Positions 1-14,602 of a stretch of 14,602 bases of DNA are shown here, one piece after another. The position numbers and the translations under genes were made by a program. The notes below the pieces were generated by a model. That model was given only the letters and a program-made list of their open reading frames with translations, ran no database searches and was not told where the DNA came from. How positions within the stretch are numbered: the stretch's first letter is position 1; every line of letters starts with the position of its first letter. Where the stretch lies: the IMG/VR virus record IMGVR_UViG_2908567220_000007. The stretch is one strand, 5' to 3'. The stretch comes from a virus. Lineage: Duplodnaviria > Heunggongvirae > Uroviricota > Caudoviricetes.

Positions 1-303
1 TTACTTCCTGCGTTTATCCTGCTTTGTATGCCCGTGCTGAATGCCCCGCAGTGGATCTTCTTTTTTCAGGTCGATCCCCATGTCCGTTAGTGTTTTTGTG
101 GCGGCGGTTCTTATGGCACAAATCAGGTCTCTTTCCGGTTCCCGGGTTATGGTTGCCTTCCGGATGCATGCCGTTCGTCGTTCCGTTACATACTGACGCG
201 CTTCATCACTTGCCGCCTGTTTCAGTAACTCACCCCAGCGATTAGCCGCCCGTCGCCATAAACCTTTCGCTTCCAGTTCTTCCGCTTTGTCATCATGCAC
301 CAT
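1..303 (-). CDS. PerC-family-like small transcriptional regulator (paralog of 4278..4565)
   Basis: ORF track gives 1..372; the probable start is the internal Met at 301..303 (MVHDDKAEELEAKGLWRRAANRW...), which aligns with the start of the paralog at 4278..4565 (MIRDSKAEELEAKGLYRRAAARW...RRAECIRRA) and has a GGGA motif upstream. Family assignment rests on recalled PerC/Pch motifs, not a search. Stop codon is at window position 1..3. Confidence 0.55.
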   Translation of the reverse strand: MVHDDKAEELEAKGLWRRAANRWGELLKQAASDEARQYVTERRTACIRKATITREPERDLICAIRTAATKTLTDMGIDLKKEDPLRGIQHGHTKQDKRRK

Positions 304-417
304 AAGCATAATCCCATTGATACCTGTTAAATCTGAATGGTTGGTTTCTGTTCTTTTGATAATTTTCCGCATAGCTTATTGTATGACAGTACTGTCCCAC
401 AATAAGGAGTTGCACGC

Positions 418-708
418 ATGAGAATGACCAGGCACAAAAAACAGATCCTTGAACTCTACAAACCTGAGTATCGCGATTGGGTGCGGGTGGAGGCTGGAGA
501 TCCACCTTTTGATGTTCGTGGTGTTACAGTGCTGCTCTATGGTTCCGAATATCAGCGATATCACATAGAGGCAACACGAAGGACGCTAAACGCTATGGTT
601 CGTGATAAGTTGCTGGAGCGTGTGAAAGTCCGTGAGCCACGTTTTGATGTGCGTATTGGTGGCGATGGTGCGCATTGCACGGTAATCCGCTATGGCCTGG
701 TAAGGTAA
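418..708 (+). CDS. hypothetical protein
   Basis: 96-aa ORF with a strong Shine-Dalgarno (AAGGAG, about 8 nt upstream of ATG at 418); plausible codon usage; no recognisable family. Confidence 0.55.
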   Translation: MRMTRHKKQILELYKPEYRDWVRVEAGDPPFDVRGVTVLLYGSEYQRYHIEATRRTLNAMVRDKLLERVKVREPRFDVRIGGDGAHCTVIRYGLVR

Positions 709-810
709 GCCATCGGGTAAATCAGATGATTAAATCACCAGAATGTAAATTTACATTCTGCCAGCCACCAGCTACCCTCCTCAAAATTGAGGAGCCTTTT
801 TATCAACTGG

Positions 811-1101
811 TTACCGCCGTAACCGCTCCGGCTTCTTCCACTGGTAAGTCTTTTTCTCGCTCTCCCGGTACATCTGCACGCGGCGACGGTAGGCCAATAA
901 CTCGAGTACCCTGGTGCGTATGTCGCGCATATCCACTCCGTTAAGCTCAATACCGTCACGGCGCATCACCTCAGCCACCACACGCGCATAGTTCTCAGCG
1001 ATAACGCTGTCCGGCTGCGTGGCCTCCTGTTTGCCTGCTGGTGGTCTGATCCCGGCAATCTGGCGAATCATTTTGAGCATTTCGGCTTCGGTCATTGTCA
1101 T
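811..1101 (-). CDS. hypothetical protein
   Basis: Track ORF is 811..1125; GGAGG lies 2 nt before the ATG at 1101 and 8 nt before the ATG at 1095, so the start is probably 1095 or 1101 (MTMTEAEMLKMIRQIAG...). Convergent with 418..708. No family recognised. Confidence 0.5.
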   Translation of the reverse strand: MTMTEAEMLKMIRQIAGIRPPAGKQEATQPDSVIAENYARVVAEVMRRDGIELNGVDMRDIRTRVLELLAYRRRVQMYRESEKKTYQWKKPERLRR

Positions 1102-1384
1102 GGCCTCCAGAGGATGGGGAAACAATGCCGTAATTGTGGCGACTGATAACGGGAAGGTGAAGCGCGTTTAAGCTGGTGGATGTGGTGCCATGTTTCCCAC
1201 CAATGGTGGAAAAGCCCACCAGCGCAACGCAGGACGCATAAAACCATTGCGATGACTCATGACAGGGGGATAACCACAAAAACAACGTCAGCGGCGCGAT
1301 TCTGGCTGTTCCTGTCCGGGATGTGCATACGTATTACGTACGCAGTTAATCCGGCATAACGCATGACGTTGATGAAACGCCCCG

Positions 1385-1470
1385 ATCATCGCGGGTCCTC
1401 CTGGATGGGTACCCTTACCGCGGGGCGACGGACGCGCGGAAAAAGGCTGGTTTTTGCATTTTCATGGCGG
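1385..1470 (+). other. cos-like site copy A (cosQ-like CGGGTCCTCCTGG, cosN-like GGGCGACGGACG at 1423..1434)
   Basis: Alignable to the lambda cosQ/cosN junction and to the in-window cos at 2425; a 35-bp stretch (ccttaccgcggggcgacggacgcgcggaaaaaggct) is identical to the reverse complement of 4113..4147 (copy B). Confidence 0.5.
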
Positions 1471-1864
1471 CGGCAGCATGTGTGGTAATATATTGATAAT
1501 TAAAAGTTATTTCTGTTTTCACCTGTACAATCTTTTTTCTCCCCTGTCATTAGACCAGTTCGCAATCAATTGAAATATATAAATAAATCTGATTTTCACC
1601 TGCCAGATGGAGTTGCCAGTGTCAAATGTGAGCGGAAGCGGTGATGCTTATCACTGAATCATGCCGCATCACGATACCAGACTCCCGGTACCGCTGCGTG
1701 ATAACCCACAAGGCTGGTGGCGATGCGTTATGGTCCGTGCATTGCCATTCTCCTGGCCTGGTGGCATTATCCGGCATGAACGAGCGGTTATTCTCCGTAC
1801 TCTTAATCGTTGTTCATGGTTATTTTCTTTGTGGTAGCTGACTTCTTGATGTCCTTATCCTCCT

Positions 1865-1890
1865 GCCCCGTAATCACGGGGTATTTTTTT
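1865..1890 (+). terminator. putative rho-independent terminator
   Basis: Hairpin GCCCCGT-aatc-ACGGGGT followed by ATTTTTTT on the plus strand; no convincing upstream gene, so it may end a non-coding or short-peptide transcript. Confidence 0.4.
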
Positions 1891-2424
1891 ATCTGTGATT
1901 TGCTGTTCTTCGCTGTGTTGGTATGGGGAGTTCTGGCAATGGTTCAGGCCGTCGCTTTCCTGGTACGTGATTTTTTACGTTCATTATTGTGCTGGTGGCA
2001 GCGTCACGGTGTGTCACGACATATCACCATCACGTCACGCTGATTGCGAAAGCCAGGATTAACCAGTACCGGAACGGGTAGCCCGGTGTATTGTTACCGT
2101 CCTGCCTGCTGGTGGAGTAATTGATAACGGTTATCATCAACGGGAGGGGCGGATCAAATCCCTGCAGTCCTGGCTGTCCGGGACCGCCCGCCTACCCTTG
2201 TTCACATCGCCGCAGGTTCGAAAACTTTTTTTTTGGGAAGGTGTGCACAGACTTGATAGGTAAAACCTATCAGGTAAAGCCACGTCAAACCCGCGCCATT
2301 GCTGGCATCGTTAAAAAAACTCACTCCACCAGCAGGCTAAAAAACTGTGATTTTTCCAGCTTTTGGGGCTCAAAAAGGGCTCCCTAAAAAAACTCTCACA
2401 CTGTCGGAGGGGGCGGGAAATTTT

Positions 2425-2640
2425 CACGGGTCCTTTCCGGGATCTGAAACACCGCGGGGCGGTAGACGCGCAGGATTTCACTATTTATGAAAATTTTTCA
2501 GGGGAAAAGCGTGTCGGTACTTCTCGCGCATAACTGTTTGTTTTTATTAAAATCAACCACCAGAAACATACGACATCATAAAGCCAAAAAATCCTGTTTT
2601 TTTGGCGTTTCATGTCGGAGGTGGTTTTTGATAATAAATT
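2425..2640 (+). other. lambda-like cos site (cos1): cosQ-like 2427..2440, cosN-like GGGCGGTAGACG 2457..2468, cosB-like region downstream
   Basis: ttcacgggtcctttccgggatctgaaacaccgcg|gggcggtagacg|cgcaggatttcactatttatgaaaattttt closely matches the lambda right-end/left-end junction as I recall it (TTTACGGGTCCTTTCCGGTGATCCGACAGGTTACG|GGGCGGCGACCT|CGCGGGTTTTCGCTATTTATGAAAATTTTCC). Confidence 0.7.
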
Positions 2641-2759
2641 GGTGGATTAATGTTAATAAAAATGTTTTTACTACCTGATGGAAACAACCGGAAACGTGCC
2701 GGAGAAATTACGGCAACAGAAAGGTGAGTGACAGCCGCGCAATTATTGAACAAAACTGA

Positions 2760-2952
2760 GAAAGGATCTGATAACGTCATTTTTGGCCCAAAATGCCTAC
2801 TGTCAGATCCTTTCTTTTTTTGATGATTTTACGATTAAACAATGAGTTACAGAGAAGAAGAACGGATCTGACTTTTCCCGAAAAATTTTCATAAACAGTT
2901 AAGAATTGCGCGTACCCGTACCCCCGGCGCTTAAGGTTCCGGGAAGGACCCG
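2760..2952 (-). other. second lambda-like cos site (cos4), inverted; cosQ-like 2939..2952, divergent cosN-like around 2911..2925, cosB-like region including an inverted repeat at 2760..2821
   Basis: Minus strand reads cgggtccttcccgg...gggggtacgggtacg cgcaattcttaactgtttatgaaaatttttcgggaaaagtcagatccgttcttcttc, matching lambda cosB (TTTATGAAAATTTTCCGG...CCGTTCTTCTTCG). The inverted repeat GAAAGGATCTGA...TCAGATCCTTTC resembles the lambda inverted repeat AAAGGAAACGACAG...CTGTCGTTTCCTTTC. Confidence 0.6.
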
Positions 2953-3067
2953 CCGGAGATAGCTACCATAAGGCGTAATTAAATATCCGTGGATGTGCCA
3001 CGGAACAACCAGCTGAATACAGGTCAGCGTGATGACGGGAAATAAAGAGAATGGTTGCGAATCCTCC

Positions 3068-3092
3068 ACCTGGTGAATCTCCTGCACTACCT
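3068..3092. repeat. 25-bp direct repeat (copy 1) of the 3' end of the Nu1-like gene
   Basis: cctggtgaatctcctgcactacctg is identical at 3068..3092 and 3445..3469; the second copy encodes the C-terminus QVVQEIHQGE of the 3437..3985 ORF. Confidence 0.85.
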
Positions 3093-3436
3093 GTCATTTT
3101 TGCGCAAATACCCCTGGCATTTCTAAGCATGATCAACCTGATCATTGTTCGCGGTTTTTACGTGGCAAGGCCAGTAATTACGGGGCTTACATCAATGTTT
3201 ATTCCGCCCATCTCTGCGCAAAACAACTTAACAAACCTTAACATCACAGGCGGAACCATTGCGCAAATCTGGAGGCTTACCGCACGCACCAGCCTGATAC
3301 ATTGCCAGAATGAACGAGGTGCGACACAATGTGTGTGCATGTCTTACTCATTGAACCTCAATCAAGGCGCATCCTTAGCGGTGCGCTTTTATTTTTTTGT
3401 CGTTCCCTGCTGGTGGATGTTTTCCGGTACCGCGAA

Positions 3437-3985
3437 TTATTCCCCCTGGTGAATCTCCTGCACTACCTGCGGCGTGCTGTCGTGCCAGTCGTTAGCCTGT
3501 ATCACTCTGGTAGTAATTTGCCTGCACAGGTCATCAATAATCTGCCTGACGCGGTTTACTGCGTTCTGATTGATGCCTGCATCGTGCGCCAGAATGTCGG
3601 GGAGTTTTGCCAGTTCCTCGCTTAAGATTTTCCCAAAAATAACCAACTCCCTGCGCACATCCACGGCGGGGATAAGTTCAGCCGTTTCCTGCTCGAACTT
3701 AAGGCGCTCACGCTCAGACTGGTACCAGGCTTTACGGCTTTGTGGATCCATGTCTTCGAGTGATGCGGGGGCGGGTATATTCATGAATGCGCTGATTATA
3801 TCCGTCAGTCGGTACAGCTTTAATTTTTCATGCCCTCCGGCTGGCTGAATGTCCTTTAGCCTTTTCGCTACTGTCTGGCGGCAAACTCCCGCCAGTTCTG
3901 CGAGTTGATTGATATTAAGTTTCAGGTTTTTAAGCTCCCGATCCATTCGTCCTCCGGTAGTTTTAAATGCGTATCGTGCGCTCAT
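3437..3985 (-). CDS. Nu1-like terminase small subunit / packaging-redirection protein (N-terminal HTH)
   Basis: 182-aa ORF; N-terminal NINQLAELAGVCRQTVAKRL...KLYRLTDIISAF resembles the lambda Nu1 HTH (NKKQLADIFGASIRTIQNW...VLYDSAAVIKWY). Sits about 150-190 bp downstream of cos copy B, as Nu1 does after lambda cos. An internal Met at 3944..3946 with GGAGGA upstream is an alternative start. Confidence 0.55.
   Translation of the reverse strand: MSARYAFKTTGGRMDRELKNLKLNINQLAELAGVCRQTVAKRLKDIQPAGGHEKLKLYRLTDIISAFMNIPAPASLEDMDPQSRKAWYQSERERLKFEQETAELIPAVDVRRELVIFGKILSEELAKLPDILAHDAGINQNAVNRVRQIIDDLCRQITTRVIQANDWHDSTPQVVQEIHQGE
3445..3469. repeat. 25-bp direct repeat (copy 2), overlapping the 3' end of the Nu1-like gene
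   Basis: Exact match to 3068..3092, 377 bp apart. Confidence 0.85.
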
Positions 3986-4100
3986 CTTTCAGTGGGTTAA
4001 AAGTGTTCTGTATGTTGAACAAAAAACACCCCAAATTAACATAGTAAAAATATATTTCATTTTAATTCAACATGTTGGAAAGATGATGATGACGGATGAA
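3986..4100 (-). promoter_or_regulatory. AT-rich cosB-like / promoter region upstream of the Nu1-like gene, with inverted TGTTGAA/TTCAACA sites
   Basis: atgttgaac at 4005..4013 and ttcaacatgttg at 4059..4070 form inverted copies about 50 bp apart in an AT-rich stretch, similar in layout to R elements flanking an IHF site in lambda cosB. Confidence 0.4.
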
Positions 4101-4185
4101 AATGTAAAAATTAGCCTTTTTCCGCGCGTCCGTCGCCCCGCGGTAAGGCCACCCCTCCGGAAGGACCCGTAAAAAAAGCCGGAGT
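4100..4185 (-). other. cos-like site copy B (cosQ-like 4157..4170, cosN-like 4127..4138 on the minus strand)
   Basis: Minus strand reads tttacgggtccttccggaggggtggccttaccgcg|gggcgacggacg|cgcggaaaaaggct, matching the lambda cosQ/cosN junction and near-identical to copy A at 1391..1448. Confidence 0.55.
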
Positions 4186-4194
4186 GTTCCGGCT
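4171..4194 (-). terminator. putative rho-independent terminator after the PerC-like gene
   Basis: Minus-strand hairpin AGCCGGA-acac-TCCGGCT followed by TTTTTTT (plus-strand A-run 4171..4177). Confidence 0.5.
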
Positions 4195-4277
4195 TCGTCT
4201 GTGTATGTGCGCATATGCAGGATTTTATGTTATCCGCCCACGGGAGTGATGGTCATTTTTCAGGATAATATCCGGCA

Positions 4278-4565
4278 TCACTGGTTACCGCCAGGCTGCT
4301 TCGGGTAGTTCCGCCAGACGGATTTACCCGCGTCTTCCATCCCCATCACCGCATGAGTGCGGTTTACAGCCTCTTTCAGTGCCCCGAAGTTATCCGCCAT
4401 AACGGGTGGGCGTGCTGCCCTGCGGATGCATTCCGCGCGACGCTTTGCCACCTGTTCGCGCTCCTTATCGGTGTTCACCAGCTGCATGACCTCAGCCCAC
4501 CGCGCCGCCGCTCTCCGGTACAGGCCTTTAGCCTCCAGTTCTTCCGCTTTGCTGTCACGAATCAT
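4278..4565 (-). CDS. PerC-family-like small transcriptional regulator
   Basis: 95-aa ORF MIRDSKAEELEAKGLYRRAAARWAEVM...RRAECIRRA, paralogous to 1..303; start overlaps the stop of the upstream ORF by 4 nt. Confidence 0.55.
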   Translation of the reverse strand: MIRDSKAEELEAKGLYRRAAARWAEVMQLVNTDKEREQVAKRRAECIRRAARPPVMADNFGALKEAVNRTHAVMGMEDAGKSVWRNYPKQPGGNQ

Positions 4566-5098
4566 GCGCCTGTCTTCTCCTTTGTCGCCTGACGTTTGCG
4601 CTTTTCATTCAGTGCTGCCAGCCGCGTTTCTGCCTCCTGCTGTTCCTGTGGTGTCACTTCCCCACATGGCTGGCCTTTCAGGTCGTAACGTGTGCCACCA
4701 GCCATTAAGGCGCGGTAATAGCGCGGAGACTGCGCATAAGATGCCAGCGTCGCACGTAATGCCCCCGGCCCGAATGTCAGCCCCCTGGCGGCGATATCCT
4801 GTATCAGGTCGTCGAATATCCCCACCTTAAGCGGCTTCGGTGCTTTATGGCTGAATAAGTCAGGCCACATCTCAGTGAGGCGGTTAACGCGTCGGCGGTT
4901 TTTGCGCTGCCTTTTGGTCATATGCTGACACGGTGTCGCCCCTGCGGTCTTCTGTTTGCGGCTCTGCTGTGCGTTCTGATTATCGGGTATCACTTTATGC
5001 GCCGATGTGGTTTTATCCTGCTCTTGTGCCGCCTGCGTCGTTTTCTGCGGCGTGCCGTAAATGCCTTTCGGTTTTCGGTTAATGGTCAGCTTTGTCAT
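4562..5098 (-). CDS. ProQ/FinO-domain protein (putative RNA chaperone)
   Basis: 178 aa; PLKVGIFDDLIQDIAARG...LRATLASYAQSPRYYRAL...GTRYDLKGQPCGEVTPQEQQEAE resembles the ProQ N-terminal FinO domain (PLKIGIFQDL...LRSALRLYTSSWRYL...[23 protein letters not shown], recalled). Basic, low-complexity N-terminus. SD AGGGGA upstream. Confidence 0.7.
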   Translation of the reverse strand: MTKLTINRKPKGIYGTPQKTTQAAQEQDKTTSAHKVIPDNQNAQQSRKQKTAGATPCQHMTKRQRKNRRRVNRLTEMWPDLFSHKAPKPLKVGIFDDLIQDIAARGLTFGPGALRATLASYAQSPRYYRALMAGGTRYDLKGQPCGEVTPQEQQEAETRLAALNEKRKRQATKEKTGA

Positions 5099-5134
5099 GC
5101 CTTCCCCTGTAATTACGCTGTTCGCTGTTGTGAA

Positions 5135-5560
5135 TTAAAACGGTATGTTATCCCCGTACGGGTCATCGTGCTGGCTTGTCTGTTGTTTTGCCCTGTTCAG
5201 TGCGTCAGTGGCCTGGCCCTGTTGACCTTTTTTGCCGCCCGGTCGCGCCGTTCGCGCACTGATTACGCTGTCTGCAATAACCTGCCAGCCCTGCCGCGTT
5301 TCCCCGTTCTGGCCTGTCCACTGGCTTACCTGCATGTTACCCGCCACGCTCACCAGTTCGCCTTTCTGGTGCCTGGCCAGTGCGTCGGCCTGTCTGCCAA
5401 ACGCCAGGACGGATAACCACATCGTCGCCGTTCCGTCATCTGCCTGGCTGCACGGCAGGGGAACCGCCATACTCGCCATCGCCATTTGTGTCCCTTTGCT
5501 GGTGGTCTTTAACTGCGGGTCAGCCACCAGCCGCCCGTAAGCCGCTATCTGTGCTGTCAT
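5135..5560 (-). CDS. ssb: single-stranded DNA-binding protein (SSB-like)
   Basis: 141 aa; OB-fold-like N-terminal region (AAYGRLVADPQLKTT...GTATMWLSVLAFGRQADALARHQKGELVSVAGNMQVSQWTGQNGETRQGWQVIADSV), Gly/Gln-rich linker and a C-terminal DDPYGDNIPF resembling the canonical SSB DDDIPF tip. ATGA overlap with the upstream ORF. Confidence 0.7.
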   Translation of the reverse strand: MTAQIAAYGRLVADPQLKTTSKGTQMAMASMAVPLPCSQADDGTATMWLSVLAFGRQADALARHQKGELVSVAGNMQVSQWTGQNGETRQGWQVIADSVISARTARPGGKKGQQGQATDALNRAKQQTSQHDDPYGDNIPF

Positions 5561-6330
5561 GCTGTATGTTCTCCGTTTTTTACTGGCCCTGTCATCAGTG
5601 CGCGCTTAAGCTGCTTGTGTGAGATATTAAACAGGCAGTTCATTCTTCCCGTTCGCTTCATCCGATAACCCGATGCGACCATTGCGGCGATTAATGCGCC
5701 GTTTGTGATGTATGTCGGCTCTGTTGGTTGCCCGTCGCCCTTAGCTCTTCTCTGATTCACACGCTCAACACAATGTTTCAGGCCGTAGGATGTCGGATTT
5801 TTTCCAGGGAATGATGCAATCTTACAGTCGGTTAGGTTGTTCTCCCTTATCCAGCGTAAACAGCTCATCGCCTCCGCCATGAAGGGCGCATAATCAAGCG
5901 GGTGCTGCCATGCCTTATCACGGCTGTACAGTTCAAGTCCGTCGCGGTTAAAAAACGGGTAAGCGGCAAGAATTACCGTTACTGCGTGTTTAATTTCCAC
6001 CTCATCATTCTGTCGCTCTTTTTCTGTTCCGTACGGATAATAATCAGAACCGCCCGGATTGATGCACTGTTTACCACTGAAAGGCCATTGCTTCGCCATT
6101 TCGGGGGTTGAGTGATTACCGTCGCTCCGTTCTCGTTGTGCCTCTGTCCACTGGCTGGCGTATTCCGTAAAACTCACCGCCTTACTCTGTCGCATCCAGT
6201 GCGCAATCATGACCAGCGTTCTGGTAAGGCTCTGTATATCTCCGTGCTTCTCACACTGTCCCGCAAAGGCCTTGAGCGCTTCGCGTTCTTTGTAGTTCAT
6301 ACCCTGACGGGTCATATTTTCTTTATTCAT
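5557..6330 (-). CDS. hypothetical protein, replication-module associated
   Basis: 257-aa ORF immediately downstream of the iteron array and translationally coupled to the SSB-like gene; no family recognised by eye. Confidence 0.55.
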   Translation of the reverse strand: MNKENMTRQGMNYKEREALKAFAGQCEKHGDIQSLTRTLVMIAHWMRQSKAVSFTEYASQWTEAQRERSDGNHSTPEMAKQWPFSGKQCINPGGSDYYPYGTEKERQNDEVEIKHAVTVILAAYPFFNRDGLELYSRDKAWQHPLDYAPFMAEAMSCLRWIRENNLTDCKIASFPGKNPTSYGLKHCVERVNQRRAKGDGQPTEPTYITNGALIAAMVASGYRMKRTGRMNCLFNISHKQLKRALMTGPVKNGEHTA

Positions 6331-6511
6331 TCCCCACTACTCCCCGCTTTTGTTCCCCACTTTTTAAATTTCCCACTTGCTTCCCACCTCGTTTTTTGGG
6401 TGAGTCTAATACTTTGTTTTTCATTGTATTTTTTACTCCCCACTTTTTTGGATGTATACAGGCCGGAAAGTGGGGAATAGCGTTTCAATTTTGTTAAATT
6501 CCCCGCTATCC
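6331..6511. repeat. iteron-like repeat array (putative replication origin), left part
   Basis: Eight copies of TCCCCACT-like heptamers (CCCCACT, CCCCGCT, TCCCACT, TCCCACC) at about 6332, 6342, 6355, 6371, 6382, 6438, 6501 plus an inverted copy GTGGGGA at 6470, around an AT-rich spacer (6391..6435). Confidence 0.5.
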
Positions 6512-6596
6512 GTAACCGTCTCATTTAAACCGTCTTTCGCCTCCCTTTCCTGTTTCCGATACTAATGTCCATTTTCGCAGTAAAGGGACATTTAAG

Positions 6597-7247
6597 ATGA
6601 ATGCACGAAAAGCGGTACTGGCAGACAATCCGGAATTGATCCTGCGTGTGCTACAGCTGAGATTTGACGAGTCACTGTCGTACCCGCGCATTTCTGCGCA
6701 GACCGGTGTCAGCAAAACCGCCATTTTTTCTCTGGTGAGGCGATTTCACCAGGTATTCACTGACTGGCCTCTTTCCGGTGAATATTCCTGCGGGCAACTG
6801 GCCCGGGCTCTTTTCCCGGGGCGATACCCTTCAGCCCCGACCGTGACTCAGCCTGTGAAAGCAGAGAAACCCCGCCGGAACCGATTTTCACCGGAGTTTA
6901 AATGGAGACTGGTTCAGCAAACTCTTTTACCCGGTGCCTGTGTCGCACAAATAGCTCGAGAGAATGGAATTAACGATAACCTGCTCTTTAACTGGCGGCA
7001 TCTCTGGCGTAACGGTGGCCTGCAACCGCCCGGCGAACATGAAACATCGCTACTTCCCGTGACGTTAACTCCGGAGCCGGATAATAAAATCCCGGCACCA
7101 GTGCAGATACCTGAACAGATAAATACACTGCCAGACAGTCTGTGCTGCGAGCTGGTTCTGCCGGCCGGAACTCTCAGGCTGAAAGGTGAACTGACACCGG
7201 CGTTATTACAGACACTTATCCGCGAAATGAAAGGGAGCAGCCACTGA
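6597..7247 (+). CDS. tnpA: IS66-family accessory protein (orf1)
   Basis: 216-aa ORF, first in the IS; AAGGGA Shine-Dalgarno; ATGA overlap with the next ORF, as is typical for IS66 elements. Confidence 0.75.
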   Translation: MNARKAVLADNPELILRVLQLRFDESLSYPRISAQTGVSKTAIFSLVRRFHQVFTDWPLSGEYSCGQLARALFPGRYPSAPTVTQPVKAEKPRRNRFSPEFKWRLVQQTLLPGACVAQIARENGINDNLLFNWRHLWRNGGLQPPGEHETSLLPVTLTPEPDNKIPAPVQIPEQINTLPDSLCCELVLPAGTLRLKGELTPALLQTLIREMKGSSH

Positions 7248-7594
7248 TGATATCTCTCCCTGCCGGTTCGCGTATCTGGCTGGTTGCCGGTATCACCGAT
7301 ATGCGAAATGGCTTTAACGGCCTGGCCTCAAAAGTTCAGAACGTCCTGAAGGATGACCCGTTCTCCGGGCATCTGTTCATCTTCCGCGGACGCCGGGGTG
7401 ACCAGATAAAAGTGCTGTGGGCTGACAGTGACGGACTGTGCCTCTTCACCAAACGCCTGGAGCGGGGCCGCTTCGTCTGGCCGGTCACCCGCGATGGAAA
7501 GGTTCACCTTACTCCGGCTCAGTTGTCCATGCTTCTCGAAGGCATCGACTGGAAGCACCCGAAACGAACGGAACGCGCTGGCATCCGCATATAA
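7247..7594 (+). CDS. tnpB: IS66-family protein TnpB (orf2)
   Basis: 115-aa ORF MISLPAGSRIWLVAGITDMRNGFNGLASKVQ...LFIFRGRRGDQIKVLWAD, characteristic of IS66 orf2. Confidence 0.85.
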   Translation: MISLPAGSRIWLVAGITDMRNGFNGLASKVQNVLKDDPFSGHLFIFRGRRGDQIKVLWADSDGLCLFTKRLERGRFVWPVTRDGKVHLTPAQLSMLLEGIDWKHPKRTERAGIRI

Positions 7595-7613
7595 CCCGTT
7601 GTAAAGTGAGGAT

Positions 7614-9185
7614 ATGGACACCTCACTTGCTCATGAGAATGCCCGCCTGCGGGCACTGTTGCAGACGCAACAGGACACCATCCGCCAGATGGCGAAATAC
7701 AACCGCCTGCTCTCACAGCGGGTGGCGGCTTATGCTTCCGAAATCAACCGGCTGAAGGCGCTGGTTGCGAAACTGCAGCGCATGCAGTTCGGTAAAAGCT
7801 CAGAAAAACTTCGCGCTAAAACCGAACGGCAGATACAGGAAGCCCAGGAGCGAATCAGCGCACTTCAGGAAGAAATGGCGGAAACGCTGGATGAGCAATA
7901 TGACCCGGTACTGCCATCCGCCCTGCGCCAGTCTTCAGCCCGTAAGCCGTTACCGGCCTCACTTCCCCGTGAAACCCGGGTCATCCGGCCGGAAGAGGAA
8001 TGCTGCCCGGCCTGTGGTGGTGACCTCAGTCCTCTGGGGTGTGATGTGTCAGAGCAACTGGAGCTTATCAGCAGCGCTTTTAAGGTTATCGAAACACAAC
8101 GTCCGAAACTGGCCTGTTGCCGGTGCGACCATATCGTGCAGGCACCAGTACCTTCAAAACCCATTGCACGCAGTTATGCCGGAGCGGGGCTTCTGGCTCA
8201 TATCGTCACCGGGAAGTATGCAGACCATCTGCCGTTATACCGCCAGTCAGAAATATACCTTCGTCAGGGCGTGGAACTGAGCCGCGCCACGCTGGGGCGC
8301 TGGACCGGTGCCGTTGCTGAACTGCTGGAGCCGCTGTATGACGTGCTGCGCCAGTATGTGCTGATGCCCGGTAAAGTCCATGCGGATGATATCCCCGTTC
8401 CGGTCCAGGAGCCGGGCAGTGGTAAAACAAGAACTGCCCGGCTGTGGGTCTATGTCCGTGATGACCGTAACGCCGGTTCACAGATGCCCCCGGCGGTCTG
8501 GTTCGCGTACAGCCCGGACCGGAAAGGTATCCATCCACAGAATCACCTGGCCGGTTACAGCGGTGTGCTTCAGGCAGATGCTTACGGTGGTTACCGGGCG
8601 TTATACGAATCCGGCAGAATAACGGAAGCCGCGTGTATGGCCCATGCCCGGAGAAAAATCCACGATGTGCATGCAAGAGTGCCAACCGACATCACCACGG
8701 AAGCCCTGCAGCGTATCGGTGAACTGTATGTCATCGAGGCAGAAGTCCGGGGATGTTCAGCAGAACAGCGTCTGGCAGCAAGAAAAGCCAGAGCGGCTCC
8801 ACTGATGCAGTCACTGTATGACTGGATACAGGAACAGATGAAAACACTGTCGCGTCACTCGGATACGGCAAAAGCGTTCGCATACCTGCTGAAACAGTGG
8901 GAGGCCCTGAACGTGTACTGCAGTAATGGCTGGGTGGAAATCGACAACAACATCGCAGAGAACGCCTTACGGGGAGTGGCCGTAGGCCGGAAAAACTGGC
9001 TCTTCGCGGGTTCCGACAGCGGTGGCGAACATGCGGCGGTGTTGTACTCGCTGATCGGCACATGCCGTCTGAACAATGTGGAACCAGAAAAATGGCTGCG
9101 TTACGTCATTGAGCATATCCAGGATTGGCCGGCAAACCGGGTACGCGATCTGTTGCCCTGGAAAGTTGATCTGACCTCTCAGTAA
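7614..9185 (+). CDS. tnpC: IS66-family transposase (orf3)
   Basis: 523-aa ORF with N-terminal coiled-coil/leucine-zipper-like region, CCPACGG...CCRC zinc-finger-like motif and a long catalytic core, as in IS66 transposases; GAGG Shine-Dalgarno. Confidence 0.9.
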
Positions 9186-9215
9186 ATATCAATACGGTTC
9201 TGGCGAGCCGCTTAC

Positions 9216-9243
9216 CGCTATCCCCACTTTTATCCCCCACTTT
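9216..9243. repeat. iteron-like repeat array, right part (separated from the left part by the IS66 insertion)
   Basis: cgctatccccacttttatcccccactttt carries two further CCCCACT copies immediately after the right target duplication and just 3' of the helicase stop at 9244. Confidence 0.5.
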
Positions 9244-10650
9244 TTACAGTGGATGCACGTCATTGCCGTCGATAGTGATCACGCCGTCTTTTTCCAGCTT
9301 GTACAGCCAGCGCCGGAAGTGCTTCATCTCATACCCCAGCTTTTTCATATCGTCACGTAGCAGGGCGATAGTGCACGGCTCTTTGTGTGCTGTCCGTGTT
9401 CTTATGCACTGCCATAATGCGGCGTGATTCTCCGTCTTGTTCCCGGCCTCCTCGATGCGTTCCAGTTCAGCAGGGGCGCGGGGAACGTCAATCACCACCA
9501 TGGACACAATCTCTTCGCCATCTGTATCGGTGAACACCTCCACGCTTTTAAGGTCGTATGCGCTCTCTTTTGGCTCCTCTGCGTCCTTCATCTTCGTACA
9601 TGCCGCCACCAGTGCTGTAACGTCTGAATTTTCCCGGCCGATTCGGTACTCTGCATCAAGCGCGGCACGGAATGCGCTGGAACCACGCGCCCCCTTTGTT
9701 TCATCCTTGCCGGAATGGTGAACCACCAGCACCGTGGCCCCTGTAGCCTGCTTTATCGCGTCACACCCCTGGATAAATGCGCCCATATCACGGGAATCAT
9801 TTTCATCATTCCCACCAAAGCAACGGGCCAGCGTGTCGATCACAATCAGCCGCACATTTTCGCCCGTTCTGCTCTTAACAAGTCCGGCAGTCCTGATAAC
9901 CTGCTCCACATAGTCAGGCGATGCGGGAAAGACAGGCGCGTTAACGATGCACAAATCTGTAACCTCTTTTCCGTATGTTATCTCCCACGCCTTAACGCGG
10001 CGTTTTACGCCCATACTGCCTTCGCCAGCGATATAGATAACCGCGCCCTTACTTACCCTGCGGCCTCCCCATGCCATACCTGTGGCAACATGGCACGACC
10101 AGGAAATAGCCAGGAACGATTTATAAGAACCGCTGGCCCCGTAGGTGCTGCATAATGACTCAGCCGGAATAAGCCCCTTAATTACGTAGCTTTGCTGCGC
10201 GTCGAATCCCTCAGAACCCCATGAGATGGGAAGTGTGATTTTTCGCTTTCCACCATTCATGACCAGACTTTCCCCGCGTTCCCAGGTTTCTTTAAGCCGC
10301 GGTAGTTGCTCGCTCCAGTCCTCCAGCAGTTCGAAATTCTCTGAAAGTAACCGTGCTTCCTGGACACCTGCGATCGCCAGTTTGGTGGCAATGGTCAGCA
10401 TCTGCATATCGTCCAGGTTTCCGGCGCGTATGACCTTTGCTCTGTATCGTCCTTCATCAACAATCTGTAAATTGTCCAGTTCGCTTAACTGATAACGGCC
10501 CAGGTAAACCGGAGGGATGGGATCGCCTGCTTTTTTGGCCTGTGCAATCATGTAATGTTCTGCAAAGGAGTGAGCATTATCACCCGCAAAAATAACCGCC
10601 TCAGTGTGTTTATCTTTCGGTAACAGTTTTACGTTCGGTGCCAGTTTCAT
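9244..10650 (-). CDS. RepA-like P-loop replicative helicase (RecA-fold ATPase)
   Basis: 468 aa; P-loop-like GASGSYKS, Walker B-like RLIVIDTL, and VLVVHHSGK motif reminiscent of RSF1010 RepA-type helicases; C-terminal winged-helix-like tail; AGAGGT Shine-Dalgarno; followed directly by the iteron array. Confidence 0.75.
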   Translation of the reverse strand: MKLAPNVKLLPKDKHTEAVIFAGDNAHSFAEHYMIAQAKKAGDPIPPVYLGRYQLSELDNLQIVDEGRYRAKVIRAGNLDDMQMLTIATKLAIAGVQEARLLSENFELLEDWSEQLPRLKETWERGESLVMNGGKRKITLPISWGSEGFDAQQSYVIKGLIPAESLCSTYGASGSYKSFLAISWSCHVATGMAWGGRRVSKGAVIYIAGEGSMGVKRRVKAWEITYGKEVTDLCIVNAPVFPASPDYVEQVIRTAGLVKSRTGENVRLIVIDTLARCFGGNDENDSRDMGAFIQGCDAIKQATGATVLVVHHSGKDETKGARGSSAFRAALDAEYRIGRENSDVTALVAACTKMKDAEEPKESAYDLKSVEVFTDTDGEEIVSMVVIDVPRAPAELERIEEAGNKTENHAALWQCIRTRTAHKEPCTIALLRDDMKKLGYEMKHFRRWLYKLEKDGVITIDGNDVHPL

Positions 10651-10946
10651 TTTTTACCTCTGGATGCGCTGAGCATGCTTTTTATTTTCTTAATATTTTC
10701 CCGTGCTTTTTCCCTGCTGGTGGGCTTACTGCGTGTTGCGTTCTGTACCAGAGAAAAATCACGCCGGAACTGATAAACAGGCATCACGCAGTCATAGCCG
10801 TACCCATCACGGCGGTAAGTAACGCACCGTCCCGCCACGCTTTTAATCGTTACCGTGCCGCCGTAGTTATCCCGGAAAATATCGCCGGGGTGGATTTCAG
10901 GCCGAGCGGGGCCGCTGGCAGTAAAGCCAGAATTTTTCTGTTTCAT
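10647..10946 (-). CDS. hypothetical protein
   Basis: 99-aa ORF whose stop overlaps the helicase start by 4 nt (translational coupling); no family recognised. Confidence 0.5.
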   Translation of the reverse strand: MKQKNSGFTASGPARPEIHPGDIFRDNYGGTVTIKSVAGRCVTYRRDGYGYDCVMPVYQFRRDFSLVQNATRSKPTSREKARENIKKIKSMLSASRGKK

Positions 10947-10951
10947 GGTTT

Positions 10952-11185
10952 TTATTTCCCGGTGTGTTGTTCTTTATATCTGTCGTGCAAAAGATCTATT
11001 TCTTGTAGTTCCATTATTACCGGCTCAAGAAGCGTTATTAACGCCGTCGCAATATTGCTGTTGCGTTTATCTCTTTCATTATCGCCAAGCGTTCCAAGCC
11101 ATAAGCGCAATATTTCAAGCATGTTTTCACTGTAAGCAAGAGCACGGTATGCACGGTCTACTGTGTCATTGTAAATATCACACAT
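10952..11185 (-). CDS. hypothetical protein
   Basis: 77-aa ORF with GAGGA Shine-Dalgarno 8 nt upstream; 8-nt overlap with the upstream ORF. Confidence 0.5.
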   Translation of the reverse strand: MCDIYNDTVDRAYRALAYSENMLEILRLWLGTLGDNERDKRNSNIATALITLLEPVIMELQEIDLLHDRYKEQHTGK

Positions 11186-11411
11186 GGCTTACATCCTCAG
11201 GGAATTTTCTTCTGTAACGCGCCTCTGCCACATATTCAGCATAGTCCGACGCAATAACGAGAATATCGCTGCCTGTTCCTGAATGCTCAGTGGTTCCAAT
11301 TAAAAAACATGCGGCCTTTATCAGGTCATTAACAACCAGCAACGCATCACCCGCATCATCCGATACGCCATCAAATTCCTGTTTCAGGGCATTAAAACGA
11401 TCATCACGCAT
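11178..11411 (-). CDS. hypothetical protein (possibly the C-terminal part of a frameshifted gene)
   Basis: 77-aa ORF whose ATG lies 2 nt after a 9-nt poly-G tract (plus-strand poly-C 11414..11422); one extra G would fuse it in frame to the 11384..11644 ORF. Confidence 0.45.
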   Translation of the reverse strand: MRDDRFNALKQEFDGVSDDAGDALLVVNDLIKAACFLIGTTEHSGTGSDILVIASDYAEYVAEARYRRKFPEDVSHV

Positions 11412-11644
11412 AACCCCCCCCCATTTTCACAATCAGCAATCAGGATAGCCCTGGCCTCATTCAGTGCCATATCAGCGGTAAGCTGTGCGTAGGCCAGCGA
11501 ATGCGGGATTATTGCCCCTGTATATTCCGGCTCTCTGGTAATGTGTTTTTCCGCGGTTGCTGCCGTGCATGAAATATCAATCAGCGCATCAATCAGTGTT
11601 TTGATTGCTTCGGCGACTGCGTCCGGACGGGTGTTATTGCACAT
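11384..11644 (-). CDS. hypothetical protein (possibly the N-terminal part of a frameshifted gene)
   Basis: 86-aa ORF with GGGGG Shine-Dalgarno; reads through the poly-G tract as GGG and stops 9 codons later. Confidence 0.45.
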   Translation of the reverse strand: MCNNTRPDAVAEAIKTLIDALIDISCTAATAEKHITREPEYTGAIIPHSLAYAQLTADMALNEARAILIADCENGGGLCVMIVLMP

Positions 11645-11840
11645 GATGCACCCCCTGACGAATACGGGCGGCGAATACCATCACGCAGCCAGCCGGGGAT
11701 TGCTGGCGTGCTTCCTGTTCGCTGGTGGCCTCAATGGTAATCACGCGCGGTTGTGCCGTGCTCAGGGCGATAAAACGCCAGATGTATTTATTCAGGTTGT
11801 GCGAGTCCCGCCCTTGCGGGTGTCTGGTATAATTTCTCAT
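11634..11840 (-). CDS. hypothetical small protein, first gene of the leftward operon
   Basis: 68-aa ORF from the ATG at 11838..11840 with GAGGTA Shine-Dalgarno; it is the 3' portion of the 328-aa track ORF, the rest of which looks like antisense read-through. Confidence 0.4.
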   Translation of the reverse strand: MRNYTRHPQGRDSHNLNKYIWRFIALSTAQPRVITIEATSEQEARQQSPAGCVMVFAARIRQGVHHVQ

Positions 11841-11879
11841 AGCTACCTCGATACTCTTTCTATCGTTGGTGGTTAGACG

Positions 11880-12036
11880 CCCTGCATGTGTGCCACCACT
11901 GCGGGGCGTTGCTGTATATACACCACAATTATTGGTGTGCATACAGATTAAATTTAAGTGTGCTACAGTGTCAAGTGTTTTATTAACACACCTTTTGGTG
12001 TAATGTGTACACACCTCAAAATAACCGGACATCCTA
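11880..12036. promoter_or_regulatory. divergent promoter/operator region with clustered ACACC/GGTGT inverted repeats
   Basis: TATATACACCA-7-TGGTGTGCATA at 11915..11943; ACACC-TTTT-GGTGT at 11988..12001; GGTGT-9-ACACC with palindrome GTGTACAC at 12005..12012; three AGTGT direct repeats at 11958..11978. Confidence 0.45.
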
Positions 12037-12342
12037 ATGGCAACAGGAAACATCAACAGCAGATCGCAAATGAAAAATATCCGCTTCCCCCATGATGTAA
12101 TCGAGGAAATGGAAAATTCGAAAACGGAAGGGGAAACAATAGCCGCTTTCGTGATTACAGCTGTTCGCGGGGAGATCGCCCGCCGCCAAGCTGAAGGAAG
12201 CGGAGAAAATCCCCTGGTTTCTTCGCTCGATGCACTGGCGCAGGTGGAAAAAATTGGAGTCAAAGCTGCCGAGGAGATCGGGCAACTAGTCGCCGTCGCG
12301 CGTGAAGAACTCCAGCGCCGCAAGGCCAAAGAGCAGGAATAG
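12037..12342 (+). CDS. putative small DNA-binding regulator (possible ribbon-helix-helix; coiled-coil C-terminus)
   Basis: 101-aa ORF divergent from the leftward operon; KNIRFPHDVIEEMEN looks like a strand-helix ribbon-helix-helix start; weak Shine-Dalgarno, and an alternative start at the Met at 12070. Confidence 0.45.
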   Translation: MATGNINSRSQMKNIRFPHDVIEEMENSKTEGETIAAFVITAVRGEIARRQAEGSGENPLVSSLDALAQVEKIGVKAAEEIGQLVAVAREELQRRKAKEQE

Positions 12343-12445
12343 CCCACCAGCAAGCCAGCACACTGATCACATTGCCAACCGGATGTAATCACGGCATAGT
12401 AATCAGCGCTCATGCGTTGGGGATAACGCGCAATTAGTGTTGAAG

Positions 12446-12474
12446 GGCCACCGTAGCGGGTGGCCTTTGTTTTG
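12446..12474 (+). terminator. putative rho-independent terminator
   Basis: GGCCACC-gtagcg-GGTGGCC hairpin followed by TTTGTTTTG, about 100 nt after the 12342 stop. Confidence 0.5.
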
Positions 12475-12624
12475 CCTGTTATCCGGCAATTGTGGCGCTT
12501 CGCCACACGGTTGATATAATTCCCCTGCACTGATCCATTTTTTTCGCAGCAGGTTAATTGTTCGCAAGGGCGCTCCGGCAACGGGGCGCTTTTTGTTATG
12601 TTCATCGCGTTACGCCTCACACCA

Positions 12625-12831
12625 TTACGCAGCCGTTCCGCGCGCTTCTTCCTCGCGCTCTTTCAGCCAGGCCAGCACTTCATCTTCATACCAGCCAACA
12701 CGGCGCAGACCGATTTTGAAGCCTTTCGGGAATTTTCCGGCGTTGATCATGTCCTGTAGCGAACTGTCTGCCTTGATGCGCAGAATATTTTTTACTTCCT
12801 GACGGGTAAGTATTTTTCTGATTGTTTCCAC
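12625..12831 (-). CDS. alpA: AlpA-family phage transcriptional regulator (Vis/excisionase-like HTH)
   Basis: 68 aa; LTRQEVKNILRIKADSSLQDMINAGKFPKGFKIGLRRVGWYEDEVLAWL matches the AlpA pattern (KFP...G.R.VGW...E...W). Confidence 0.85.
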   Translation of the reverse strand: METIRKILTRQEVKNILRIKADSSLQDMINAGKFPKGFKIGLRRVGWYEDEVLAWLKEREEEARGTAA

Positions 12832-12899
12832 TATGTTTTACCTCGTTAATCCGGCGTATTCCGGTGATAAATACGGTAAAACAGGGCAGGGCGGGAAAA

Positions 12900-12935
12900 A
12901 CAGTACCCACCGTTTTAAAACGGTACCCACTGTTT
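12900..12935. promoter_or_regulatory. perfect 16-bp palindrome ACCGTTTTAAAACGGT flanked by direct repeats GTACCCAC, upstream of alpA
   Basis: Palindrome at 12909..12924; GTACCCAC at 12903..12910 and 12923..12930, 20 bp apart. Confidence 0.4.
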
Positions 12936-12963
12936 TTTATCTCATTGATTACGCTTTTCTTTC

Positions 12964-12997
12964 TGCAAAAAAATAGCGACCGCAAGGGGCCGCTATT
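12964..12997 (-). terminator. putative rho-independent terminator after the int-proximal small ORF
   Basis: Minus-strand hairpin AATAGCGGCC-ccttgc-GGTCGCTATT followed by a T-run (plus-strand A-run 12967..12973). Confidence 0.5.
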
Positions 12998-13001
12998 GTG
13001 A

Positions 13002-13244
13002 TTACCGTTTCCACTTCTTAGGTCGCCCACCGCATTTAAGGCTGGTGGGCCTCAGCACCTTGTCGATGCTTTCAGCCAGATTTTTCGATGCGCCACGCGA
13101 GCGTAAAAAACTGACTACCTCGTGTTTTGTGGGGGCTGTTGATTTGTCTTCCGGATCGTATGTTGACCAGAATTCACGATTTGCCATTAACGCCAGTTGC
13201 AGCCCTTCGCCGCAAGCAGGGGATACCTTTTCATTGAAAAACAC
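13002..13244 (-). CDS. hypothetical protein
   Basis: 80-aa ORF starting at GTG with AAGGAG 8 nt upstream; between int and alpA; followed by a terminator. An internal ATG (MANREFW...) is an alternative start. Confidence 0.5.
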   Translation of the reverse strand: MFFNEKVSPACGEGLQLALMANREFWSTYDPEDKSTAPTKHEVVSFLRSRGASKNLAESIDKVLRPTSLKCGGRPKKWKR

Positions 13245-13360
13245 CTGGATAGCTCCTTGAATTTCATGATTTGGGTGACTCCTCTCTGTATTGGGTGGGT
13301 TGTGGCGATTATACGATGGTTTAGCATGGTTTGCATTGCTTTTACTGGTTTTTTGTACAG

Positions 13361-14602
13361 TTACACGGCACGGATACCCCTTTTACCACTGGCTATGGTC
13401 ACTCCGGTAGCTGCGGCCTCTACAAATTCCCCCCACCAGCGCATAAGCACCACGCGCTTTTCCAGGTAGTTACTTCGGTTATATGCTCGCCTTACCTCGT
13501 TTGTGTCCACGTGTGCGAGTGCGGCCTCGATTACGTCCGGCTCGAATCCTTCCTCGTTCGCTGCTGTACTGAATATGGCGCGTAATCCGTGAGACACCAG
13601 CACACCAGCGTAACCCATCCGGCGCAATGCGGCGTTAGCTGTCTGGCTGCTCATTGGCAGCATTGGATTTTTAAGGCTGGGAAAAACGTGTTCCCTGTGT
13701 GCGCTGATTGGCTTCATGGTTTCCAGTACAGCCATAGCCTGACCGCAAAGGGGGATCACGTGGTCACGGCGCATCTTCATGCGTCCGGCTGGAATCGTCC
13801 AGGTTTCGGCATCGAGATCTATTTCTTCCCAGCGTGCGGCGGCTGCTTCGGCTGGGCGTGCTACGGTCAGCAGTTGCCACTCAATCAGCAATCTGGTTTG
13901 CCGTTCTATGCTGGCGACCGATAAATCGTGCATTAGCTGCGGTAGCTGTTCCGGTCGGATGGTTGGCATGTGCTTTTTGGTGGGTGAGGGGAATGCCTTG
14001 CGGACGTTCGCGGCGGTGTTGATGTCAATCAGCCCACTGTTGGCAGCAAAATCCATCACTTCATTGATGCGTTGTAAAACGCGTTTCAGGGTTTCCAGGT
14101 TGCCGCGTGCTTTAATGGGTGTGAGTATCTCAACAAAGCGGCGAGCTGTGAGGGTATCTATTGGCGTGTTTCCGATGTACGGGAATACGTATTTTTCCAG
14201 GGATCGCCAGATATCCTTAATCGTGTTGTAAGCCAGATTCTGGCCTTTTTTCATCTCGTACCAGTCCGAGGCAACTTTTTCGAACGTGTTGCCCTTTTTC
14301 CGACTCTCTGCTTCACGTTTCCGGCGTTCGTGGTCCTGTGGGTCAACTCCCTTCGCTATGAGTGACCTGTATTCATTCCGTCGTTCTCTGGCATCGGACA
14401 GGGAAACATCATTCAGCGATCCGAGGCTGATGATAGTCCGTTTTTTATCTGCCGGGCGGTAGTACGTAAAACGCCAGATTTTTGATCCGGAGGGTTTCAC
14501 CAGAAGAAATAATCCTCCACCATCCTGCAGGGTGTATTCCTTTTCCCCTGGTCGTGCGTTTTTGATCTCCGTAATAGTTAGTGGGGTGGTTTTTCGTGCC
14601 AT
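13361..14602 (-). CDS. int: P4-type tyrosine integrase (site-specific recombinase, phage integrase family)
   Basis: 413 aa; N-terminal arm-binding-like region (MARKTTPLTITEIKNARPGEKEYTLQDGGGLFLLVKPSGSKIWRFTYY); C-terminal catalytic region with HGLR box and RRAYNRSNY tyrosine region. Start codon is the last three bases of the window. Confidence 0.95.
   Translation of the reverse strand: MARKTTPLTITEIKNARPGEKEYTLQDGGGLFLLVKPSGSKIWRFTYYRPADKKRTIISLGSLNDVSLSDARERRNEYRSLIAKGVDPQDHERRKREAESRKKGNTFEKVASDWYEMKKGQNLAYNTIKDIWRSLEKYVFPYIGNTPIDTLTARRFVEILTPIKARGNLETLKRVLQRINEVMDFAANSGLIDINTAANVRKAFPSPTKKHMPTIRPEQLPQLMHDLSVASIERQTRLLIEWQLLTVARPAEAAAARWEEIDLDAETWTIPAGRMKMRRDHVIPLCGQAMAVLETMKPISAHREHVFPSLKNPMLPMSSQTANAALRRMGYAGVLVSHGLRAIFSTAANEEGFEPDVIEAALAHVDTNEVRRAYNRSNYLEKRVVLMRWWGEFVEAAATGVTIASGKRGIRAV

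Follow-up and report, generated by a model that had tools for sequence, protein, structure and literature searches.

The 14,602-nucleotide stretch of DNA analysed here (the window) is a phage satellite of the PICI type, 12 kb long without the 2.7-kb IS66-family element that interrupts it, and occupies tRNA-Pro in the porcine enterotoxigenic (ETEC) strain E. coli CV839-15. It encodes two proteins of the PerC family, PerC1 and PerC2; PerC2, the positional orthologue of PchE, belongs to the backbone, and PerC1 represents a rare, divergent lineage of the family. We consider it fairly probable that the satellite carries, in these small, basic, all-helical regulators, two old PerC/Pch paralogues, one PchE-like and one rare, with targets other than LEE1. 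Because their closest relatives are of the satellite-borne PchE type, both are, by analogy, unlikely to be activators of LEE, the attaching-and-effacing virulence island.

A PICI-type satellite at tRNA-Pro

The window matches CP024978.1 (E. coli CV839-15, described as porcine ETEC) at 100% identity over 14602 nt, and contains the following features.

1..303, minus strand: perC1, 100-aa PerC-family protein, outermost gene of the window, near the distal end of the island (PF06069, 81.1 bits, E 7.5e-23)
375..406, no strand: 32-bp palindrome, candidate operator, between perC1 and the 96-aa ORF; arms CTTATTGTATGACAGT/ACTGTCCCACAATAAG
418..708, plus strand: 96-aa hypothetical protein, divergent from perC1 (ORF list; PGAP WP_001243000.1 in loci L001 and L002)
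811..1095, minus strand: 94-aa hypothetical protein, phrog_1561 (ORF list, PHROG)
3437..3946, minus strand: DUF1441/small-terminase-like protein, packaging module, downstream of perC2 (PF07278, E 4.7e-35; phrog_141 'terminase small subunit', E 2.2e-55)
4278..4565, minus strand: perC2, 95-aa PerC-family protein, positional orthologue of PchE (PF06069, 122.7 bits, E 7.5e-36)
4562..5098, minus strand: ProQ/FinO-domain RNA-chaperone-like protein (PF04352, E 7.3e-25)
5135..5560, minus strand: single-strand DNA-binding protein, SSB (PF00436, E 8e-16)
5557..6330, minus strand: 257-aa hypothetical protein, opens the rightward operon after the IS element (ORF list)
6512..9214, plus strand: IS66-family insertion sequence, three ORFs (Pfam transposase ORFA matches; IS66 families listed in locus L010)
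9244..10650, minus strand: RepA-like helicase (AAA_25), replication module (PF13481, E 2.4e-43; phrog_2850)
10647..10946, minus strand: DUF4222 protein, homologue of RgdR (ECs1581) (PF13973, E 1.3e-24)
12625..12831, minus strand: AlpA-family regulator (PF05930, E 4.5e-08)
13361..14602, minus strand: P4-type tyrosine integrase (PF00589, PF22022, PF13356; tRNA-Pro adjoins in loci L010, L001 and L002)

The integration site is the tRNA-Pro gene beside yejM, and sister islands have direct repeats of 16-17 nt on the side of the integrase and some 1.2 kb past perC1. Without the IS element, about 11.9 kb of island lies inside the window, against a PICI size of about 12-15 kb. The PICI gene set (integrase, AlpA, DUF4222, helicase, SSB) is present in the conserved order; Pfam and PHROG profile searches found no phage structural or lysis genes among the ORFs of the window, and the TerS-like gene is the sole packaging-related gene of the island. 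The island has the anatomy and attachment site of a Gram-negative PICI. AlpA activates the cycle of the PICI EcCICFT073 upon helper induction (PMC6092414). The DUF4222 protein is 69% identical to ECs1581, with PGD where RgdR has its RGD motif; RgdR is a regulator of LEE and motility and an activator of LEE1 (PMC3378721). NCBIfam FinO and ProQ models match the 4562..5098 protein with scores below their cut-offs, and a sequence search of solved structures, Rpp included, gave no match for the DUF1441 protein. Comparison of the junctions with the empty site showed that the IS66-family element is flanked by an 8-bp target duplication, CCGCTATC. Sister islands lack the element, and its insertion may disable this copy of the island.

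PerC2 in the backbone, PerC1 at the far end

The initial annotation placed two paralogous PerC-family genes at 1..303 and 4278..4565, leaving the strand unstated; both ORFs are found there, on the minus strand, and a Pfam profile search bore out the family. Both matches to PF06069 cover nearly the full profile and far exceed its gathering score of 22.6 bits. The shared core was borne out as well: PerC1 (N-terminus MVHDDKAEELEAKGLWRRAANRW) and PerC2 (N-terminus MIRDSKAEELEAKGLYRRAAARW) are 42% identical over 96 residues, and the BLASTP E value of 1e-20 indicates that their common motif is not due to chance. Both contain the family core A-x-x-L-E-x-x-G-x-x-R-R-A-A-x-R-W ... R-R-x-x-C, and alignment with PerC, PchA and PchE gives D4, A7, L10, E11, G14, R17, R18, A19, A20, R22, W23, R36, R43 and C46 as invariant. 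The dN/dS ratios against homologues (about 0.10 for perC1, 0.25-0.39 for perC2) show purifying selection on both genes, as expected of functional coding genes. The finding is ordinary: RefSeq genomes hold near-identical annotated copies (98.5% or more), both ORFs carry the PGAP label 'PerC family transcriptional regulator' in islands almost identical to this one, and publications on PerC homologues in E. coli PICIs go back to 2018.

The nearest characterised homologue of both proteins is PchE, a group 3 Pch protein. PerC2 is 65% identical to the CFT073 homologue, 62% to PchE, 52% to EcCIMP1_025, 49% to PchA and 45% to EPEC PerC; PerC1 is more distant (51% to PchE, 49% to the CFT073 homologue, 42% to PerC2, 40% to EcCIMP1_025, 35% to PchA and 34% to EPEC PerC). 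For either protein, PchE and its CFT073 orthologue outscore PchA, PchD, EPEC PerC and EcCIMP1_025. We rejected membership of group 1 (PchA/B/C) on the 49% and 35% identity of PerC2 and PerC1 to PchA, the PchE-type relatives being closer; the genomic setting also differs, a PICI of an ETEC strain instead of a lambdoid prophage of a LEE-positive strain. PerC2 also has the position of a group 3 gene, directly after the replication/SSB block of a satellite with P4-type integrase and AlpA; PerC1, which is distal, does not.

perC2 ends the block of helicase, orf257, SSB, ProQ/FinO and PerC2, directly upstream of the packaging-type gene, and its start codon and the stop codon of ProQ/FinO overlap in the sequence ATGA. 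At least twelve Enterobacterales genera have satellites with one gene order on a single strand: primase/helicase, followed by SSB and/or ProQ (where these exist) and by PerC. We found this order in E. coli cf-PICIs, EcCICFT073, Sakai Sp7 and islands of Salmonella, Pluralibacter and Klebsiella, and in 10 of the 13 species-representative loci that could be used (E. ruysiae, Atlantibacter, Shimwellia, three species of Enterobacter, Lonsdalea, Pantoea, Chimaeribacter and Erwinia). The overlap of ProQ stop and PerC start is shared by the window, Salmonella and Pluralibacter, and in E. ruysiae the two matches abut. We know of no LEE in Salmonella, Klebsiella, Enterobacter, Pantoea, Erwinia or Lonsdalea. 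Since satellites of many genera keep the gene in this place behind SSB and ProQ/FinO, PerC2 counts as a backbone gene, and the term 'cargo', which the initial annotation applied to both genes, does not suit it. It fits PerC1 better, since perC1 is rare (carried by 56 of 5426 complete E. coli genomes), distal and provided with its own separate, divergent upstream region.

The start of perC1 is the ATG at 303, conserved in homologous loci L029 and L015; the ATG at 372, which would give a longer ORF, is not kept in either and was rejected. The palindrome at 375..406, a candidate operator by its sequence and location, has 16-nt arms that are 88% complementary with zero spacer, and L029 retains its outer arms, which L015 lacks. 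Searches with Pfam, NCBIfam and PHROG profiles gave no match for the divergent 96-aa protein (418..708).

Possible regulation and function

In a simple scan for promoters, neither perC1 nor perC2 had a convincing sigma-70 site nearby, and the scan gave fewer sites overall in the window than in shuffled sequence. The gene arrangement suggests that PerC2 is translationally coupled to ProQ/FinO and would normally be co-expressed with the replication block after a helper phage has turned AlpA on; the IS element in the present copy probably breaks this link. PerC1 would be expressed independently of island induction. In O157, pchE expression fell, not rose, on SOS/prophage induction (PMC6265319), which argues against simple co-induction with the island. 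The N-terminal 50 residues of these 95-100-aa proteins form three confident predicted helices, with further helices following, and a search for a helix-turn-helix in PerC1 and PerC2 found none. Both proteins may act through this conserved N-terminal module, TPR-like and distantly ANR-like, by remodelling nucleoprotein complexes that contain H-NS or other regulators, if the mechanism of PchA, only 35-49% identical to them, extends so far. Their targets would be island genes and host surface and motility genes, as for PchE with csgD and flhDC, and not LEE1 here; under PchE, csgD and curli are repressed and flagella induced, and LEE is little affected (PMC6265319, PMC7369912).

Beyond this explanation, it is conceivable, though we would put it below even chances, that PerC-type proteins belong to the ancestral backbone of Enterobacterales satellites, that SSB, ProQ/FinO and PerC form a conserved module, expressed in the course of the satellite cycle, whose main task lies in the interplay of satellite and helper (for instance by counter-silencing late genes of the satellite itself or by manipulating its helper), and that PerC and PchABC are later exaptations. 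The retention of the SSB, ProQ/FinO, PerC order across many genera that we know as LEE-less suggests a satellite-intrinsic role; the PICI literature consulted treats perC and proQ as accessory or virulence genes. If this is true, the LEE regulators PerC and PchABC derive from a satellite gene.

A narrower proposal makes PerC2 the late regulator of the island, which, like Delta of P4, would turn on the packaging module that follows it or manipulate genes of the helper phage, with any effects on host genes as side effects. We hold this to be rather unlikely, although several features of the locus are consistent with it: the position of PerC2 is fixed between replication and packaging modules in three PICI architectures, its start overlaps the ProQ/FinO stop, the minus strand shows no terminator-like site from perC2 to the DUF1441 gene, and the 3' flank of perC2 is AT-rich (42% GC at 3901-4200). 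Among the EcCICFT073 mutants considered (int, alpA, pri-rep, c1499 and c1500), none seems to affect the PerC homologue, on our own mapping of the old locus tags. The fall of pchE expression on SOS induction also counts against a late regulator, as does the lack of a PerC gene in some PICIs: both EcCIMP1-like elements (PMC11773190) and Enterobacter cloacae PICIs (PMC13612085) are described as carrying it variably.

Equally doubtful is a role as ANR-like anti-activators, in which pure protein-protein binding to AraC/XylS-family activators and H-NS would damp host adhesin and virulence regulons, as with Aar, Rnr and Cnr. AraC-type fimbrial regulators are carried by ETEC strains. ANR members are also encoded by ETEC strains (PMC4983702, PMC5570504), and the N-terminal module consists of three helices, like that predicted for ANRs (PMC4983702), with no helix-turn-helix found in either protein. 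The ANR model NF033650 gives an in-register alignment to residues 6-52 of the two proteins, and likewise to 9 of 10 short PerC-profile matches (16.5-28.2 bits), but every score, including the 19.0 and 16.2 bits of our two proteins, lies under the curated cut-off of 32 bits, and we rejected membership of the ANR family on this basis. PerC1 and PerC2 are moreover 95-100 aa long and have a further conserved helix region at the C-terminus, whereas ANRs are smaller than 10 kDa, and the island encodes no AraC-family partner. The authors who described EcCIMP1_025, which represses LEE1, proposed an ANR-like action (PMC11773190); PchA, however, was reported to bind DNA regions and not to co-precipitate with H-NS (PMC4764244).

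The explanation that survives least well is that of the initial annotation, which took both proteins for PerC/Pch-type activators of ler (LEE1) through which island induction would raise LEE virulence expression; we judge it highly improbable. Both are true PF06069 members that keep the core common to PerC and PchA (D4, E11, G14, R17, R18, A19, R22, W23, C46), PerC2 is 49% identical to PchA, an RgdR homologue is encoded on the same island, and sister islands are carried by STEC and O145:H28 strains. The host, however, is a porcine ETEC, a pathotype that suggests that CV839-15 is LEE-less, identity to the true activators is only 35-49% (PchA) and 34-45% (EPEC PerC), the longer C-terminal tail of PchA is missing, perC1 and perC2, unlike pchA, lie outside lambdoid, effector-carrying prophages, and the gene position is conserved in genera without LEE to our knowledge. 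Some PICI-coded PerC homologues activate LEE according to PMC6092414, and ler rose about 2-fold under PchE overexpression (PMC7369912). PMC11773190 and PMC6265319, each citing Porter 2005, describe little or no LEE1 effect of PchE and the CFT073 homologue, the former source giving no LEE1 effect for the PICI homologues of EDL933 and CFT073; EcCIMP1_025 repressed LEE1 in a LEE1-lux reporter in C. rodentium (PMC11773190). Since the PICI-type clade that includes PchE gave no effect, repression or non-LEE phenotypes, and the host here is an ETEC, a PerC-family match in a satellite should not be taken as a LEE activator. Our analysis carries little weight as discovery; its main use is this correction.

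Comparison with known PerC-family systems

The closest system is PchE (ECs1588), the 'group 3' Pch protein of O157:H7 Sakai Sp7 (O-island 51, EcCIEDL933), which shares with PerC1 and PerC2 the PF06069 family and a size of about 90 aa. In Sp7 its gene directly follows the SSB gene and precedes the packaging/capsid module, the position of perC2; the window differs from Sp7 in having a ProQ/FinO gene between ssb and perC2, a RepA-type helicase and DUF1441/TerS-like gene in place of a primase and full capsid module, and a second copy, PerC1. The EcCICFT073 protein (WP_000233305.1, 82 aa) is likewise encoded by a backbone gene after ssb, but is shorter at the C-terminus, and its island is one of those with Rpp and capsid decoration. 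E. coli MP1 likewise has a PerC-family gene, EcCIMP1_025, in a PICI (EcCIMP1), but there it is found close to the distal end, a long way downstream of the primase.

PchA/B/C of EHEC (group 1) and EPEC PerC share the Pfam family and the invariant N-terminal core with the window proteins, but pchA is located in the lambda-like Sp4 prophage near lysis genes and perC in the perABC operon of the pEAF plasmid, whereas the window genes are in a satellite, and the C-terminal tail of PchA is longer. The displacement of H-NS by PchA at LEE1, which relieves silencing there (PMC4764244), is the best available model for the action of the family. The ANR proteins (Aar, Rnr, Cnr) have a small three-helix N-terminal module with a weak in-register profile match to PerC1 and PerC2, but are about 60-70 aa long, lack the C-terminal region of PerC, and are encoded by genes that accompany AraC-family genes, which the window island does not contain.

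Two PerC-family genes in a phage-inducible chromosomal island

The initial annotation had placed two paralogous PerC-family regulators at 1..303 and 4278..4565. Translation of the plus strand at these coordinates gives nonsense, so the coordinates are right and the strand is minus; both reading frames are present in the ORF list on that strand. The family call was borne out by a Pfam search, in which PF06069 (PerC) matched PerC1 at 81.1 bits and PerC2 at 122.7 bits (gathering score 22.6), as was the paralogy, the two proteins sharing 42% identity (E 1e-20). PerC1 is nested in a longer ORF extending to 372. The ATG at 303 is kept in the upstream sequences of PerC1 homologues whereas the ATG at 372 is not, which rules out a 123-aa reading starting at 372 in favour of the 100-aa reading, also used by PGAP. 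The dN/dS against homologues is ~0.10 for PerC1 and 0.25-0.39 for PerC2, and both are maintained as coding genes.

The window matches CP024978.1, the chromosome of the porcine enterotoxigenic vaccine strain E. coli CV839-15, at 100% identity across all 14602 nt. Judged by its gene content, it is a Gram-negative phage-inducible chromosomal island (PICI), which in minus-strand order, from integrase to PerC1, reads:

13361..14602, minus strand: P4-type integrase, adjoining tRNA-Pro
12625..12831, minus strand: AlpA, followed by several small ORFs
10647..10946, minus strand: DUF4222 protein
9244..10650, minus strand: RepA-like helicase
6512..9214: IS66-family element (three ORFs; perfect 8-bp target duplication, CCGCTATC)
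5557..6330, minus strand: orf257, a 257-aa hypothetical protein
5135..5560, minus strand: SSB
4562..5098, minus strand: ProQ/FinO-domain protein
4278..4565, minus strand: PerC2, 95 aa, beginning MIRDSKAEELEAKGLYRRAAARW
3437..3946, minus strand: DUF1441/TerS-like protein
1126..3436: ~2.3 kb without credible genes, followed by two small ORFs
1..303, minus strand: PerC1, 100 aa, beginning MVHDDKAEELEAKGLWRRAANRW

Some sister islands lie at tRNA-Pro, between yejM and yejO, and some elsewhere; in them PGAP names both perC genes 'PerC family transcriptional regulator'.

No credible ORF was found in 1126..3436, nor is there a PGAP gene at the corresponding region of the sister island L002. The region is AT-rich in part and contains several hairpins that resemble terminators; at a 506-bp insertion/deletion point (2663/2670), a gene annotated 'terminase small subunit' is present in some sister islands (L001). 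The region might contain a cos/pac site or the remains of genes, or encode an RNA that partners the ProQ/FinO protein; an Rfam scan of the window returned no RNA family match. A search of solved structures gave no match for the DUF1441 protein, so its sequence gives no ground for naming it an Rpp homologue. Elsewhere, a 328-aa ORF (11634..12620, minus strand) overlaps a 101-aa plus-strand ORF (12037..12342) that matches in position a gene called 'YlcI/YnfO family protein' by PGAP in sister islands. The longer ORF, of which some gene callers report a 323-aa product (L010, the source locus, and L012), has no PGAP counterpart in sister islands and is probably spurious.

Positions of perC2 and perC1 in satellites

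The two genes had been described as cargo, a description that fails for PerC2, whose position is conserved in satellites. In Sakai Sp7 and EcCICFT073 the gene directly after ssb encodes a PerC homologue, and the contigs examined for gene order, those encoding diverse PerC homologues, all agreed on primase/helicase, SSB and/or ProQ/FinO where present, PerC, and then packaging or other genes. This order was seen at three chromosomal sites for the present island type, in a related two-copy island, in capsid-forming E. coli PICIs, in EcCIMP1-like Salmonella islands, and in Pluralibacter and Klebsiella. Scanning one genome per species for the pattern yielded 14 loci, 13 of them usable. Ten of the 13 have PerC as the next gene after SSB, ProQ/FinO or primase, on the same strand: E. 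ruysiae, Atlantibacter, Shimwellia, three species of Enterobacter, Lonsdalea, Pantoea, Chimaeribacter and Erwinia. In the window, the ProQ/FinO stop codon overlaps the PerC2 start (ATGA at 4562-4565); gene calls for ProQ/FinO and PerC overlap in Salmonella and Pluralibacter as well, and in E. ruysiae the two matches abut. An overlapping or abutting stop and start of this kind is shared by Escherichia, Salmonella and Pluralibacter satellites (the window with L021, L024 and L030). The fixed gene order and the overlap with ProQ/FinO establish PerC2 as a gene of the conserved backbone. The overlap further points to translational coupling of PerC2 to its upstream neighbour, and the two may form a co-expressed RNA-chaperone and regulator pair.

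For PerC1, which is rare, distal and provided with its own divergent upstream region, the term cargo stands. Its lineage comprises few clusters, nearly all from E. coli, and among 5426 complete E. coli genomes just 56 carry the gene. No gene follows it in the window; the attR located from direct repeats of sister loci lies ~1.2 kb past it (the L010 flank used spans 757 nt past perC1, and attR is not within it), and perC1 is therefore inside the island. A 114-bp region holds perC1 apart from a divergent 96-aa ORF (418..708) and contains a 32-bp near-perfect palindrome (375..406; 16-nt arms, no spacer), a candidate operator. The outer arms of the palindrome are conserved in L029, with a homologue of 83% nucleotide identity, and absent in L015, another locus with a perC1 homologue. 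Taken together, the few clusters, the rarity, the end position and the divergent palindromic region make PerC1 look like an accessory, independently expressed gene. Two-copy islands are recurrent, many being annotated with 'PerC family transcriptional regulator (x2)', the capsid/decoration type included.

Relation to Pch proteins and the LEE

Both proteins were compared with reference proteins taken from annotated records.

Identity of PerC2 and PerC1 to reference proteins (source in brackets)
PICI homologue (CFT073 chromosome): PerC2 65%, PerC1 49%
PchE (Sakai Sp7): PerC2 62%, PerC1 51%
EcCIMP1_025 (E. coli MP1): PerC2 52%, PerC1 40%
PchA (Sakai Sp4): PerC2 49%, PerC1 35%
EPEC PerC (pMAR7): PerC2 45%, PerC1 34%
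PchD (Sakai SpLE1): PerC2 33%, PerC1 38%

By these identities, both proteins group with the PICI-borne 'group 3' (PchE) lineage and not with the LEE-activating group 1. Since PchE (51%) is a nearer relative of PerC1 than PerC2 is (42%), a recent tandem duplication was rejected. P0018, a 122-aa E. coli protein 82% identical to PerC2, bears the NCBI name 'PchABC family transcriptional regulator'; apart from a 27-residue N-terminal extension, its core is by eye only about half identical to PchA in our alignment, so the label was not counted as evidence for group 1, and the naming looks like an annotation inconsistency. A PerC-like fragment in an assembly labelled Fredinandcohnia humi (Bacillaceae; JBLKRX010000125.1, 326 nt, 0.88x coverage) is almost certainly contamination rather than a Gram-positive family member.

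The initial annotation had further suggested that PerC1 and PerC2 would link island induction to virulence, PerC/Pch proteins being known activators of ler; that the two activate the LEE in this way we consider very unlikely. CV839-15 is an ETEC strain, a pathotype not known to carry the LEE, and on that ground its genome presumably lacks one. Some PICI-coded PerC homologues do activate the LEE, according to PMC6092414, and overexpression of pchE raises ler ~2-fold (PMC7369912). The island's DUF4222 protein is also a homologue of RgdR (ECs1581; 69% identity), which regulates LEE1 and motility from O-island 51; it has PGD replacing the RGD motif, of which residue 20 is functionally important (PMC3378721). 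However, the nearest tested homologues are reported to repress LEE1 or to leave it unaffected: EcCIMP1_025 silences LEE1-lux in C. rodentium (Pick et al., PMC11773190), and the PerC-like genes of EcCIEDL933 and EcCICFT073 are described in PMC11773190 (citing Porter 2005) as having no impact on LEE1 fusions. Moreover, the gene position is fixed in satellites of genera not known to carry a LEE, plant-associated ones among them, which argues that the selected function is not LEE control.

A possible satellite-intrinsic role

A sequence search of solved structures with PerC2 gave nothing relevant. An AlphaFold2 model of PerC2 (55-sequence alignment; mean pLDDT 77, ~89 over the first 50 residues) predicts three helices (5-13, 16-29 and 33-50), then a linker rich in Pro and a further helix (57-73). 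The NCBIfam model for the ANR (AraC negative regulator) family matches these first 50 residues in register at 19.0 and 16.2 bits, below the 32-bit cut-off. In a full HMM search, the PerC profile recovered only 356 representative clusters from 1.84 billion proteins; of ten short hand-picked matches covering the N-terminal module only, nine gave the same in-register ANR match (16.5-28.2 bits). Two ~47-aa matches to this module (E. coli CP178308.1 and CP178306.1, 6001..6141 of L042 and L043) lie near a P4-type integrase, outside a satellite replication block, and may be ANR-sized relatives.

Within the family, a biochemical mechanism is established only for PchA, which lowers H-NS occupancy and lifts the silencing of LEE1 by H-NS/StpA/Hha (PMC4764244). 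Among characterised proteins the nearest relative is PchE; it represses curli and csgD and induces flagellar genes with little effect on the LEE (PMC6265319, PMC7369912). In EcCICFT073 the helper phage switches on AlpA, which activates the island genes (PMC6092414). By these precedents, PerC2 would normally be made together with the replication block upon induction, and would remodel complexes containing H-NS or regulators. A promoter scan found 4 sigma-70-like sites against 7.5 expected in shuffles, none of them near perC1 or perC2, so that these statements on expression draw on gene arrangement only. In the present copy the IS66-family element, which sister islands lack, sits between the helicase gene and orf257-ssb-proQ-perC2, separating the latter from the AlpA-proximal genes; it is probably polar on the helper-induced operon, and this island copy may therefore be crippled.

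PerC-family genes have been described in E. coli PICIs (PMC6092414, 2018; PMC11773190, 2025; PMC13612085, 2026), and PGAP calls both ORFs PerC-family regulators in near-identical (98.5% or more) RefSeq islands; the PerC genes of this island are already known and ordinary. What goes beyond the literature examined is the SSB, ProQ/FinO and PerC block as a conserved backbone module across Enterobacterales satellites. In papers on PICIs, perC and proQ are shown among the accessory or virulence genes; the conservation of the module supports, as a tentative and modestly novel hypothesis, a role intrinsic to the satellite.

Follow-up and report, generated by a model that had tools for sequence, protein, structure and literature searches.

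A probable EcCI-type PICI at the Escherichia coli proL site, with a four-cos packaging end and its own small-terminase gene

Viral DNA that carries an integrase gene and cos sites next to a small-terminase gene raises the question of which kind of element it comes from and how such an element would be packaged. A preliminary description of the locus analyzed here (the window, 14,602 nucleotides) had read it as a cos-type satellite that resembles phage-inducible chromosomal islands (PICIs) and relies on lambdoid phages, its packaging end reshuffled and the element partly decayed, a member of a known family with an unusual combination of parts. Our analysis supported this reading. With a probability of roughly 80%, the stretch is most of a PICI belonging to the EcCI lineage of E. 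coli, integrated at proL via a P4-type integrase, with a PICI life cycle assigned by analogy. The kind of element is already known; its packaging end, which combines four lambda-like cos sites with a small-terminase gene of the island, is an undescribed variant of the packaging module.

As the preliminary description had stated, the genes for integrase, AlpA, a regulatory switch, replication with an origin, and a cos/terminase module follow one another. They read on the minus strand (Table 1). The full order is int, alpA, Icd, small ORFs, DUF4222, rep, ori, SSB, ProQ/FinO, PerC, and the packaging end, the last comprising a cos site with the small terminase, three more cos sites, an rgdR-like gene, and a second PerC gene. 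The YlcI/YnfO gene, a 96-amino-acid (aa) ORF, and an IS66-family element are among the plus-strand exceptions. Family and profile searches linked no ORF in the window to capsids, tails, lysis, or large terminases, in agreement with the gene content first reported, and the best tblastn match of the large terminase (TerL) of phage Tritos to the window had an E value of 0.78. Family searches gave no trace of lambdoid immunity or replication genes in the window either.

The window was then compared with EcCICFT073, the model for cos-type PICIs of Gram-negative bacteria (E. coli CFT073, ycfD-phoQ site; PMC6092414, PMC6739421). Twelve homologous proteins are collinear between the two at 45 to 95% identity, in the shared order int, alpA, opposite-strand YlcI, Icd, small ORFs, DUF4222, rep, iteron ori, SSB, PerC, and packaging end; EcCICFT073 likewise ends with an rgdR-like gene and has a packaging-specificity gene between convergent cos sites. 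Identity to the EcCICFT073 counterpart is 95% for the Icd-like protein (tblastn), 45 to 71% for the three small ORFs (h2, h3, and h4), 64% for the DUF4222 protein, 69 to 78% for SSB, and 65% for PerC copy 1. The Rep proteins differ in type, RepA helicase in the window versus primase in EcCICFT073, and share the N terminus (46% identity of the first 131 aa to Pri-Rep). EcCICFT073 also differs in its att site and integrase (25% identity), and it has capsid and decoration homologues, RppA, and two cos sites with the lambda cosN GGGCGGCGACCT, whereas the window has neither capsid genes nor Rpp but a DUF1441 small terminase (TerS), a ProQ/FinO protein, two PerC proteins, four cos sites, and non-phage cosN sequences. 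Since 12 collinear homologues, a published PICI integration site, the lack of structural, lysis, and TerL genes, and an island length of 13.4 kb without the IS (16.1 kb with it) coincide, we assign the element to the PICIs.

Table 1. Features of the window, by position
Feature	Coordinates	Strand	Evidence or details
PerC-family activator, copy 2	1..372	-	PF06069 E=7.5e-23; relatives annotate 1-303
96-aa ORF, no assigned function	418..708	+	Annotated and conserved in relatives
Probable rgdR homologue, 94 aa from 1095	811..1125	-	Similarity to EcCICFT073 last gene
cos A	1393..1618	+	cosQ 1393-1399; cosN GGGCGACGGACG 1423-1434; Tritos/cdtI-type cosB
cdtI/Tritos-type DUF1441 terS, truncated	1619..1656	+	First 12 codons only
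cos B	2428..2645	+	cosQ 2428-2434; cosN GGGCGGTAGACG 2457-2468; phage-21-type cosB
Nu1/phage-21-type terS remnant	2646..2731	+	Start codon changed to ATT; codons ~5-175 lost, last 19 retained
cos C	2759..2952	-	cosQ 2951-2945; cosN GGTACGGGTACG 2922-2911; lambda-architecture cosB
Last 10 codons of DUF1441 terS, duplicated	3064..3093	-	Direct repeat, tblastn
Intact DUF1441-family small terminase	3437..3985	-	PF07278 E=4.7e-35; phrog_141 "terminase small subunit" E=2e-55
cos D	3986..4169	-	cosQ 4168-4162; cosN GGGCGACGGACG 4138-4127; cosB reaching terS start
PerC-family activator, copy 1	4278..4565	-	PF06069 E=7.5e-36
ProQ/FinO-domain protein, accessory	4562..5098	-	PF04352 E=7e-25
Single-strand DNA-binding protein	5135..5560	-	PF00436
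257-aa accessory protein, no assigned function	5557..6330	-	Variable slot between ori and ssb
Rest of origin	6331..6511	-	Inverted iteron, one more AAAAGTGGGG iteron, ~45-bp AT-rich stretch, second iteron cluster
IS66-family element, 2704 bp	6512..9215	+	Ends GTAACCGTCTC... and ...GAGCCGCTTAC
Rep-proximal origin part	9216..9246	-	Two AAAAGTGGGG iterons, severed by IS from remaining origin
RepA-like AAA_25 helicase, 468 aa	9244..10650	-	PF13481 E=2e-43; phrog_2850, phrog_906, phrog_3228
DUF4222 protein, immediately 5' of rep	10647..10946	-	PF13973 E=1e-24
Three small conserved PICI ORFs (86, 77, 77 aa)	10952..11644	-	PHROGs without assigned function
Icd-like small protein	11646..11840	-	phrog_6196
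Divergent control region, YlcI gene (+) vs Icd-led operon (-)	11841..12036		Putative promoters
YlcI/YnfO-family gene, convergent with alpA	12037..12342	+	NF041551 E=8e-18; phrog_6522
AlpA-family regulator	12625..12831	-	PF05930 E=4.5e-8; phrog_66
Repeat AAAAACAGTGGGTACCGTTTTAAAACGGTGGGTACTGTTTTT, just 5' of alpA	12896..12937		Inverted repeat; candidate regulator-binding site
80-aa ORF between int and alpA, no assigned function	13002..13244	-	Kept in relatives
P4-type tyrosine integrase, complete, 413 aa	13361..14602	-	PF00589, PF22022, PF13356; NF007246 560 bits

The preliminary description had proposed to look for a tRNA and att repeats in extended sequence, and had named flanks of a full-size prophage with structural genes as evidence against a satellite. 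Neither the tRNA nor the att site is inside the window; they are found just beyond it, in the source contig CP024978.1. There the island occupies the 3' end of the tRNA-Pro(GGG) gene proL, with yejM and yejO as neighbors and an imperfect att repeat of 17 bp (CTCTCGTGCCGACCAAA / CTCTCGTG-CGACCAAA) at the tRNA 3' end. The island extends about 1.28 kb past window position 1, up to attR, and the flanks are chromosomal (yejM/lapC on one side and yejO on the other), with no phage structural genes among them. This position, yejM-luxR/aidA, is a published PICI att site, shared by EcCIATCC25922, EcCIED1a.1, and SbCISb227 (PMC6092414 Table S1). The integrase, complete as had been claimed, is 83% identical to that of EcCIATCC25922, and the two islands also have analogous repeated arm sequences, TAGTTATACG in EcCIATCC25922 and TAGCTACACG in the window. 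Mobility of the island is supported by the unoccupied proL site of K-12, by the att repeat at the tRNA 3' end, and by another genome, L008, in which a copy with 99.98% identity across window positions 1-6511 occupies a non-tRNA secondary site.

In the regulatory region, AlpA would activate the island cycle, as it does in EcCICFT073 (PMC6092414). A YlcI/YnfO homologue occupies the equivalent position in EcCICFT073, and the layout of the divergent control region is common to EcCICFT073 and EcCIATCC25922. The 80-aa ORF, which had no family match in profile searches, is followed by a terminator-like hairpin (12997-12972). On the other side of rep, 3' of the gene, an AT-rich stretch has AAAAGTGGGG iterons on both sides, which fits the published plan of PICI origins, an AT-rich region between two iteron sets 3' of rep (PMC6092414). 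This origin is interrupted by the IS66 insertion that had been recognized earlier: three ORFs (6597-7247, 7247-7594, and 7614-9185; PF01527, PF05717, PF03050, PF13817, PF13005, and PF13007) and an 8-bp target duplication, CGCTATCC, at 6504-6511 and 9216-9223 establish the element, which places 2.7 kb between the two rep-proximal iterons and the AT-rich region with the other iterons. Apart from lacking it, islands L007, L008, and L010-L012 are identical to this one (99.96% for the sibling L012), and among the seven copies compared the IS is present only in the source genome. With two iterons cut off from the remaining origin and the unit enlarged to 16.1 kb, this copy is probably impaired in autonomous replication.

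The packaging end contains four complete cos sites in a nested arrangement of two inverted pairs. GGGTCCT-N20-34-ACGCGC, the composite motif running from cosQ to cosN, occurred four times versus 0.01 expected from shuffles, and the four cosB regions each align with a different lambdoid phage cos type. The cosB side of cos A is 92% identical to that of Tritos, and that of cos B matches the cosB side annotated in phage 21 at 79% identity, with R3 (~2506-2521) and R1 (~2606-2621) conserved. In cos C, R3 (2868-2859), an inverted R2 (2815-2806), and R1 (2768-2759) are spaced at +55, +108, and +155 versus +55, +109, and +157 in lambda, with the core GATCC(G/T)TTCT versus TTTCC(G/T)TTCT, and no terS follows its cosB. 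The cosB side of cos D is 73% identical to that of phage PhiR40_1 in an mEp460-type cos-terS layout, with candidate inverted 8-mers ATGTTGAA/TTCAACAT at +66 and +120; cos D and cos A share a 74-nt inverted repeat (89% matched). Lambda, phage 21, mEp460/PhiR40_1, and cdtI/Tritos share with the window the cosQ box, the position of the 12-base cosN, the cosB layout including R3/I1/R2/R1 spacing, and a terS about 190 bp downstream of cosN. They differ in that none of the four window sites is followed by TerL, that the cos C R cores and the cos D 8-mers are 1 to 3 bases off the phage versions, and that the cosN 12-mers are unlike all sampled phage-linked sites.

Compared with phages of similar cosB, these 12-mers differ at 5 to 6 positions; among the sampled sites they were found on satellite-like contigs only, never adjacent to a large terminase. 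A helper TerL might therefore cut the island cosN poorly, given this mismatch. The preliminary description had taken the divergent cosN of a site called cos4 as a sign of decay. If the sites were numbered by coordinate, cos4 is cos D, whose cosN does diverge and is identical to that of cos A; the explanation by decay did not hold, as divergent relatives have these cosN sequences in conserved form, which looks like the result of selection. The four-cos arrangement itself is kept in L001, L002, L008, L012, and L020-L022, islands that differ in integrases and replication genes.

The module had also been called Nu1-like, which is apt in function only; the intact gene itself encodes a DUF1441 TerS, and its identification as Nu1 was rejected for want of a significant sequence match to lambda Nu1. 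From its probable start at 3946 the protein has 169 aa (range, 169 to 182), and it is 58 to 63% identical over the full length to the TerS proteins of PhiR40_1 and mEp460, whose genes adjoin TerL. The C-terminal third, the part expected to bind TerL, is the least conserved region between island and phage TerS. The duplicated 3' codons of this gene are a recombination scar. A 505-bp deletion produced the remnant of the Nu1/phage-21-type terS, which is intact (194 aa) in L001, L020, L021, and L022 and matches lambda TerS (6hn7_B, E=1e-37). The source copy and, in part, its lineage thus show decay, because the IS splits the origin, the Nu1 homologue is deleted, and a second terS is truncated; on these grounds, though not on that of cosN, the partial decay proposed earlier stands.

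EcCIATCC25922 likewise has a terS-type gene between convergent cos sites, although it encodes a Nu1-related TerS (49% identity to the L001 gene), a primase, and capsid and decoration proteins, and lacks the DUF1441 TerS, ProQ, and second PerC; two of its three cos-like sites have the lambda cosN, and the third, DUF1441-type-like, has GGGCGGGAGGCG. In logic, the module resembles Staphylococcus aureus SaPIs: SaPI1/SaPIbov1 (pac-type, own TerS) for the proposed pairing of a satellite small terminase with helper TerL, and SaPIbov5 (cos-type, no TerS) for its helper-like cos sites (PMC6092414). In these SaPIs, own TerS and cos occur in separate elements, whereas the window has both, in a lambda-type cos system; they also belong to another phylum and use the Stl repressor versus the AlpA activator.

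By analogy with EcCICFT073, replication of a lambdoid helper would switch on AlpA, and the island would excise and replicate from its iteron origin with the RepA-type helicase and SSB. Helper large terminase would then cut concatemers at the cos sites and package them into helper capsids; three copies of the IS-free 13.4-kb monomer (40.2 kb) would fit a 42- to 48-kb helper head. Packaging would depart from the described Rpp mechanism in that the island has its own full-length DUF1441 TerS directly 3' of cos D, which most likely brings helper TerL to this site. The other three sites, with Tritos/cdtI, phage 21, and lambda cosB, probably allow packaging to begin or end there, in either direction, with helpers of other lineages.

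Whether the copy in hand could still go through this cycle is a separate matter. It is almost an even bet that it is a dead relic of the same element, non-replicating and effectively immobile through the IS in its origin and the lineage-wide loss of the Nu1-type terS, and that its only remaining role is to carry PerC, RgdR-like, and ProQ genes in the chromosome. This alternative concerns functional state, not element identity. It gains from the split origin, from the restriction of the IS to the source genome among the seven copies, and from a trimer of the 16.1-kb unit (48.3 kb) that exceeds the 42- to 46-kb genomes of DUF1441-type candidate helpers. The intact target duplication and 100% conserved flanks, however, speak for a recent insertion. 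The genes int, alpA, rep, and terS are intact, as are the four cos sites, and an excised, non-replicating island might still be packaged passively, or the island in situ. The Nu1 deletion is evidently tolerated, since the deleted form is present at two different chromosomal sites.

A different role for the DUF1441 protein is rather unlikely, namely, that it acts like Rpp instead of as a terminase subunit, forming a heterodimer with helper TerS, blocking helper packaging, and directing the complex to the island cosB, with helper TerS bringing TerL. Rpp does occupy the matching cos-gene-cos context in EcCICFT073 and carries a TerS-like DNA-binding domain (PMC6739421), and both the 58 to 63% identity to the TerS of candidate helpers, which would favor mixed oligomers, and the divergent C-terminal region are consistent with such a role. 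Rpps, however, are shorter, 139 to 154 aa, and lack the C-terminal 30 to 40 residues (PMC9026076), whereas the island protein aligns to the very end of phage TerS. A search for homology to RppA or RppC found no sequence similarity, and the gene was rejected as an Rpp homologue.

That the window is a decayed lambdoid prophage remnant is very improbable. The lambdoid origin of the cos sites and terS genes and the several gene remnants would agree with it, but head, tail, lysis, TerL, and lambdoid immunity and replication genes have left no trace, and the compact 13.4-kb organization recurs with little change in many genomes and at two sites. The element is also collinear with an experimentally proven PICI and occupies an att site already published for PICIs. 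Cohesive ends of P2 and P4 are 19 bases long. A P4-like satellite, to which the P4-family integrase, the AlpA/Vis-like regulator, and the Icd-like gene might point, is hardly credible, as no ORF matched the Psu, Delta, Sid, or P4 alpha-type primase families in profile searches, the cos sites of the window are of the lambda type, having a cosQ box and a cosN of 12 bases, and PICI and P4-like families are kept apart (PMC6092414).

The PICI also carries accessory genes. The ProQ/FinO protein has no counterpart in EcCICFT073, and the 257-aa protein is missing from L001, L002, and EcCICFT073. The latter has 27 homologues, none of them named, and had no match in Pfam, PADLOC, or NCBIfam; a fold search with its AF2 model (mean pLDDT, 78.6) gave no informative match. 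The 96-aa ORF had no meaningful family or structure match. The rgdR-like protein is 71% identical to the product of the last gene of EcCICFT073, and all E. coli PICIs are listed with rgdR (PMC6092414 Table S1).

Our results support the assignment of the island to the known PICI family, with a packaging module that is an undescribed variant and an origin that is damaged in the window copy. Assessed by the criteria for Gram-negative PICIs of Fillol-Salom et al. 2018 (PMC6092414), it carries an integrase, an AlpA master regulator, and a replication module followed by the origin, collinear with EcCICFT073, an experimentally characterised Gram-negative PICI (PMC6092414, PMC6739421). Twelve EcCICFT073 proteins match window proteins in an identical order of functions (Icd, 95% identity; SSB, 69 to 78%; h4 and the last gene, 71% each; PerC, 65%; DUF4222, 64%; and the replication protein over its first 131 residues, 46%). 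Among the credible ORFs of the window, Pfam and PHROG searches gave zero matches to capsid, portal, tail, lysis, and large-terminase families, and a tblastn search of the window with the large terminase adjacent to phage TerS found no TerL. The distance between the att cores is 13.4 kb without the IS66-family element (IS) and 16.1 kb with it, compared with about 12 to 15 kb for PICIs; the IS lengthens the island unit by 20%. Thus, the reading of a PICI-like satellite from a known element family, devoid of capsid, tail, and large-terminase genes, as put forward in the preliminary description, was borne out by gene order, by EcCICFT073 and EcCIATCC25922 as relatives, by a PICI attachment site, and by the absence of structural genes. 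Membership in a full-size prophage, which would have overturned that description, is contradicted by the chromosomal genes at both flanks, and the tRNA and att repeats that it proposed to seek were both found in the source contig outside the window. A P4-like satellite was rejected, with no family matches to psu, delta, sid, or the alpha primase-helicase and cos sites of the lambda type rather than the P2 type, as was a capsid-forming PICI (cf-PICI), whose own capsid, portal, protease, head-tail connectors, and TerL are all absent. For the overall architecture, the outcome is mostly confirmatory, placing the region in a known family and specifying precisely which parts are intact and which are broken; the identity of the island is ordinary, and it is the cos array with its private cosN that is worth an experiment.

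The window is 100% identical to CP024978.1 (L009), in which tRNA-Pro(GGG) lies next to yejM/lapC, 210 bp from the integrase start and outside the window, and the opposite end of the island sits before the yejO autotransporter pseudogene. A comparison with K-12, where this site is empty, placed the junctions at the 3′ end of proL, giving attL as CTCTCGTGCCGACCAAA and attR as CTCTCGTG-CGACCAAA, the latter 1.28 kb past window position 1; this extra 1.28 kb contains no convincing ORF and no RNA family. Located between yejM and yejO, proL is among the published PICI sites (the yejM to luxR/aidA-type interval in PMC6092414 Table S1) and is occupied by EcCIATCC25922, listed in the same table, whose integrase is 83% identical to that of the window. 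The 16-mer TTTTTAGCTACACGTT was rejected as the att core, as it lies inside the island by the K-12 comparison. It belongs to the repeat TTTTTAGCTACACGTT(T/A)AGCTATACG found near both ends (L009 1638-1665 and 17519-17545, about 90 bp beyond window position 14602 and about 1.19 kb beyond position 1), and likewise in the IS-free sibling L012 and the near-identical copies L007 and L008; additional TAGCTA(C/T)AC copies lie upstream of int. Since it is inside the island, this repeat is probably an integrase arm site, and the junctions, compared with K-12, locate the crossover within the 3′ end of tRNA-Pro rather than in the arm-type repeat. PMC6092414 Table S1 gives an analogous repeat, TAGTTATACG, as the “att site core” of yejM-site PICIs.

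At attR, the displaced 3′ fragment of tRNA-Pro carries damage, with a 1-nt deletion in the source contig (L009 17606-17621) and a 3-nt deletion in L012 (about 17610-17625), which fits the “attR tRNA fragment damage” typical of PICIs (PMC10111431). Excision could, for some positions of the crossover, result in a defective proL. The same island was found in six other genomes with 99.9% identity across the left 6.5 kb, and it is known at two loci. The L008 copy (99.98% identity across the left 6.5 kb and 96% for the integrase) occupies a non-tRNA secondary site (about 4090-4110 and 17600-17615) sharing only CTCGTG with the att core, which is direct evidence that the element has moved recently.

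Nearly all credible island genes are on the minus strand, reading from the right end of the window (see the table). An Rfam scan of the window and the whole island returned only the flanking tRNA, a tRNA scan of the window returned none, and scanning the control region for promoter consensus matches was uninformative, with 1 site found versus 2.0 expected. PADLOC gave zero defence-system matches for ten island proteins. The 257-aa protein occupies a variable slot between ori and ssb and belongs to an Enterobacterales-only family of 27 homologs, none named; with a fair AF2 model (pLDDT 78.6), Foldseek against PDB and BFVD yielded no function, the PDB giving no similar fold and the only viral match being unnamed. 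The protein may be accessory or anti-phage cargo. A ProQ/FinO-domain RNA-chaperone homolog, not present in EcCICFT073, and two PerC-family activators with 42% identity to each other are also carried, and this cargo may affect host or LEE regulation. About 1.25 kb in the interior of the cos array holds no annotated or family-matched gene; some gene callers place a hydrophobic 77-aa ORF and a 133-aa ORF there, neither of which matches a PHROG. The 3′ end of terS is duplicated over 29 nt, and the duplicate marks a recombination scar.

Features of the island within the window, from the right end to the left end
Feature	Coordinates	Strand	Remark
Tyrosine integrase, 413 aa	14602-13361	-	complete; arm-binding, SAM-like, and catalytic domains; NF007246, 560 bits
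80-aa ORF			between integrase and alpA
AlpA-family regulator	12831-12625	-	
YlcI/YnfO gene	12037-12342	+	opposite strand
Divergent region, 196 bp			between YlcI/YnfO and Icd-like genes
Icd-like gene	11840-11646	-	
Three small conserved ORFs, then DUF4222 gene			3′ of Icd-like gene
AAA_25 RepA-type helicase, 468 aa	10650-9244	-	
IS66-family element, 2704 bp	6512-9215		
257-aa unknown protein	5557-6330	-	after iteron region
SSB		-	after 257-aa gene
ProQ/FinO-domain protein	4562-5098	-	after SSB gene
PerC homolog	4278-4565	-	after ProQ/FinO-domain gene
cos D, cosN	4127-4138	-	first base 4138
cos D downstream region	3986-4126	-	inverted 8-mers
DUF1441 protein	3985-3437	-	followed by about 2.3 kb without convincing genes
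29-nt terS 3′-end duplication	3065-3093; 3441-3469		
133-aa ORF	3051-3452	+	some gene callers
cos array interior	1657-2420; 2953-3436		
cos C, cosN	2911-2922	-	first base 2922
Nu1-family remnant	2646-2731		
cos B, cosN	2457-2468	+	first base 2457
77-aa ORF	1810-2043	+	some gene callers
cos A, cosN	1423-1434	+	first base 1423
94-104-aa gene (RgdR-like)			window left end
96-aa ORF		+	after RgdR-like gene
Second PerC homolog	1-372	-	after 96-aa ORF

The intact origin is seen in L012, where the first 200 bp past the rep stop contain, in order, two AAAAGTGGGG iterons, an inverted copy, another iteron, an AT-rich stretch of about 45 bp, and four to five clustered degenerate iterons. Two iteron sets around an AT-rich region 3′ of rep match the plan of PICI origins (PMC6092414). 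In the window copy, the IS is inserted after the second iteron and splits the origin. It contains three ORFs (tnpA, tnpB, and the DDE tnpC), has GTAACCG.../...CGCTTAC ends of the GTAA(G/C)CG type, and is flanked by an 8-bp target duplication, CGCTATCC, all of which identify it as an IS66-family member. The IS66 insertion had been recognized correctly from sequence alone; its position within the origin iterons is added here, and we infer that it impairs island replication.

A search for the cos motif GGGTCCT-N20-34-ACGCGC, with positions given as the first base of cosN, returned four occurrences in the window versus 0.01 expected. These sites, cos A to cos D, form two nested inverted pairs, and all four align with phage cos from the cosQ box through cosN into cosB. 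By sequence they are of the lambda type, with a cosQ box, a 12-bp cosN at fixed spacing, and putative R elements at lambda-like distances. Downstream of cosN, cos A is 92% identical to Tritos/cdtI and is followed by just the first 12 codons of the terS of that type; cos B shares 79% identity with the annotated cosB of phage 21 and retains R3 and R1; in cos C, R-like elements lie at +55, +108 (inverted), and +155 versus +55, +109, and +157 in lambda, with the core GATCC(G/T)TTCT versus TTTCC(G/T)TTCT; and cos D is 73% identical to PhiR40_1/mEp460-type phages, with the intact DUF1441 gene at a phage-like distance downstream. The best match of cos D among GenBank phages was 84%. Two inverted 8-mers downstream of cos D, ATGTTGAA (+66) and TTCAACAT (+120), correspond to ATGTCGAA (+98) and TTCGACAT (+120) of phage PhiR40_1 with a one-base difference and are candidate TerS-binding elements; there is a parallel change in the TerS helix-turn-helix (VCRQTVAKRL in the island versus LHRQTVVARL in PhiR40_1).

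The “reshuffled packaging end” of the preliminary description holds as to the four-cos arrangement but is not peculiar to the window copy, since the nested arrangement is common to seven compared loci (L001, L002, L008, L012, L020, L021, and L022), some of which carry an integrase of the CFT073 type or different replication genes. Of 5426 complete E. coli genomes, just 19 contain 80% or more of the four-cos region. In the relative L020, the inner segment of cos B, Nu1-type terS, and cos C is inverted (L020 7761-12559 versus L012 12194-14909), and recombination between the inverted cosQ-cosN repeats may have produced this inversion, so the packaging end may be able to flip.

The protein encoded next to cos D belongs to a small-terminase family (PF07278, 121 bits versus a cut-off of 35.1; phrog_141, E=2e-55) and is 58 to 63% identical over its full length to the TerS preceding TerL in PhiR40_1 and mEp460, as seen in alignment A1 with the PhiR40_1, mEp460, and Tritos TerS. 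Taken as Nu1 (references 1J9I and 6HN7 chain B), the intact gene was rejected, with no PDB sequence match and an hhalign probability of 19% over 31 HTH columns. The earlier label “Nu1-like” fits this gene in function only; the deleted remnant is a member of the Nu1 family, as its intact L001 ortholog shows. In relatives, the Nu1 homolog is intact between cos B and cos C, matches lambda TerS at E=1e-37 (L001 ortholog), and has VDPRTIERWQ, the recognition helix of phage 21. The window lineage has a mutated start codon in this homolog and lacks its codons about 5 to 175; this deleted form occurs at two chromosomal sites, so loss of the gene did not stop spread.

Rpp, which retargets the helper TerS, is the only worked-out cos-type packaging mechanism for Gram-negative PICIs and is described in two experimental papers (PMC6092414, PMC6739421) and in the analysis of Murialdo and Feiss (PMC9026076). 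Rpp proteins are 139 to 154 aa long, with a wHTH and no TerL-binding tail, and are encoded next to cos; the cosQ and cosN of Rpp-type PICIs are almost the same as the helper's, and their cosB lacks R repeats (PMC6739421, PMC9026076). An Rpp reading of the island genes was rejected, as no ORF matches RppC (6HLK) or RppA; PDB sequence searches for an Rpp homolog with the DUF1441 protein and the 104-aa and 96-aa ORFs gave nothing meaningful, and a SAKe match proved to be a designed repeat protein with sub-threshold domains. In the island, the gene in the Rpp position is a full-length TerS or the deleted Nu1 homolog, cosQ is conserved, cosN differs from those of lambda, phage 21, Tritos, and PhiR40, and cos C and cos B carry repeats of the R3/R2/R1 type, unlike an Rpp-type cosB. 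The DUF1441 TerS might still act in an Rpp-like manner by heterodimerising with the helper TerS, but its full-length C-terminus makes this mode less likely (PMC9026076).

At cos A and cos D the cosN 12-mer is GGGCGACGGACG, at cos B it is GGGCGGTAGACG, and at cos C it is GGTACGGGTACG, versus GGGCGGCGACCT in lambda and phage 21 and GGGCGGGAGCGT in Tritos and PhiR40_1. The divergent cosN had been taken as a sign of decay, a view that is not supported: the A/D cosN recurs in islands with different cosB flanks, and the 12-mers are not random decay. In IMG/VR, the exact 21-mer around the A/D cosN occurred only on contigs of at most 13.2 kb. A scan with the 15-mer GGGGCGACGGACGCG was too loose, and its listed matches with an upstream cosQ box were satellite-size contigs plus one non-matching contig. 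Among the matches listed with a D/A-type or B-type right flank, about 129 TerL-linked sites all had a phage-type cosN, and “...GACG” variants (9 sites) appeared only where TerL does not follow. A cosN ending in ...GACG or ...TACG was seen, among the matches listed, only on TerL-less satellite-size contigs (L019-L022, L147, and L166). The private consensus is GG(G/T)(C/A)(G/C)(A/G)N(G/A)G(A/T)ACG, and no such sequence was present in the sampled phages among the matches listed; a helper phage with such a cosN may exist.

A tentative reading, to which we give about three chances in ten, is that these islands form a sub-lineage of enterobacterial PICIs with a conserved, invertible four-cos cassette and a private cosN, in which each cosB imitates a different helper lineage. 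The cassette combines cosB of the Tritos/cdtI, phage 21, lambda-like, and mEp460/PhiR40 types with one or two full-length small terminases. 

The mechanism that we propose for the island itself follows EcCICFT073 (PMC6092414, PMC6739421): a helper would induce AlpA, Int would excise the island at the proL core, the iteron origin with Rep and SSB would drive replication, and concatemers would be packaged in capsids of the helper, a trimer of 13.4-kb units amounting to 40.2 kb. From its anatomy, the DUF1441 TerS would bind the cosB of D and recruit the helper TerL, and at A, B, and C packaging could start or end with helpers that have a TerS of their own able to recognise these sites.

Besides interfering with phages, PICIs disseminate virulence regulators, in this case two PerC homologs and an RgdR-like gene. 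This lineage appears to pack differently from the Rpp type, by its own full-length small terminases and a cos array for several helper lineages, which, if true, would widen the known host-range strategies of satellites. A functional cassette would allow a single satellite to pirate several helper types, with packaging possible in both orientations and with cohesive ends unable to anneal to helper genomes, and the helper TerL would cut where TerS positions it, largely whatever the cosN sequence. The lambda packaging literature leaves the dependence of TerL on cosN sequence open (PMC9026076), and a satellite-only cosN is a natural experiment on the sequence specificity needed by the large-terminase nuclease. 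SatelliteFinder counts the small terminase among PICI core components, and therefore a terS in a PICI is not new; in the papers available to us, we found no description of a DUF1441-type TerS in a cos PICI (“DUF1441” occurred only in three unrelated phage papers), of a four-site cos array, or of satellite-specific cosN sequences.

Compared with the four sites of the island, EcCICFT073 is simpler, with a single convergent cos pair around rppA and a lambda cosN. EcCIATCC25922 has a convergent lambda-cosN pair around a Nu1-related terS, plus a third cos-like site that is absent from discussion in the cited papers. This third site (L259 9831-9900) resembles the DUF1441 type and lies between ssb and a capsid gene, and its cosN region reads GGGCGGGAGGCG, then CGGAAAAAAGCG.

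Follow-up and report, generated by a model that had tools for sequence, protein, structure and literature searches.

The window, by which we mean the whole 14,602-nucleotide stretch of DNA analysed here, is a PICI of the EcCICFT073 family, a phage satellite of E. coli of 13-16 kb. One strand carries all of the int, AlpA, replication (AAA_25), SSB, ProQ and PerC genes, and DUF4222 is also found among the PICI genes of the window. In a near-identical locus (L001), a single pair of 17-bp repeats, 13.3 kb apart, marks the att sites at tRNA-Pro. The island has the make-up of an EcCICFT073-type PICI, namely an att-flanked element in the range of ~10-16 kb with a co-oriented int/alpA/replication module and an incomplete virion gene set. 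Two tandem satellites were rejected as a simple reading, given that a single att pair encloses the island, with the array of packaging sites described below well inside it. An old fusion is still conceivable in view of a second PerC gene at 1-372. In the window's copy of the island, an IS66-family element, whose ends were looked for and were not definable, sits within the replication region, and this copy may have lost its mobility.

The packaging region contains four lambda-type cosQ-cosN sites in the order + + - -, located where a first-pass annotation had placed them and far beyond what chance would give. The cosQ sequence CGGGTCCT has four copies in the 14.6-kb window, at 1392 (+), 2427 (+), 2952 (-) and 4169 (-), one per site and none elsewhere; the chance expectation is 0.35, and none of 200 shuffles reached four copies. 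The cosQ-to-cosN spacing, counted on the sequences, is 28-30 nt at the four sites versus 30 nt in lambda, and when aligned to lambda cos each of the four has cosQ, then a G-rich 12-mer where lambda has cosN, then CGCG. Both inverted pairs that had been proposed are real: the outer one, formed by sites A and B (1392-1465 and 4096-4169; 74 nt, 89% complementary), and the inner one, formed by cos1 and cos4 (2427-2502 and 2877-2952; 76 nt, 74% complementary). A and B do share identical sequence, although the 35 bp originally reported is too low a figure, the longest identical run being ~36 nt within the 74-nt repeat. They also have an identical cosN 12-mer, GGGCGACGGACG. The lambda-family homology of all four sites is genuine and their cosB segments indeed differ, not in two types, as had been thought, but in four different lambda-type cosB types. 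The R boxes and IHF site by which a cosB is recognised were found downstream of cosN, with cos1 and cos4 carrying the R boxes, while the cosB of A and B is homologous to phage cosB of a type for which R boxes are not defined. A cos lies immediately 5' of terS in the case of B and, in relatives, of cos1; A is followed by a 50-bp terS stub and cos4 by no terS.

Site A, a cos of the cdtI/Qin type, occupies positions 1392..1656 on the + strand, with cosQ at 1392-1405, the cosN 12-mer at 1423-1434, cosB at about 1435-1606 and the 50-bp stub of a DUF1441-type terS at 1607-1656. It shares 88-91% identity with the cos regions of cdtI, Tritos and HannyBb, all phages, and ~89% with Qin-like prophages that have a DUF1441 terS plus terL. 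Position 1 of the deposited cdtI genome corresponds to position 1423 of the window, which supports the 12-mer of A as a true cohesive end; the cdtI terS starts at 185 (window 1607) and the homology stops at 234 (window 1656). Downstream of A, at 2119..2298 (+), lies a fifth cos-like element, of the HK97/phi467 type and with no adjoining genes, which the first-pass annotation had missed. This element spans the entire intergenic region between the HNH endonuclease gene and terS of phi467 and ~10 related phages, to which it is 78-81% identical, and it has the GATCAAATC...GACCGCC motif, as beside the HK97 genome end, its identity to HK97 itself being low.

The inner pair starts with cos1, a phage-21-type cos at 2420..2662 (+), with cosQ at 2427-2440, cosN GGGCGGTAGACG at 2457-2468 and a cosB composed of 21-type R3, R2 and R1 boxes and an IHF-like site, TTTATGAAAATTTTT. 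Over 236-243 bp it matches the cos of phage 21, PhiR5_1 and CFT073 phage 4 at 74-77% identity, and it aligns to R3, I1, R2 and R1 of the annotated phage 21 cos. Next to it, at 2652-2731 (+), is the remnant of a Nu1-type terS, consisting of the start region with a mutated start codon and then the last 62 nt, with an internal deletion of ~499 bp. In the related loci L004, L005, L017 and L018 this gene is intact at the same position and encodes 194-200 aa; the L004 protein matches lambda TerS (PDB 6hn7_B, E=1e-37) and is 59% identical to the TerS of CFT073 phage 4. Facing cos1, cos4 at 2750..2952 (-) is a lambda-variant cos of the SerU-LTIIb type, with cosQ at 2952-2939, cosN GGGTACGGGTAC at about 2923-2912 and the lambda-like cosB R boxes GATCCGTTCTTCTTC, AAAGGATCTGACAG and CAGATCCTTTCTC. 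It is 74% identical to the SerU-LTIIb cos, with a weaker match to Gifsy-1, and borders directly on the convergent terS at that gene's 3' end. Its three R boxes are common to SerU-LTIIb and a second PICI, and its cosB and terS junction recur in the EcCICFT073-like PICI of E. coli O104:H21. The order and spacing of cosQ, cosN, I2, R3, I1, R2 and R1 seen in lambda and phage 21 are retained in cos1 and cos4, as are recognisable R boxes and IHF-like sites. The 12-mers of cos1 and cos4, in contrast, placed by alignment alone, differ from the cosN of lambda and phage 21, GGGCGGCGACCT, and terS is absent after cos4 and deleted after cos1 in the window.

Site B, a PhiR40/mEp460-type cos at 4011..4169 (-), has cosQ at 4169-4156, cosN at 4138-4127 and cosB at 4126-4011, and its core is the 74-nt inverted repeat of A. 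It lies directly upstream of a DUF1441 terS, and the two together are ~71% identical to, and colinear with, the cos and terS of PhiR40_1, PhiR55_1 and mEp460-like phages. This gene, at 3437..3946 (-), with a probable start at 3946 in an ORF that may begin at 3985, encodes an intact, satellite-borne TerS homologue, whose sequence matches Pfam DUF1441 (E=5e-35) and PHROG 141 'terminase small subunit' (E=2e-55) and shares 64% identity, from end to end, with the product of the PhiR40_1 gene directly 5' of terL, a gene that bears the annotation 'Fels-1 prophage protein'. A 29-nt stub of a DUF1441 3' end at 3065..3093 (-; direct repeat D13), 97% identical to 3441-3469 and corresponding by tblastn to residues 173-182, is the remnant of a lost second copy. 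The region described as largely gene-free in the first-pass annotation holds an intact DUF1441 TerS gene, a deleted Nu1-type terS and two terS stubs. A terminator-like hairpin, GCCGGAACACTCCGGC, followed by a T-run, was read from the sequence at 4171..4195 (-), where it closes the PerC operon directly before the B cosQ. No tRNA or structured RNA was found in the supposedly gene-free DNA, a promoter scan was not above background, and segments 1657-2118 and 2953-3440 had no phage match. No rpp gene (RppA/B/C family, 139-154 aa) was detected beside the island cos: tblastn with RppA against the window gave no match below E=0.1, comparison of RppA with the DUF1441 protein revealed no similarity (E=5.5), and the DUF1441 protein matched neither RppC nor any other PDB chain.

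The closest known counterpart of the inner pair is the cos1-rppA-cos2 module of EcCICFT073, reportedly described by Fillol-Salom et al. in 2018/2019 and reviewed by Murialdo & Feiss in 2022. The premise that a satellite needs one cos, making four unexpected, is not supported, since EcCICFT073 has two functional cos sites (PMC6092414, PMC6739421), each enabling phage-mediated transfer of a plasmid, with island transfer abolished only when both are deleted (PMC6092414). We found these cos1 and cos2 sites to be convergent around rppA, so that the inner pair, cos1/cos4, reproduces the published layout, and there is precedent for a PICI with multiple cos. The window shares with EcCICFT073 int, alpA, rep and perC, a last gene resembling c1504 (71% protein identity), a similar hairpin with T-run directly 5' of the first cosQ, a convergent lambda-type cos pair around one small DNA-binding packaging gene, and cosQ and cosN close to those of helper phages. 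The slot between the cos sites, occupied by Rpp in EcCICFT073, contains instead the DUF1441 TerS in the window and a Nu1-type TerS in relatives. There are five cos here rather than two, in nested cassettes plus the HK97-type element, and their cosB are phage-type (21, lambda-variant, cdtI and PhiR40), unlike that of EcCICFT073 cos1, which is functional with a non-phage cosB read by Rpp-TerS. The O104:H21 PICI has the same convergent layout with TerS in the slot, and TerS-encoding E. coli PICIs have been noted, without characterisation (PMC6092414).

Similarities extend to other satellites. In P4/P2, and in SaPIbov5 and SaPIbov4 with their cos phages, the satellite is packaged by the helper terminase thanks to a copy of the helper cos, and two putative cos sites have been reported in SaPIbov4 (PMC6092414); unlike these elements, with one helper type each, the window has what appear to be five different specificities, in both orientations. 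The full-length island TerS homologue next to what is probably its own packaging site (B with DUF1441) resembles the SaPI TerS_S, which redirects the helper TerL to the island. The SaPI protein, however, belongs to a pac system, whereas the window has a cos system and an unrelated TerS family, and a Ppi-like partner was not identified.

Some part of the region is matched in 1174 of 5426 E. coli genomes, mostly by A-type and cos1-type cos beside prophage terS genes, and cos sites matching the array types occur in resident prophages. At least 80% of the array is carried by 19 of the 5426 genomes only. The search for the same cluster in related islands, suggested at the outset, yielded six array-bearing relatives, located at four chromosomal sites. 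All six have retained the HK97-like element, the cos1 cosB and the cos4 cosB, and five have also retained the B cosB. The state of the two terS genes varies among these relatives, from intact through frameshifted to deleted, and the deletions spared the cos sites. Per-segment identity in four diverged relatives gave no signal of purifying selection on the cos modules, which are no better conserved than the spacers (for the window versus L005 and L018, ~84% identity in cos1 and 88-93% in spacers). Locus L016 contains the array with nested inversions and reciprocal chimeric cos sites, indicating that the inverted cos cores recombine; its crossovers are at cosQ or beyond the I-site and differ at each junction. 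Inversion through terminase cutting at the inverted, identical cosN of A and B and re-ligation was rejected, as the L016 crossovers are not at cosN. The idea that the sites bear scars of recombination is supported, both by the truncated or deleted terS beside them and by the chimeric cos of this relative, recombined inside the cos cores.

We read the 2.8 kb as the packaging module of the PICI and as a multi-helper array, in which every one of the five cos has its origin in cos-terS DNA of a separate E. coli temperate-phage lineage, and give this interpretation an even chance. The array is best read as the product of successive captures of cos-terS modules from phages, and more than one of its sites is predicted to be cut and packaging-competent. 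The suggestion that different helper terminases may be recognised fits, each site having its match in the cos of a separate phage lineage. A helper phage would induce excision of the island and its replication into concatemers; the helper TerS would bind its own cosB within the array, TerL would nick the adjacent cosN, and packaging would run from there until, with the capsid full, it stops at the same site ~three island units on. Three units of the 13.3-kb or ~16.1-kb island amount to ~40 or 48 kb, both of which should fall within the lambda headful range. Site B and the island's DUF1441-type TerS would provide an island-specific route, analogous to SaPI TerS, and cos1 with the Nu1-type TerS a second such route in relatives. 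The facing orientation may be inherited from the conserved PICI layout cos -> terS/rpp <- cos, one cassette being nested inside another, and may later have been altered by recombination between inverted cos cores; it would be irrelevant to packaging from a concatemer. Bidirectional in-situ packaging (lateral transduction) was set aside, as cos phages are reported not to do so (PMC12829572). Some observations count against a multi-helper array. A, followed by a dead terS stub, and cos1, with its terS deleted, resemble modules in decay; cos1 and cos4 do not share their cosN 12-mers with their closest phages, so cutting by the TerL of those helpers is not assured; and deletion of cos2 raised the transfer of EcCICFT073 (PMC6092414), which means that an extra cos can be costly. 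The lack of a purifying-selection signal, the small number of genomes with most of the array and the IS66-family insertion in this copy point the same way. More tentatively still, and in our view rather unlikely to be true in full, the five cos could form a 'library' of lambda-type (TerS/TerL) and HK97-type (HNH-dependent) sites, at least three of them working, through which several unrelated phage families mobilise the island and whose inverted cores, serving also as recombination hot spots, flip segments and shuffle cosN and cosB into new specificities.

The same signs of decay are what would be expected if the sites are relics of module replacement, the main rival and a quite possible reading, towards which we nevertheless do not lean. 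Successive cos-terS modules would have arrived by recombination with prophages or other PICIs at conserved cos cores, leaving one functional site (probably B with its TerS) or, in this IS-disrupted copy, none, and the others as neutrally decaying leftovers. The terS stub after A, the 499-bp deletion in the Nu1-type terS, the 29-nt stub of the second DUF1441 gene and a terS frameshift in L016 are all consistent with this, as are spacers at least as conserved as the cos modules, the different allele that L005 and L017 have in the A slot, and chimeric cos sites that mark the cores as recombination points. Against simple decay stand the repeated deletion of terS across seven loci with the adjacent cos spared, a terS-3'-end/cos(-) junction conserved at 82% identity between distantly related PICIs, and the orphan cos2 of EcCICFT073, which works on a plasmid (PMC6092414).

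Decoy sites, also put forward in the first-pass annotation, found no specific support. The extra cos on an amplified island would here titrate or misdirect the helper terminase and cut phage yield, without aiding transfer. In the EcCICFT073 family, PICIs do disturb the packaging of their helpers (PMC6739421), induced islands of the family reach a high copy number according to published work, and the sites have authentic phage-type cosB elements; yet the known interference in the family is protein-based (Rpp), no dedicated feature suggests interference, and a cos cut by the helper terminase on a concatemer would get packaged, making decoy and packaging roles inseparable. We consider this reading improbable. 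Least probable of all, and very unlikely in our opinion, is an invertible switch, in which the cos cores would often flip the 2.7-kb segment or the inner cassette and thereby change the cosB and terS downstream of the PerC operon, and hence the specificity. Both inversions were found in nature (L016, with its reciprocal chimeric cos), and the orientation of the cassette relative to the backbone differs among the window, O104:H21 and CFT073 PICIs. Nevertheless, 6/7 array-bearing loci have a single orientation, the inverted locus is 5-15% diverged, which points to a rare and old inversion, an invertase gene is absent nearby, and the junction-specific crossover points are those of occasional homologous recombination.

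Virulence and defence genes travel between E. coli strains on PICIs, and the range of phages that mobilise an island sets how far it spreads. To our knowledge, the only mechanism worked out in E. coli is that of Rpp with one non-phage cosB, and the discoverers reportedly did not settle why certain islands carry two different cos. The locus suggests the hypothesis that the extra sites are helper-type cos from different phage lineages, beside island terS of two families, and a cos library, if true, would resolve the published question of what multiple cos are for in some PICIs. The locus also shows cos cores as points of recombination and inversion that reshape the packaging modules of satellites.

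The window belongs to the phage satellites of the EcCICFT073 type (Gram-negative PICI); on its minus strand are genes for an integrase, AlpA, an Icd-like product, DUF4222, an AAA_25 replication protein, SSB, ProQ and PerC. In the 99.4% identical STEC313 locus, the island sits between yejO and tRNA-Pro; since a single pair of 17-bp repeats, spaced 13.3 kb apart, delimits it there and the window starts 1.3 kb inside the left end, the cos cluster is internal to a single element. It occupies the int-distal end of the island, and the packaging module of EcCICFT073, the prototype E. coli PICI, is likewise located at the end far from int. Beyond the cluster lie a second PerC gene (1-372, -) and a small unknown ORF (418-708, +); the extra PerC gene, together with the additional 1.3 kb that separates the window from the att site, may derive from a second island. 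A homologue of the last EcCICFT073 gene (71% at the protein level) is found at 814-1095 (-). The replication module (5568-11571) encodes an AAA_25 protein in the window versus DUF927 in the otherwise 99%-identical STEC313 island, which shows modular exchange within the PICI family. In the replication region (6340-9246), an IS66-family element (three ORFs, 6597-7247, 7247-7594 and 7614-9185), situated between iteron-like repeats TTTT(G/A)(T/C)(T/C)CCCCACTTTTT at 6348, 6431 and 9228, possibly sits within the island's origin. The alpA-int region harbors a near-perfect 42-bp palindrome (12896-12937; AAAAACAGTACCCACCGTTTT / AAAACGGTACCCACTGTTTTT), possibly a regulatory or recombination site.

The four lambda-type cos sites proposed by the first-pass annotation, namely A and cos1 on the plus strand and cos4 and B on the minus strand, were recovered where it had placed them. 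Four copies of the motif CGGGTCCT are present in the window (1392, +; 2427, +; 2952, -; 4169, -), against 0.35 expected by chance, and none of 200 shuffles reached four. Alignment to the joined lambda ends revealed cosQ, a G-rich 12-mer at the cosN position and then CGCG in all four sites, with a cosQ to 12-mer spacing, read from the sequence, of 28-30 nt (30 nt in lambda). Independently, a repeat finder returned an outer inverted pair (1392-1465 / 4096-4169; 74 nt, 89% complementary) and an inner one (2427-2502 / 2877-2952; 76 nt, 74% complementary). The count of four holds for lambda-type sites and not for the whole cluster, in which an element at 2119-2298 (+) had been missed. This element spans the complete HNH endonuclease-terS intergenic region of phi467-like phages (78-81% identity to phi467 and about ten relatives), shares the motif bordering the HK97 genome end, is conserved in all array-bearing relatives and is probably a fifth cos, of HK97 type.

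The closest phage cos sequences of A (1392-1656, +) are those of cdtI, Tritos and HannyBb (88-91% identity). The cdtI record begins at window position 1423, the first base of GGGCGACGGACG in A; the DUF1441-type terS of cdtI begins at the position corresponding to 1607, and the similarity to A ends 50 bp into this gene. Qin-like prophages in many E. coli genomes have a cos with about 89% identity to A, and its downstream neighbours are DUF1441 terS, terL and portal genes. Site cos1 is closest to phage 21, PhiR5_1 and CFT073 phage 4 (74-77% over about 240 bp) and, aligned to the annotated phage 21 cos, retains the R3, R2 and R1 boxes and an IHF-like site; cos4, closest to SerU-LTIIb (74% identity), has three lambda-like R boxes. 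The cosN of both sites differs from that of their nearest phages. B and its downstream gene are colinear with PhiR40_1 and mEp460-type phages, at about 71%. These homologies show that the island repeatedly acquired cos-terS modules from different temperate phages.

The DNA around these sites, previously described as largely gene-free, in fact holds terS remnants and a gene for a full-length TerS homologue. The latter (3437-3946, downstream of B) matches Pfam DUF1441 and PHROG 141, and its product is 64% identical to that of the gene directly upstream of PhiR40_1 terL and only 35% identical to cdtI TerS. A 29-nt duplicate of its 3' end (3441-3469) at 3065-3093, 97% identical, marks a lost second copy; no phage match was obtained for the 340 bp that separate the two 3' ends. 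Between cos1 and cos4, relatives encode an intact Nu1-type TerS of 194-200 aa (L004:4261-4845, L005:3928-4530), which matches lambda TerS (PDB 6hn7_B, E=1e-37) and shares 59% identity with the phage-21-type TerS of CFT073 phage 4, with DPRTIERWQ, the counterpart of the lambda TerS DNA-binding region, identical in both. The window copy (2652-2731, +) lacks about 499 bp of internal sequence, and its start codon is altered. A search of the island for an rpp gene, encoding the packaging-redirection protein of EcCICFT073, found none.

Four sites had seemed unexpected on the premise that a satellite needs one cos; EcCICFT073 had already been reported with two (PMC6092414, PMC6739421). In CFT073, rppA has cos1 (+) directly upstream and cos2 (-) directly downstream, the latter facing cos1 and followed by c1504. 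An O104:H21 PICI has the same layout, except that a Nu1-type terS replaces rppA, and its minus-strand cos has the same cosB and terS 3'-end junction as cos4 of the window. The convergent inner pair is thus a conserved PICI module rather than a peculiarity of this locus. The outer pair has the same arrangement, with the PerC operon terminator followed by B and DUF1441 terS, facing A, and a c1504-like gene beyond A. The most fitting description of the cluster is a cos-terS-cos cassette enclosed by a second one, with the HK97-type element in addition. Because a terminator-like hairpin and T-run directly precede cosQ in both B (4171-4195, -) and EcCICFT073 cos1 (L006:2505-2528), B may correspond in position to the functional cos1 of the prototype.

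Of 5426 complete E. coli genomes, only 19 carry 80% or more of the array. Its chromosomal position varies, with at least four sites represented: yejO/tRNA-Pro, thiM-rcnR, and the neighbourhoods of clpS and yifB. Seven loci with the array were compared. All seven contain the HK97-like element and the cos1 and cos4 cosB, and all but L015 the B cosB. Four retain an intact Nu1-type terS, three have it deleted and one has it frameshifted; DUF1441 terS has stayed intact in five, and three have it deleted. Polymorphism of the cos slots is evident in two loci, L005 (2836-3010) and L017 (same position), where the A slot is occupied by another cos allele, with about 72% identity to phages 1720a-02 and CP-1639.

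In E. coli A36 (L016, NZ_CP028739; 2980-6600), the array contains two nested inversions, and its lambda-type sites are four reciprocal chimeras of those in the window: B flank with A body and A body with B cosB (outer), and cos1 flank with cos4 body and cos4 body with cos1 cosB (inner). Since the crossover points map within the inverted cosQ-cosN cores, away from cosN, terminase cutting and re-ligation is disfavoured, and the junctions point to an origin by homologous recombination. A model in which inversion switches packaging has little support. Several cos sites in one PICI, satellites with the helper's cos, and E. coli PICI-encoded TerS, noted but not studied, were already known. What appears to be new, with full-text literature searches returning none of it, is how many and how diverse the sites are, their nested and convergent arrangement, the use of the Rpp slot by two TerS families, and the direct evidence that inversions and cosN/cosB shuffling are mediated by cos cores.

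As an alternative to packaging by several helper types, the extra sites may be leftovers of earlier modules. This remains a serious rival, because the cos modules are no better conserved than spacers, the terS remnants resemble decay, the cosN of cos1 and cos4 are unlike those of their nearest phages, and deletion of cos2 raised EcCICFT073 transfer (PMC6092414), all of which count against packaging by several helpers. The earlier suggestion of decoy sites found little support. Three island units come to about 40 kb, and to about 48 kb if the window copy's IS66-family insertion is counted; we infer that either length fits a lambda-size head. The most likely function of the retained cos sites would be to permit packaging by several helper types, which would package the concatemeric island through their own terminases, while B and the island TerS would serve as an island-specific packaging route.

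Follow-up and report, generated by a model that had tools for sequence, protein, structure and literature searches.

Setting of the segment within the satellite

The stretch of DNA analysed here (the window, 14,602 nucleotides in full) is a PICI-like satellite of E. coli, which adjoins tRNA-Pro and yejM. Our analysis centred on positions 1470 to 2043 of this window, a segment which had been described in an earlier note as gene-poor. This description is accurate, as in the near-identical strain STEC313 (NZ_CP041433) the whole region from window position 1096 to 2899 is devoid of any PGAP annotation. Gene callers give conflicting results for it, proposing plus-strand open reading frames (ORFs) of 47, 65 and 81 amino acids as well as one ORF on the minus strand. 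Searches for tRNA or tmRNA genes and for tandem repeats found none. The segment is a composite spacer which is located within the packaging module of the satellite, termed the 'multi-cos' module below.

Judged by sequence, the island has four or more lambdoid cos copies, together with one cos region of the HK97 type. The small terminase gene terS has been deleted in the window, and a Nu1-family terS is present in some relatives. Just upstream of the studied segment lies the core of cos copy A (1392..1465, plus strand), which is of the lambdoid type and comprises a cosQ-like ACGGGTCCTCC motif and cosN. This core forms an inverted repeat with positions 4096-4169 (89% identity), and the lambda and cdtI cos sites can be aligned with it. 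The surroundings are in fact more striking than the segment itself, with five cos sites, inversions between the cos sites and a high density of Chi sites.

A captured phage cosB

The left end of the lambdoid phages cdtI and Tritos (positions 13-234 of the phage genomes) matches the window at 1435-1656 with 90.5–91.4% identity, and the cosB arm, running from cosN to terS, has the same order and orientation as in a cos phage. In detail, homology to cdtI and Tritos identifies 1466..1606 on the plus strand as a cosB of phage type, which is the arm that separates cosN from terS and is rich in AT (GC content 0.33), and homology to cdtI identifies 1607..1657 on the same strand as the stub of a DUF1441-type terS, consisting of an ATG and 16 codons and then a TGA. 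Window position 1607 corresponds to the terS start of cdtI at genome position 185, and the phage homology stops at 1656. The stretch 1435-1656 has been exchanged for other sequence in several relatives and is missing in one third of the relatives. On the evidence of this homology, it represents a cosB arm with a 16-codon terS stub, i.e. part of a cos site which appears to have been captured from a cdtI/Tritos-like lambdoid helper and which probably lets the terminase of the helper itself recognise the island.

The extended -10-like sequence reported near 1480 is present as TGTGGTAATAT at 1481-1491. It has no -35 partner, however, was not called by the promoter scan and is not conserved, since relatives and phages show the variants TGTAGTAATAT, TGTGATAATTT and TTTAGTAATTT. 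The motif sits within the cosB that is homologous to cdtI (91%), and as far as homology can tell it is a part of the captured cosB. This portion of the gene-poor region is packaging DNA and not an unexplained gap.

The hydrophobic reading frame in the right third

The right third of the segment (1891..2043, plus strand) is a poorly conserved spacer with a hydrophobic ORF, an indel, a Chi site (1991-1998) and GTCACG repeats around 2004-2040. As had been described, the ORF runs from a TTG at 1900 or an ATG at 1939 to a stop codon at 2041-2043, and the ATG follows GGGGAG (1925-1930). The ORF is not conserved, however. A stretch of 67 nt (1921-1987), which is flanked by TGTGYTGGT direct repeats (repeat boundaries read from the sequence), is missing in 14 of the 28 E. 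coli genomes that bear the segment. This indel, which is not a multiple of three, takes away the Shine-Dalgarno sequence and the ATG together with the greater part of the hydrophobic portion. Among the genomes that retain these 67 nt, the frame meets a premature stop in relative L018, and in L010 and L011 a deletion of 73 nt has cost it the stop codon.

Among 5.8 billion protein clusters, the ORF at 1900-2043 has only three near-identical E. coli entries, and it gave no match in Pfam, PHROG or NCBIfam. More generally, none of the ORFs of at least 30 amino acids in 1600-2400 gave a credible match to a protein family, and searches of protein databases with the 77-aa and 66-aa ORFs returned close E. 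coli copies only.

The earlier note had proposed that this ORF might encode a small membrane peptide resembling a type I toxin, and had named lack of conservation of the peptide in related islands among the results that would refute this. A good Shine-Dalgarno sequence 8 nt before the ATG at 1939 and a hydrophobic N-terminal half are what such a peptide would have, but the indel, the premature stop, the stop loss, the three near-identical proteins and the lack of a family all speak against it. In addition, a simple consensus scan of 1700-2100 found no promoter- or terminator-like sites on the minus strand, and hence no antisense RNA gene, and the residues 'CWW' of the ORF are simply the Chi site at 1991-1998. 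As the ORF decays in the relatives, the proposal has to be abandoned and we consider a toxin-like peptide at this place highly improbable. The ORF is probably not a real gene and should not carry a toxin gene annotation; the right third as a whole may best be regarded as drifting spacer.

A conserved unit with its own predicted promoter and terminator

Between the captured cosB and the drifting spacer the situation is different. A moderately conserved block with a Chi site at 1713-1720 (1700..1741, plus strand; 2 of 20 sites variable in 1700-1719) is followed by a sigma-70 promoter-like sequence on the same strand (1742..1770), which was found by consensus scan and conservation and consists of TTGCCA, a 17-nt spacer and CATTAT with a preceding TGg (extended -10). 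Its hexamers lie within the 16–18 nt spacing of such promoters and are conserved in the relatives, and its activity is predicted. The hexamers and the TGG vary at only 1 of 15 positions, compared to 7 of 14 for the 17-nt spacer (Fisher p = 0.014). Four promoter-like matches were found in the region where 3.7 are expected, so that a single match is within chance; between cos A and the terminator this is the only promoter call on the plus strand, and the same holds for relative L002. A coding signal is absent upstream, as the 22 variable sites at 1711-1776 are spread over the codon positions as 7/7/8 (hand count).

The terminator which had been noticed before at the end of this region is real and closes a conserved unit with its own predicted promoter. 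It consists of a hairpin (1864-1883) and a run of seven T (1884-1890), together 1864..1890 on the plus strand, and was recognised by hairpin call, folding and invariance. The stem has eight pairs, five of them G-C, with the loop AATC. With a folding energy of -13 kcal/mol (z = -4.1; 0 of 200 shuffles fold as well) and a core (1866-1881, CCCCGTAATCACGGGG) that is unchanged in all 14 distinct variants, it is both beyond chance and conserved, which holds for neither the -10-like motif nor the hydrophobic ORF. Termination in vivo is predicted.

Two other roles of the terminator were considered and rejected. It is not the end of the ProQ-PerC operon, as relative L029 has a terminator between PerC and the cos site; this role is further contradicted by a similar hairpin with a T-run near 4165-4184 in the window (read from the sequence) and by the occurrence of the unit in both orientations. 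The same facts imply that the unit requires a dedicated promoter, because its orientation with respect to the ProQ-PerC operon is not fixed, both being found, and because in L029 the PerC operon ends in its own terminator before the cos site. An attenuator, with the branched-chain codons VLLIVV followed by the terminator, was rejected in the absence of an antiterminator pairing and of downstream biosynthetic genes.

Promoter and terminator together predict a transcript of about 115 nt (1776..1890, plus strand), a candidate small RNA (sRNA) with its 5' end placed by the promoter and its 3' end by the terminator. Variability is about 7-fold lower in the core of the unit (1777-1839, 3 of 63 sites) than in its flanks (35 of 103; p = 6e-6), and the drop in variability starts at the predicted transcription start. 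The RNA 1776-1890 has a minimum free energy of -31.3 kcal/mol (z = -3.9), which was equalled by none of 200 shuffles. Folding predicts a 5' stem-loop, SL1 (1776..1817, plus strand; -11.5 kcal/mol, z = -3.2), with 14 pairs and a CU-rich loop of 13 nt, UUCUCCGUACUCU. The changes across variants in SL1 are three one-sided ones (one from A-U to G-U, two from G-U to A-U) and break no pair. Covariation was not seen, with double changes at 0 of 27 pairs and none of the pairs broken in sequences that are very similar to each other.

The earlier suggestion of a structured non-coding RNA extending from 1480 to 1890 thus finds support only with other boundaries: that stretch is not one conserved unit, but a shorter unit, made up of the promoter at 1742-1770 and the RNA at 1776-1890, is conserved and folds beyond shuffles. 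The proposed comparison with known RNA families had a negative outcome, as covariance-model searches of the whole window gave no Rfam match when gathering thresholds were applied; with the cut-off relaxed to E ≤ 5, the stretch 1000-3500 yielded only one irrelevant match of 14.5 bits at 2365-2399.

Distribution of the unit

The unit is carried by about 28 of 5426 E. coli genomes and no copy was found in the others. Phages yielded no homologs of 1657-2118, nor any of 1735-1895 even with the cut-off raised to E ≤ 10. When the species genomes of GTDB were scanned for a 20-mer, a single match came up, which showed no similarity beyond the 20-mer and is attributed to chance. Scans of viral and metagenome sequences recovered only the near-identical family, plus two new single-base variants. 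Finally, a covariance model of the unit (R1), which scores 135 bits on the copy in the window, was run on 64 further islands that bear ProQ and on five phage loci, where no match outside the family had an E value below 3.8.

A ProQ gene is present in 72 of 72 related viral-contig loci, the unit in only about eight distinct contigs. This poor co-occurrence (about 8 of 72) excludes the unit as a general partner of the ProQ/FinO protein of the island.

Small RNA, micro-peptide, leader or binding site

We favour a small RNA over a leaderless micro-peptide. That the conserved unit is a trans-acting regulatory sRNA of the satellite, with its own promoter and terminator, is a tentative reading of the sequence, to which we give somewhat less than an even chance. 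Transcription would begin near A1776, driven by the promoter at 1742-1770, which looks constitutive, and would stop near 1890 at the intrinsic terminator. The RNA would then consist of SL1 with its 13-nt loop, which resembles an anti-Shine-Dalgarno sequence, a U-rich linker, the terminator hairpin and the U7 tail. We would expect it to pair with the ribosome-binding sites of mRNAs from the island or the helper phage, probably assisted by Hfq or a ProQ/FinO-type chaperone. Searches for targets by duplex energy gave nothing above shuffles with the whole RNA, and matches at the extreme-value level only with the loop or the linker alone. The best match in the island was the translation initiation region of the ORF at 5557-6330, whose -20 kcal/mol is about the extreme expected from 29,480 windows.

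The core of the unit is also spanned by an ORF of 21 codons, MNERLFSVLLIVVHGYFLCGS, from an ATG at 1776 to a TGA at 1841 (1776..1841, plus strand). If transcription starts at A1776, which is the A of this ATG, the transcript would be a leaderless mRNA for a hydrophobic micro-peptide of 21 residues, e.g. a small membrane protein that interferes with lysis or injection of the helper or a toxin-like one, and the terminator would merely end the gene. We consider this possible but not likely. The conserved block spans the ORF exactly from ATG to stop, with indels and clustered substitutions beginning right past the stop. Three of the four changes within it fall in third positions: two are synonymous (GAG>GAA, CGG>CGA), the others are TTT>TTG (F>L) and TGT>TAT (C>Y). 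The stop itself is changed from TGA to TAA in most variants. However, the ORF lacks a Shine-Dalgarno sequence and matches no protein family, the conflicting output of the gene callers likewise speaks against it, and there are only two synonymous changes where about 4–5 are predicted from the divergence of the flanks (our estimate). Moreover, its AUG is paired at the base of the SL1 stem and is replaced in four variants by GUG, which initiates leaderless translation poorly; three of these have also lost the stop, while the remaining core is unchanged. All observed changes in the core fit both the stem-loop and the ORF. The pairing of the AUG in SL1 and the GUG of the four variants disfavour leaderless translation and leave the RNA reading unaffected.

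The position of the unit suggests another role, in which it would be a regulated leader resembling the pR'-6S RNA-tR' region of lambda. An antiterminator from the helper or the island would permit RNA polymerase to continue into the cos sites further down and also, where relatives have one, into a Nu1-type terS, so that the packaging functions of the island are switched on only with an active helper. Consistent with this, the unit always precedes the HK97-type cos block and cos B and points in the same direction as they do; in five relatives (L002, L006, L007, L012 and L013) it is followed by a co-oriented terS of the Nu1 family, and in L002 the promoter of the unit is the only plus-strand call upstream of this gene. 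In four others (L008, L009, L010 and L018), however, the terS segment has the opposite orientation to the unit, and terS is deleted from the window; the unit has been kept in all of them. There is no evident antiterminator pairing with the 5' arm of the terminator. Helpers of the mEp235 type use a lambda-type Q with qut; the spacer between -35 and -10, where the Q element would be sited, is the most variable part of the island promoter. Similarity to lambda pR'/qut or to the late region of cdtI is not significant: local alignment with lambda 43800-45300 scored 22, against 18.8 ± 2.1 for shuffles, and did not reveal a pR'/qut element. An apparent homology to lambda pR' seen by eye (AACGAT.GGTTAATTC, TTGTGGTAG) was rejected as it was no better than shuffles. 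We consider such a leader improbable.

A role of the core as DNA, with three direct GGTTATT repeats and an ATGAAC/GTTCAT palindrome forming an array to which a protein of the island or the helper with a packaging or regulatory function would bind, appears to us quite improbable, slightly more so than the leader. The GGTTATT repeats are 32–35 bp apart in most relatives, and in L002 they read GGTTATTCTCC, ATGGTTATTTGC and ATGGTTATTATCC and follow one another roughly every three helical turns. The location between cos sites would suit such an array. In the window, GGTTATT is mildly over-represented (6 found, 1.8 expected) and two of the repeat copies are present, but the third is degenerate in the window lineage. 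In addition, promoter and terminator frame the conserved block exactly, and over 350 bp separate the core from the nearest cosN. Two G-U pairs make the stem of SL1 better as an RNA than as a DNA palindrome, and the change from A-U to G-U breaks the palindrome and spares the RNA helix.

Returning to the small regulator, we suggest, speculatively and as an unlikely possibility, that an undescribed one, be it the sRNA with its roughly 115 nt or the leaderless peptide of 21 residues, biases packaging toward the satellite through the packaging and late mRNAs of helper or island. Such a regulator would be embedded in, and inherited with, the multi-cos, invertible and Chi-dense packaging module.

Comparison with known systems

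The region 1392-1656 resembles a lambdoid cos site in its cosQ-like and cosN core, cosB arm and terS start, with 91% identity to cdtI. The PICI EcCICFT073 of E. coli has two cos sites, so that a PICI with multiple cos sites has already been described (Fillol-Salom et al. 2019, PMC6739421). The island in the window differs from it in having at least four lambdoid cos sites and one HK97-type region, the functions of which are predicted only. Furthermore, EcCICFT073 has island-specific cosB elements which are recognised through Rpp, whereas the copy in the window retains a phage cosB.

Ibs, ShoB and TisB represent the class of type I toxin peptides and very small hydrophobic proteins. The 21-codon ORF is similar to these in encoding a short peptide with a hydrophobic centre on a structured RNA followed by a terminator, and differs in that the scan revealed no antisense RNA gene and the ORF has neither a Shine-Dalgarno sequence nor a family match. 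The 47-residue ORF in the right third is wholly unconserved.

With the pR'-6S RNA-tR' region of lambda the unit has in common a promoter, a short terminated transcript and, in some relatives, cos and terS downstream. It differs in that the sequence match is at the level of shuffles and terS does not always have the same orientation with respect to the unit.

The trans-acting sRNAs of prophages and satellites offer a parallel to the reading that we favour. StxS, the short pR' transcript of Stx phages, is one of those that end in an intrinsic terminator. Such RNAs are further exemplified by IsrK of Gifsy-1 (PMC4825925) and, as reported, by the sRNA of the V. cholerae PLE, which is also a precedent for an sRNA encoded by a satellite (bioRxiv 10.1101/2022.04.08.487710). 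The candidate at 1776-1890 resembles them in its length of about 115 nt, its dedicated promoter, the 5' stem-loop whose exposed loop is rich in pyrimidines, the terminator with a long U tail and the location on a mobile element beside late or packaging functions, and it differs in having no sequence or covariance-model match to any Rfam family. As it has just a single promoter, hairpin loop and terminator, the unit is a compact and testable target, and the cos sites and TerS-like genes of the module are already assayable. Provided that the 115-nt unit is expressed, a layer of RNA or micro-peptide would be added to the dealings between E. coli satellites and their helpers, a layer which in the literature we found has been documented only for the Vibrio PLE. 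Should a small regulator at this place bias packaging as speculated above, it would be the first hijacking function at the level of RNA or micro-peptide in an enterobacterial PICI-like element.

Island context and the phage-type cosB arm

Window 1-4700 shows 99.5% identity to an island in the E. coli STEC313 chromosome that is located between yejO on one side and tRNA-Pro/yejM on the other. The island encodes an integrase, a small HTH regulator, an Icd-like protein, a DUF927 primase-helicase, an SSB, a ProQ/FinO-family protein, two PerC-family regulators and a DUF1441 protein with a match to PHROG 141 (small terminase), a gene content that is PICI-like, i.e. that of a phage satellite. The two PerC-family regulators and the ProQ/FinO-domain RNA-binding protein are found at 1-372, 4278-4565 and 4562-5098, all on the minus strand; the PerC family includes PerC and Pch, which activate the LEE of EPEC/EHEC. 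The ProQ/FinO-domain gene shares an operon with SSB and was present in all of the related viral-contig loci (72/72). The cargo beside the packaging module differs among the related islands L009, L010, L011 and L012: L010 carries an F4-family fimbrial subunit; L011 and L012 both carry an S-type pyocin gene, accompanied by a DUF6392 gene in the former and by one for bacteriocin immunity in the latter, and a reverse-transcriptase-domain protein is also encoded in L011.

The segment downstream of cos copy A had been described as gene-poor, and indeed it falls within a gap in the PGAP annotation from 1096 to 2899, which is a packaging-site array. Window 1435-1656 is 90.5-91.4% identical to positions 13-234 of the phages cdtI and Tritos; for 1392-1656, the identity to HannyBb is 88%. 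The DUF1441 small-terminase gene of cdtI starts at position 185, corresponding to window 1607, where an ATG and 16 codons are left before a stop; the homology ends at 1656. From this homology and the matching terS start, 1435-1656 is identified as the cosB arm belonging to cos copy A, together with a stub of terS. The arm is AT-rich (GC 0.33), like other cosB arms.

The -10-like TGTGGTAATAT, from which a transcript starting near 1480 had been suggested, is present at 1481-1491 inside this arm; it lacks a -35 partner, and the promoter scan did not call it. Since the motif differs in cdtI, HannyBb and several relatives, and since one group of relatives (L006, L007, L011, L012 and L013) has the whole arm replaced by a shorter, unrelated sequence, a start at ~1480 is not a conserved feature.

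The ORF ending at 2043

Of 5426 complete E. coli genomes, just 28 contain the segment 1657-2118, each time within an island of this family (a count of 645 genomes derives from the HK97-type cos part and not from this segment). Half of these genomes (14/28) lack 1921-1987, an indel of 67 nt flanked by direct repeats (TGTGYTGGT); with it go the GGGGAG, ATG 1939 and most hydrophobic residues of the ORF (TTG 1900 or ATG 1939 to 2043) proposed to encode a small membrane peptide of the type I toxin kind. Among the variants keeping 1921-1987, L018 has a premature stop (…CWW*), and in L010 and L011, which are without 2032-2104, the frame continues into other sequence. No protein families matched the ORF, and the protein database matches were three near-identical E. 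coli entries only. The frame is thus open in the window but not conserved among relatives; selection does not maintain it, and calling it a gene would be unwarranted, and the membrane peptide, which the earlier note itself had tied to conservation in related islands, is refuted.

A conserved unit and a candidate small RNA

By sequence comparison, ~1700-1890 is the only well-conserved piece of the interval. The terminator noted before was confirmed as an 8-pair stem (1864-1883) followed by T7 (1884-1890) with -13 kcal/mol and z = -4.1, and its hairpin core (1866-1881) is invariant in 16 distinct sequences. Across 16 distinct sequences, 3 of 63 sites are variable in 1777-1839, compared to 35 of 103 in the flanks 1700-1776 and 1840-1865 (Fisher p = 6e-6). 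The sole plus-strand sigma-70-like site of the region (1742-1770; TTGCCA, 17 nt, CATTAT, preceded by TGg), likewise found in L002, varies at 1 of 15 positions in the hexamers and TG as against 7 of 14 in the spacer, whose length is constant (p = 0.014). Transcription would be expected to start at ~A1776, where conservation begins. Although PGAP annotations occasionally contain a 47-aa ORF or one on the minus strand near the region upstream of 1776, nothing there looks coding, because the 22 variable sites at 1711-1776 split 7/7/8 over the codon positions (hand count) and the indels are not multiples of three.

The predicted RNA of 115-117 nt (window 1776-1890) folds at -31.3 kcal/mol (z = -3.9) into a 14-pair 5' stem-loop (SL1), whose 13-nt loop reads UUCUCCGUACUCU, a second but weak hairpin, a linker rich in C and U, and the terminator. 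None of 14 distinct variants, two of them from metagenomes, breaks a pair; three one-sided changes keep pairing (A-U to G-U once, G-U to A-U twice) and double changes are absent, so that the predicted structure is compatible with the data. The structured RNA suggested earlier therefore survives in this narrower unit, without its start at ~1480, and we tentatively regard the unit as a candidate sRNA, a reading to which we give slightly less than even weight.

The conserved block also coincides exactly with a 21-codon ORF (ATG1776 to TGA1841, MNERLFSVLLIVVHGYFLCGS) and might instead be a micro-peptide gene, as the three pairing-neutral changes can equally be read as one exchange of the start codon (ATG>GTG) and two synonymous substitutions, and most variants close the frame with TGA or TAA; two amino-acid changes, F>L and C>Y, were seen. 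We consider this the less likely of the two readings, however, as the ORF has no SD, its AUG is paired in the predicted RNA, synonymous changes are fewer than predicted from flank divergence, and four variants have GTG for ATG, three of which have lost the stop as well, with the core otherwise unaltered.

In all cases the HK97-type cos block and cos B follow the unit directly and in the same orientation, and from this constant arrangement we conclude that the unit travels with one version of the packaging module. In relatives, a small-terminase gene of the Nu1 family is found downstream of cos B (Pfam Phage_Nu1, E = 1.5e-67; L002 7178-7780), and ~500 bp including most of this gene are missing from the window and its closest relatives (window junction 2662/2670). 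Since this terS follows the unit in the same orientation in some relatives, a regulated, pR'-tR'-like leader suggested itself; yet terS is inverted relative to the unit in others, similarity to lambda pR'/qut is at shuffle level and mEp235-type helpers use lambda-type qut, which makes such a leader improbable. Action of the conserved block as a DNA site is, by a little, less probable still, and the rest of the probability falls to a unit without function.

Returning to the candidate sRNA, a covariance-model search assigned it to no Rfam family, the unit showed no similarity in 50,697 phage records and no copy in genomes of other species, and a covariance model built from the family found nothing in 64 other ProQ-bearing islands. 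As the ProQ gene is present in all these islands and the unit in few, the latter is not a general client of the ProQ protein. Target searches by duplex scans of the island, a relative and phage pieces gave nothing clearly beyond the extreme expected from the window number; the best predicted match (-20 kcal/mol), between the SL1 loop and the ribosome-binding region of the ORF 5557-6330 (-), is statistically no better than this extreme and may serve as a lead only. The site (6346-6317, minus strand) covers the GGGGA Shine-Dalgarno and the AUG of this ORF, which encodes 257 aa and lies upstream of SSB. GGTTATT direct repeats occur 32-35 nt apart inside the unit (window 1786-1792 and 1818-1824; L002 6387, 6419 and 6454), in three copies in most relatives; in the lineage of the window, which has also lost terS, the third copy has degenerated. 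The unit is a candidate for an unannotated, family-restricted small transcription unit in a satellite packaging region.

The packaging-site array

A ~75-nt element is present in four copies. Copies A (1392-1465, plus strand) and D (4096-4169, minus strand) belong to the cdtI type; in A the cosB is still that of the phage, and in D it is another one, next to the island's DUF1441 gene. Copies B (2427-2502, plus strand) and C (2877-2952, minus strand) have a lambda-like cosB arm. In an alignment with the joined lambda and cdtI ends, each of the four copies contains a cosQ-like ACGGGTCCTT(C/T)C motif and a cosN-like core. In addition, 2119-2298 is a fifth, HK97-type cos region, similar both to the right end of mEp235 and, at 78% for phi467, to the HNH-terS intergenic region of HK97-like phages. 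Just upstream of it, GTCACG occurs three times (~2004-2040, spacings ~10 and 19 nt) together with ATCAC motifs, overlapping the 3' end of the ORF 1900/1939-2043; these repeats could be a protein-binding array.

Comparison of the window with L008, L009, L010, L012, L016, L018 and L020 revealed both orientations of the segments 1466-4095 (between A and D) and 2510-2876 (between B and C) among natural relatives. As both lie between inverted cos pairs, recombination at the cos cores appears to invert the DNA, which would alter which cosB or terS follows which neighbour.

Chi (GCTGGTGG) is found 18 times in 14.6 kb compared to 0.59 expected and a maximum of 3 in 200 shuffles, at 1037, 1172, 1713, 1991, 2108, 3409, 5498, 10716, 11721 and 13041 on the plus strand and at 765, 1216, 2326, 4695, 5524, 9723, 12344 and 13433 on the minus strand. 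Chi is dense throughout the island family (median of 0.94 per kb, 69 loci) and also at the right end of phage cdtI. Three plus-strand sites just left and one minus-strand site just right of the HK97-type cos are in the orientation recognised by RecBCD entering from cos-cut ends. Chi-rich lambdoid phages have been described, with no mention of satellites (PMC12315714).

Taken together, a stretch of 2.8 kb contains five packaging sites (four lambdoid cos and one of the HK97/mEp235 type), suggesting a satellite able to use several helper lineages. A PICI with two cos sites, EcCICFT073, has already been published (PMC6739421), as compared to the five packaging sites of the window.

Follow-up and report, generated by a model that had tools for sequence, protein, structure and literature searches.

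The closest described systems to the locus examined in this study are the cos-type phage-inducible chromosomal islands (PICIs) resembling EcCICFT073, an island in which two cos sites have been reported (Fillol-Salom et al. 2018, PMC6092414; 2019, PMC6739421). The window analyzed here (the whole stretch of 14,602 nucleotides from IMG/VR record IMGVR_UViG_2908567220_000007) has in common with these islands a terminal integrase gene, a replication gene with iterons after it, a PerC gene, two lambda-like cos sites, and a packaging region located downstream of the replication module. Capsid, tail, and lysis genes, which EcCICFT073-like PICIs also lack, were not found among the scanned ORFs of the window, and the annotation of sister islands agrees. 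This gene content suggests that the window is an E. coli PICI of the cos type, which would be induced and packaged by a helper phage. A near-identical island (L003) is located between tRNA-Pro/yejM and yejO, and others occupy further E. coli chromosomal sites. Compared to EcCICFT073, the window carries its own phage-type small-terminase gene (terS; of DUF1441 type here and of Nu1 type in sister islands) and not Rpp, and its cos sites include an additional outer pair that belongs to another phage type. Furthermore, the box array described below shares no boxes with the published cos1/cosB sequence of EcCICFT073 (PMC6092414 supplement), and its identification as the EcCICFT073 cosB was rejected for this reason. 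The CCCCACTTTTT iterons of the window lie just 3' of the helicase gene (9221-9246 and 6330-6479) and are split by an IS66-family insertion; this element has apparently inserted into the putative replication origin of the island.

Two well-known processes also bear on the repeat that is the subject of this study. Short direct repeats give rise to deletions through replication slippage or short-homology recombination, as at the lacI hotspots and in tandem-repeat deletion in E. coli, and lambdoid phages and their satellites have mosaic module boundaries. The locus resembles the former in that it has direct repeats of 25-29 bp at a distance of 376 bp, and in that natural variants exist with exactly one repeat and the spacer lost, the process here being proposed from genome comparison. 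It resembles the latter in its sharp switches of affinity (at the right end of the 25-mer, at ~3250-3295, and at ~3052) and in the alternative neighbors seen in different islands, but differs in that a duplicated gene end has been left behind, which is not general for such boundaries.

The exact 25-mer CCTGGTGAATCTCCTGCACTACCTG is present in two copies in the window, both on the plus strand (Table 1), and none of 200 dinucleotide-preserving shuffles contained such a match, even with up to three mismatches tolerated. The repeat is real and cannot be due to chance. An earlier note, made from the sequence of the window, had described this exact repeat with copies starting at 3068 and 3445 around a 377-bp segment; the repeat and the position of copy 2 stand as described, while copy 1 actually starts at 3069, and the figure of 377 bp has to be replaced by a start-to-start distance of 376 bp, with 351 bp of enclosed DNA (3094-3444). 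The repeat grows to 29 nt if one mismatch is admitted (28 of 29 positions identical; 3065-3093 and 3441-3469), and a weaker likeness with one indel, as read from the sequence, reaches left to a common GCGAAT at ~3058 and ~3433. The counterpart of the left extension of copy 1 is GCGAATTATTCCCC (3431-3444), which contains the terS stop codon, and an alignment places the two left flanks opposite each other. Copy 2 covers residues 173-180 of the 182-aa ORF of terS, or 160-167 counted from the PGAP start. On the minus strand, copy 1 together with its left flank translates to QVVQEIHQVEDSQ, from which the stop codon is absent; the peptide at this point is QVEDSQ for the window, QGEDSQ for L004, and QGENSQ for L010. 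At the equivalent point, the terS homologue P0002 (contig L020) reads HQGDNS, and by our own reading the likeness runs past the stop position to GCGAAT. Because the three peptides match HQGDNS and the likeness continues past the stop, copy 1 looks like the relic of a gene end, and we infer that it derives from the 3' end of a terS gene, as a relic or as a duplicate.

Table 1. Positions and strands of the main features of the window, with the basis of each assignment or a remark.
Feature	Position	Strand	Basis or remark
cos1, lambda-like	~2430-2640	+	aligned with lambda cos
cos2, lambda-type (cosQ, cosN, R-like elements)	~2760-2960	-	convergent with cos1
Terminator-like hairpin	2986-3004	-	downstream of copy 1
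Degenerate left extension of copy 1, GCGAATCCTCCA	3056-3068	+	read from sequence
Copy 1 of 25-mer	3069-3093	+	putative non-coding duplicate or relic of terS 3' end
S-left, non-coding array of short boxes	3094-~3250	.	motif scan; homology to terS-less islands
S-right, native 3' flank of terS	~3296-3444	+	homology to L020
Small-terminase gene (terS), DUF1441 / PHROG 141 type	3437-3985	-	Pfam and PHROG profile matches
Copy 2 of 25-mer	3445-3469	+	codes QVVQEIHQ on minus strand
cos of DUF1441-terS phages, upstream of terS	4096-4169	-	one inverted-repeat arm; BLAST match of cos parts
SSB, ProQ/FinO, PerC genes	4278-5560		
IS66-family insertion	6597-9185		HTH_Tnp_1, TnpB_IS66, DDE transposase
AAA_25 helicase	9244-10650		
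Tyrosine integrase	13361-14602		one island end

The gene that ends in copy 2 had been called Nu1-like, a designation that holds for its role as a small terminase but not for its family. The terS gene matches PF07278 (DUF1441; E=5e-35) and no other Pfam family, Phage_Nu1 (PF07471) giving no match, and among PHROGs it matches PHROG 141 'terminase small subunit' (E=2e-55) and, weakly, PHROG 57 (3e-6); PF07471 is instead matched by the intact terS of the sister island L002 (E=1.5e-67). PGAP places the start of the gene in the window at 3946, corresponding to 169 aa. Phage homologues annotated as terS occur in mEp460, Ayreon, phi458, vB_EcoS-606R10, and related lambdoid phages, and vB_EcoS-606R10 has terL directly after the DUF1441-type gene. 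The terS of the island is phage-derived, with copy 2 as its native 3' end. P0002, with 75% protein identity to terS, is the closest diverged homologue that keeps the C-terminal tail (...SQVAQEIHQGDNSRHS), and the L020 DNA equals 24 of the 25 bases of the 25-mer. The possibility that the DUF1441 protein is an Rpp was rejected, as the terS protein had no sequence match among PDB chains at E<=0.01, RppC included; in addition, the ORF list of the window contains none with the size and position of Rpp. Most other E. coli DUF1441 genes (~195 records) are without the QVVQEIHQGE tail, have 60-80% DNA identity, and align only from window position 3514 on. Two of these DUF1441 loci that were inspected (L027 and L028) lie between clpS and a gene encoding a fusion of a ClpP-like protease and a capsid protein, so that their islands carry capsid-protease fusion genes.

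BLAST homology between L020 and the window is significant from 3363, with an alignment that reaches ~3290 and 79% identity into terS. As this homology covers the terminator hairpin, the 25-mer, and then the gene, both copy 2 and S-right, the right part of the spacer, are native to terS. To the left of the homology, within the 1.8 kb to which this contig extends, L020 carries unrelated DNA as far as a cos2-like site, and neither a box array nor another 25-mer is present there. The state in which terS is accompanied by its native flank only is known from one diverged lineage, represented by two short metagenome contigs (L020 and L021). S-right contains a match to a sigma-70-like promoter (3302-3330, plus strand) and an intrinsic terminator (plus strand; stem 3364-3389, T-run to ~3398), and our own reading of the alignment is that the -35/-10 hexamers and the hairpin are kept in L020, with the bases in between diverged. 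The terminator may stop rightward transcription ahead of a collision with terS, and a small convergent RNA from S-right is possible. The presence of a known ncRNA in the segment, a prospect raised in the earlier note, was not borne out: Rfam gave no match across the whole window at the gathering threshold and, at E<=5 over 2300-4300, only three chance-level matches, all of them outside the segment. Accordingly, a known RNA family was rejected as the content of the segment. The fold in S-right is not unusual (z-score of -1.45).

The left part of the spacer (S-left) has different companions. Five islands without terS (L004, L010, L033, L034, and L039) carry the 25-mer, next to it S-left, and beyond that the leader of terS with its cos; the affinity switch inside the spacer falls between ~3250 and ~3295. 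Because the halves occur apart, each with one 25-mer, in different islands, the comparison shows the 351-bp spacer to be two pieces with separate histories and not one unit. Matches to the segment were found in 24 E. coli records, where every full-length match and every inspected match lies in this or a related island, and there was no match in phages. A 133-aa ORF on the plus strand (3051-3452) spans the whole segment; it has no match in Pfam or PHROG, is frameshifted by a 1-nt deletion in a 97.7%-identical island group (L023), and, by our own reading of the sequences, stops early in L004 and L010. This ORF was rejected as a gene on these grounds, which agrees with the earlier assessment that the segment holds no credible ORF.

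In a presence/absence survey of 5,426 complete E. coli genomes, the full two-copy structure with both 25-mers was identified in 17, while two genomes, CFIAFB20190172 (L001) and ETEC6335 (L022), contained one copy and no spacer and were exactly 376 bp shorter. In both, the left flank of copy 1 is followed by a single 25-mer and then by the right flank of copy 2. Presence/absence variants, a comparison proposed in the earlier note, thus exist, and its suggestion that the repeat is a recombination footprint is supported by these variants, from which precisely the spacer and one copy are missing. Because the one-copy forms are nested among two-copy forms, and because S-right is native to terS, deletion is a better reading of them than an empty target site. 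The island is located beside smrA/dgcM in L001 and beside thiM in L022, and in the interval 3470-4600 L001 has 4 differences from the window and 15 from L022; the nearest relative of L022 is the two-copy island L002, so that L001 and L022 are not sisters. Since the two occupy different chromosomal sites and are not nearest relatives, they probably represent two independent deletions, with the repeats driving recurrent, precise loss of the segment, although the non-sister pattern could also have resulted from recombination among islands instead of two deletions.

In the deleted form, TerS does not end in ...HQGE* but continues as ...HQVEDSQPFS..., read-through adding a tail of ~30 residues, and the terminator-like hairpin downstream of copy 1 would end the terS transcripts. 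PGAP labels the one-copy terS genes as pseudogenes without a C-terminus; these 'pseudogene' alleles are the products of the 376-bp deletion. Further deletions that end within or beside the spacer were found in L006 (TUM9812) and NZ_LR882057, and the locus appears to be deletion-prone in general. One of these two records has lost 3433 to near the DUF927 gene, and the other has lost 3258 to the Icd-like gene.

The most probable explanation for these observations, to which we assign a probability of roughly 0.65, is that the repeat is the scar of a mosaic recombination between two island lineages in the packaging region of a cos-type PICI, and that it now serves as a deletion substrate. An origin from two lineages is suggested because each half of the spacer adjoins its own single 25-mer elsewhere. 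One parent lineage would have had the order terS, 25-mer, terS 3' flank, while the other would have lost the body of terS and retained the box array next to the 25-mer, and a single crossover between the two would most likely have produced the two-copy structure. The resulting direct repeats of 25-29 bp, 376 bp apart, could then undergo slippage or unequal homologous exchange. In the product, one copy would remain, the array and the 3' flank of terS would be gone, and ...HQGE* of TerS would be swapped for an unrelated read-through tail. We infer this order of events; the repeat, the composite spacer, and the non-sister deleted forms are seen in the genomes themselves. Alternatively, the terS-less islands could have descended from a two-copy ancestor through deletion of 3265-4010, in which case the origin of copy 1 would be older. 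An old neutral relic would not be expected to match at 25 of 25 positions beside a flank in which ~5 of 14 differ; the pattern points to gene conversion or to a 25-mer under selection.

Selection is central to one rival of the recombination scar, in which the 25-mer is a functional DNA site, for example one that belongs to the array and is bound by a terminase or a regulator, and its overlap with terS is secondary. This reading would account for 25 perfect nucleotides next to 14 diverged ones, and for the exact 25-mer in L004 and L010, islands that were found through other parts of the locus and have 4-9% flank divergence. The signal is weak, however, as 25 nt would stay unchanged at ~8% divergence with a probability of only ~0.1 per lineage, and although the 25-mer, where present, always abuts the box array on the same side, the array is kept without the 25-mer in L043, L044, and L046, and one-copy islands persist in two strains. 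A selected DNA site is an unlikely but not negligible explanation. L043, L044, and L046 are also without 43 bp between CCCTGG micro-repeats, which are present in L039, a further sign that the locus is deletion-prone. Another rival is a product of the segment that would explain its retention, either the 133-aa ORF or an sRNA extending from the 3302-3330 promoter to the 3364-3398 terminator, with the ProQ/FinO-family protein encoded by the island as a possible partner. The ORF spans the segment exactly, but it has no family match, is frameshifted in L023, and is truncated in L004 and L010; by our own reading, promoter hexamers and hairpin are kept between the window and L020 in spite of a diverged spacer, but Rfam matched nothing in the segment at a threshold as loose as E<=5, the fold scores no better than z = -1.45, and the terminator may simply halt rightward transcription before terS. 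Moreover, a product would account for the retention of the segment and not for the repeat, and we consider this explanation quite improbable.

The remaining rival, which corresponds to the small integrated cassette or site-specific integration considered in the earlier note, is that a 351-bp cassette was inserted at the terS 3' end, that the 25-bp duplication is a target-site duplication or an attL/attR pair, and that the one-copy forms are empty sites. As with attL/attR cores and transposon duplications, identical direct repeats bracket a segment that is absent from some relatives, and those relatives have exactly one copy and no segment, a pattern that deletion explains equally well. Cargo insertions are also found directly left of the 25-mer in L010 (1.16 kb) and L039 (2.9 kb). 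However, the segment is not a unit but a composite, the halves of which are found apart with one 25-mer each, and it is absent from phages and in E. coli occurs in this island context only. Its ends have no terminal inverted repeats and no recombinase gene adjoins it, the only one found in the window being the island integrase, ~10 kb away; likewise, no tRNA or tmRNA that could have acted as an att site was found. Transposon target-site duplications are far shorter than 25 bp, and the repeat is too long for one. A transposon or MITE was rejected, given that there are no terminal inverted repeats, no copies at unrelated loci, and none in phages. With the one-copy forms nested within the two-copy forms as well, the insertion of a cassette is the least likely of the explanations considered, and very unlikely in itself.

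The content of S-left was examined for short motifs. On the plus strand, TGCGCAAA occurs three times (at 3101, 3215, and 3260, the last just past the S-left range), only inside the segment and nowhere else in the 14.6 kb. Of the three palindromic motif copies reported previously, the exact TTGCGCAA is present at two sites only (3100 and 3259), the third being CTGCGCAAA. The array additionally contains a 20-nt box, CCCTGGCATTTCTAAGCATG, at 3112-3131, a CTTAAC-N4-CTTAAC pair at 3227-3242, and CATTTTTGCGCAAA / CATCTCTGCGCAAA, repeated 114 bp apart. The position of the array is conserved in several PICI lineages: the 20-nt box and a similar layout with other iterons (TTGACACTTTTTCGCG) occur in L005, L007, L009, L011, L014, L015, and L018, which belong to another PICI lineage, and there the array lies directly downstream of a 174-175-aa HTH gene that has a TerS-like N-terminus and the same place relative to PerC and ProQ as terS in the window. 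These seven loci yielded no cos of the lambda or mEp460 type. In L005 (2960-3196), L009 (3248-3513), and their kin, there are 5-7 copies of TTGACACTTTTTCGCG, and the arrays of this type contain phased CTTAxx-N4-CTTAxx pairs in which both halves change together.

Several functions were considered for the array. A replication origin is unlikely, since the array is 100% identical between islands whose replicases differ (AAA_25 for the window, DUF927 for L003) and a separate set of iterons lies just 3' of the helicase gene; in addition, the array of L009-type islands is distant from the rep gene. A sigma-54 promoter at TGGCATTTCTAAGCA was rejected because the GG-to-GC spacing, by our own reading, is one base under the consensus. 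A decayed terS pseudogene of Terminase_2 type was also rejected, as tblastn found nothing past the 20-nt box, and stays a lead only. The 20-nt box codes MLRNAR inside an ORF of L017, and ~1 chance 19-mer match is estimated to be expected in IMG/VR. The L017 ORF (2156-3280, minus strand; 374 aa) was read as a Terminase_2-like terS, and the N-terminal part of this gene carries repeated TTGCGCAG in L017 and L016 (~1280-1570); beyond the 20-nt box, the L017 gene has no likeness to the array of the window. Our best guess is that the array binds proteins, either in packaging itself or to control the packaging genes.

A more specific proposal concerns the C-terminus of TerS, which in lambda contacts the large terminase. 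The array could be a packaging-specificity or control element of satellites that have their own terS, and recombination between the 25-mers an irreversible switch that removes the array and rewrites the TerS C-terminus, a combination that we regard as doubtful. In a variant of this switch, the 3302-3398 unit may make an sRNA antisense to the terS 3' UTR, acting with the ProQ/FinO protein.

The repeat locus lies in the middle of the packaging region, as it is located between terS and cos2 and amid the cos pairs. A 74-nt inverted repeat with 89% complementarity has its arms at 1392-1465 (plus strand) and upstream of terS (Table 1). By our own reading, the minus strand from 4170 to 3946 aligns with the cos-to-terS leader of vB_EcoS-606R10, from cosQ to the terS start codon; one arm of the inverted repeat is therefore a cos, and 1392-1465 a second copy. 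Nested inside this pair, cos1 and cos2 each contain cosQ (GGGTCCTTTCCGG), cosN, and CTATTTATGAAAATTTT, with R-like elements of their own, for a total of four cos-like sites in two nested inverted pairs. The ~2.6-kb packaging region between the outer cos pair has the opposite orientation in L010 and has therefore been inverted at least once. In sister islands (L002, L004, and L023), cos1 is followed by a Nu1-type terS (PF07471) of 603 bp, of which the window retains at ~2647-2760 a 5' end of ~15 nt, a 7-nt filler, and the last ~90 nt, a remnant that corresponds to a deletion of ~500 bp.

Taken by itself, the repeat locus is an instance of ordinary mobile-element mosaicism, which leaves short duplications that later drive deletions, and the 376-bp polymorphism could serve as a marker of this island family. 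The packaging region, with four cos sites, two small-terminase types, and the box array, is of greater interest than the repeat and bears on which helper phages can package satellites. The exact 25-mer was also observed in Clostridia MAGs and metagenome contigs (L040-L042, L029, L031, L032, and L035), with 28 nt identical to the 25-mer region in L029 and L032, and an estimated chance expectation of ~0.004 in random sequence. The L040 copy falls within a linker rich in Pro, Gly, and Glu (LPGESPALPGECGAPPGGEYPAP) that is part of an unannotated, unrelated protein, and the clostridial matches are probably a low-complexity coincidence.

Follow-up and report, generated by a model that had tools for sequence, protein, structure and literature searches.

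The locus raises the question of whether two adjacent genes, one for a single-stranded DNA-binding protein (SSB) and one for a FinO-domain protein, form a functional pair of the kind that a first-pass annotation considered typical of conjugative-plasmid leading regions, or whether they are separate additions to a phage satellite. Phage satellites of E. coli move virulence and defence genes; of their modules for replication and regulation, only the outlines are known. The window (the whole stretch of 14,602 nucleotides analyzed here) represents a phage-inducible chromosomal island (PICI) of the E. coli type, i.e. a phage satellite. The reading we favour as probable is that the SSB and FinO genes are two independent, optional modules of this island, placed between the origin and the AlpA-side operon end, the first serving replication and the second RNA binding.

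A satellite operon and its junctions

The leftward operon follows the order int, alpA, DUF4222 gene, RepA-type helicase, iteron origin, 257-aa gene, SSB, FinO, PerC and terminator (Table 1). The features by which Gram-negative PICIs are recognized are present: int together with alpA, a replicase with an adjoining iteron origin and a small-terminase-like gene. Phage structural and lysis genes are absent and the island falls into the ~10-15 kb size class of PICIs, its left end lying outside the window. This gene set, with the origin and the small-terminase-like gene, bears out the satellite identity initially proposed. Related islands are 12-14 kb long and are located at tRNA-Pro beside yejM; the DUF4222 gene has the same position in every one examined. 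A homologue of the helicase is named 'helicase RepA family protein' by PGAP, and the DUF1441 protein matches PHROG 141, 'terminase small subunit' (E=2e-55). This last protein was also expected to resemble the Rpp packaging protein, but a PDB sequence search gave no match.

Table 1. Features of the island in the window, listed in the direction of the operon.
Feature	Position	Strand	Evidence or remarks
Tyrosine integrase of the island, 413 aa	13361..14602	-	Pfam Phage_integrase, Phage_int_M, Arm-DNA-bind_3
AlpA-type regulator, 68 aa	12625..12831	-	Pfam Phage_AlpA, E=4.5e-8
DUF4222 protein	10647..10946	-	Pfam DUF4222, E=1.3e-24; overlaps helicase gene start
RepA-type (AAA_25) replicative helicase, 468 aa	9244..10650	-	Pfam AAA_25, E=2.4e-43
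Two helicase-proximal iterons	9216..9244	.	CCCCACTTTT at 9222 and 9235
IS66 target duplication, right copy	9216-9223		CGCTATCC, 8 bp; left copy at 6504-6511
IS66-family insertion sequence inside origin iterons	6512..9215	+	Pfam HTH_Tnp_1, TnpB_IS66, DDE_Tnp_IS66; TnpA 6597-7247, TnpB 7247-7594, transposase 7614-9185
Remaining replication origin	6330..6511	.	Iteron cluster 1 at about 6330-6380; AT-rich spacer at about 6385-6430; part of iteron cluster 2 at 6438, 6467 (inverted) and 6498
257-aa protein, function unassigned	5557..6330	-	Stop overlaps SSB start (ATGA)
SSB, 141 aa	5135..5560	-	OB fold about 1-105, short linker, acidic tip DDPYGDNIPF
SSB-FinO spacer, 36 nt	5099..5134	-	Ribosome-binding site GGGGAAGG, no hairpin
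Predicted FinO-domain RNA-binding protein, 178 aa	4562..5098	-	Disordered basic N-terminus, FinO domain 62-176
PerC-family regulator, 95 aa	4278..4565	-	Pfam PerC, E=7.5e-36; start overlaps FinO stop (ATGA)
Intrinsic terminator, operon end after PerC	4170..4196	-	GAAGCCGGAACACTCCGGC then T7; read from sequence, folded dG -9.7
DUF1441/small-terminase-like protein, 182 aa, next transcription unit	3437..3985	-	Pfam DUF1441, E=4.7e-35

The island shares with the E. coli PICIs of the EcCICFT073 type and the capsid-forming EcCIEDL933 type the succession of int, alpA, replicase and origin, followed by PerC and the small-terminase-like gene. Also common to them are an origin whose two iteron sets enclose an AT-rich spacer and, as far as the relatives of the window island show, integration at a tRNA gene. 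The capsid-forming island of O157:H7, which is prototype-like, has the same SSB type after its origin. In contrast to PICIs of these two types, the window island has an extra FinO-domain gene between SSB and PerC, an extra 257-aa orphan gene ahead of SSB and an origin broken by an IS66 element.

The SSB and FinO reading frames were found on the minus strand at exactly the coordinates first given for them. Concerning their expression, the stretch from 6330 to 4200 has no predicted terminator on the minus strand and a strong one lies at the operon end, in agreement with the suggestion of a single transcription unit downstream of the replicase-origin module. Translational coupling had been proposed for the two genes; it is indicated at the 257-aa/SSB and FinO/PerC junctions, to which the ATGA overlaps are limited, but not between SSB and FinO, which are separated by the spacer. 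The SSB-FinO gap is also 36 nt in the related loci L001, L002 and L008-L015, 35 nt in L004, 42 nt in L018-L020 and 49 nt in L017. The terminator that follows PerC was considered as a specific ligand of the FinO protein and rejected because, besides L001, L002 and L008, it is present 3' of PerC in L005, an island that has no FinO gene.

Identity of the SSB and FinO-domain proteins

Profile searches confirmed both family assignments of the first-pass annotation. The SSB matched Pfam SSB PF00436 (E=8e-16, 58.4 bits, cut-off 26) and NCBIfam TIGR00621 (62.9 bits, cut-off 53.95), and 26 solved SSB structures were matched by sequence. The IPF-type acidic tip is present as described, and a tip of the D-x-IPF type is kept in about 95 of the 101 full-length family members; this is the motif by which E. 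coli SSB contacts its partner proteins. Conserved as well are W48, F54 and W81, which we take to be W54, F60 and W88 of EcSSB, that is, three of the four aromatic residues of the E. coli protein that stack on ssDNA. Values of dN/dS between 0.09 and 0.27 indicate purifying selection. Although the OB fold, the aromatics and the D-x-IPF tip are common to the island SSB and to the chromosomal and F-type plasmid SSBs of E. coli, the relationship is distant (phmmer E=5.8e-5 with E. coli SSB 1eqq). The island protein has 141 aa against the 178 residues of the 1eqq chain, its linker is of about 25 aa and, by sequence reading, it has a shorter form of the loop in which W40 of EcSSB lies. Identity to phage SSBs is below 30%.

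The SSB is not of the conjugative-plasmid leading-region type that had been suggested. It belongs to an island-specific lineage which, unlike the F-type plasmid SSB, is almost absent from conjugative plasmids: only 51 of 72,556 plasmid records match it, two being conjugative, and among the top matches are several chromosome-sized records. This SSB type occupies 2,349 places in the complete E. coli genomes, and 2,347 of these are chromosomal. The gene lies just 3' of the origin in every PICI-type locus examined, with a short variable ORF intervening in some, and it holds this position next to three unrelated replicases (RepA helicase, DUF927 and D5_N/DUF5906). SSB has been listed, with Primase and DUF5906, among the PICI replication genes beside the origin (PMC10111431).

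The FinO protein matched Pfam ProQ/FinO PF04352 over residues 68-171 (E=7e-25, 87.5 bits, cut-off 27). Its AlphaFold model is confident for residues 62-176 and of low confidence for residues 1-54, and a Foldseek search at E<=0.001 was concordant, returning only structures of the FinO family (NMB1681, FinO 1dvo, RocC and Lpp1663) with target TM-scores of up to 0.83. The protein scores below the NCBI cut-offs for FinO itself (NF010317, 70.5 vs 136 bits) and for ProQ (NF003434, 60.2 vs 127 bits). Its architecture is FinO-like, with a basic N-terminal extension ahead of the FinO domain and no ProQ-type, Tudor-like C-terminal domain; a basic disordered extension is also found in FinO of the F plasmid and in FopA of pCol1B9 (PMC7491321). 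Both of these, as well as the N-terminal domain of ProQ, have the FinO fold and the RNA 3'-end pocket in common with the island protein. In ProQ, residues R58, Y70 and R80 were required to bind each of the seven RNAs tested (PMC10168233); they align with R115, Y127 and R137 of the island protein, which are kept in 20, 22 and 22 of 22 family members, respectively. Purifying selection is apparent here too, with dN/dS of 0.26-0.45 for the whole protein and 0.25-0.38 for the FinO domain. The island protein is ~30% identical to the FinO/FopA/ProQ group, and to most of the full-length plasmid matches of the FinO family as well. It differs from FinO and FopA in that no FinP- or Inc-like partner RNA is recognizable for it by Rfam or tile comparison, and in complete E. 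coli genomes it is encoded in phage satellites or CP4-57-like islands, never on plasmids.

Distribution and possible roles of the two genes

Among 5,426 complete E. coli genomes, the SSB type occurs in 1,806 and the FinO type in 1,092 (~20%), and the two genes are adjacent in 171. The 80 closest relatives of the SSB gave 76 loci with usable flanks, and in 24 of these FinO is the next gene after SSB. When 50 distinct FinO proteins with usable flanks were compared, PerC was found directly downstream in 40 and SSB directly upstream in 21, and only two of the 25 islands with a D5_N/DUF5906 primase-helicase that carry FinO had the SSB. A scan of genome contigs with the FinO alignment returned only two loci, owing to the narrowness of the patterns derived from that alignment. 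Thus SSB and FinO are separable modules, usually found apart, both common and already annotated, and FinO is tied more closely to PerC than to SSB. The idea of a functional pair resembling a plasmid leading region finds no support in these counts, nor in the near-absence of the SSB from conjugative plasmids. The accompanying claim that such genes are not of described satellites was overstated, as SSB is on record for PICIs in PMC10111431 and its type in the capsid-forming PICI of O157:H7, and a ProQ/FinO gene has been mentioned in passing for an Enterobacter PICI (PMC13612085).

The SSB is likely an accessory protein of satellite replication that recruits the host replisome through its tip. 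After induction, the island helicase would melt the AT-rich part of the iteron origin and the island SSB would cover the exposed single strands, the D-x-IPF tip bringing in proteins of the host replisome, for example DnaG, PriA and the chi subunit of Pol III. The satellite would thus have its own supply of SSB during the concurrent replication of the helper phage. Many PICIs, including most of the FinO islands with D5_N/DUF5906, have no gene of this SSB type, so that it is dispensable for PICI replication in general and the host SSB may suffice; the SSB gene proves to be a frequent yet optional component of the satellite replication module.

About a fifth of the complete genomes have the FinO-domain gene, an add-on that is separate from the SSB and linked to PerC. 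Its product may hold RNA in the concave pocket formed by R115, Y127 and R137, the equivalent of which grips the 3' end of terminator hairpins in ProQ, FinO and RocC. It would be made together with the translationally coupled PerC, the two genes standing at the operon's 3' end, and its most likely task would be to stabilize or pair an RNA that bears a terminator and comes from the satellite, the host or the helper phage.

We looked for such an RNA in several ways. Searched against Rfam at E<=1, the window yielded only chance matches. When ten related loci were scanned at the gathering threshold, L004 and L018 had C4 and isrK, and L003 had the int-alpA RNA; C4 and isrK were thus present in only two of the eight FinO-carrying islands of that scan, without a pattern tied to FinO. 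When 150-bp tiles of the window were compared with 102 FinO-positive and 56 FinO-negative loci, no distal tile co-occurred with FinO; over a distance of about 5 kb, the comparison thus gave no partner RNA inherited together with the gene. Two plus-strand T-run hairpins (4894-4911 and 5204-5226) within the FinO and SSB coding regions were weak and are accounted for by Lys and Gln codons of the coding strand. No candidate partner RNA came out of the Rfam, ten-locus or tile comparisons.

These negative results bear on an alternative that is unlikely but is the strongest of those considered, namely that FinO and PerC constitute an accessory regulatory cassette, a cargo acting on transcripts of the host or of other elements (PerC for transcription, FinO for RNA) with no part in the replication, packaging or timing of the satellite. 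Besides the lack of an island-linked partner RNA by Rfam or tile comparison, it agrees with the position of a translationally coupled PerC gene directly 3' of FinO for most of the distinct proteins, and with the presence of FinO relatives in CP4-57-like islands that have neither the SSB nor a PICI replicon. PICI homologues of PerC are known to alter LEE expression (PMC11773190; PMC6092414), and in the one paper to list a ProQ/FinO gene for a PICI, that gene is placed among host-interaction genes (PMC13612085). However, the characterized FinO-domain proteins of mobile elements that are covered by a review control the transfer or replication of their own element via antisense RNAs, as in FinO-FinP and FopA-Inc (PMC9977716). 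The gene is also part of the operon induced by the helper and not of a cargo region with its own expression, and for eight of the 50 distinct FinO proteins there is an SSB upstream and PerC is missing, so the latter is not obligatory. The tight linkage of FinO to PerC fits a host-directed accessory role and a role in the satellite life cycle equally well.

Within the two-module reading, a more specific and rather speculative proposal is that the FinO-domain lineage could provide satellites with control at the RNA level, stabilizing an antisense or terminator RNA of the satellite or the helper and so timing expression or hindering the helper. If true, FinO-type regulation would have a new arena beyond plasmids and the core chromosome. 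Specific RNA partners in satellite or helper, should they exist, would bring control by an RNA chaperone into satellite-helper biology and give E. coli RNA biology a third widespread FinO-domain protein. The finding is mostly the correct annotation of known families, and its value is as a pointer to functional work on the SSB and FinO genes of satellites; a literature search found no functional study of either protein in satellites.

The IS66 insertion and two further readings

A 2.7-kb IS66 element lies within the iteron array and parts the helicase from the remaining iterons, the 257-aa gene and SSB. Consequently, the first-pass placement of SSB and FinO downstream of the helicase, iterons and 257-aa gene is correct in order, but the genes are not contiguous with the helicase. 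The related island L001 of E. coli C5, at NZ_CP010122 2188350-2195957, has no IS66 at the equivalent site, the STEC313 island is likewise uninterrupted, and the junction of the window was not found in the 5,426 complete E. coli genomes; the insertion is therefore probably recent. With its origin split and its operon cut after the helicase, ahead of the 257-aa gene, the window copy is probably impaired for replication and for the induced expression of the genes on the 257-aa side, including SSB and FinO. Both genes could then be decaying passengers without current function, at least in this disrupted copy, as they are cut off from the upstream promoter and the event appears young. We regard this as improbable, since the ORFs are intact, dN/dS is 0.09-0.45 family-wide, conservation extends to the tip and the functional residues, and both families are abundant in Escherichia, Salmonella and Citrobacter.

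Least probable of all, and very unlikely in our view, is that SSB and FinO work together like a leading-region pair, protecting or establishing incoming single-stranded satellite DNA or countering host defences that sense ssDNA or SSB: the adjacency of the genes across a 35-49-nt spacer (mostly 36) in islands of E. coli, E. albertii, Salmonella and Citrobacter and the conserved SSB tip, a sign that interaction with host proteins matters, speak for it, but the layout is a minority one, conjugative plasmids have next to no members of the SSB lineage, and the island proteins have no matches to defence-related models (zero in PADLOC, whose models cover defence systems and not counter-defence and so do not bear on the anti-defence idea). 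Moreover, PICI DNA is packaged by phage-type terminases, as the DUF1441/TerS-like gene indicates, and so enters cells double-stranded, with no leading-strand entry step to protect.

Two genes within an island operon

The interval 4562-5560 (-) holds an SSB gene and a FinO-domain gene. That both are real, as the first-pass annotation proposed, is confirmed by the two complete ORFs, by HMM and structure matches (Pfam for both families, NCBIfam for the SSB) and by purifying selection. The window is a phage-inducible chromosomal island (PICI) of the E. coli type, a satellite of known kind, that extends past the window's left edge (Table). Related islands in E. coli C5 and STEC313 are uninterrupted, adjoin tRNA-Pro and yejM and have identical gene order; there the NCBI pipeline names a 'single-stranded DNA-binding protein', a 'ProQ/FINO family protein' and a 'PerC family transcriptional regulator'. 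The iteron arrangement also matches the published E. coli PICI layout (PMC6092414).

Table. Features of the window, in minus-strand order, and of related loci
Feature	Coordinates	Strand	Remarks
Integrase	13361-14602	-	
AlpA	12625-12831	-	
Plus-strand gene with the signals that follow it	12037-12597	+	between alpA and Icd-like region; convergent with main operon
Promoter-like site	12372-12400		past plus-strand gene
Strong terminators	12443-12477; 12566-12597		both plus-strand; dG -17.7; dG -15.4; past plus-strand gene
Icd-like reading frame, small ORFs			between AlpA and DUF4222
DUF4222	10647-10946	-	
RepA/AAA_25 helicase	9244-10650	-	
Origin			between helicase and 257-aa gene; CCCCACTTT iterons, two clusters flanking AT-rich spacer
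IS66-family element	6512-9215		2,704 bp; 8-bp target duplication CGCTATCC (6504-9223 with duplication)
257-aa orphan gene	5557-6330	-	upstream of SSB
SSB	5135-5560	-	141 aa; complete ORF; Pfam SSB E=8e-16, above gathering score
FinO-domain protein	4562-5098	-	178 aa; complete ORF; Pfam ProQ/FinO at residues 68-171, E=7e-25
PerC	4278-4565	-	downstream of FinO
Strong intrinsic terminator	4196-4170	-	after PerC
DUF1441/small-terminase-like gene	3437-3985	-	
Promoter-like site	3302-3330	+	
Strong terminator	3364-3399	+	just past DUF1441 gene 3' end
Second PerC-family gene	1-372	-	divergent; 123 aa; 42% identical to first
FinO relatives, CP4-57-like islands	L006 7955-8463; L007 7958-8302; L016 2799-3278		
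Terminator copies, O157:H7 island (L005)	7628-7605; 7264-7241; 4991-4968		after PerC; after next small genes; after capsid block
P4-type immunity modules	L004 3236-3424; L018 65-758		isrK and C4 antisense RNA; duplicated in L018
Large downstream proteins, P0043 loci (L008-L015)	~7560-12500		three; ~840, 690, 920 aa; no Pfam matches

The translational coupling claimed for the two genes holds for their outer junctions, 257-aa gene/SSB and FinO/PerC, which show ATGA overlaps, but not between SSB and FinO, which are separated by 36 nt containing a ribosome-binding site. With no internal minus-strand terminator predicted from 6330 to 4200 and a canonical terminator after PerC, co-transcription of the 257-aa gene, SSB, FinO and PerC is plausible. 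The placement of the pair downstream of helicase and iterons agrees with the island order, but this copy is cut by the IS66 element inside iteron cluster 2, the second cluster of the origin, which splits the helicase gene and two helicase-proximal iterons from the remaining origin and the downstream genes. The IS66 junction was found in none of the 5,426 complete E. coli genomes, and the window's island copy is probably crippled.

SSB and FinO as separate modules

The functional pairing suggested earlier is unsupported: SSB and FinO are not a unit. Among 5,426 complete E. coli genomes the SSB query was found in 1,806 (2,349 places, two on plasmids) and the FinO query in 1,092 (1,561 places, none on plasmids), against 171 with the whole interval at least 80% covered at one place. 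Of the FinO proteins with usable flanks (50 distinct ones, from IMG/VR and other loci), 21 had SSB immediately upstream and 40 had PerC immediately downstream. Around SSB, the next gene was FinO in 24, PerC in 9 and another gene in 43 of the 76 loci with usable flanks from the closest 80 of 475 relatives. The O157:H7 capsid-forming island carries helicase, 83-aa ORF, SSB and PerC without FinO, and a second capsid-forming island shows a D5-type primase, an 81-aa ORF and SSB followed by capsid genes. Conversely, in E. ruysiae and in many IMG/VR islands a D5_N/DUF5906 primase-helicase occurs with origin, FinO and PerC but without SSB. Remoter FinO relatives (63-74% amino acid identity) reside in CP4-57-like islands, next to YagK/YfjJ, AlpA and UCP030791 genes, with neither SSB nor PerC; one such copy carries a frameshift and is located close to a resistance-gene cluster.

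Among FinO-carrying islands SSB presence tracks replicase class (13/15 with DUF927, 5/7 with RepA, 2/25 with D5_N/DUF5906), counts that are indicative only because the FinO- and SSB-centred samples contain related islands; in the SSB-centred sample SSB occurs with all three classes. Wherever both genes occur their spacer is near-constant (35-49 nt), which reflects a common mosaic block. The window itself is a mosaic (1-5580 and 4084-14602 compared): on the left it shares about 99% identity with the STEC313 island, whose replicase is DUF927, and from the replicase through the origin to the 257-aa gene it shares 94-95% with the C5 island, with a recombination joint around the SSB/257-aa boundary. 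In P0043, the FinO lineage with the widest spread (4,005 collection blocks), PerC is degraded and the three large downstream proteins may be defence cargo.

Properties of the two proteins

The SSB passes the TIGR00621 cut-off and matches 26 solved SSB structures. It retains W48, F54 and W81, which we take to be the counterparts of W54, F60 and W88, the ssDNA-stacking residues in E. coli SSB, and ends in DDPYGDNIPF; the D-x-IPF tip is near-universal, present in about 95 of the 101 family members. These features, together with strong purifying selection (dN/dS 0.09-0.27) and a position directly after the origin regardless of the replicase present, point to a working SSB tied into the host's SSB-interaction network, which would support satellite replication after induction. 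A PICI replication category including SSB with Primase and DUF5906 has been classed independently (PMC10111431).

The FinO-domain protein matched the ProQ N-terminal domain (8e-14), FinO (1.7e-11), NMB1681, Lpp1663 and RocC in the PDB (phmmer). In an AlphaFold model built with 22 family members as input, residues 62-176 were confident and residues 1-54, of low confidence, are probably disordered; every Foldseek match to solved structures at E<=0.001 was a FinO-family protein. The domain is under purifying selection (dN/dS 0.25-0.38). ProQ residues R58, Y70 and R80, essential for every ligand tested (PMC10168233), align with R115, Y127 and R137, which 20, 22 and 22 of the 22 relatives keep, respectively; K91, G93 and R126 are likewise conserved. 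Because of this pocket conservation and a basic disordered N-terminus like that of FinO and FopA, and unlike ProQ, the protein likely binds RNA terminator hairpins.

The plasmid affinity proposed for the pair was not borne out. The SSB is a separate lineage; it matched 51 of 72,556 plasmid records (two conjugative), shows only distant similarity to E. coli SSB (E=5.8e-5) and is less than 30% identical to any GenBank phage SSB. Most full-length FinO-family matches on plasmids share about 30% identity with the FinO-domain protein, which scores under the NCBI thresholds for both FinO proper and ProQ proper. The likeness to plasmid leading regions is thus one of analogy and not of kinship.

The core papers on E. 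coli PICIs name PerC, with SSB and ProQ/FinO absent; a ProQ/FinO-like gene is accessory in an Enterobacter cloacae PICI (PMC13612085), and homologues carried by phages and islands receive only a general remark in an evolutionary review of FinO/ProQ. No study of what either protein does in a satellite was found in the literature. Both are further members of known families, and automated annotation already labels them in thousands of genomes; what is unexplored is the FinO-domain lineage carried by satellites, common enough to merit experimental study.

FinO-PerC coupling and candidate RNA targets

The tight coupling of FinO to PerC leaves two readings open: FinO may regulate the satellite-helper cycle, or the two genes may form a host-directed accessory cassette, which we consider rather unlikely. 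We looked for an RNA target of FinO. An Rfam scan of the window found no RNA family, no distal sequence was found to co-occur with FinO across islands, and C4 and isrK immunity-type RNAs were present in just two of eight FinO-carrying islands in a ten-locus scan. The P4-type modules of L004 and L018, located in the early region of some FinO-carrying islands (E. albertii, Salmonella), are absent from the window. The terminator after PerC was rejected as a FinO-specific target as the same element occurs without FinO. This type (GCCGGAG-N3-TCCGGC), which closes the PerC unit in the window, L001, L002 and L008, is found with a T-run three times along the O157:H7 operon.

The plus-strand region 12037-12597 could be a source of antisense RNA against the induced operon; the feature is common to FinO-positive and FinO-negative islands. 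Its ORF has only sub-threshold Pfam matches, and the C5 island carries a YlcI/YnfO-family gene at this position. Finally, the promoter-like site and terminator at 3302-3399 (+) could represent an antisense RNA of about 60 nt or a bidirectional terminator.

What the first reader, a model, noticed from the sequence alone, without database searches (positions are those of the whole stretch)
6331..9243. IS66-family element inserted precisely into the iteron array (putative ori) of the replication module
The IS (6512..9215) is flanked by an 8-bp duplication CGCTATCC, and the sequence on both sides is the same run of CCCCACT-like repeats. Removing the IS and one duplication copy restores a continuous iteron/AT-rich region of about 210 bp between the helicase stop (9244) and the next gene (6330). 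The insertion separates the helicase from most iterons and from the downstream SSB/FinO genes, so it may have disabled autonomous replication or changed operon expression.
Basis: seen in the sequence. Interest (0 to 1): 0.65.

Follow-up and report, generated by a model that had tools for sequence, protein, structure and literature searches.

The report
IS66 insertion splitting a phage-satellite origin
A common 2.7-kb jumping gene (IS66 family) recently landed inside the replication origin of a small phage-satellite island in one pig E. coli strain; this is real and neatly documented, but it is an ordinary transposition event.

Summary
Window 6512..9215 is a complete 2,704-bp IS66-family element (tnpA, tnpB, tnpC; imperfect 25-bp inverted repeats starting GTAA). 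It is flanked by a perfect 8-bp duplication, CGCTATCC. Four other 100% identical copies sit elsewhere, each with its own 8-bp duplication.

Nine public E. coli genomes encode the identical 468-aa helicase without the IS, and all nine contain the reconstructed 201-bp intergenic region exactly. Two of these islands differ from the reconstruction by one homopolymer indel in about 10.36 kb. One genome, CP024978.1, carries the IS and matches the window 100%. The insertion is therefore very recent and, in the data searched, strain-specific.

The target has the layout published for origins of phage-inducible chromosomal islands (PICIs). It lies immediately 3' of the replication gene and holds ten AAGTGGGG-type iterons in two sets around a 73% A+T spacer. 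Relatives in other genera keep this layout while the iteron core changes. One E. coli relative differs only in the helicase's last ~70 residues and in its iterons.

The IS lies between iterons 2 and 3. The duplication leaves every iteron intact, but two are now 2.7 kb from the rest. Damage to replication and to downstream expression is plausible but untested. Interest is low.

The parts
6512..9215 (+). Complete IS66-family insertion sequence, 2,704 bp (ISCro1/IS679-like)
   Evidence: Three family-typical ORFs. 100% identical full-length copies occur in many porcine E. coli chromosomes and plasmids. The ends are confirmed by four other copies with different flanks.
6512..6536 (+). Left terminal inverted repeat (GTAACCGTCTC...)
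   Evidence: Aligns with the reverse complement of the right end, about 16/25 matches.
9191..9215 (-). Right terminal inverted repeat (GTAAGCGGCTC... read inward)
6504..6511 (.). Target-site duplication, left copy CGCTATCC
   Evidence: IS-free alleles have a single copy.
9216..9223 (.). Target-site duplication, right copy CGCTATCC
6597..7247 (+). tnpA (216 aa, HTH_Tnp_1)
   Evidence: RefSeq name for the identical protein: IS66-like element accessory protein TnpA.
7247..7594 (+). tnpB (115 aa, PF05717 IS66 Orf2-like)
7614..9185 (+). tnpC (523 aa, DDE transposase of the IS66 family with zinc finger and leucine zipper)
   Evidence: It falls in a 90% identity cluster with ISCro1-family transposases.
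6331..6388 (-). Distal iteron set: five direct copies of AAGTGGGG-like octamers (6331, 6341, 6354, 6370, 6381)
6389..6436 (.). 48-bp spacer, 73% A+T, the putative unwinding region
6437..6507 (-). Part of the proximal iteron set left next to the spacer: direct iteron 6437-6444, palindrome TGTATACA 6453-6460, inverted iteron 6469-6476, direct iteron 6500-6507
   Evidence: The same arrangement occurs in relatives from other genera.
9221..9241 (-). The two helicase-proximal iterons (9221-9228, 9234-9241), now 2.7 kb away from the rest of the origin
9244..10650 (-). RepA-family (SF4, RecA-fold) helicase, 468 aa, the putative initiator. The C-terminal ~70 aa (nt 9247-9453) are the putative iteron-reading domain
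   Evidence: AAA_25 domain. Core matches RSF1010 RepA by sequence and by fold. The C-terminal domain is modelled as helix-helix-helix-beta-beta at pLDDT 79-93. It covaries with the iteron core.
5557..6330 (-). First gene downstream of the origin (257 aa, unknown function), followed by SSB (5135-5560), ProQ/FinO (4562-5098), PerC (4278-4565) and DUF1441/TerS-like (3437-3985)
   Evidence: All lie on the same strand as the helicase and are now separated from it by the IS, which is in the opposite orientation.
12625..12831 (-). alpA-type activator gene (context: marks the island as a Gram-negative PICI)
13361..14602 (-). Tyrosine integrase (context). Relatives sit at tRNA-Pro next to yejM

Best explanation
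The window is a roughly 11.9-kb Gram-negative phage-inducible chromosomal island (PICI): int, alpA, early genes, DUF4222, RepA-type helicase, origin, SSB, ProQ/FinO, PerC, TerS-like. It has taken up one extra copy of a currently active IS66-family element. The IS transposed by the usual DDE mechanism with staggered cuts 8 bp apart. It landed between the second and third iteron, counted from the helicase stop codon, and duplicated CGCTATCC. The event is very recent and seen in one genome, E. coli CP024978.1. That is probably strain CV839-15 from a diarrhoeic piglet, whose plasmid carries an identical IS copy. The target is the island's replication origin. It has ten 8-bp iterons in two sets around an A+T-rich spacer, immediately 3' of the helicase gene. 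The helicase's C-terminal domain, which looks like a winged helix, most likely reads the iterons. Shown: the IS identity and ends, the duplication, the exact empty site, the recency, the origin-type architecture, and its evolutionary coupling to the helicase C-terminus. Inferred: that the array is a working origin; that moving two conserved iterons 2.7 kb away weakens initiation; and that 2.7 kb of oppositely oriented IS reduces read-through from the alpA-driven operon into the downstream genes. On that reading the satellite's helper-induced replication and transfer are lowered rather than necessarily abolished.
For: IS family membership. Duplication and inverted repeats. Identical copies elsewhere, each with its own 8-bp duplication. 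Empty site: related islands in strains C5 and Br_190 are colinear across the site. Nine loci with the identical helicase contain the 201-bp reconstruction exactly, and L097 and L095 differ from the reconstructed island by one homopolymer indel in about 10.36 kb. L094 (CP024978.1) matches the window 100% over 10,359 bp including the IS. Plasmid CP024975.1 of strain CV839-15 carries an identical IS. Origin: published PICI origins lie immediately 3' of rep, with two iteron sets flanking an A+T-rich region, and this was shown functional for EcCICFT073 (PMC6092414). SaPI origins have 6-12 iterons read by a C-terminal winged helix of Rep (PMC9371898). Here there are ten iterons, a 73% A+T spacer and a GC dip to 0.34. 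In 66 of 78 loci of helicase relatives (49-65% aa identity, many genera), the most repeat-rich 260-bp stretch of the locus lies at the helicase stop. The layout is kept while the core changes between GTGGGG, GTGAGG, GTGCGG, TGGGGG and TGCGGC. The L006 helicase is about 100% identical up to roughly residue 400, differs in the last ~70 aa, and is the only close relative with GTGGGC iterons. L003 and L005 differ heavily in the N-terminal half but keep both the C-terminal helix GYEMKHFRRWLYKLE and GTGGGG iterons. The same island backbone with a DUF927 replication gene has different iterons (TAACCCGCAA) in the same place. Polarity: the identified genes are all on the minus strand (two unassigned small ORFs lie on the plus strand), and no sigma-70 consensus promoter was found in the intergenic region or the IS. 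Gram-negative PICIs are transcribed unidirectionally under AlpA control.
Against: No experiment shows that this array is an origin or that the helicase binds it. The helicase is an SF4 RepA type, not the Pri-Rep tested in EcCICFT073. The duplication leaves all ten iterons intact. Eight iterons, the A+T-rich spacer and the palindrome remain contiguous, so the origin may still fire. P4 shows that iteron clusters kilobases apart (ori and crr) can cooperate; that comparison is from my own knowledge, not tested here. The promoter scan is a crude consensus search, so an internal promoter for the downstream genes is not excluded. The winged-helix assignment rests on predicted topology and covariation only; sequence searches of the C-terminal domain against Pfam and PDB found nothing. 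Only a sample of the contigs carrying this helicase was read (24 of 53 index blocks, 10 places shown).
Confidence: 0.85

Rival explanations
1. The insertion is functionally neutral. The origin still works, using the eight contiguous iterons alone or with the two displaced ones brought back by DNA looping. The downstream genes have their own promoter. The IS would then be a passenger carried along whenever a helper phage mobilises the satellite.
For: All iterons are intact and 8 of 10, plus the A+T-rich spacer and palindrome, are contiguous. SaPI origins are reported to conserve at least two iterons on each side of the A+T region (PMC9371898), and that condition is still met here. Iteron number varies among relatives: L003 lacks one proximal copy and L005 has a 410-bp origin.
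Against: The helicase-proximal direct iterons are conserved in position from E. coli to Xenorhabdus, Kosakonia and Morganella, though their number varies between two and three. That argues they are under selection. No consensus promoter lies downstream of the IS. The allele was seen in one genome only, against nine IS-free ones, and the junction is absent from the genome and metagenome collections searched.
Confidence: 0.3
2. The repeat array is not an origin but another kind of cis site, such as operators of a transcription factor controlling the downstream genes or a packaging (pac/cos) site. The IS would then have hit a regulatory or packaging region.
For: No direct replication data exist for this module. 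The last iteron abuts the start codon of the 257-aa gene, so a regulatory role for some copies is conceivable.
Against: Position, copy number, two-set layout and A+T-rich centre match published PICI and SaPI origins. The array follows the helicase gene, not the downstream gene, which differs between relatives (257 aa versus 83 aa). The iteron core covaries with the helicase C-terminus. The array is exchanged together with the replication gene.
Confidence: 0.08
3. The 2.7-kb segment is native island content and the 8-bp match is coincidental.
For: None beyond the prior possibility.
Against: Nine islands with the identical helicase lack it and carry the exact junction-free sequence. Identical copies occur in unrelated contexts with their own duplications. 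An 8-bp match by chance is about 1 in 65,536.
Confidence: 0.01

Closest known systems
IS66-family elements of Enterobacteriaceae: ISCro1 (name used by NCBI annotation) and IS679 of plasmid pB171 (Han et al. 2001, J Bacteriol 183:4296; the reference is confirmed, its details are from memory)
   Same: The tnpA-tnpB-tnpC order, a DDE TnpC with zinc finger, GTAA-initiated imperfect inverted repeats, an 8-bp duplication and a length of about 2.7 kb. TnpC clusters at 90% identity or more with ISCro1-family transposases. Nucleotide identity to ISCro1-labelled copies is 94% over 85% of the length. From memory, IS679 is described as 2,704 bp with 25-bp inverted repeats, which is the length found here.
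   Different: The left ~418 bp differ from the ISCro1-labelled copies. The exact ISfinder name could not be checked: there was no IS reference library, and neither pB171 nor the 2001 paper is held.
Replication origin of Gram-negative PICIs, e.g. EcCICFT073 (Fillol-Salom et al. 2018, PMC6092414)
   Same: It lies immediately 3' of the replication gene, has two iteron sets flanking an A+T-rich region, and sits inside a unidirectional alpA-controlled operon.
   Different: The replication protein is an SF4 RepA-type helicase with no recognisable primase domain, preceded by a DUF4222 gene, rather than the tested Pri-Rep. The iterons are mostly in one orientation, with a single inverted copy and a conserved TGTATA(T)AC palindrome. 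Function has not been tested.
SaPI origins and self-loading Rep helicases (PMC9371898)
   Same: Six to twelve short iterons directly after rep, an A+T-rich centre, and specificity residing in a C-terminal winged-helix domain of the helicase.
   Different: SaPI Reps are SF3 or SF6 helicases, whereas this one is SF4. The iterons here are octamers, not penta- or hexamers.
RSF1010 RepA hexameric helicase (PDB 1g8y, 1nlf)
   Same: The ATPase core is homologous by sequence (E 6e-5) and by fold (probability 1.0, rmsd 3.5 A over 150 residues).
   Different: RSF1010 RepA has 279 residues and no origin-binding domain; a separate protein, RepC, binds the iterons (my own knowledge). The protein here has extra N-terminal (~145 aa) and C-terminal (~150 aa) regions.
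Satellite phage P4 ori/crr (from my own knowledge)
   Same: Octamer iterons bound by the C-terminus of a helicase-containing initiator in an E. coli satellite. Two iteron clusters kilobases apart still cooperate.
   Different: P4 alpha is a primase-helicase of another family. The separation in P4 is native, not caused by an IS.

Membership tests
IS66 family insertion sequence | Three consecutive ORFs tnpA, tnpB, tnpC, with TnpC a DDE transposase (PF03050) and TnpB matching PF05717 | tested here: met
   HTH_Tnp_1 7.5e-17; TnpB_IS66 2.8e-40; DDE_Tnp_IS66 9.5e-104, plus zf-IS66, LZ_Tnp_IS66 and IS66_C
IS66 family insertion sequence | Imperfect terminal inverted repeats beginning 5'-GTAA (family feature from established knowledge: ISfinder, Han 2001) | tested here: met
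   GTAACCGTCTC... and GTAAGCGGCTC..., about 16/25 matches
IS66 family insertion sequence | 8-bp target-site duplication | tested here: met
   CGCTATCC here; four other copies each have a different 8-bp duplication
IS66 family insertion sequence | Evidence of mobility: the same element at unrelated sites, and an empty site available | tested here: met
IS66 family insertion sequence | Identity to a named ISfinder entry (IS679 or ISCro1) | not testable with these tools
   No IS reference library. The closest label seen is NCBI's 'ISCro1 family'.
PICI-type replication origin | Located immediately 3' of the replication initiator or helicase gene | tested here: met
   In the reconstructed allele the first iteron starts 3 nt after the helicase stop. 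The same position holds in 66 of 78 distant relatives.
PICI-type replication origin | Two sets of short iterons flanking an A+T-rich region | tested here: met
   5 + 5 iterons around a 48-bp spacer of 73% A+T
PICI-type replication origin | Iterons are cognate to the adjacent Rep (specific recognition) | tested here: inconclusive
   Comparative evidence only: the iteron core covaries with the helicase C-terminal ~70 aa and is swapped together with the replication gene.
PICI-type replication origin | Rep plus ori drive autonomous replication | not testable with these tools
   Needs the plasmid-maintenance assay of PMC6092414
Gram-negative phage-inducible chromosomal island (PICI) | Integrase at one end, alpA activator, replication module with origin, unidirectional gene order, about 10-15 kb, no phage structural or lysis genes | tested here: met
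   int 13361-14602, alpA 12625-12831, helicase plus origin, and all identified genes on the minus strand. The island is about 11.9 kb without the IS. The only packaging-related gene is a TerS-like DUF1441. Relatives sit at tRNA-Pro/yejM.
Gram-negative phage-inducible chromosomal island (PICI) | Induction, replication and packaging depend on a helper phage | not testable with these tools
   Requires experiments

The most novel reading that the evidence does not exclude
The split origin may still fire, either through the eight contiguous iterons or by looping in the two displaced ones as in P4 ori/crr. The satellite would then be a high-frequency, phage-packaged vehicle spreading this IS66-family element between E. 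coli strains. In the opposite case the insertion is a first step in domesticating the satellite: it fixes the PerC, ProQ and SSB cargo in the chromosome. Either way, this strain and its near-identical IS-free relatives form a natural near-isogenic pair for dissecting a Gram-negative PICI origin that is served by an SF4 RepA-type self-loading helicase.
Probability: 0.15. Interest if true: 0.4.

Novelty: already known. Interest (0 to 1): 0.2.

Why it matters
The practical value is limited. First, this stretch of the genome can be annotated correctly as a PICI with an IS-interrupted origin, rather than as a string of hypothetical genes and transposases. Second, nature has supplied matched alleles: islands identical except for the IS and one homopolymer indel. 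These would allow a clean test of how much of a Gram-negative PICI origin is needed, and whether the operon is polar across the origin. Third, the side analysis points to the C-terminal ~70 residues of the RepA-type helicase as the iteron reader and suggests that this domain and the origin are exchanged as a cassette. That fits what is known for SaPIs and extends it to an SF4 helicase. None of this would surprise a specialist, because IS insertions into A+T-rich intergenic DNA of mobile elements are commonplace.

Tried and rejected
- **IS name.** I tried to fetch pB171 (NC_002142, AB024946) and Han et al. 2001 (DOI and PMC95320) to confirm the name IS679. None is held. Literature searches for IS679 gave only passing mentions. 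The name stays a lead from memory.
- **IS-origin junction elsewhere.** The exact junction was not found in the one-genome-per-species collection or in JGI metagenomes. No complete RefSeq E. coli genome in the local collection covers 80% or more of the window.
- **Promoters and terminators.** The scan of 6200-9400 found no promoter-like site and a chance-level number of terminator-like sites. It gives no positive evidence either way.
- **RNA families.** Rfam at gathering thresholds found nothing in the window.
- **Helicase structure.** Single-sequence AlphaFold of the helicase was unusable (pLDDT 40). The 30-sequence alignment gave a usable N-terminal domain and C-terminal domain but a weak core.
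- **C-terminal domain identity.** Whole-model Foldseek recovered only the RecA/RepA core. Sequence and profile searches of the C-terminal domain against Pfam and PDB found nothing significant. The winged-helix call therefore rests on predicted topology.
- **Target preference.** I considered an insertion preference of the IS for origins. The five duplications share no consensus, so there is no support for it.
- **Native content.** I considered and rejected the idea that the 2.7 kb is native to the island.
Full report
**1. The observation**

Window 6512..9215 (2,704 bp) carries three same-strand ORFs. ORF 6597-7247 matches HTH_Tnp_1. ORF 7247-7594 matches PF05717, the IS66 Orf2-like TnpB. ORF 7614-9185 matches DDE_Tnp_IS66 at 9.5e-104, together with the IS66 zinc finger, leucine zipper and C-terminal element. 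The two ends form imperfect inverted repeats starting GTAA. The octamer CGCTATCC is present at 6504-6511 and again at 9216-9223.

**2. The element is a discrete, currently mobile IS**

The 2,704 bp occur at 100% identity and full length in many E. coli chromosomes and plasmids, mostly porcine ETEC or STEC isolates. More diverged copies occur in 3,183 of 5,426 complete genomes and in 2,747 plasmid records. I read four of the identical copies with their flanks. Similarity stops at exactly the bases corresponding to window 6512 and 9215. Each copy has its own 8-bp duplication: TTTTCTCT, GCAGTAAT, GATAAAAA, CTTGATAT.

NCBI annotation labels 94%-identical relatives as the 'ISCro1 family', and the TnpC protein clusters with them at 90% identity. 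From memory, the length and 25-bp inverted repeats fit IS679 of Han et al. 2001. I could not check that name.

**3. The empty site exists**

An in-silico excision (IS plus one duplication copy removed) gives a 201-bp intergenic region. It aligns colinearly, with a single CGCTATCC, to islands in E. coli C5 and Br_190.

A look-up of the exact 468-aa helicase is more decisive. It returned ten loci, nine without the IS and one with it. All nine IS-free loci contain the 201-bp reconstruction as an exact string. Two of them (L097, GCA_012996805.1; L095, GCA_021116955.2) differ from the reconstructed island by a single homopolymer indel over about 10.36 kb: A7/A6 at window 2821 and G9/G10 at window 11423.

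The IS-bearing locus, L094 (chromosome CP024978.1), is 100% identical to the window over 10,359 bp and is presumably the source. Plasmid CP024975.1 of E. coli CV839-15, from a diarrhoeic piglet in Harbin, carries an identical IS. Its adjacent accession number suggests it belongs to the same strain, which would supply a donor copy.

The junction sequence was not found in the species-representative genomes or in the metagenome contigs. The insertion is therefore very recent and, in the data searched, confined to one strain.

**4. What was hit: the island**

The surrounding island has the make-up of a Gram-negative phage-inducible chromosomal island. All of the following genes lie on the minus strand:

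| Gene | Window coordinates |
|---|---|
| Tyrosine integrase | 13361-14602 |
| AlpA-type activator | 12625-12831 |
| DUF4222 | 10647-10946 |
| RepA-family helicase | 9244-10650 |
| 257-aa protein, unknown function | 5557-6330 |
| SSB | 5135-5560 |
| ProQ/FinO | 4562-5098 |
| PerC | 4278-4565 |
| DUF1441/TerS-like | 3437-3985 |
| Second PerC | 1-372 |

Small early genes lie between alpA and DUF4222. Relatives sit between tRNA-Pro/yejM and yejO. Some carry TerS or a full capsid module instead of the accessory region seen here.

**5. What was hit: the origin**

For Gram-negative PICIs the origin is described as the region immediately 3' of the replication gene, with two iteron sets flanking an A+T-rich region. 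This was shown to be functional for EcCICFT073 (PMC6092414). SaPI origins have the same plan, and their iterons are read by a C-terminal winged helix of the Rep helicase (PMC9371898).

Read on the helicase strand, the reconstructed 201 bp has this order:
- three direct AAGTGGGG-like iterons, starting 3 nt after the stop codon;
- one inverted iteron;
- a TGTATACA palindrome;
- one direct iteron;
- a 48-bp spacer of 73% A+T;
- five more direct iterons, the last ending at the start codon of the next gene.

The clustering is far beyond chance.

**6. Comparative support for the origin reading**

I fetched 80 loci encoding helicase relatives (49-65% amino-acid identity) from Citrobacter, Xenorhabdus, Pantoea, Kosakonia, Morganella, Pectobacterium, Serratia and other genera.

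In 66 of the 78 loci that could be analysed, the most repeat-rich 260-bp stretch of the whole locus lies at the helicase stop. The best 7-mer averages 5.1 copies there, against 2.2 copies in other stretches. The layout is retained: 2-3 direct iterons, one inverted, a TATA-type palindrome, one direct, a spacer, then 3-5 direct. The iteron core changes by clade between GTGGGG, GTGAGG, GTGCGG, TGGGGG and TGCGGC.

Within E. coli, the L006 helicase is essentially identical to the window's up to about residue 400. It diverges only in the last ~70 residues, and it is the only close relative whose iterons read GTGGGC. L003 and L005 show the reverse pattern. Their N-terminal halves are only 45-50% identical to the window's, yet they keep both the C-terminal helix GYEMKHFRRWLYKLE and GTGGGG iterons.

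An island with the same backbone but a DUF927 replication gene has a different iteron (TAACCCGCAA) in the same position.

The helicase core is homologous to RSF1010 RepA. An alignment-based model gives the last 70 residues as helix-helix-helix-beta-hairpin at pLDDT 79-93, which fits a winged helix. No sequence match confirms that assignment.

Taken together, the array behaves as the cognate cis site of the helicase's C-terminal domain, that is, as an origin. This is strong comparative inference, not a demonstration.

**7. Consequences of the insertion**

The IS sits between iterons 2 and 3. Because the duplicated octamer spans the end of one iteron and the start of the next, both are regenerated, so no iteron is lost. 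Two iterons remain next to the helicase stop (9221-9241). The other eight, with the palindrome and the spacer, lie 2.7 kb away (6331-6507).

Arguments for damage:
- The proximal direct iterons are conserved in position across genera.
- The IS lies in the opposite orientation, between the helicase and the downstream genes of what is described as a unidirectional AlpA-driven operon.
- No consensus promoter was detected beyond the IS.
- The island grows from about 11.9 to 14.6 kb.

Arguments for tolerance:
- Both sides of the spacer still carry at least three iterons.
- Iteron number varies naturally among relatives.
- Distant iteron clusters cooperate in P4 (my own knowledge).

For scale, deleting pri-rep in EcCICFT073 lowered transfer about 100-fold rather than abolishing it. 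My estimate is about 0.6-0.7 that helper-induced replication or transfer of this copy is impaired. It is an estimate only.

**8. Verdict**

The event is a textbook transposition of a known, abundant IS into the origin of a known class of satellite. It is well documented here by exact empty-site alleles, but it is not surprising. Its main use is as a natural allele pair for origin and polarity experiments. Novelty: already known kinds. Interest: 0.2.

Noticed in passing
window 11415-11423 (minus-strand gene region): A poly-G tract is G9 in the window and in L097, giving separate ORFs of 86 aa (11384-11644) and 77 aa (11178-11411). It is G10 in L095, where gene calls show one fused 155-aa ORF at this position. 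L092 and L100 also have a 155-aa call there, but their tract length was not checked. This may be a slippage-prone switch or a programmed-frameshift site in the satellite's early operon.
   Followed up: partly
L006 3190-3400 versus window 9247-9453, with the adjacent origins: The helicase C-terminal ~70 aa and the iteron core change together (GYEMKHFRRWLYKLE with GTGGGG; GYDTKHLKRWLAKLE with GTGGGC), while the rest of the protein stays about 100% identical. This suggests a recombination breakpoint near residue 400 and a C-terminal-domain-plus-origin specificity cassette.
   Followed up: partly
L090 (E. coli EC556 chromosome NZ_AP027440.1, 1208816-1211519): An identical copy of the same IS interrupts a gene for a DUF3987-domain protein; from memory, this domain occurs in satellite primase/helicase proteins. 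The same annotation lies under the IS copies of strains EC571 and EC581. It may be another satellite replication function hit by this IS.
   Followed up: no
L091, L093 versus L092, L095-L100: The identical helicase-origin-SSB-ProQ-PerC block is joined to different integrases and chromosomal sites: a 409-aa integrase next to the ilvGEDA leader; a site near a YdgH/BhsA-like gene; and the yejM/tRNA-Pro site. The early-gene sets also differ. The satellites are modular mosaics.
   Followed up: no
window 6453-6460 and the equivalent position in L007-L045: A TGTATA(T)AC-type palindrome lies between an inverted pair of iterons and is conserved in all origin variants examined, even where the iteron core differs. 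Its role is unknown.
   Followed up: no
L005 3418-3827 (E. coli HNSQ2209): The origin region is 410 bp instead of about 200 bp. The extra A+T-rich segment (33% GC overall) carries additional iterons in both orientations.
   Followed up: no
window 1-372 and 4278-4565: The island encodes two PerC-family regulators. According to PMC6092414, some PICI PerC homologues activate the LEE pathogenicity island.
   Followed up: no
window 9244-10650, residues 10-125: The helicase N-terminal domain is confidently modelled as an alpha/beta fold (pLDDT 76-93) with no Pfam match. It is not conserved in most relatives from other genera, where matches start near residue 135. Its function is unknown.
   Followed up: partly
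window 6328-6338: The last iteron (6331-6338) directly abuts the ATG of the 257-aa ORF. Gene callers disagree between a 257-aa and a 247-aa start.
   Followed up: no

Follow-up and report, generated by a model that had tools for sequence, protein, structure and literature searches.

A GTGGGG iteron array downstream of a RepA-type helicase gene as the probable replication origin of a Gram-negative PICI in Escherichia coli

Short repeats that cluster beside a replication helicase gene raise the question whether they form an origin that is read by this very helicase. We address this question for a 14,602-nt stretch of viral DNA (IMG/VR record IMGVR_UViG_2908567220_000007), henceforth termed the window, in which positions 6331-6511 of the + strand contain TCCCCACT-like words. 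The original prediction described these words as about ten heptamers, one of them inverted, with an AT-rich spacer and a position immediately 3' of the helicase gene, and proposed an origin comparable to those of P4 and the staphylococcal pathogenicity islands (SaPIs). Here, we determine computationally the statistics of the array, its original position, its conservation and the co-variation of iterons with protein, and use fold prediction to assign a winged helix to the presumed iteron reader. Comparison with related islands suggests that the array is very probably the replication origin of a Gram-negative phage-inducible chromosomal island (PICI) and the cognate site bound by the 468-aa helicase (Rep) that the island encodes.

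The degenerate motif TYCCCRCT occurs eight times in the 14.6-kb window, a number that was reached in 0 of 200 dinucleotide-preserving shuffles (mean 1.89 +/- 1.34). Seven of the eight occurrences fall within 6331-6507, for which the shuffle mean scaled to this span predicts about 0.02, and the remaining one is located at 9221-9228. Allowing one mismatch adds a copy at 9234-9241 and raises the count for the whole window to 14, which is not significant against 9.8 expected; the signal is thus carried by the exact degenerate motif and by its clustering. When the array is described by the core G[TC]GGG[GA], ten copies are obtained in the window, nine of them direct (in the helicase sense) and one inverted. 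The predicted number of repeats and the single inverted copy therefore hold, but only eight of the ten cores lie inside 6331-6511, with the other two at 9222-9240, just past the helicase stop codon. The repeat unit also needs revision, being a hexamer core within a consensus of about 10 nt, aAAGTGGGGAa, and not strictly a heptamer.

Read from the rep side in the helicase sense, the stop codon is followed by three direct iterons (AAAGTGGGGGAT, AAAAGTGGGGAT and AGCGGGGAAT), a 19-nt spacer, the inverted iteron, the stretch CCGGCC-TGTATACA-TCC, a further direct iteron, an AT-rich core of about 45 nt and, finally, five direct iterons (Table 1). The rep side of the AT-rich core holds five copies (d1-d3, the inverted copy and d4), as does the distal side, and iterons within a set are spaced 9-16 nt from start to start. 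The AT-rich spacer that had been noticed within the array is borne out by a GC content of 0.30 at 6400-6459, and the 40-mer at 6399-6438 ranks second for low stability in the region searched, lying about 2.8 SD under the mean. In the 201-nt origin, reconstructed as described below, we detected neither a DnaA box nor an IHF consensus, a Fis-like site or a GATC, and a DnaA-dependent, plasmid-like origin, for which there was thus no sign, was discarded as a candidate. A search of the intact spacer in the closest complete relative (L001) for sigma-70 promoter-like or terminator-like sites likewise returned none.

Table 1. Positions of the array, the helicase gene and their neighbours in the window
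Feature	Position	Strand	Remark
468-aa replication helicase (Rep)	9244-10650	-	Pfam AAA_25, E 2.4e-43
Coding region of the C-terminal domain (residues 396-468)	9247-9465	-	proposed iteron reader
His444 codon	9319-9321	-	
Rep-proximal origin end	9224-9243	-	iterons d1 and d2
Iteron d1	9235-9240	-	begins 3 nt past the helicase stop codon
Iteron d2	9222-9227	-	from the core search
Iteron d3 (GCGGGG)	6501-6506	-	third of the rep-proximal direct set
Inverted iteron	6470-6475		opposite to the other nine
Iteron d4	6438-6443		direct
Palindrome TGTATACA	6453-6460		inverted repeats; enclosed by the inverted iteron pair (inverted copy and d4, 6438-6475)
AT-rich core	6392-6437		proposed strand-opening site; GC 0.30, low stability, AT-rich at the same position in relatives
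Distal direct set d5-d9	6332-6387	-	6382-6387, 6371-6376, 6355-6360, 6342-6347, 6332-6337
IS66-family insertion sequence	6512-9215	+	2,704 bp, foreign to the origin; Pfam HTH_Tnp_1, TnpB_IS66, DDE_Tnp_IS66
IS66-family gene tnpA	6597-7247	+	
IS66-family gene tnpB	7247-7594	+	
IS66-family gene tnpC	7614-9185	+	
8-bp target duplication CGCTATCC	6504-6511 (left), 9216-9223 (right)		
Second PerC-family gene	1-372	-	
DUF1441 terminase-small-subunit-like (terS-like) protein	3437-3985	-	
PerC	4278-4565	-	
ProQ	4562-5098	-	
SSB	5135-5560	-	
257-aa hypothetical protein	5557-6330	-	first gene past the origin
Upstream PICI context	10647-14602	-	co-oriented: integrase, AlpA, Icd-like region, small ORFs, DUF4222
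DUF4222	10647-10946	-	
328-aa GTG-started ORF	11634-12620	-	Icd-like region; probably over-called
ORF inside the Icd-like region	12037-12342	+	
AlpA	12625-12831	-	
Integrase	13361-14602	-	

The block at 6331-6511 does not adjoin the helicase gene in the window, since an IS66-family element with the terminal repeats GTAACCG.../GTAAGCG... lies between the two. Full-length copies that are 100% identical to this element are found in the genomes of other E. coli at sites unrelated to this one; they occur on chromosomes as well as plasmids, and pig isolates predominate among the top matches. The insertion point is located between d2 and d3, both of which survive, so that the element shifts d1-d2 by 2.7 kb from the other eight iterons and destroys none. 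Removal of the element together with one copy of the target duplication restores a 201-nt spacer that reaches from the helicase stop codon to the ATG of the next gene, and this spacer is that of five independent IS-free assemblies with an identical helicase, with 0 mismatches. The boundaries of the insertion sequence, the target duplication and the five identical IS-free alleles together imply that the array originally lay directly 3' of the helicase gene. The predicted adjacency of array and helicase is thus correct for the reconstructed and the IS-free loci and holds only for d1-d2 in the window as it stands. Among the six places shown for the identical helicase, one, CP024978.1 (assembly GCA_002803805.2; L093), shares the insertion and has no mismatch to the window over 9,359 nt. 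As the other five lack the element, the IS-bearing origin is a derived and uncommon state. The insertion may weaken the origin in this genome, and the interruption of such an origin by an insertion sequence goes, as far as we found, beyond the literature.

The surroundings of the array are those of a satellite island. The window runs in the order int, alpA, DUF4222, RepA-type helicase, array, SSB, ProQ and PerC, all on the - strand. The window's integrase shares 99% identity with the one encoded by an island at tRNA-Pro/yejM (L001), a published PICI attachment site (PMC6092414). With int, alpA, unidirectional genes and an attachment site that is assigned through this integrase identity, the gene content marks the host element as a Gram-negative PICI of E. 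coli. Islands of this kind typically measure about 10-15 kb and have no full phage morphogenesis set. PerC homologues are known PICI cargo (PMC6092414). The closest complete relative is the island of E. coli C5 (L001), which is 96% identical across the reconstructed junction, lacks the insertion sequence and lies at tRNA-Pro beside yejM. ProQ was found in no type but that of the window: among the nine E. coli islands compared it occurs in L001, and it is also present in the assemblies with an identical helicase (L090-L095) and, next to the 257-aa gene, in L096 and L098. The phage collection contains no close relative of the helicase, every match being <60% identical, which sets the element apart from known phage replicons.

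Two annotations in the upstream region call for caution. The 328-aa ORF matches Icd-like and repressor families only over its last 50-85 residues, and in relatives an Icd-like gene of about 66 aa is followed by a divergently oriented YlcI/YnfO gene; on these two grounds the ORF is probably over-called. The + strand ORF at 12037-12342 within the same region had no significant Pfam match.

Among 5,426 complete E. coli genomes, 737 match the reconstructed junction. Nine E. coli origins align slot for slot and share as invariant features an A-tract ahead of each core, C-TGTATA, and GAAACA in the AT-rich core, while G-T-G occupies core positions 1-3 in most slots. The cores themselves are GTGGGG in the window, L001, L002, L088 and L083, GTGGG[C/T/A] in L085 and L087, and GTGAG[G/A/T/C] in L084 and L086; they switch in concert across the slots, with the layout kept. 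Outside E. coli, relatives of the helicase were identified in 80 loci from Xenorhabdus, Pantoea, Kosakonia, Morganella, Pectobacterium, Serratia and others. Far from being absent from homologous islands, repeats in the same layout directly follow the helicase stop codon in nearly all 88 loci examined across Enterobacterales, the number with this architecture being at least 80; the exceptions outside E. coli, in which the gene is broken or the array unrecognised, are L024, L071, L072, L077, L080, L082 and, in part, L068. Cores in the non-E. coli loci are GTGAGGA, GTGGGGA, GTGCGGC or GTGGGGGA. A TATATAC-like centre also occurs in other genera, and some relatives have a second inverted iteron on the distal side.

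The last iteron abuts the ATG of whichever gene follows (6328-6340 in the window; likewise in L001, L002 and L083-L088), this gene encoding 257 aa in the window and L001 and about 81-83 aa in most other relatives. Similarity to relatives at the DNA level ends at the start codon of this next gene, which looks like a recombination junction of a mosaic. In L096 (2899-3308) and L099 (1720-2129), both with Asn at helicase residue 444, the spacer is extended to about 410 bp, and the normal array is followed by an inverted iteron, TATATA, a direct iteron, an AT-rich stretch and one further iteron. Judging from its arrangement, this second unit looks like a partial duplication of the origin.

The protein that would act at this site consists of an N-terminal domain (residues 1-130), a RecA-fold core of the RepA/SF4 type (about 146-317) and a predicted C-terminal winged helix (396-468). 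The core is related to RSF1010 RepA (PDB 1g8y). Full-length AlphaFold2 modelling gave a poor result (pLDDT 64.7), and the fold search with this low-confidence model, which retrieved Twinkle, T7 gp4, KaiC and RAD51 as neighbours of the core, backs only the RecA-type core. Residues 396-468, modelled with an 11-sequence alignment, reached a pLDDT of 89 and form three helices followed by a beta-hairpin. The nearest solved folds of this domain are the winged-helix DNA binders PcaR, DtxR, LexA, Fur, HrcA, the MCM4 WHD and histone H1, with probabilities of 0.9-0.99, TM scores of 0.6-0.7 and weak E-values of 0.05-0.3, as is usual for a domain of only 73 residues. The C-terminal domain is accordingly predicted to be a winged helix. 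Pfam searches with the C-terminal 71 residues and the N-terminal 133 residues returned nothing significant, and no Pfam-recognised primase domain was detected in the 468-aa form.

Other initiators share parts of this architecture. In Xenorhabdus, Pectobacterium, Morganella, Serratia and others (L004-L022, L029-L054), a homologous initiator of about 680-730 aa carries a long, different N-terminal region and keeps the C-terminal domain and the origin layout of the 468-aa form. The N-terminal ~126 residues of the helicase are common to the D5/SF3-type Rep of EcCICFT073 (L089, 5242-6996; 46% identity, E 4e-27) and do not track iteron type; this domain may serve to dock DUF4222 or a factor of the host or helper.

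To which part of the protein does the iteron type correspond? Similarity of the whole helicase does not predict it. The helicase of L086 is 94% identical to that of the window overall, and 98% in the N-terminal domain and core, yet its iterons are GTGAG, whereas that of L002 is only 64% identical overall (43-69% in the N-terminal domain and core), yet has GTGGGG iterons. When the helicase alignment was divided into 40-column bins, only the last ~70 residues followed iteron type. In a comparison of 13 island proteins or protein segments, the loci likewise fall in order of iteron type with helicase residues 396-468 alone, and none of AlpA, DUF4222, the helicase N-terminal domain, the helicase core and SSB tracks it.

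The C-terminal segment contains the motif K-X-F-x-R-W-L-x-K-L, of which X is residue 444, the residue directly preceding the third helix (445-454 in the full-length model). His at this position occurs with GTGGG[G/N] iterons in 14 loci, Asn with GTGAGG in 27, Ser with GTGCGGC in 7 and Lys with GTGGGGG in 33, with no exception among the loci that have an array; these counts include many close relatives, for example about 25 Xenorhabdus loci, and the number of independent switches is consequently far smaller than that of loci. The His/Asn switch is found in at least four C-terminal backgrounds (EMKH/EMKN twice, DTKH/DVKN and NTKH/NVKN). The most informative pair is L083 and L096, whose 73-residue C-terminal domains differ only by H444N and whose iterons are GTGGGG-type and GTGAGG, respectively, corresponding to a G-to-A change at core position 4. 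On balance, we favour the view that origin specificity is set by a one-residue/one-base code, in which residue 444 would read core position 4/5, and that the C-terminal domain and the origin together might form an exchangeable cassette. This putative cassette would be bounded by one junction close to residue 395 and another at the start codon of the gene that follows. Neither the residue-444/iteron rule nor the cassette exchange has, as far as we found, been described for Gram-negative PICIs. We also considered that co-resident islands avoid the same iteron type; this idea is unsupported, as two Xenorhabdus genomes each harbour two loci of the Asn/GTGAGG type (L011/L013 and L012/L015).

Among characterized systems, the Gram-negative PICIs provide the closest match. 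Their origins lie directly 3' of rep/'pri' and consist of two iteron sets flanking an AT-rich region, and maintenance of a plasmid by the pri-ori segment of EcCICFT073 requires both the gene and ori (Fillol-Salom et al. 2018, ISME J, PMC6092414). The islands listed there include EcCIED1a.1 and EcCI11128, which occupy the yejM site, and EcCIDI14 (PMC6092414). EcCIDI14 corresponds to our locus L083, and its GTGGGG-type array agrees slot for slot with that of the window. The window shares with this group the island family, the gene order, the attachment-site group and the slot and layout of the origin, and differs in that an IS66-family element interrupts its copy. An origin of this kind is thus already described, and the picture of PICI replication is unchanged. 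EcCICFT073 itself, the one island of this family whose origin has been tested functionally, has the order DUF4222, Rep, origin, small ORF, SSB and PerC, which places its origin in the same slot as in the window. However, its Rep is a 584-aa D5/SF3-type protein (D5_N/DUF5906/Pox_D5), as opposed to AAA_25 in the window, with only the first 126 residues in common (46% identity), and its origin comprises 288 bp with TCTACC/GGTAGA iterons, as opposed to 201 nt with GTGGGG. The two origins cannot be equated given these differences in Rep type and iterons. The assignment of a RepA-type PICI origin draws on analogy and comparative evidence, and the proof obtained with EcCICFT073 would transfer to it by architecture and synteny, not by homology of the origin sequence.

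The SaPI system offers a mechanistic parallel. SaPI Rep is a self-loading AAA+ (SF3/MCM-like) helicase-initiator whose C-terminal winged helix recognises iterons of five or six nucleotides (Qiao et al. 2022, PMC9371898). The corresponding ori comprises 6-12 iterons directly downstream of rep with an AT-rich centre, Rep binds and melts it independently of ATP, and two hexamers are involved (PMC9371898). The window is alike in its hexamer iterons past rep and in a predicted C-terminal winged helix that, to judge from co-variation, specifies the iterons. The motors are not homologous, that of SaPI Rep being AAA+ and that of the window RecA-fold RepA/SF4-type. Moreover, SaPI ori has opposed iterons on its two sides, whereas nine of the ten iterons in the window share one orientation, with the sole inverted copy on the rep side and at least two iterons on each side.

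Phage satellite P4 is the weaker of the two analogues named in the original prediction. It is likewise a satellite element with a helicase protein that carries a C-terminal DNA-binding domain for short repeats. P4 requires two separated repeat regions, ori and crr, and its alpha protein is a D5/SF3-type enzyme with a primase domain and a C-terminal DNA-binding domain recognising short repeats. The window has a single cluster once the insertion sequence is discounted, other near-matches being at chance level, and its helicase has neither a D5/SF3 motor nor a primase domain. With RSF1010 (IncQ), the window shares the family of the helicase core (AAA_25). In RSF1010, a separate protein, RepC, binds iterons of about 20 bp, and RepA is devoid of a DNA-reading domain; in the window, the proposed reader is fused to the helicase and the iterons measure 6-10 bp. 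Iteron plasmids use non-helicase initiators, 17-22-bp iterons, DnaA boxes and loading of host DnaB. Compared with those of the Rep_3/pi/TrfA type, the window differs in its 6-10-bp unit, the lack of a DnaA box and a helicase as the initiator candidate, and it is alike in its direct repeats, AT-rich core and predicted winged helix. In pPS10, F, R6K and RK2, a winged-helix initiator binds direct repeats beside an AT-rich unwinding element (reviewed in PMC4980987).

The suggested origin function is supported by the PICI context, the conserved layout and the co-variation with the helicase C-terminus, and it has to be weighed against readings in which the array has lost this function or serves another. 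The most serious of these accepts an origin by descent that is now non-functional in this genome: by splitting off d1-d2 and adding 2.7 kb, the insertion sequence would leave the island with no or poor replication after induction. The position of the element inside the array fits this scenario, as does the rarity of the IS-bearing allele among identical helicases, and SaPI origins draw on both of their iteron sets (PMC9371898). Against it, no iteron is damaged, owing to the target duplication, the five distal iterons still form one uninterrupted stretch with the AT-rich core and the inverted pair, and the intact helicase gene could act in trans. We regard such a loss as a real possibility, albeit not the likelier outcome. 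The repeats would be put to a different use if they were mainly a transcriptional operator for the 257-aa gene, ssb, proQ and perC, bound by the helicase winged helix or by another regulator. The array ends directly at the start codon of the following gene in all E. coli relatives, iteron-plasmid initiators frequently double as repressors, and binding of the helicase to the array would equally fit a regulatory role. Yet the intact spacer offers no sigma-70 promoter-like site, the array is the same whether a gene for 257 or for about 81-83 aa follows, AlpA, DUF4222 and SSB are indifferent to iteron type, and ten sites with an AT-rich core are origin-like and occupy the slot of the tested origin in EcCICFT073. 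A predominantly regulatory array is hence unlikely, while an operator role is compatible with the origin role as a possible secondary function.

Still less probable is a packaging site, pac or cos-like, for the small-terminase-like protein of the island. The island does encode such a protein, with a DUF1441 domain, and small terminases often bind repeated sites; but iteron type follows the helicase C-terminus and not the downstream genes, arrays persist in relatives with different late modules, and Figure S5 of PMC6092414 treats the cos sequences of EcCICFT073 as elements of their own, which together make this explanation very improbable. Finally, a functionless chance or low-complexity cluster or a recombination scar would agree with the insignificant one-mismatch count for the whole window. 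The strong enrichment and clustering of the exact degenerate motif, and a layout that is kept across genera through concerted changes of the core, effectively refute this reading.

If the array is the origin of the island, its use can be pictured as follows. After induction of the island, the helicase would bind the GTGGGG iterons through its C-terminal winged helix, with residue 444, which marks the N-terminus of the recognition helix, reading core base pair 4. Helicase molecules would assemble on the two iteron sets, i.e., on the three direct iterons and the inverted pair around TGTATACA on the rep side and on the five direct iterons on the far side. The AT-rich core of about 45 bp between the sets would then open, the RecA-fold helicase would load itself as a ring, and host enzymes would do the rest. 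We infer these steps of binding, melting, self-loading and replication at the array from its architecture and from its relatives.

PICIs spread virulence and accessory genes at high frequency, represented here by the PerC and ProQ homologues, and their replication after induction by a helper phage depends on a private pair of initiator and origin. The IS66-family insertion into the origin may have crippled the mobility of the island in this strain. At the level of the family, a RecA-fold helicase appears to have reached the layout of the unrelated AAA+ Rep of SaPIs, with a predicted C-terminal winged helix and iterons past the stop codon. The correspondence between residue 444 and iteron base 4 provides a testable rule for pairing helicase variants with the origins that they fire and, if the proposed code is true, one motor could be re-targeted to a new origin by exchange of the cassette.

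Follow-up and report, generated by a model that had tools for sequence, protein, structure and literature searches.

The nine-nucleotide poly-G run at positions 11414..11422 of the window (by which we mean the whole 14,602-nucleotide stretch of DNA analysed) is best read, with a probability of roughly 0.7, as one allele of a slippage-prone poly-G tract at the boundary between two small genes, independent and translationally coupled, whose early operon, headed by AlpA, belongs to a PICI-like element. Nine consecutive C residues were read on the plus strand at 11414..11422, corresponding to G9 on the coding minus strand, exactly where an earlier reading made from the letters alone (hereafter the sequence-only reading) had placed the run. 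Around it the minus strand reads ...GATTGTGAAAAT-GGGGGGGGG-TTATGCGTGATGA..., and the features that meet there or lie next to it are the following.

11634..11840, minus strand: Icd-like gene of 68 aa, upstream of ORF1; its stop overlaps the ORF1 start (ATGTGCAATAA), with a GGGGG Shine–Dalgarno (SD) sequence before it

11384..11644, minus strand: ORF1, 86 aa in the G9 state; matches phrog_5146 and the N-terminal half of phrog_2512

11414..11422, minus strand: the poly-G tract (G9), coding for Gly-Gly-Gly near the ORF1 C terminus and forming the predicted SD of ORF2

11404..11406, minus strand: latent TGA, the ORF1 stop in G8 and G11 alleles; out of the ORF1 frame in the G9 window

11178..11411, minus strand: ORF2, 77 aa; matches phrog_24341 and the C-terminal half of phrog_2512

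10952..11185, minus strand: ORF3, 77 aa; its first 8 nt are shared with the end of ORF2 (ATGTGTGA)

The sequence-only reading had set the run at the junction of an 86-aa and a 77-aa ORF; both ORFs are present as described, but the 86-aa ORF does not end at the tract. In the G9 state, ORF1 reads through the run and stops at 11384..11386, 28 nt inside ORF2, which has its own ATG at 11409..11411, 2 nt past the tract. The conserved core of ORF1 comprises residues 1–74, and the tail LCVMIVLMP is specific to the G9 state. In the G8/G11 frame, the ORF1 TGA and the ORF2 start overlap by 8 nt (ATGCGTGA) and ORF1 is 79–80 aa long, its tail reading ...NGGGYA-stop in G8 alleles. Gain of one G or loss of two had been predicted to give a single ORF of about 155 aa, and both such alleles are found in nature: G10 yields one ORF of 155 aa (...CENGGGVMRDD) and G7 one of 154 aa (...CENGGVMRDD). 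A protein search with the fused form returned more than 100 diverse clusters of 154/155 aa with CENGGVMRD or CENGGGVMRD at the junction, as well as rare G4- and G13-equivalent junctions. ORF2 is intact at 73–77 aa in nearly all loci, independent of the tract frame.

Considered by itself against chance, the run is no more than suggestive: dinucleotide-preserving shuffling gave an expectation of 0.10 G9/C9 runs per window, with at least one such run in 17 of 200 shuffles. No other G/C run in the window exceeds 6 nt, and the one other homopolymer of 9 is a T9 at 2226..2234. At the same position, 138 of the other 146 homologous loci carry G7–G11 and the rest a G-rich tract interrupted by T or A (GGAGGTGGG is an interrupted form), and since the tract is kept in place across homologous loci, the G9 is not a chance feature. 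In E. coli, mononucleotide runs are hot spots for insertions and deletions, and 8-bp G:C runs are outliers in the genome (PMC8510543).

To describe the tract at the population level, homologous loci were collected by a flank-anchored pattern scan of IMG/VR and of metagenome contigs, many of the latter SPAdes NODE contigs. Both collections contained a range of lengths (IMG/VR: G7 23, G8 34, G9 18, G10 4 and G11 2, plus six T-interrupted tracts; metagenome contigs: G7 10, G8 27, G9 12 and G10 1, plus three interrupted tracts). Grouped by reading frame, the 147 loci including the window comprise 74 in the G8/G11 frame (50%), 41 in the fused G7/G10 frame (28%) and 32 in the G9 frame (22%), so that the allele of the window is a common one and no oddity; the interrupted tracts are in the G8 frame in eight of nine cases. 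The length distribution is smooth and unimodal at about 8, and the absence of any three-base periodicity indicates that no frame is under strong counter-selection. Complete E. coli genomes with the same flanks are annotated with one CDS at G7 (154 aa) or G10 (155 aa) and, at G8, with a 79-aa and a 77-aa CDS that share 8 nt. More generally, annotation gives the locus a single hypothetical protein in genomes with G7 or G10 and two in genomes with G8, G9 or G11, never with a frameshift flag. Of the outcome in homologues that the sequence-only reading had named as a refutation, one half was seen, two separately conserved proteins, but the tract is not fixed at nine Gs.

Length change at the tract is recurrent. 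On a neighbour-joining tree of the ±400-nt flanks, which is mosaic through recombination, tract length changed at least 43 times over 87 leaves, compared with a mean of 45 and a minimum of 40 for shuffled labels; on this mosaic tree, tract length is without phylogenetic signal and its change is recurrent and reversible. Loci that are perfectly identical over 1.2–3.3 kb differ in tract length alone (for example, 3,345 nt are common to the G8 locus L024 and the G7 locus L128), and one haplotype occurs at three lengths (G8 in L006, G9 in L077 and G10 in L027). With G7–G11 lying between conserved flanks, these pairs bear out the suggestion that the run is a slipped-strand site. Control runs of the island (T6, T7, A7 and C6; at 6–7 nt, shorter than the tract) were unvarying in the same loci. 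Within one lineage, 15 complete genomes from at least eight sources share an identical 401-nt segment and all carry G7, which indicates that the switching rate is not extreme. Match length agreed with annotation as one or two CDSs in 53 of 58 full-length rows, the remaining rows (H142–H146) being ambiguous through other indels. Tract lengths are therefore reproducible inside a clone and labile over the time separating islands, which is the expected outcome of slipped-strand mispairing on a long G:C run, and we infer replication slippage as the mutational mechanism.

The tract is also the predicted SD of ORF2. Its computed duplex with the 16S anti-SD (−11.1 kcal/mol) is the strongest in the operon (the first percentile of 20-mers in the window is −10.3 kcal/mol), and the predicted energy is flat from G7 upward; G-rich motifs act as SDs in a study of heptamers in E. 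coli (PMC4066793). As pairing is predicted to be saturated at G7 and above, a change of length would keep the SD and ATG spacing of ORF2 and shift only the 3' end of ORF1, and ORF2 is accordingly predicted, with its own SD and ATG, probably to be made in all tract states, the G9 and fused states included. In the G9 state, the ORF1 stop 28 nt past the ORF2 start could weaken coupling. dN/dS is low for both genes in all tract states (0.23–0.29 for ORF1 and 0.20–0.23 for ORF2), where the split by tract state reflects long-term history rather than present tract length, and ORF1 and ORF2 are under purifying selection in each state.

From these observations, we propose that a GGAGGTGGGG-type G-rich SD gave rise to the tract, most likely by turning into a pure homopolymer, after which ORF1 would change between three frames at its 3' end as single Gs were gained or lost. 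The G8 and G11 alleles have the ancestral layout (ORF1 of 79–80 aa ending ...GGYA-stop, with its TGA over the ORF2 start). In G9 alleles ORF1 runs on to 86 aa, gaining a short hydrophobic tail and stopping 28 nt within ORF2, and in G7 and G10 alleles ORF1 and ORF2 are fused into a single ORF of 154 or 155 aa. As ORF2 would keep its own SD and ATG throughout, all three states, which coexist in nature, would be tolerated. The operon is presumably silent while the element is integrated, so that selection would act only at mobilisation, and a silent integrated operon together with an independent ORF2 start would make polymorphism at the junction largely neutral. The fused alleles are numerous and diverse, and the fusion may carry a function of its own.

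The next most probable reading after ours is that the tract is an adaptive contingency locus: a selected, reversible switch by which two early proteins are made separately or in fused or tail-extended form, altering an interaction with the helper phage or the host. All three frames are frequent and switching is recurrent, the tract has been kept over islands up to ~25% different in this gene, both genes are under purifying selection and more variable poly-G tracts occur elsewhere in the same island family, all of which would fit a selected switch. We nevertheless hold it to be unlikely, as the smooth, unimodal lengths are those that mutation alone would give, the ORF2 start is kept in all states, leaving no clear ON/OFF switch, and the tract is stable within a clone. 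Contingency loci based on simple sequence repeats (SSRs) are expected to switch at high rates within a clonal population (~1e-5 to 1e-2 per generation), visible as length heterogeneity among reads. At the DNA level, the tract appears to behave as a homopolymeric-tract contingency locus of the kind found in Neisseria, Haemophilus, Campylobacter, Helicobacter and Bordetella, with a coding poly-G/C run, slipped-strand length change that is recurrent and reversible, and coexisting alleles in three frames. It differs from those loci in its host, E. coli, where such loci are uncommon, in residing in a phage satellite rather than in a surface-antigen or restriction-modification gene, and in offering no clear ON/OFF state, the downstream gene having its own start.

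The further tracts of the island family are of several kinds. A second variable poly-G, (A)G5–G9, lies in the middle of an alternative, 69-aa allele of ORF3 (TCATGCCGAAC(A)Gn ATTTATTTTCTG), ~+343 nt downstream of the focal tract (L002, ~980; L008; L033; L036; L048; L060; L066; L067; L076). In contrast to the junction tract, it is mostly in frame (8 of 11 loci), with out-of-frame lengths giving truncated products of 47–52 aa. In another locus (L004), RefSeq flags a frameshift in the gene at the ORF3 position, where a run of at least seven Gs was not seen. Additional poly-G runs of variable length occur in homologous islands at ~+5.4 kb (L014, G10), ~+4.9 kb (L036, G8) and ~+2.76 kb (L018, L054 (G7), L064 (G8)), and one of these is immediately followed by an ATG (tggcgcgataattacGnatATGcc). 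From these cases, poly-G tracts seem to recur as a trait of the island family. That together they form a satellite contingency system, in which stochastic switching of two early proteins among separate, tail-extended and fused states diversifies the response of a clonal island population to helper phages (in induction, host range or interference), seems doubtful; if true, it would amount to SSR-based bet-hedging in an enterobacterial mobile element.

Several sequencing platforms are prone to errors in long G/C homopolymers, and the nearest relatives of the window are G7, G10 and G8, so that its nine Gs might be a sequencing or assembly error, the true length being 8 (two genes) or 7 or 10 (a fusion). 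This is improbable, given that G9 accounts for 21–23% of loci in two independent collections, Illumina-style SPAdes contigs among them, that lengths were reproducible over the 15 independently sequenced genomes of one lineage and that other homopolymers did not vary. Sequencing error, which the sequence-only reading had listed among the possible sources of such a run, likewise fails to account for the population pattern, in which control homopolymers are unvarying and lengths repeat within a lineage.

The two-gene state of our preferred reading is supported by distant homologues. An exhaustive search with a fused homologue against 1.84 billion cluster representatives gave 47 hits, the distant ones nearly all separate halves: N-half proteins of 72–93 aa that do not have the Gly run and end ...ADIQEVGHA-stop, ...IQGAHHA-stop or ...QDVYP-stop, and C-half proteins of 75–78 aa whose residue 1 aligns to the Met directly after the tract. 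On their own contigs, the ORF2 homologues lie behind unrelated genes that they overlap by 4 or 8 nt, their SDs being of the GGAGG type, such as caggaggtacgtccATG, and a detectable ORF2 homologue was found next door to none of the three distant ORF1 homologues inspected. In locus L102, the ORF1 homologue is followed directly by a homologue of ORF3 (35% identity, E = 1.5e-7; junction attgctgatattcaggaggtggggcATG), and the position equivalent to the tract reads caggaggtggggcATG. Across L097–L102 and the distant homologues, ORF2 is seen without ORF1, and ORF1 is seen beside ORF3 or in a phage Ash/KilA-N context. Because the distant homologues are separate, each found without the other, and carry a GGAGG-type SD in the place of the tract, the two-gene state is ancestral and the fusion derived. 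ORF1 and ORF2 are thus modules that are independent and shuffled, with fusion as a derived by-product, and ORF1, ORF2, ORF3 and the Icd-like gene, judged by their neighbourhoods, appear to shuffle as independent cassettes among islands and phages.

These homologues also bear on whether the locus is a single gene inactivated by a frameshift, in which the 154/155-aa ORF would be the genuine gene and G9 a pseudogene or OFF phase. The sequence-only reading had gone some way in this direction in describing the tract as poised for frameshift fusion. Its fused protein does have many diverse database clusters, phrog_2512 is a family of 154 aa and RefSeq has a single CDS here in genomes with G7 or G10, yet the homologues do not support a single gene to be restored, with the C-half beginning at the Met after the tract and each half lying beside unrelated genes. 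The two-gene G8 frame is the commonest and also that of the interrupted tracts in all but one of nine cases, the junction has a conserved ATG and a predicted strong SD, and selection is not relaxed in split alleles. In the AlphaFold2 model of the fusion (all-helical, low confidence, pLDDT 66, pTM 0.43), confidence is lowest, among internal segments, at the Gly linker. We consider a single gene quite improbable and have rejected the pseudogene interpretation on the grounds that the distant homologues are separate, independently occurring proteins.

Least probable is programmed recoding, in which −1 frameshifting on G_GGG_GGG or slippage of RNA polymerase would produce the fusion from a G9 template at a set ratio: a −1 shift inside the run does enter the ORF2 frame and homopolymers can promote slippage (PMC5009743), but we rejected this account, along with the transcriptional slippage suggested by the sequence-only reading, as a stimulatory structure is absent (RNA structure downstream of the tract is unexceptional, z = −0.15 and −0.42), G-only heptamers are weak shifters (among the heptamers measured in E. 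coli, G_GG.G_GG.U shifted least, at 0.018% with no stimulator present; PMC4066793), the sites known for transcriptional slippage in bacteria consist of A/T runs (PMC3711429) and the tract length of 7–11, and hence the shift needed, is not conserved.

The junction of two coupled small genes that we favour at the tract sits in an operon of similar junctions. The small genes are chained start-on-stop: the Icd-like/ORF1 and ORF2/ORF3 junctions each have a G-rich SD ahead, and the ORF2/ORF3 junction is an ATGnnTGA overlap, like the ORF1/ORF2 junction of G8 alleles. On the minus strand the order is integrase, AlpA, Icd-like gene, ORF1, ORF2, ORF3, DUF4222 gene and AAA_25 gene, and the remaining features of the island are as follows.

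13361..14602, minus strand: tyrosine integrase of the island

12625..12831, minus strand: AlpA-family regulator at the head of the operon

10647..10946, minus strand: DUF4222 gene, next in the operon after ORF3

9244..10650, minus strand: AAA_25 primase/helicase-like replication gene

6597..9185, plus strand: IS66-family element (HTH_Tnp_1 ORF, TnpB_IS66 and DDE_Tnp_IS66), directly downstream of the primase-like gene

1..372, 3437..3985, 4562..5098 and 5135..5560, minus strand: island cargo, namely genes for a PerC-family activator, DUF1441, a ProQ/FinO-family RNA-binding protein and SSB

A 328-aa minus-strand ORF (11634..12620) is probably spurious in its part upstream of the Icd-like gene. 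Homologous loci have a divergent YlcI/YnfO-family gene annotated within the 11634..12620 interval; the 101-aa plus-strand ORF at 12037..12342 may be its counterpart. The IS66-family element probably breaks the post-replication module of the island. Among the genes that mark Gram-negative PICIs, Pfam matches to an integrase, AlpA and AAA_25 were found, and also to PerC, and no phage structural or lysis genes were detected; a megablast of the operon against a phage collection returned no match. AlpA is the helper-induced master activator in Gram-negative PICIs, whose described layout fits the island (PMC11773190). Judged by its genes, the host element appears to be an E. coli-type PICI-like phage satellite. 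In common with Gram-negative PICIs (EcCICFT073 and EcCIMP1) and P4-like satellites, it combines an integrase and AlpA with a set of small early genes, a primase/helicase and a gene of the PerC family, and structural or lysis genes were not detected in it; unlike them, it is interrupted by an IS66-family element.

Searches of Pfam, NCBIfam, PADLOC and PDB sequences with ORF1, ORF2, ORF3 and the fusion gave no matches, and comparison of ORF1, ORF2 and ORF3 with each other detected no paralogy. In PHROGs, the locus is spread over three families without a functional annotation, 2512 (fused, 154 aa), 5146 (N-half) and 24341 (C-half). Under the frame-transition criteria of GeneTack (PMC3711429), it has both a phase-variation signature (a repeat where the frames change) and a translational-coupling signature (a start no more than 10 nt from a stop). 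It resembles translationally coupled overlapping genes (ATGnnTGA or ATGA with an internal SD) in that no more than 10 nt separate the ORF2 start from the ORF1 stop in the commonest allele, the SD lies inside the upstream gene and the same type of junction is repeated down the operon. The difference is that the SD here is a hypermutable homopolymer, which makes the geometry strain-dependent (8-nt overlap, 28-nt overlap or fusion): the overlap of start and stop is 8 nt in G8 alleles, 4 or 8 nt in distant loci and 28 nt in the G9 window. As in dnaX, IS3/IS911 orfAB and Shigella spa13, two overlapping frames meet at a slippery homopolymer and a fusion product is possible; unlike those cases, the slippery length is not conserved, a stimulatory structure is absent, the G-only heptamer shifts very poorly in E. 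coli, and in some alleles the fusion exists at the DNA level. The literature searched contained no account of this tract or of variable homopolymers in PICIs or P4-like elements.

Together, these results trace the one-gene and two-gene calls at this locus, and its division among three PHROG families (2512, 5146 and 24341), to a variable homopolymer that these annotations do not mention as the cause, and recognising the tract prevents false calls of fusion, fission, pseudogene or sequencing error. They also provide a clear, population-scale case of a hypermutable poly-G in a species, E. coli, that seldom carries such tracts; this one is situated in a satellite and doubles as a predicted Shine–Dalgarno sequence. 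If switching has a phenotype, the biology of contingency loci would extend to enterobacterial satellites; if it has none, the tract would serve as a natural marker of very recent island divergence.

Follow-up and report, generated by a model that had tools for sequence, protein, structure and literature searches.

Phased palindromes around divergent promoters of an Escherichia coli phage-satellite island: a probable operator array for a YlcI/YnfO-family protein

Positions 11912-12016 of the window (the whole stretch of DNA analysed, 14,602 nucleotides) are probably an operator array for the product of the adjacent gene at 12037-12342, a YlcI/YnfO-family protein with a predicted ribbon-helix-helix (RHH) domain, which would repress the leftward promoter P_L and limit its own promoter P_R. 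We argue this from the clustering and phasing of the repeats, from their placement around the -10 boxes of two conserved promoters, and from their co-variation with the N-terminus of the neighbouring protein in related islands. An earlier, sequence-only reading had taken the region for a genetic switch. The anatomy of repressor operators lying over divergent promoters is supported by comparison and computation, while the parse of the individual sites given in that reading had to be replaced.

Island Context and Limits of the Divergent Region

The window is part of an E. coli phage-satellite island of the Gram-negative PICI type and has the int, alpA and replication module order of such elements (Table 1). 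Its right 4 kb are 97% identical to the island situated beside tRNA-Pro/yejM in NZ_CP148493, which carries capsid genes and a different primase. The present copy contains an IS66 element, beyond which, reading from right to left, SSB, ProQ, DUF1441 and PerC are encoded. IS66 has not truncated the replication gene, whose 468-aa AAA_25 ORF is intact and unlike the primase encoded in the nearest relative. Consecutive leftward genes overlap head to tail up to this AAA_25 replication protein, which makes the proposed control of a helicase operon from this region reasonable.

The region in question separates the icd-like gene (-) on the left from the regulator gene (+), of 101 codons, on the right. 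It had been described as a 157-bp divergent region; the arrangement is indeed divergent, but the true gap is 196 bp (11841-12036), because the icd-like gene begins at 11840. Nor can 11880-12036 be treated as one operator region: the array occupies 11912-12016, while the left ~35 bp (11876-11910) form a hairpin that probably belongs to a separate element.

Table 1. Features of the island discussed in the text, with their positions in the window; promoter, operator and RNA elements are predictions
Feature	Position	Strand	Description
IS66 element	6597-9185		inside this island copy
Rest of leftward operon	9244..11644	-	three small ORFs, DUF4222 (10647-10946), AAA_25 replication protein (9244-10650); genes overlap or abut
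icd-like gene	11634..11840	-	first gene of leftward operon; NCBIfam phage_ICD_like, 69.7 bits; RefSeq annotation of near-identical locus
Candidate extended -10, antisense RNA	11825..11833	+	TGGTATAAT, inside codons 3-6 of icd-like gene
SL1 of candidate antisense RNA	11840..11875	+	complementary to Shine-Dalgarno and AUG of icd-like gene
SL2 hairpin	11876..11910	+	GC-rich; U-rich tail 11911-11921; probably antisense-RNA terminator, outside operator array
O0	11913..11922		perfect 10-bp palindrome TGTATATACA; putative extra operator downstream of P_L start, ~+16 to +25 of predicted transcript
O1	11936..11945		TGTGCATACA; 13-mer GGTGTGCATACAG at 11934-11946; overlaps P_L -10 edge and predicted start
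P_L -10, predicted	11945..11950	-	TAATCT
O2	11959..11967		TGTGCTACA (TGTGC-TACA, one base short); degenerate; in P_L spacer, abuts -35
P_L -35, predicted	11969..11974	-	TTGACA (TGTCAA on + strand)
O3	11981..11990		TATTAACACA; putative weak or half operator in P_R spacer; 5/6 specified TGTN4ACA positions match
P_R -10, predicted	12001..12006	+	TAATGT; promoter of regulator gene; -35 weak
O4	12004..12013		perfect palindrome TGTGTACACA; overlaps P_R -10 edge and predicted start
Regulator gene	12037..12342	+	101-aa YlcI/YnfO-family protein; proposed repressor
Intrinsic terminator of regulator gene	12443..12468	+	no U-run on - strand
alpA	12625..12831	-	Phage_AlpA, E 4.5e-8; same strand as P_L, upstream; convergent with regulator gene
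Integrase	13361-14602	-	

Homologous Loci and Spread of the Module

About 25 homologous loci were gathered by blastn in E. coli and by exact-protein look-ups, their sources being E. coli, Enterobacter, Erwinia, Yersinia, Klebsiella, Salmonella and sequencing-run assemblies; one of them is a metagenome contig, the protein of which is assigned by NCBI to Serratia marcescens. All of the ~25 loci have the same order, namely alpA, sometimes followed by Bro/Ant genes (which lie between alpA and the regulator in many relatives), then the YlcI/YnfO-family gene, a gap of ~190-200 bp, and a divergent operon leading toward a primase. The same divergent module is found in EcCICFT073, in an O157:H7 island and in an ST131 island. 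Taking the leader and the 5' end of the icd-like gene as its mark, we find the module in 1,366-1,395 of 5,426 complete E. coli genomes, roughly one in four, at up to six places per genome, and regulator-like DNA was detected by blastn in 654 E. coli genomes. A blastn search against 50,697 phage records gave no match, that is, no counterpart in P4 or phages at the DNA level.

The Repeats Form a Phased Array

The motifs that had been listed from the sequence were all found in place: ACACC at 11920, 11988 and 12011, GGTGT at 11934 and 11997, GTGTACAC at 12005, and AGTGT at 11957, 11967 and 11974. Their crowding, as had been noticed, goes beyond chance. Five ACACC/GGTGT motifs fall within these 157 bp, where the 14.6-kb window averages 0.36 per 157 bp; for GTGT/ACAC the count is 12 and the average 1.08, and both counts are the maximum of the window. 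All matches of the whole window to the 13-mer GGTGTGYATACAG with two or fewer mismatches are confined to 11912-12015, and three of the five copies of TGTN4ACA in the window lie inside 101 bp. The loose TGTN4ACA motif as such is not enriched over the window (5 copies vs 3.3 expected), the clustering being the unusual part. The motif cluster is real and is not a product of chance.

What the motifs make up is another matter. The three ACACC/GGTGT inverted-repeat sites with different spacers were wrongly parsed as units, since comparison with the relatives shows their two arms to be the abutting ends of neighbouring palindromes (the pair 11920/11934 joins the end of O0 to the beginning of O1). The P_R -10 block, TGTGTAnnnT, which is common to all immunity types, includes the GGTGT at 11997. 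The GTGTACAC palindrome is present and is the core of a larger site, O4, and the three AGTGT, instead of being direct repeats in their own right, are re-read as the left border of O2, the P_L -35 (TGTCAA) and the conserved block that adjoins this -35.

Parsed in this way, the region contains five 10-bp palindromes of the form TGTnnnnACA, O0 to O4 (11913-12013), of which O0, O1 and O4 are strong and O2 and O3 degenerate. Their centres are spaced by 23, 22.5, 22.5 and 23 bp, or about two helical turns each, so that the sites lie roughly on the same face of the DNA.

The layout recurs in the relatives. When anchored on the P_L -35 hexamer, about 20 homologous gaps align without gaps, and most of the 16 loci analysed have their own repeat near the offsets -34, -12, +11 and +34, which correspond to O1, O2, O3 and O4; the variable columns of the alignment are the type-specific repeats and the shared columns are the promoter blocks. 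The degenerate O2 of the window aligns with a perfect palindrome, GTGTGCGCACAT, at the same position of locus L002, and the O3 offset is occupied by clear type-specific copies in L017, L008, L016, L013, L020 and L024. At the O1 offset (-101 from the regulator ATG) L021 has TGTGTATACA and L025 has TGTGTACACA (located at -100 in L024), and at the O4 offset (-33 from the ATG) L021 has TGTATGCACA. A site at the position of O0 is also found in L015 and L024 (Salmonella) and is absent from L021. The position of the repeats is constant, while their orientation varies by type, O2, for example, being direct in the window and inverted in L004.

Divergent Promoters and Proposed Repression

A simple two-hexamer scan for promoters and terminators called neither P_L nor P_R, and their assignment is based on conservation across the loci. 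Leftward P_L has the structure TTGACA-18-TAATCT, and TTGACn, a spacer of 17-18 bp and TAnnnT are present at its position in all 18 loci tested. Its -35 block is the most conserved part of the gap, with a mean of 1.44 bits vs 0.57-0.67 bits for the operator segments (12 immunity types). As for P_R, 17 of the 18 loci have a TAnnnT hexamer 29-36 nt ahead of the regulator ATG. Transcription would be expected to start near 11938 on the - strand and near 12013 on the + strand.

The palindromes flank the -10 boxes of these two back-to-back promoters, with one repeat on each side of each -10. We suppose that every palindrome is bound by one RHH dimer. Occupation of O1 and O2, with O0 serving as a roadblock, would keep RNA polymerase off P_L and so silence the operon from the icd-like gene to the replication gene, and occupation of O3 and O4 would limit P_R, providing negative autoregulation. 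The spacing of two turns and the long C-terminal helix of the protein suggest, in addition, that this helix may couple the dimers sitting on adjacent sites.

The RHH protein might instead bind the repeats for autoregulation only, or even activate P_L, the leftward operon being governed essentially by transcription that enters from upstream and depends on AlpA. It is common for RHH proteins to be simple autoregulators; besides, alpA precedes P_L on the same strand, and the one terminator between them looks specific to the + strand. The published work on induction also agrees with such a scheme: helper-activated AlpA is needed for the induction of EcCICFT073 and EcCIEDL933, alpA mutants are uninduced, and over-expression of AlpA alone is sufficient to induce EcCICFT073 (PMC6092414; 10.1101/2022.09.08.507074). 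However, O1 and O2 bracket the -10 of a P_L that is well conserved in 18 of 18 loci, which are positions typical of repression, O0 lies downstream of P_L, and the layout is symmetric at both promoters. We therefore regard plain autoregulation or activation as unlikely and continue with the repressor as the preferred reading.

The Repeats Follow the N-Terminus of the Regulator

The identity of the protein that reads the repeats is suggested by their co-variation with the beta-strand of the regulator. Proteins with the strand MKN[IV]RF (those of the window, L021, the Salmonella locus L024, and L025) are accompanied by TGT[GA][TC][AG][TC]ACA sites at the same offsets, and these loci differ in their flanks and in the C-terminal halves of their regulators. 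The strand SLTARI goes with GTGTAAG/CTTACAC in E. coli, Enterobacter and Klebsiella, LTTVRV with GAAACACAC, MTTIRV with GATATACA, KLQARA with CTGGATTCCAG, QISIRI with TGTGATTCAG, and ALKARV, the strand of EcCICFT073, with GGTGTGGCCCAC. KKNIRF is found with TGTGCGCACA in L002 and with GGTACGTACC in the O157 island, the two cores differing at one symmetric position. These pairs do not follow a simple residue-to-base code: LTTVRV, SLTARI and MTTIRV share T14 and R16, and their sites differ.

In a Mantel test, operator identity was correlated with the identity of the N-terminal 30 aa (rho 0.36, permutation p 0.0005, the p value being indicative only as the loci are related), and was correlated neither with the C-terminal domain (0.03) nor with the leader (0.10, p 0.11). 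The blastn alignments break off within the regulator gene, at nt 50, 93 and 130, which shows that the N-terminal part is exchanged as a swappable cassette. The operators and the first ~17-43 codons are probably swapped between islands as an 'immunity type', and this would prevent cross-regulation of co-resident islands.

The same comparisons bear on the proposal that the repeats are bound by some other protein of the island or the host, such as AlpA, the icd-like protein, CRP or LexA. It has some grounds, as the icd-like family is labelled 'transcriptional repressor' by PHROGs, and AlpA, a DNA-binding regulator that had been named as a possible binder, is encoded 600 bp away; yet the repeats track neither AlpA nor the first leftward gene. 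L006 and L009 share an identical AlpA and differ in their repeats, and, conversely, five AlpA alleles are associated with one set of repeats, which speaks against binding by AlpA. The icd-like N-termini of L004 and L005 differ while their repeats are the same, and L024 combines a first gene of the ASH family with repeats of the window type. A host factor would need no separate site for each island type, and the sites, as far as can be judged by eye, do not fit those of CRP (TGTGA-N6-TCACA) or LexA (CTGT-N8-ACAG). Binding by any such protein is, in our opinion, quite improbable. The comparison of loci supports the view that the repeats track the beta-strand of the neighbouring protein and not the AlpA allele, the first leftward gene or the leader.

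Predicted Structure of the Regulator

The regulator matches the NCBIfam model NF041551 (YlcI/YnfO) over residues 9-50 with 64.2 bits, the cut-off being 30, and is a member of this family; a near-identical gene is annotated likewise by RefSeq. Two parts can be distinguished in the protein, a predicted Arc-like RHH domain at the N-terminus (aa ~9-54) and a long helix at the C-terminus (aa 59-100). In the AF2 model of the monomer (mean pLDDT 80), residues 12-18 are extended, two helices cover 19-28 and 35-54, and a single long helix runs from 59 to 100. It contains no beta-strand, as is expected of an RHH monomer. The strand-helix-helix topology is combined with the G-x-S/T/N turn that marks RHH proteins, the turn ahead of helix B being of the G-E-S/T kind (G32-E33-T34, as read from the alignment).

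Alignment with Arc by hhalign gave an E value of 0.002 with a probability of 13.5%, which is a weak match, and the match with Mnt was weaker still. This alignment pairs M12-K-N14-I-R16-F-P of the regulator with Q9-F-N11-L-R13-W-P of Arc, and Q9, N11 and R13 are the base-contacting residues of Arc. R16 and P18 are invariant, and positions 12-15 and 17 vary between types. The top match in Foldseek is the Arc-operator complex 1par. The Pfam model PSK_trans_fac (Rv0623-like transcription factor) is matched by 24 of 33 relatives, in all cases below the gathering score (best E 0.0015), and a sequence search of the PDB gave no RHH match. These several weak and concordant results point to an Arc-like RHH domain. 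A dimer inserting an antiparallel beta-ribbon into the major groove at the repeats would agree with the co-variation of the repeats with beta-strand residues 12-17.

As to the C-terminal domain, a weak helix-hairpin-helix-like match to Hef (E 0.014) has no backing from AF2, which predicts a continuous helix at 59-100. Short forms of 59-65 aa, devoid of this helix, are encoded in CFT073, ST131, O157, L002 and L011. The family is small, with 83 clusters (at 50% identity) found at E <=0.001 among 1.84 billion representatives. We found no paper that assigns a function to the YlcI/YnfO family, and a survey lists it only as 'prophage-associated protein' (PMC13612085).

The Hairpin and a Candidate Antisense RNA

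The left part of the gap seems to contain an element of another kind. The + strand of 11838-11925 folds with -36.4 kcal/mol (z -4.2, vs -2.5 for the sense strand) into two stem-loops followed by a U-rich tail, and in all 18 loci the + strand between start codon and hairpin gives a more stable fold than its complement, by 11 kcal/mol on average. Within SL2, compensatory changes are found in 7 of the 9 pairs. Canonical pairs make up 94.9% of the cells when SL2 is read on the + strand vs 82.5% on the - strand, and 33 G-U cells fit the + strand only. The terminator scan did not call SL2. In 17 of the 18 loci, CAT, the complement of the start codon, is preceded at a distance of 4 or 10 nt by a TAnnnT hexamer, which has a TGn extension in 8 of them, and this antisense -10 hexamer is kept in L024 despite its ASH-family first gene.

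We consider 11876-11910 to be probably the terminator of a candidate cis-antisense RNA of ~78 nt (roughly 11840-11918) covering the ribosome-binding site of the icd-like gene. Such an RNA, running from the perfect extended -10 TGGTATAAT to the hairpin, would mask this ribosome-binding site and would probably provide a second lock, separate from the repressor. Searches against Rfam gave no match over the whole window at the gathering score (C4, P4 CI and IsrK included), and at E up to 10 the region 11750-12150 gave only chance-level hits to R1162 antisense and COG2908 (E 2.2); the region is hence not a C4, CI or IsrK RNA. Esr41, considered as a known island sRNA, lies in SpLE1 and is unrelated.

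Might the inverted repeats themselves act in RNA, as a leader structure, an attenuator or an antisense target of the leftward transcript? The arms of O0 and O1 can pair over 6 bp to give a 5'-terminal hairpin in a - strand RNA, and some Gram-negative PICIs, like P4, do have immunity based on RNA (C4/CI RNA, IsrK; PMC10111431). Against this, besides the lack of any Rfam match, O2-O4 lie upstream of the predicted start of P_L, O0 is absent from L021 despite the same regulator type, and the repeats change orientation while keeping their position, which suits protein sites and not helices. We give this idea very little credence.

Least of all do we expect the ~22-bp-phased repeats to be iterons of a replication origin, for which a spacing of 22-23 bp would be typical and the location at the head of the replication operon suitable: palindromes of mixed orientation are wrapped exactly around the -10 boxes and co-vary with the RHH N-terminus, and the window and L001 have identical repeats and different replication proteins (AAA_25 vs primase-family). 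PICI origins are, moreover, reported downstream of pri/rep (PMC6092414; PMC10111431).

Induction and Possible Significance

In the literature, the existence of a repressor in Gram-negative PICIs has been called unclear (PMC6092414), and a survey describes these islands as mostly unidirectional, with AlpA, Bro-type proteins and immunity RNAs (PMC10111431). The published work searched describes no repressor switch for Gram-negative PICIs; the module is nonetheless present in the prototype island EcCICFT073. A helper phage may, as had been suggested, act at this point, but nothing in the present comparison connects a helper with the switch, and published induction of Gram-negative PICIs proceeds via helper-activated alpA (PMC6092414). 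Since AlpA is sufficient for induction of EcCICFT073, any repressor must be overridable. Transcription driven by AlpA might, for one, read through from alpA over the convergent regulator gene. This is possible because alpA is upstream on the P_L strand and the sole terminator on the way looks + strand-specific, and the AlpA of P. aeruginosa is an antiterminator (PMC7969949, PMC9371919). The Bro/Ant proteins may offer an alternative route of override.

Taken together, these elements would make up a master switch of Gram-negative PICIs that consists of a diversifying RHH repressor, phased operators and an antisense lock, is overridden by AlpA read-through or by Bro/Ant proteins, and has types that set cross-repression. 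This extended scheme is tentative and, as a whole, possible and not probable. As to the operator array proper, if the RHH protein is a real repressor, it would supply the missing factor of quiescence, its specificity types would explain the coexistence of up to six related islands in one genome, and the uncharacterised YlcI/YnfO family would receive a function.

Comparison with Known Systems

Lambdoid immunity regions resemble the module in that the DNA-reading part of the repressor and the operators recombine together, and the flanking modules vary. Lambdoid repressors are helix-turn-helix proteins with LexA-like cleavage, whereas here the predicted fold is RHH and no link to SOS is apparent.

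In the immI region of P1 (c4 RNA-icd-ant) and in the CI system of P4, an icd-type gene heads an operon whose expression a small RNA represses at the leader or the ribosome-binding site. The C4 and CI RNAs arise by processing of the sense transcript and regulate repeated targets in trans, in contrast to the candidate RNA of the window, which would be cis-antisense. RNAs related to CI and C4 do occur in PICIs (PMC10111431).

Stl (Rpr) of SaPIs and Gram-positive PICIs is a satellite-encoded repressor, divergent from the excision and replication operon (PMC6092414). The likeness is one of position only, that of a divergent regulator that would keep the island quiescent. Stl/Rpr is co-oriented with int (PMC6092414) and is not described as RHH in the sources consulted, while the regulator considered here is opposite to int and alpA. 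Stl is inactivated by binding a helper protein; for Gram-negative PICIs, AlpA is the reported route of induction.

The immI region of P22 is another parallel. Arc and Mnt are RHH repressors with palindromic operators overlapping the divergent promoters Pant and Pmnt, and Mnt has a C-terminal helical oligomerisation domain in addition to its RHH. The long form of the regulator would similarly add a C-terminal helical part to an RHH, and its strand motif N-x-R-x-P aligns with QFNLRWP of Arc. However, immI has two regulator genes with one 21-bp operator per protein, while the island has one gene with four to five sites phased by ~22.5 bp, and the promoters here are back-to-back and serve a replication operon rather than an antirepressor.

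The closest known design is the copy control of plasmid pMV158 by CopG and RNAII. CopG, a small RHH protein, binds its promoter cooperatively as several dimers and excludes RNA polymerase, and the antisense RNA, whose promoter lies inside the 5' end of the downstream coding sequence, masks the translation start (PMC5703833). In the island, too, the target would be a replication operon, with four to five RHH-type sites and a candidate antisense RNA that would originate within the icd-like gene. The differences are that copG is co-transcribed with repB from the regulated promoter, whereas the regulator here is divergent and has its own promoter; that the RNA, here a predicted one, would target the icd-like first gene and not the replication protein; and that pMV158 is a plasmid and the present element a chromosomal phage satellite, with no detectable sequence relation beyond the fold. 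By these comparisons, the module would be an uncharacterised example of a well-known type of switch, present in elements for which none had been described.

Candidate antisense RNA and leader of the icd-like gene

We suppose that the + strand around the start of the icd-like gene, the first gene of the leftward replication operon, encodes a candidate cis-antisense RNA (Table), whose candidate promoter is an extended -10 element, TGGTATAAT, lying inside this gene. In all 18 of the 18 relatives the fold of the + strand is favoured in this region, and the G-U pairs found there are compatible with the + strand only. No Rfam family was matched by the candidate RNA. In the first leftward gene, the initial 5-6 codons (11823-11840 in the window; 1000-1020 in the related locus L024) read M-x-N-H/Y-T/I, a start common to three icd-like N-terminal types and to a Salmonella ASH-family protein. 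Since it is kept while the remainder of the protein differs, the constraint at this place would appear, from the sequence comparison, to act on the DNA (on a putative antisense promoter) and not on the protein.

As to the leader, the stretch TCTAACCACCAACG (sense orientation; 11861-11875), which comes after the hairpin, is nearly invariant in all island types (alignment A3) and exceeds even the hairpin in conservation. When the + strand is folded, this stretch forms the 3' arm of stem-loop SL1, the partner of which is the complement of the SD/AUG region. The stretch may also have a role in the sense leader.

Table. Coordinates of the candidate RNA, the inserted element and the related modules
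Feature	Location	Strand	Remarks
Candidate cis-antisense RNA, ~78 nt	window 11825-11921	+	extended -10, two predicted stem-loops
IS66 element (tnpA-like, tnpB, tnpC)	window 6597-9185		inside island
EcCICFT073 module	L023:474-1053 (NC_004431 1380473-1381052)		palindrome GGTGTGGCCCAC x2
O157:H7 island module, beside cspD	L022:4001-4369		palindrome TGGTACGTACCA x2
ST131 island module	L027:2338-2920		GGTGTTAAACACC-type palindromes

Regulator gene and its surroundings

The C-terminal domain of the regulator (residues 52-101; 12190-12342) is predicted to be a single 42-residue helix with an invariant I73-G74, and shows weak similarity, of helix-hairpin-helix type, to Hef (E 0.014). This domain, which may serve oligomerisation or sensing of an inducer, is lacking in the 59-65-aa forms of CFT073, ST131, O157, L002 and L011.

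The terminator of the regulator gene (12443-12468) has a U-run on the + strand only; therefore alpA transcripts could, as far as the sequence indicates, pass this point and continue into the leftward operon, crossing the regulator gene in the antisense direction. A further GGTGTG is located directly past the alpA stop codon (12618-12623). In many relatives (L002, L004, L005, L011-L013, L015 and L020 are those cited for this interval) Bro-N or AntA/AntB 'antirepressor' genes lie downstream of alpA, before the regulator gene; in them the regulator gene is often followed by a small ORF of 65-75 aa, and L011 carries tandem YlcI/YnfO paralogues of 59 and 101 aa. None of these features occurs in the window.

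Related islands and known systems

On its gene content, the island replication module is mosaic, because the complete AAA_25 protein of the window (9244-10650) is replaced by a DUF5906-type primase at the equivalent place in L001, the nearest relative, with which only 10627-14602 and the SSB gene are shared.

The prototype EcCICFT073, the O157:H7 island and the ST131 island also pair an icd-like gene with a short YlcI-like gene in divergent orientation, each with distinct palindromes. One idea is that diversified repressor/operator types prevent cross-talk among co-resident islands, which fits the finding that a single complete E. coli genome can carry the leader/icd-like module as many as six times.

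PHROGs places the icd-like protein (11634-11840, - strand) in families that bear the label 'transcriptional repressor' (phrog_6196, E 7.5e-45); for the same family, the NCBI name is cell-division inhibitor. Standing at the head of the regulated operon, the icd-like gene occupies the position of a Cro-like counter-regulator.
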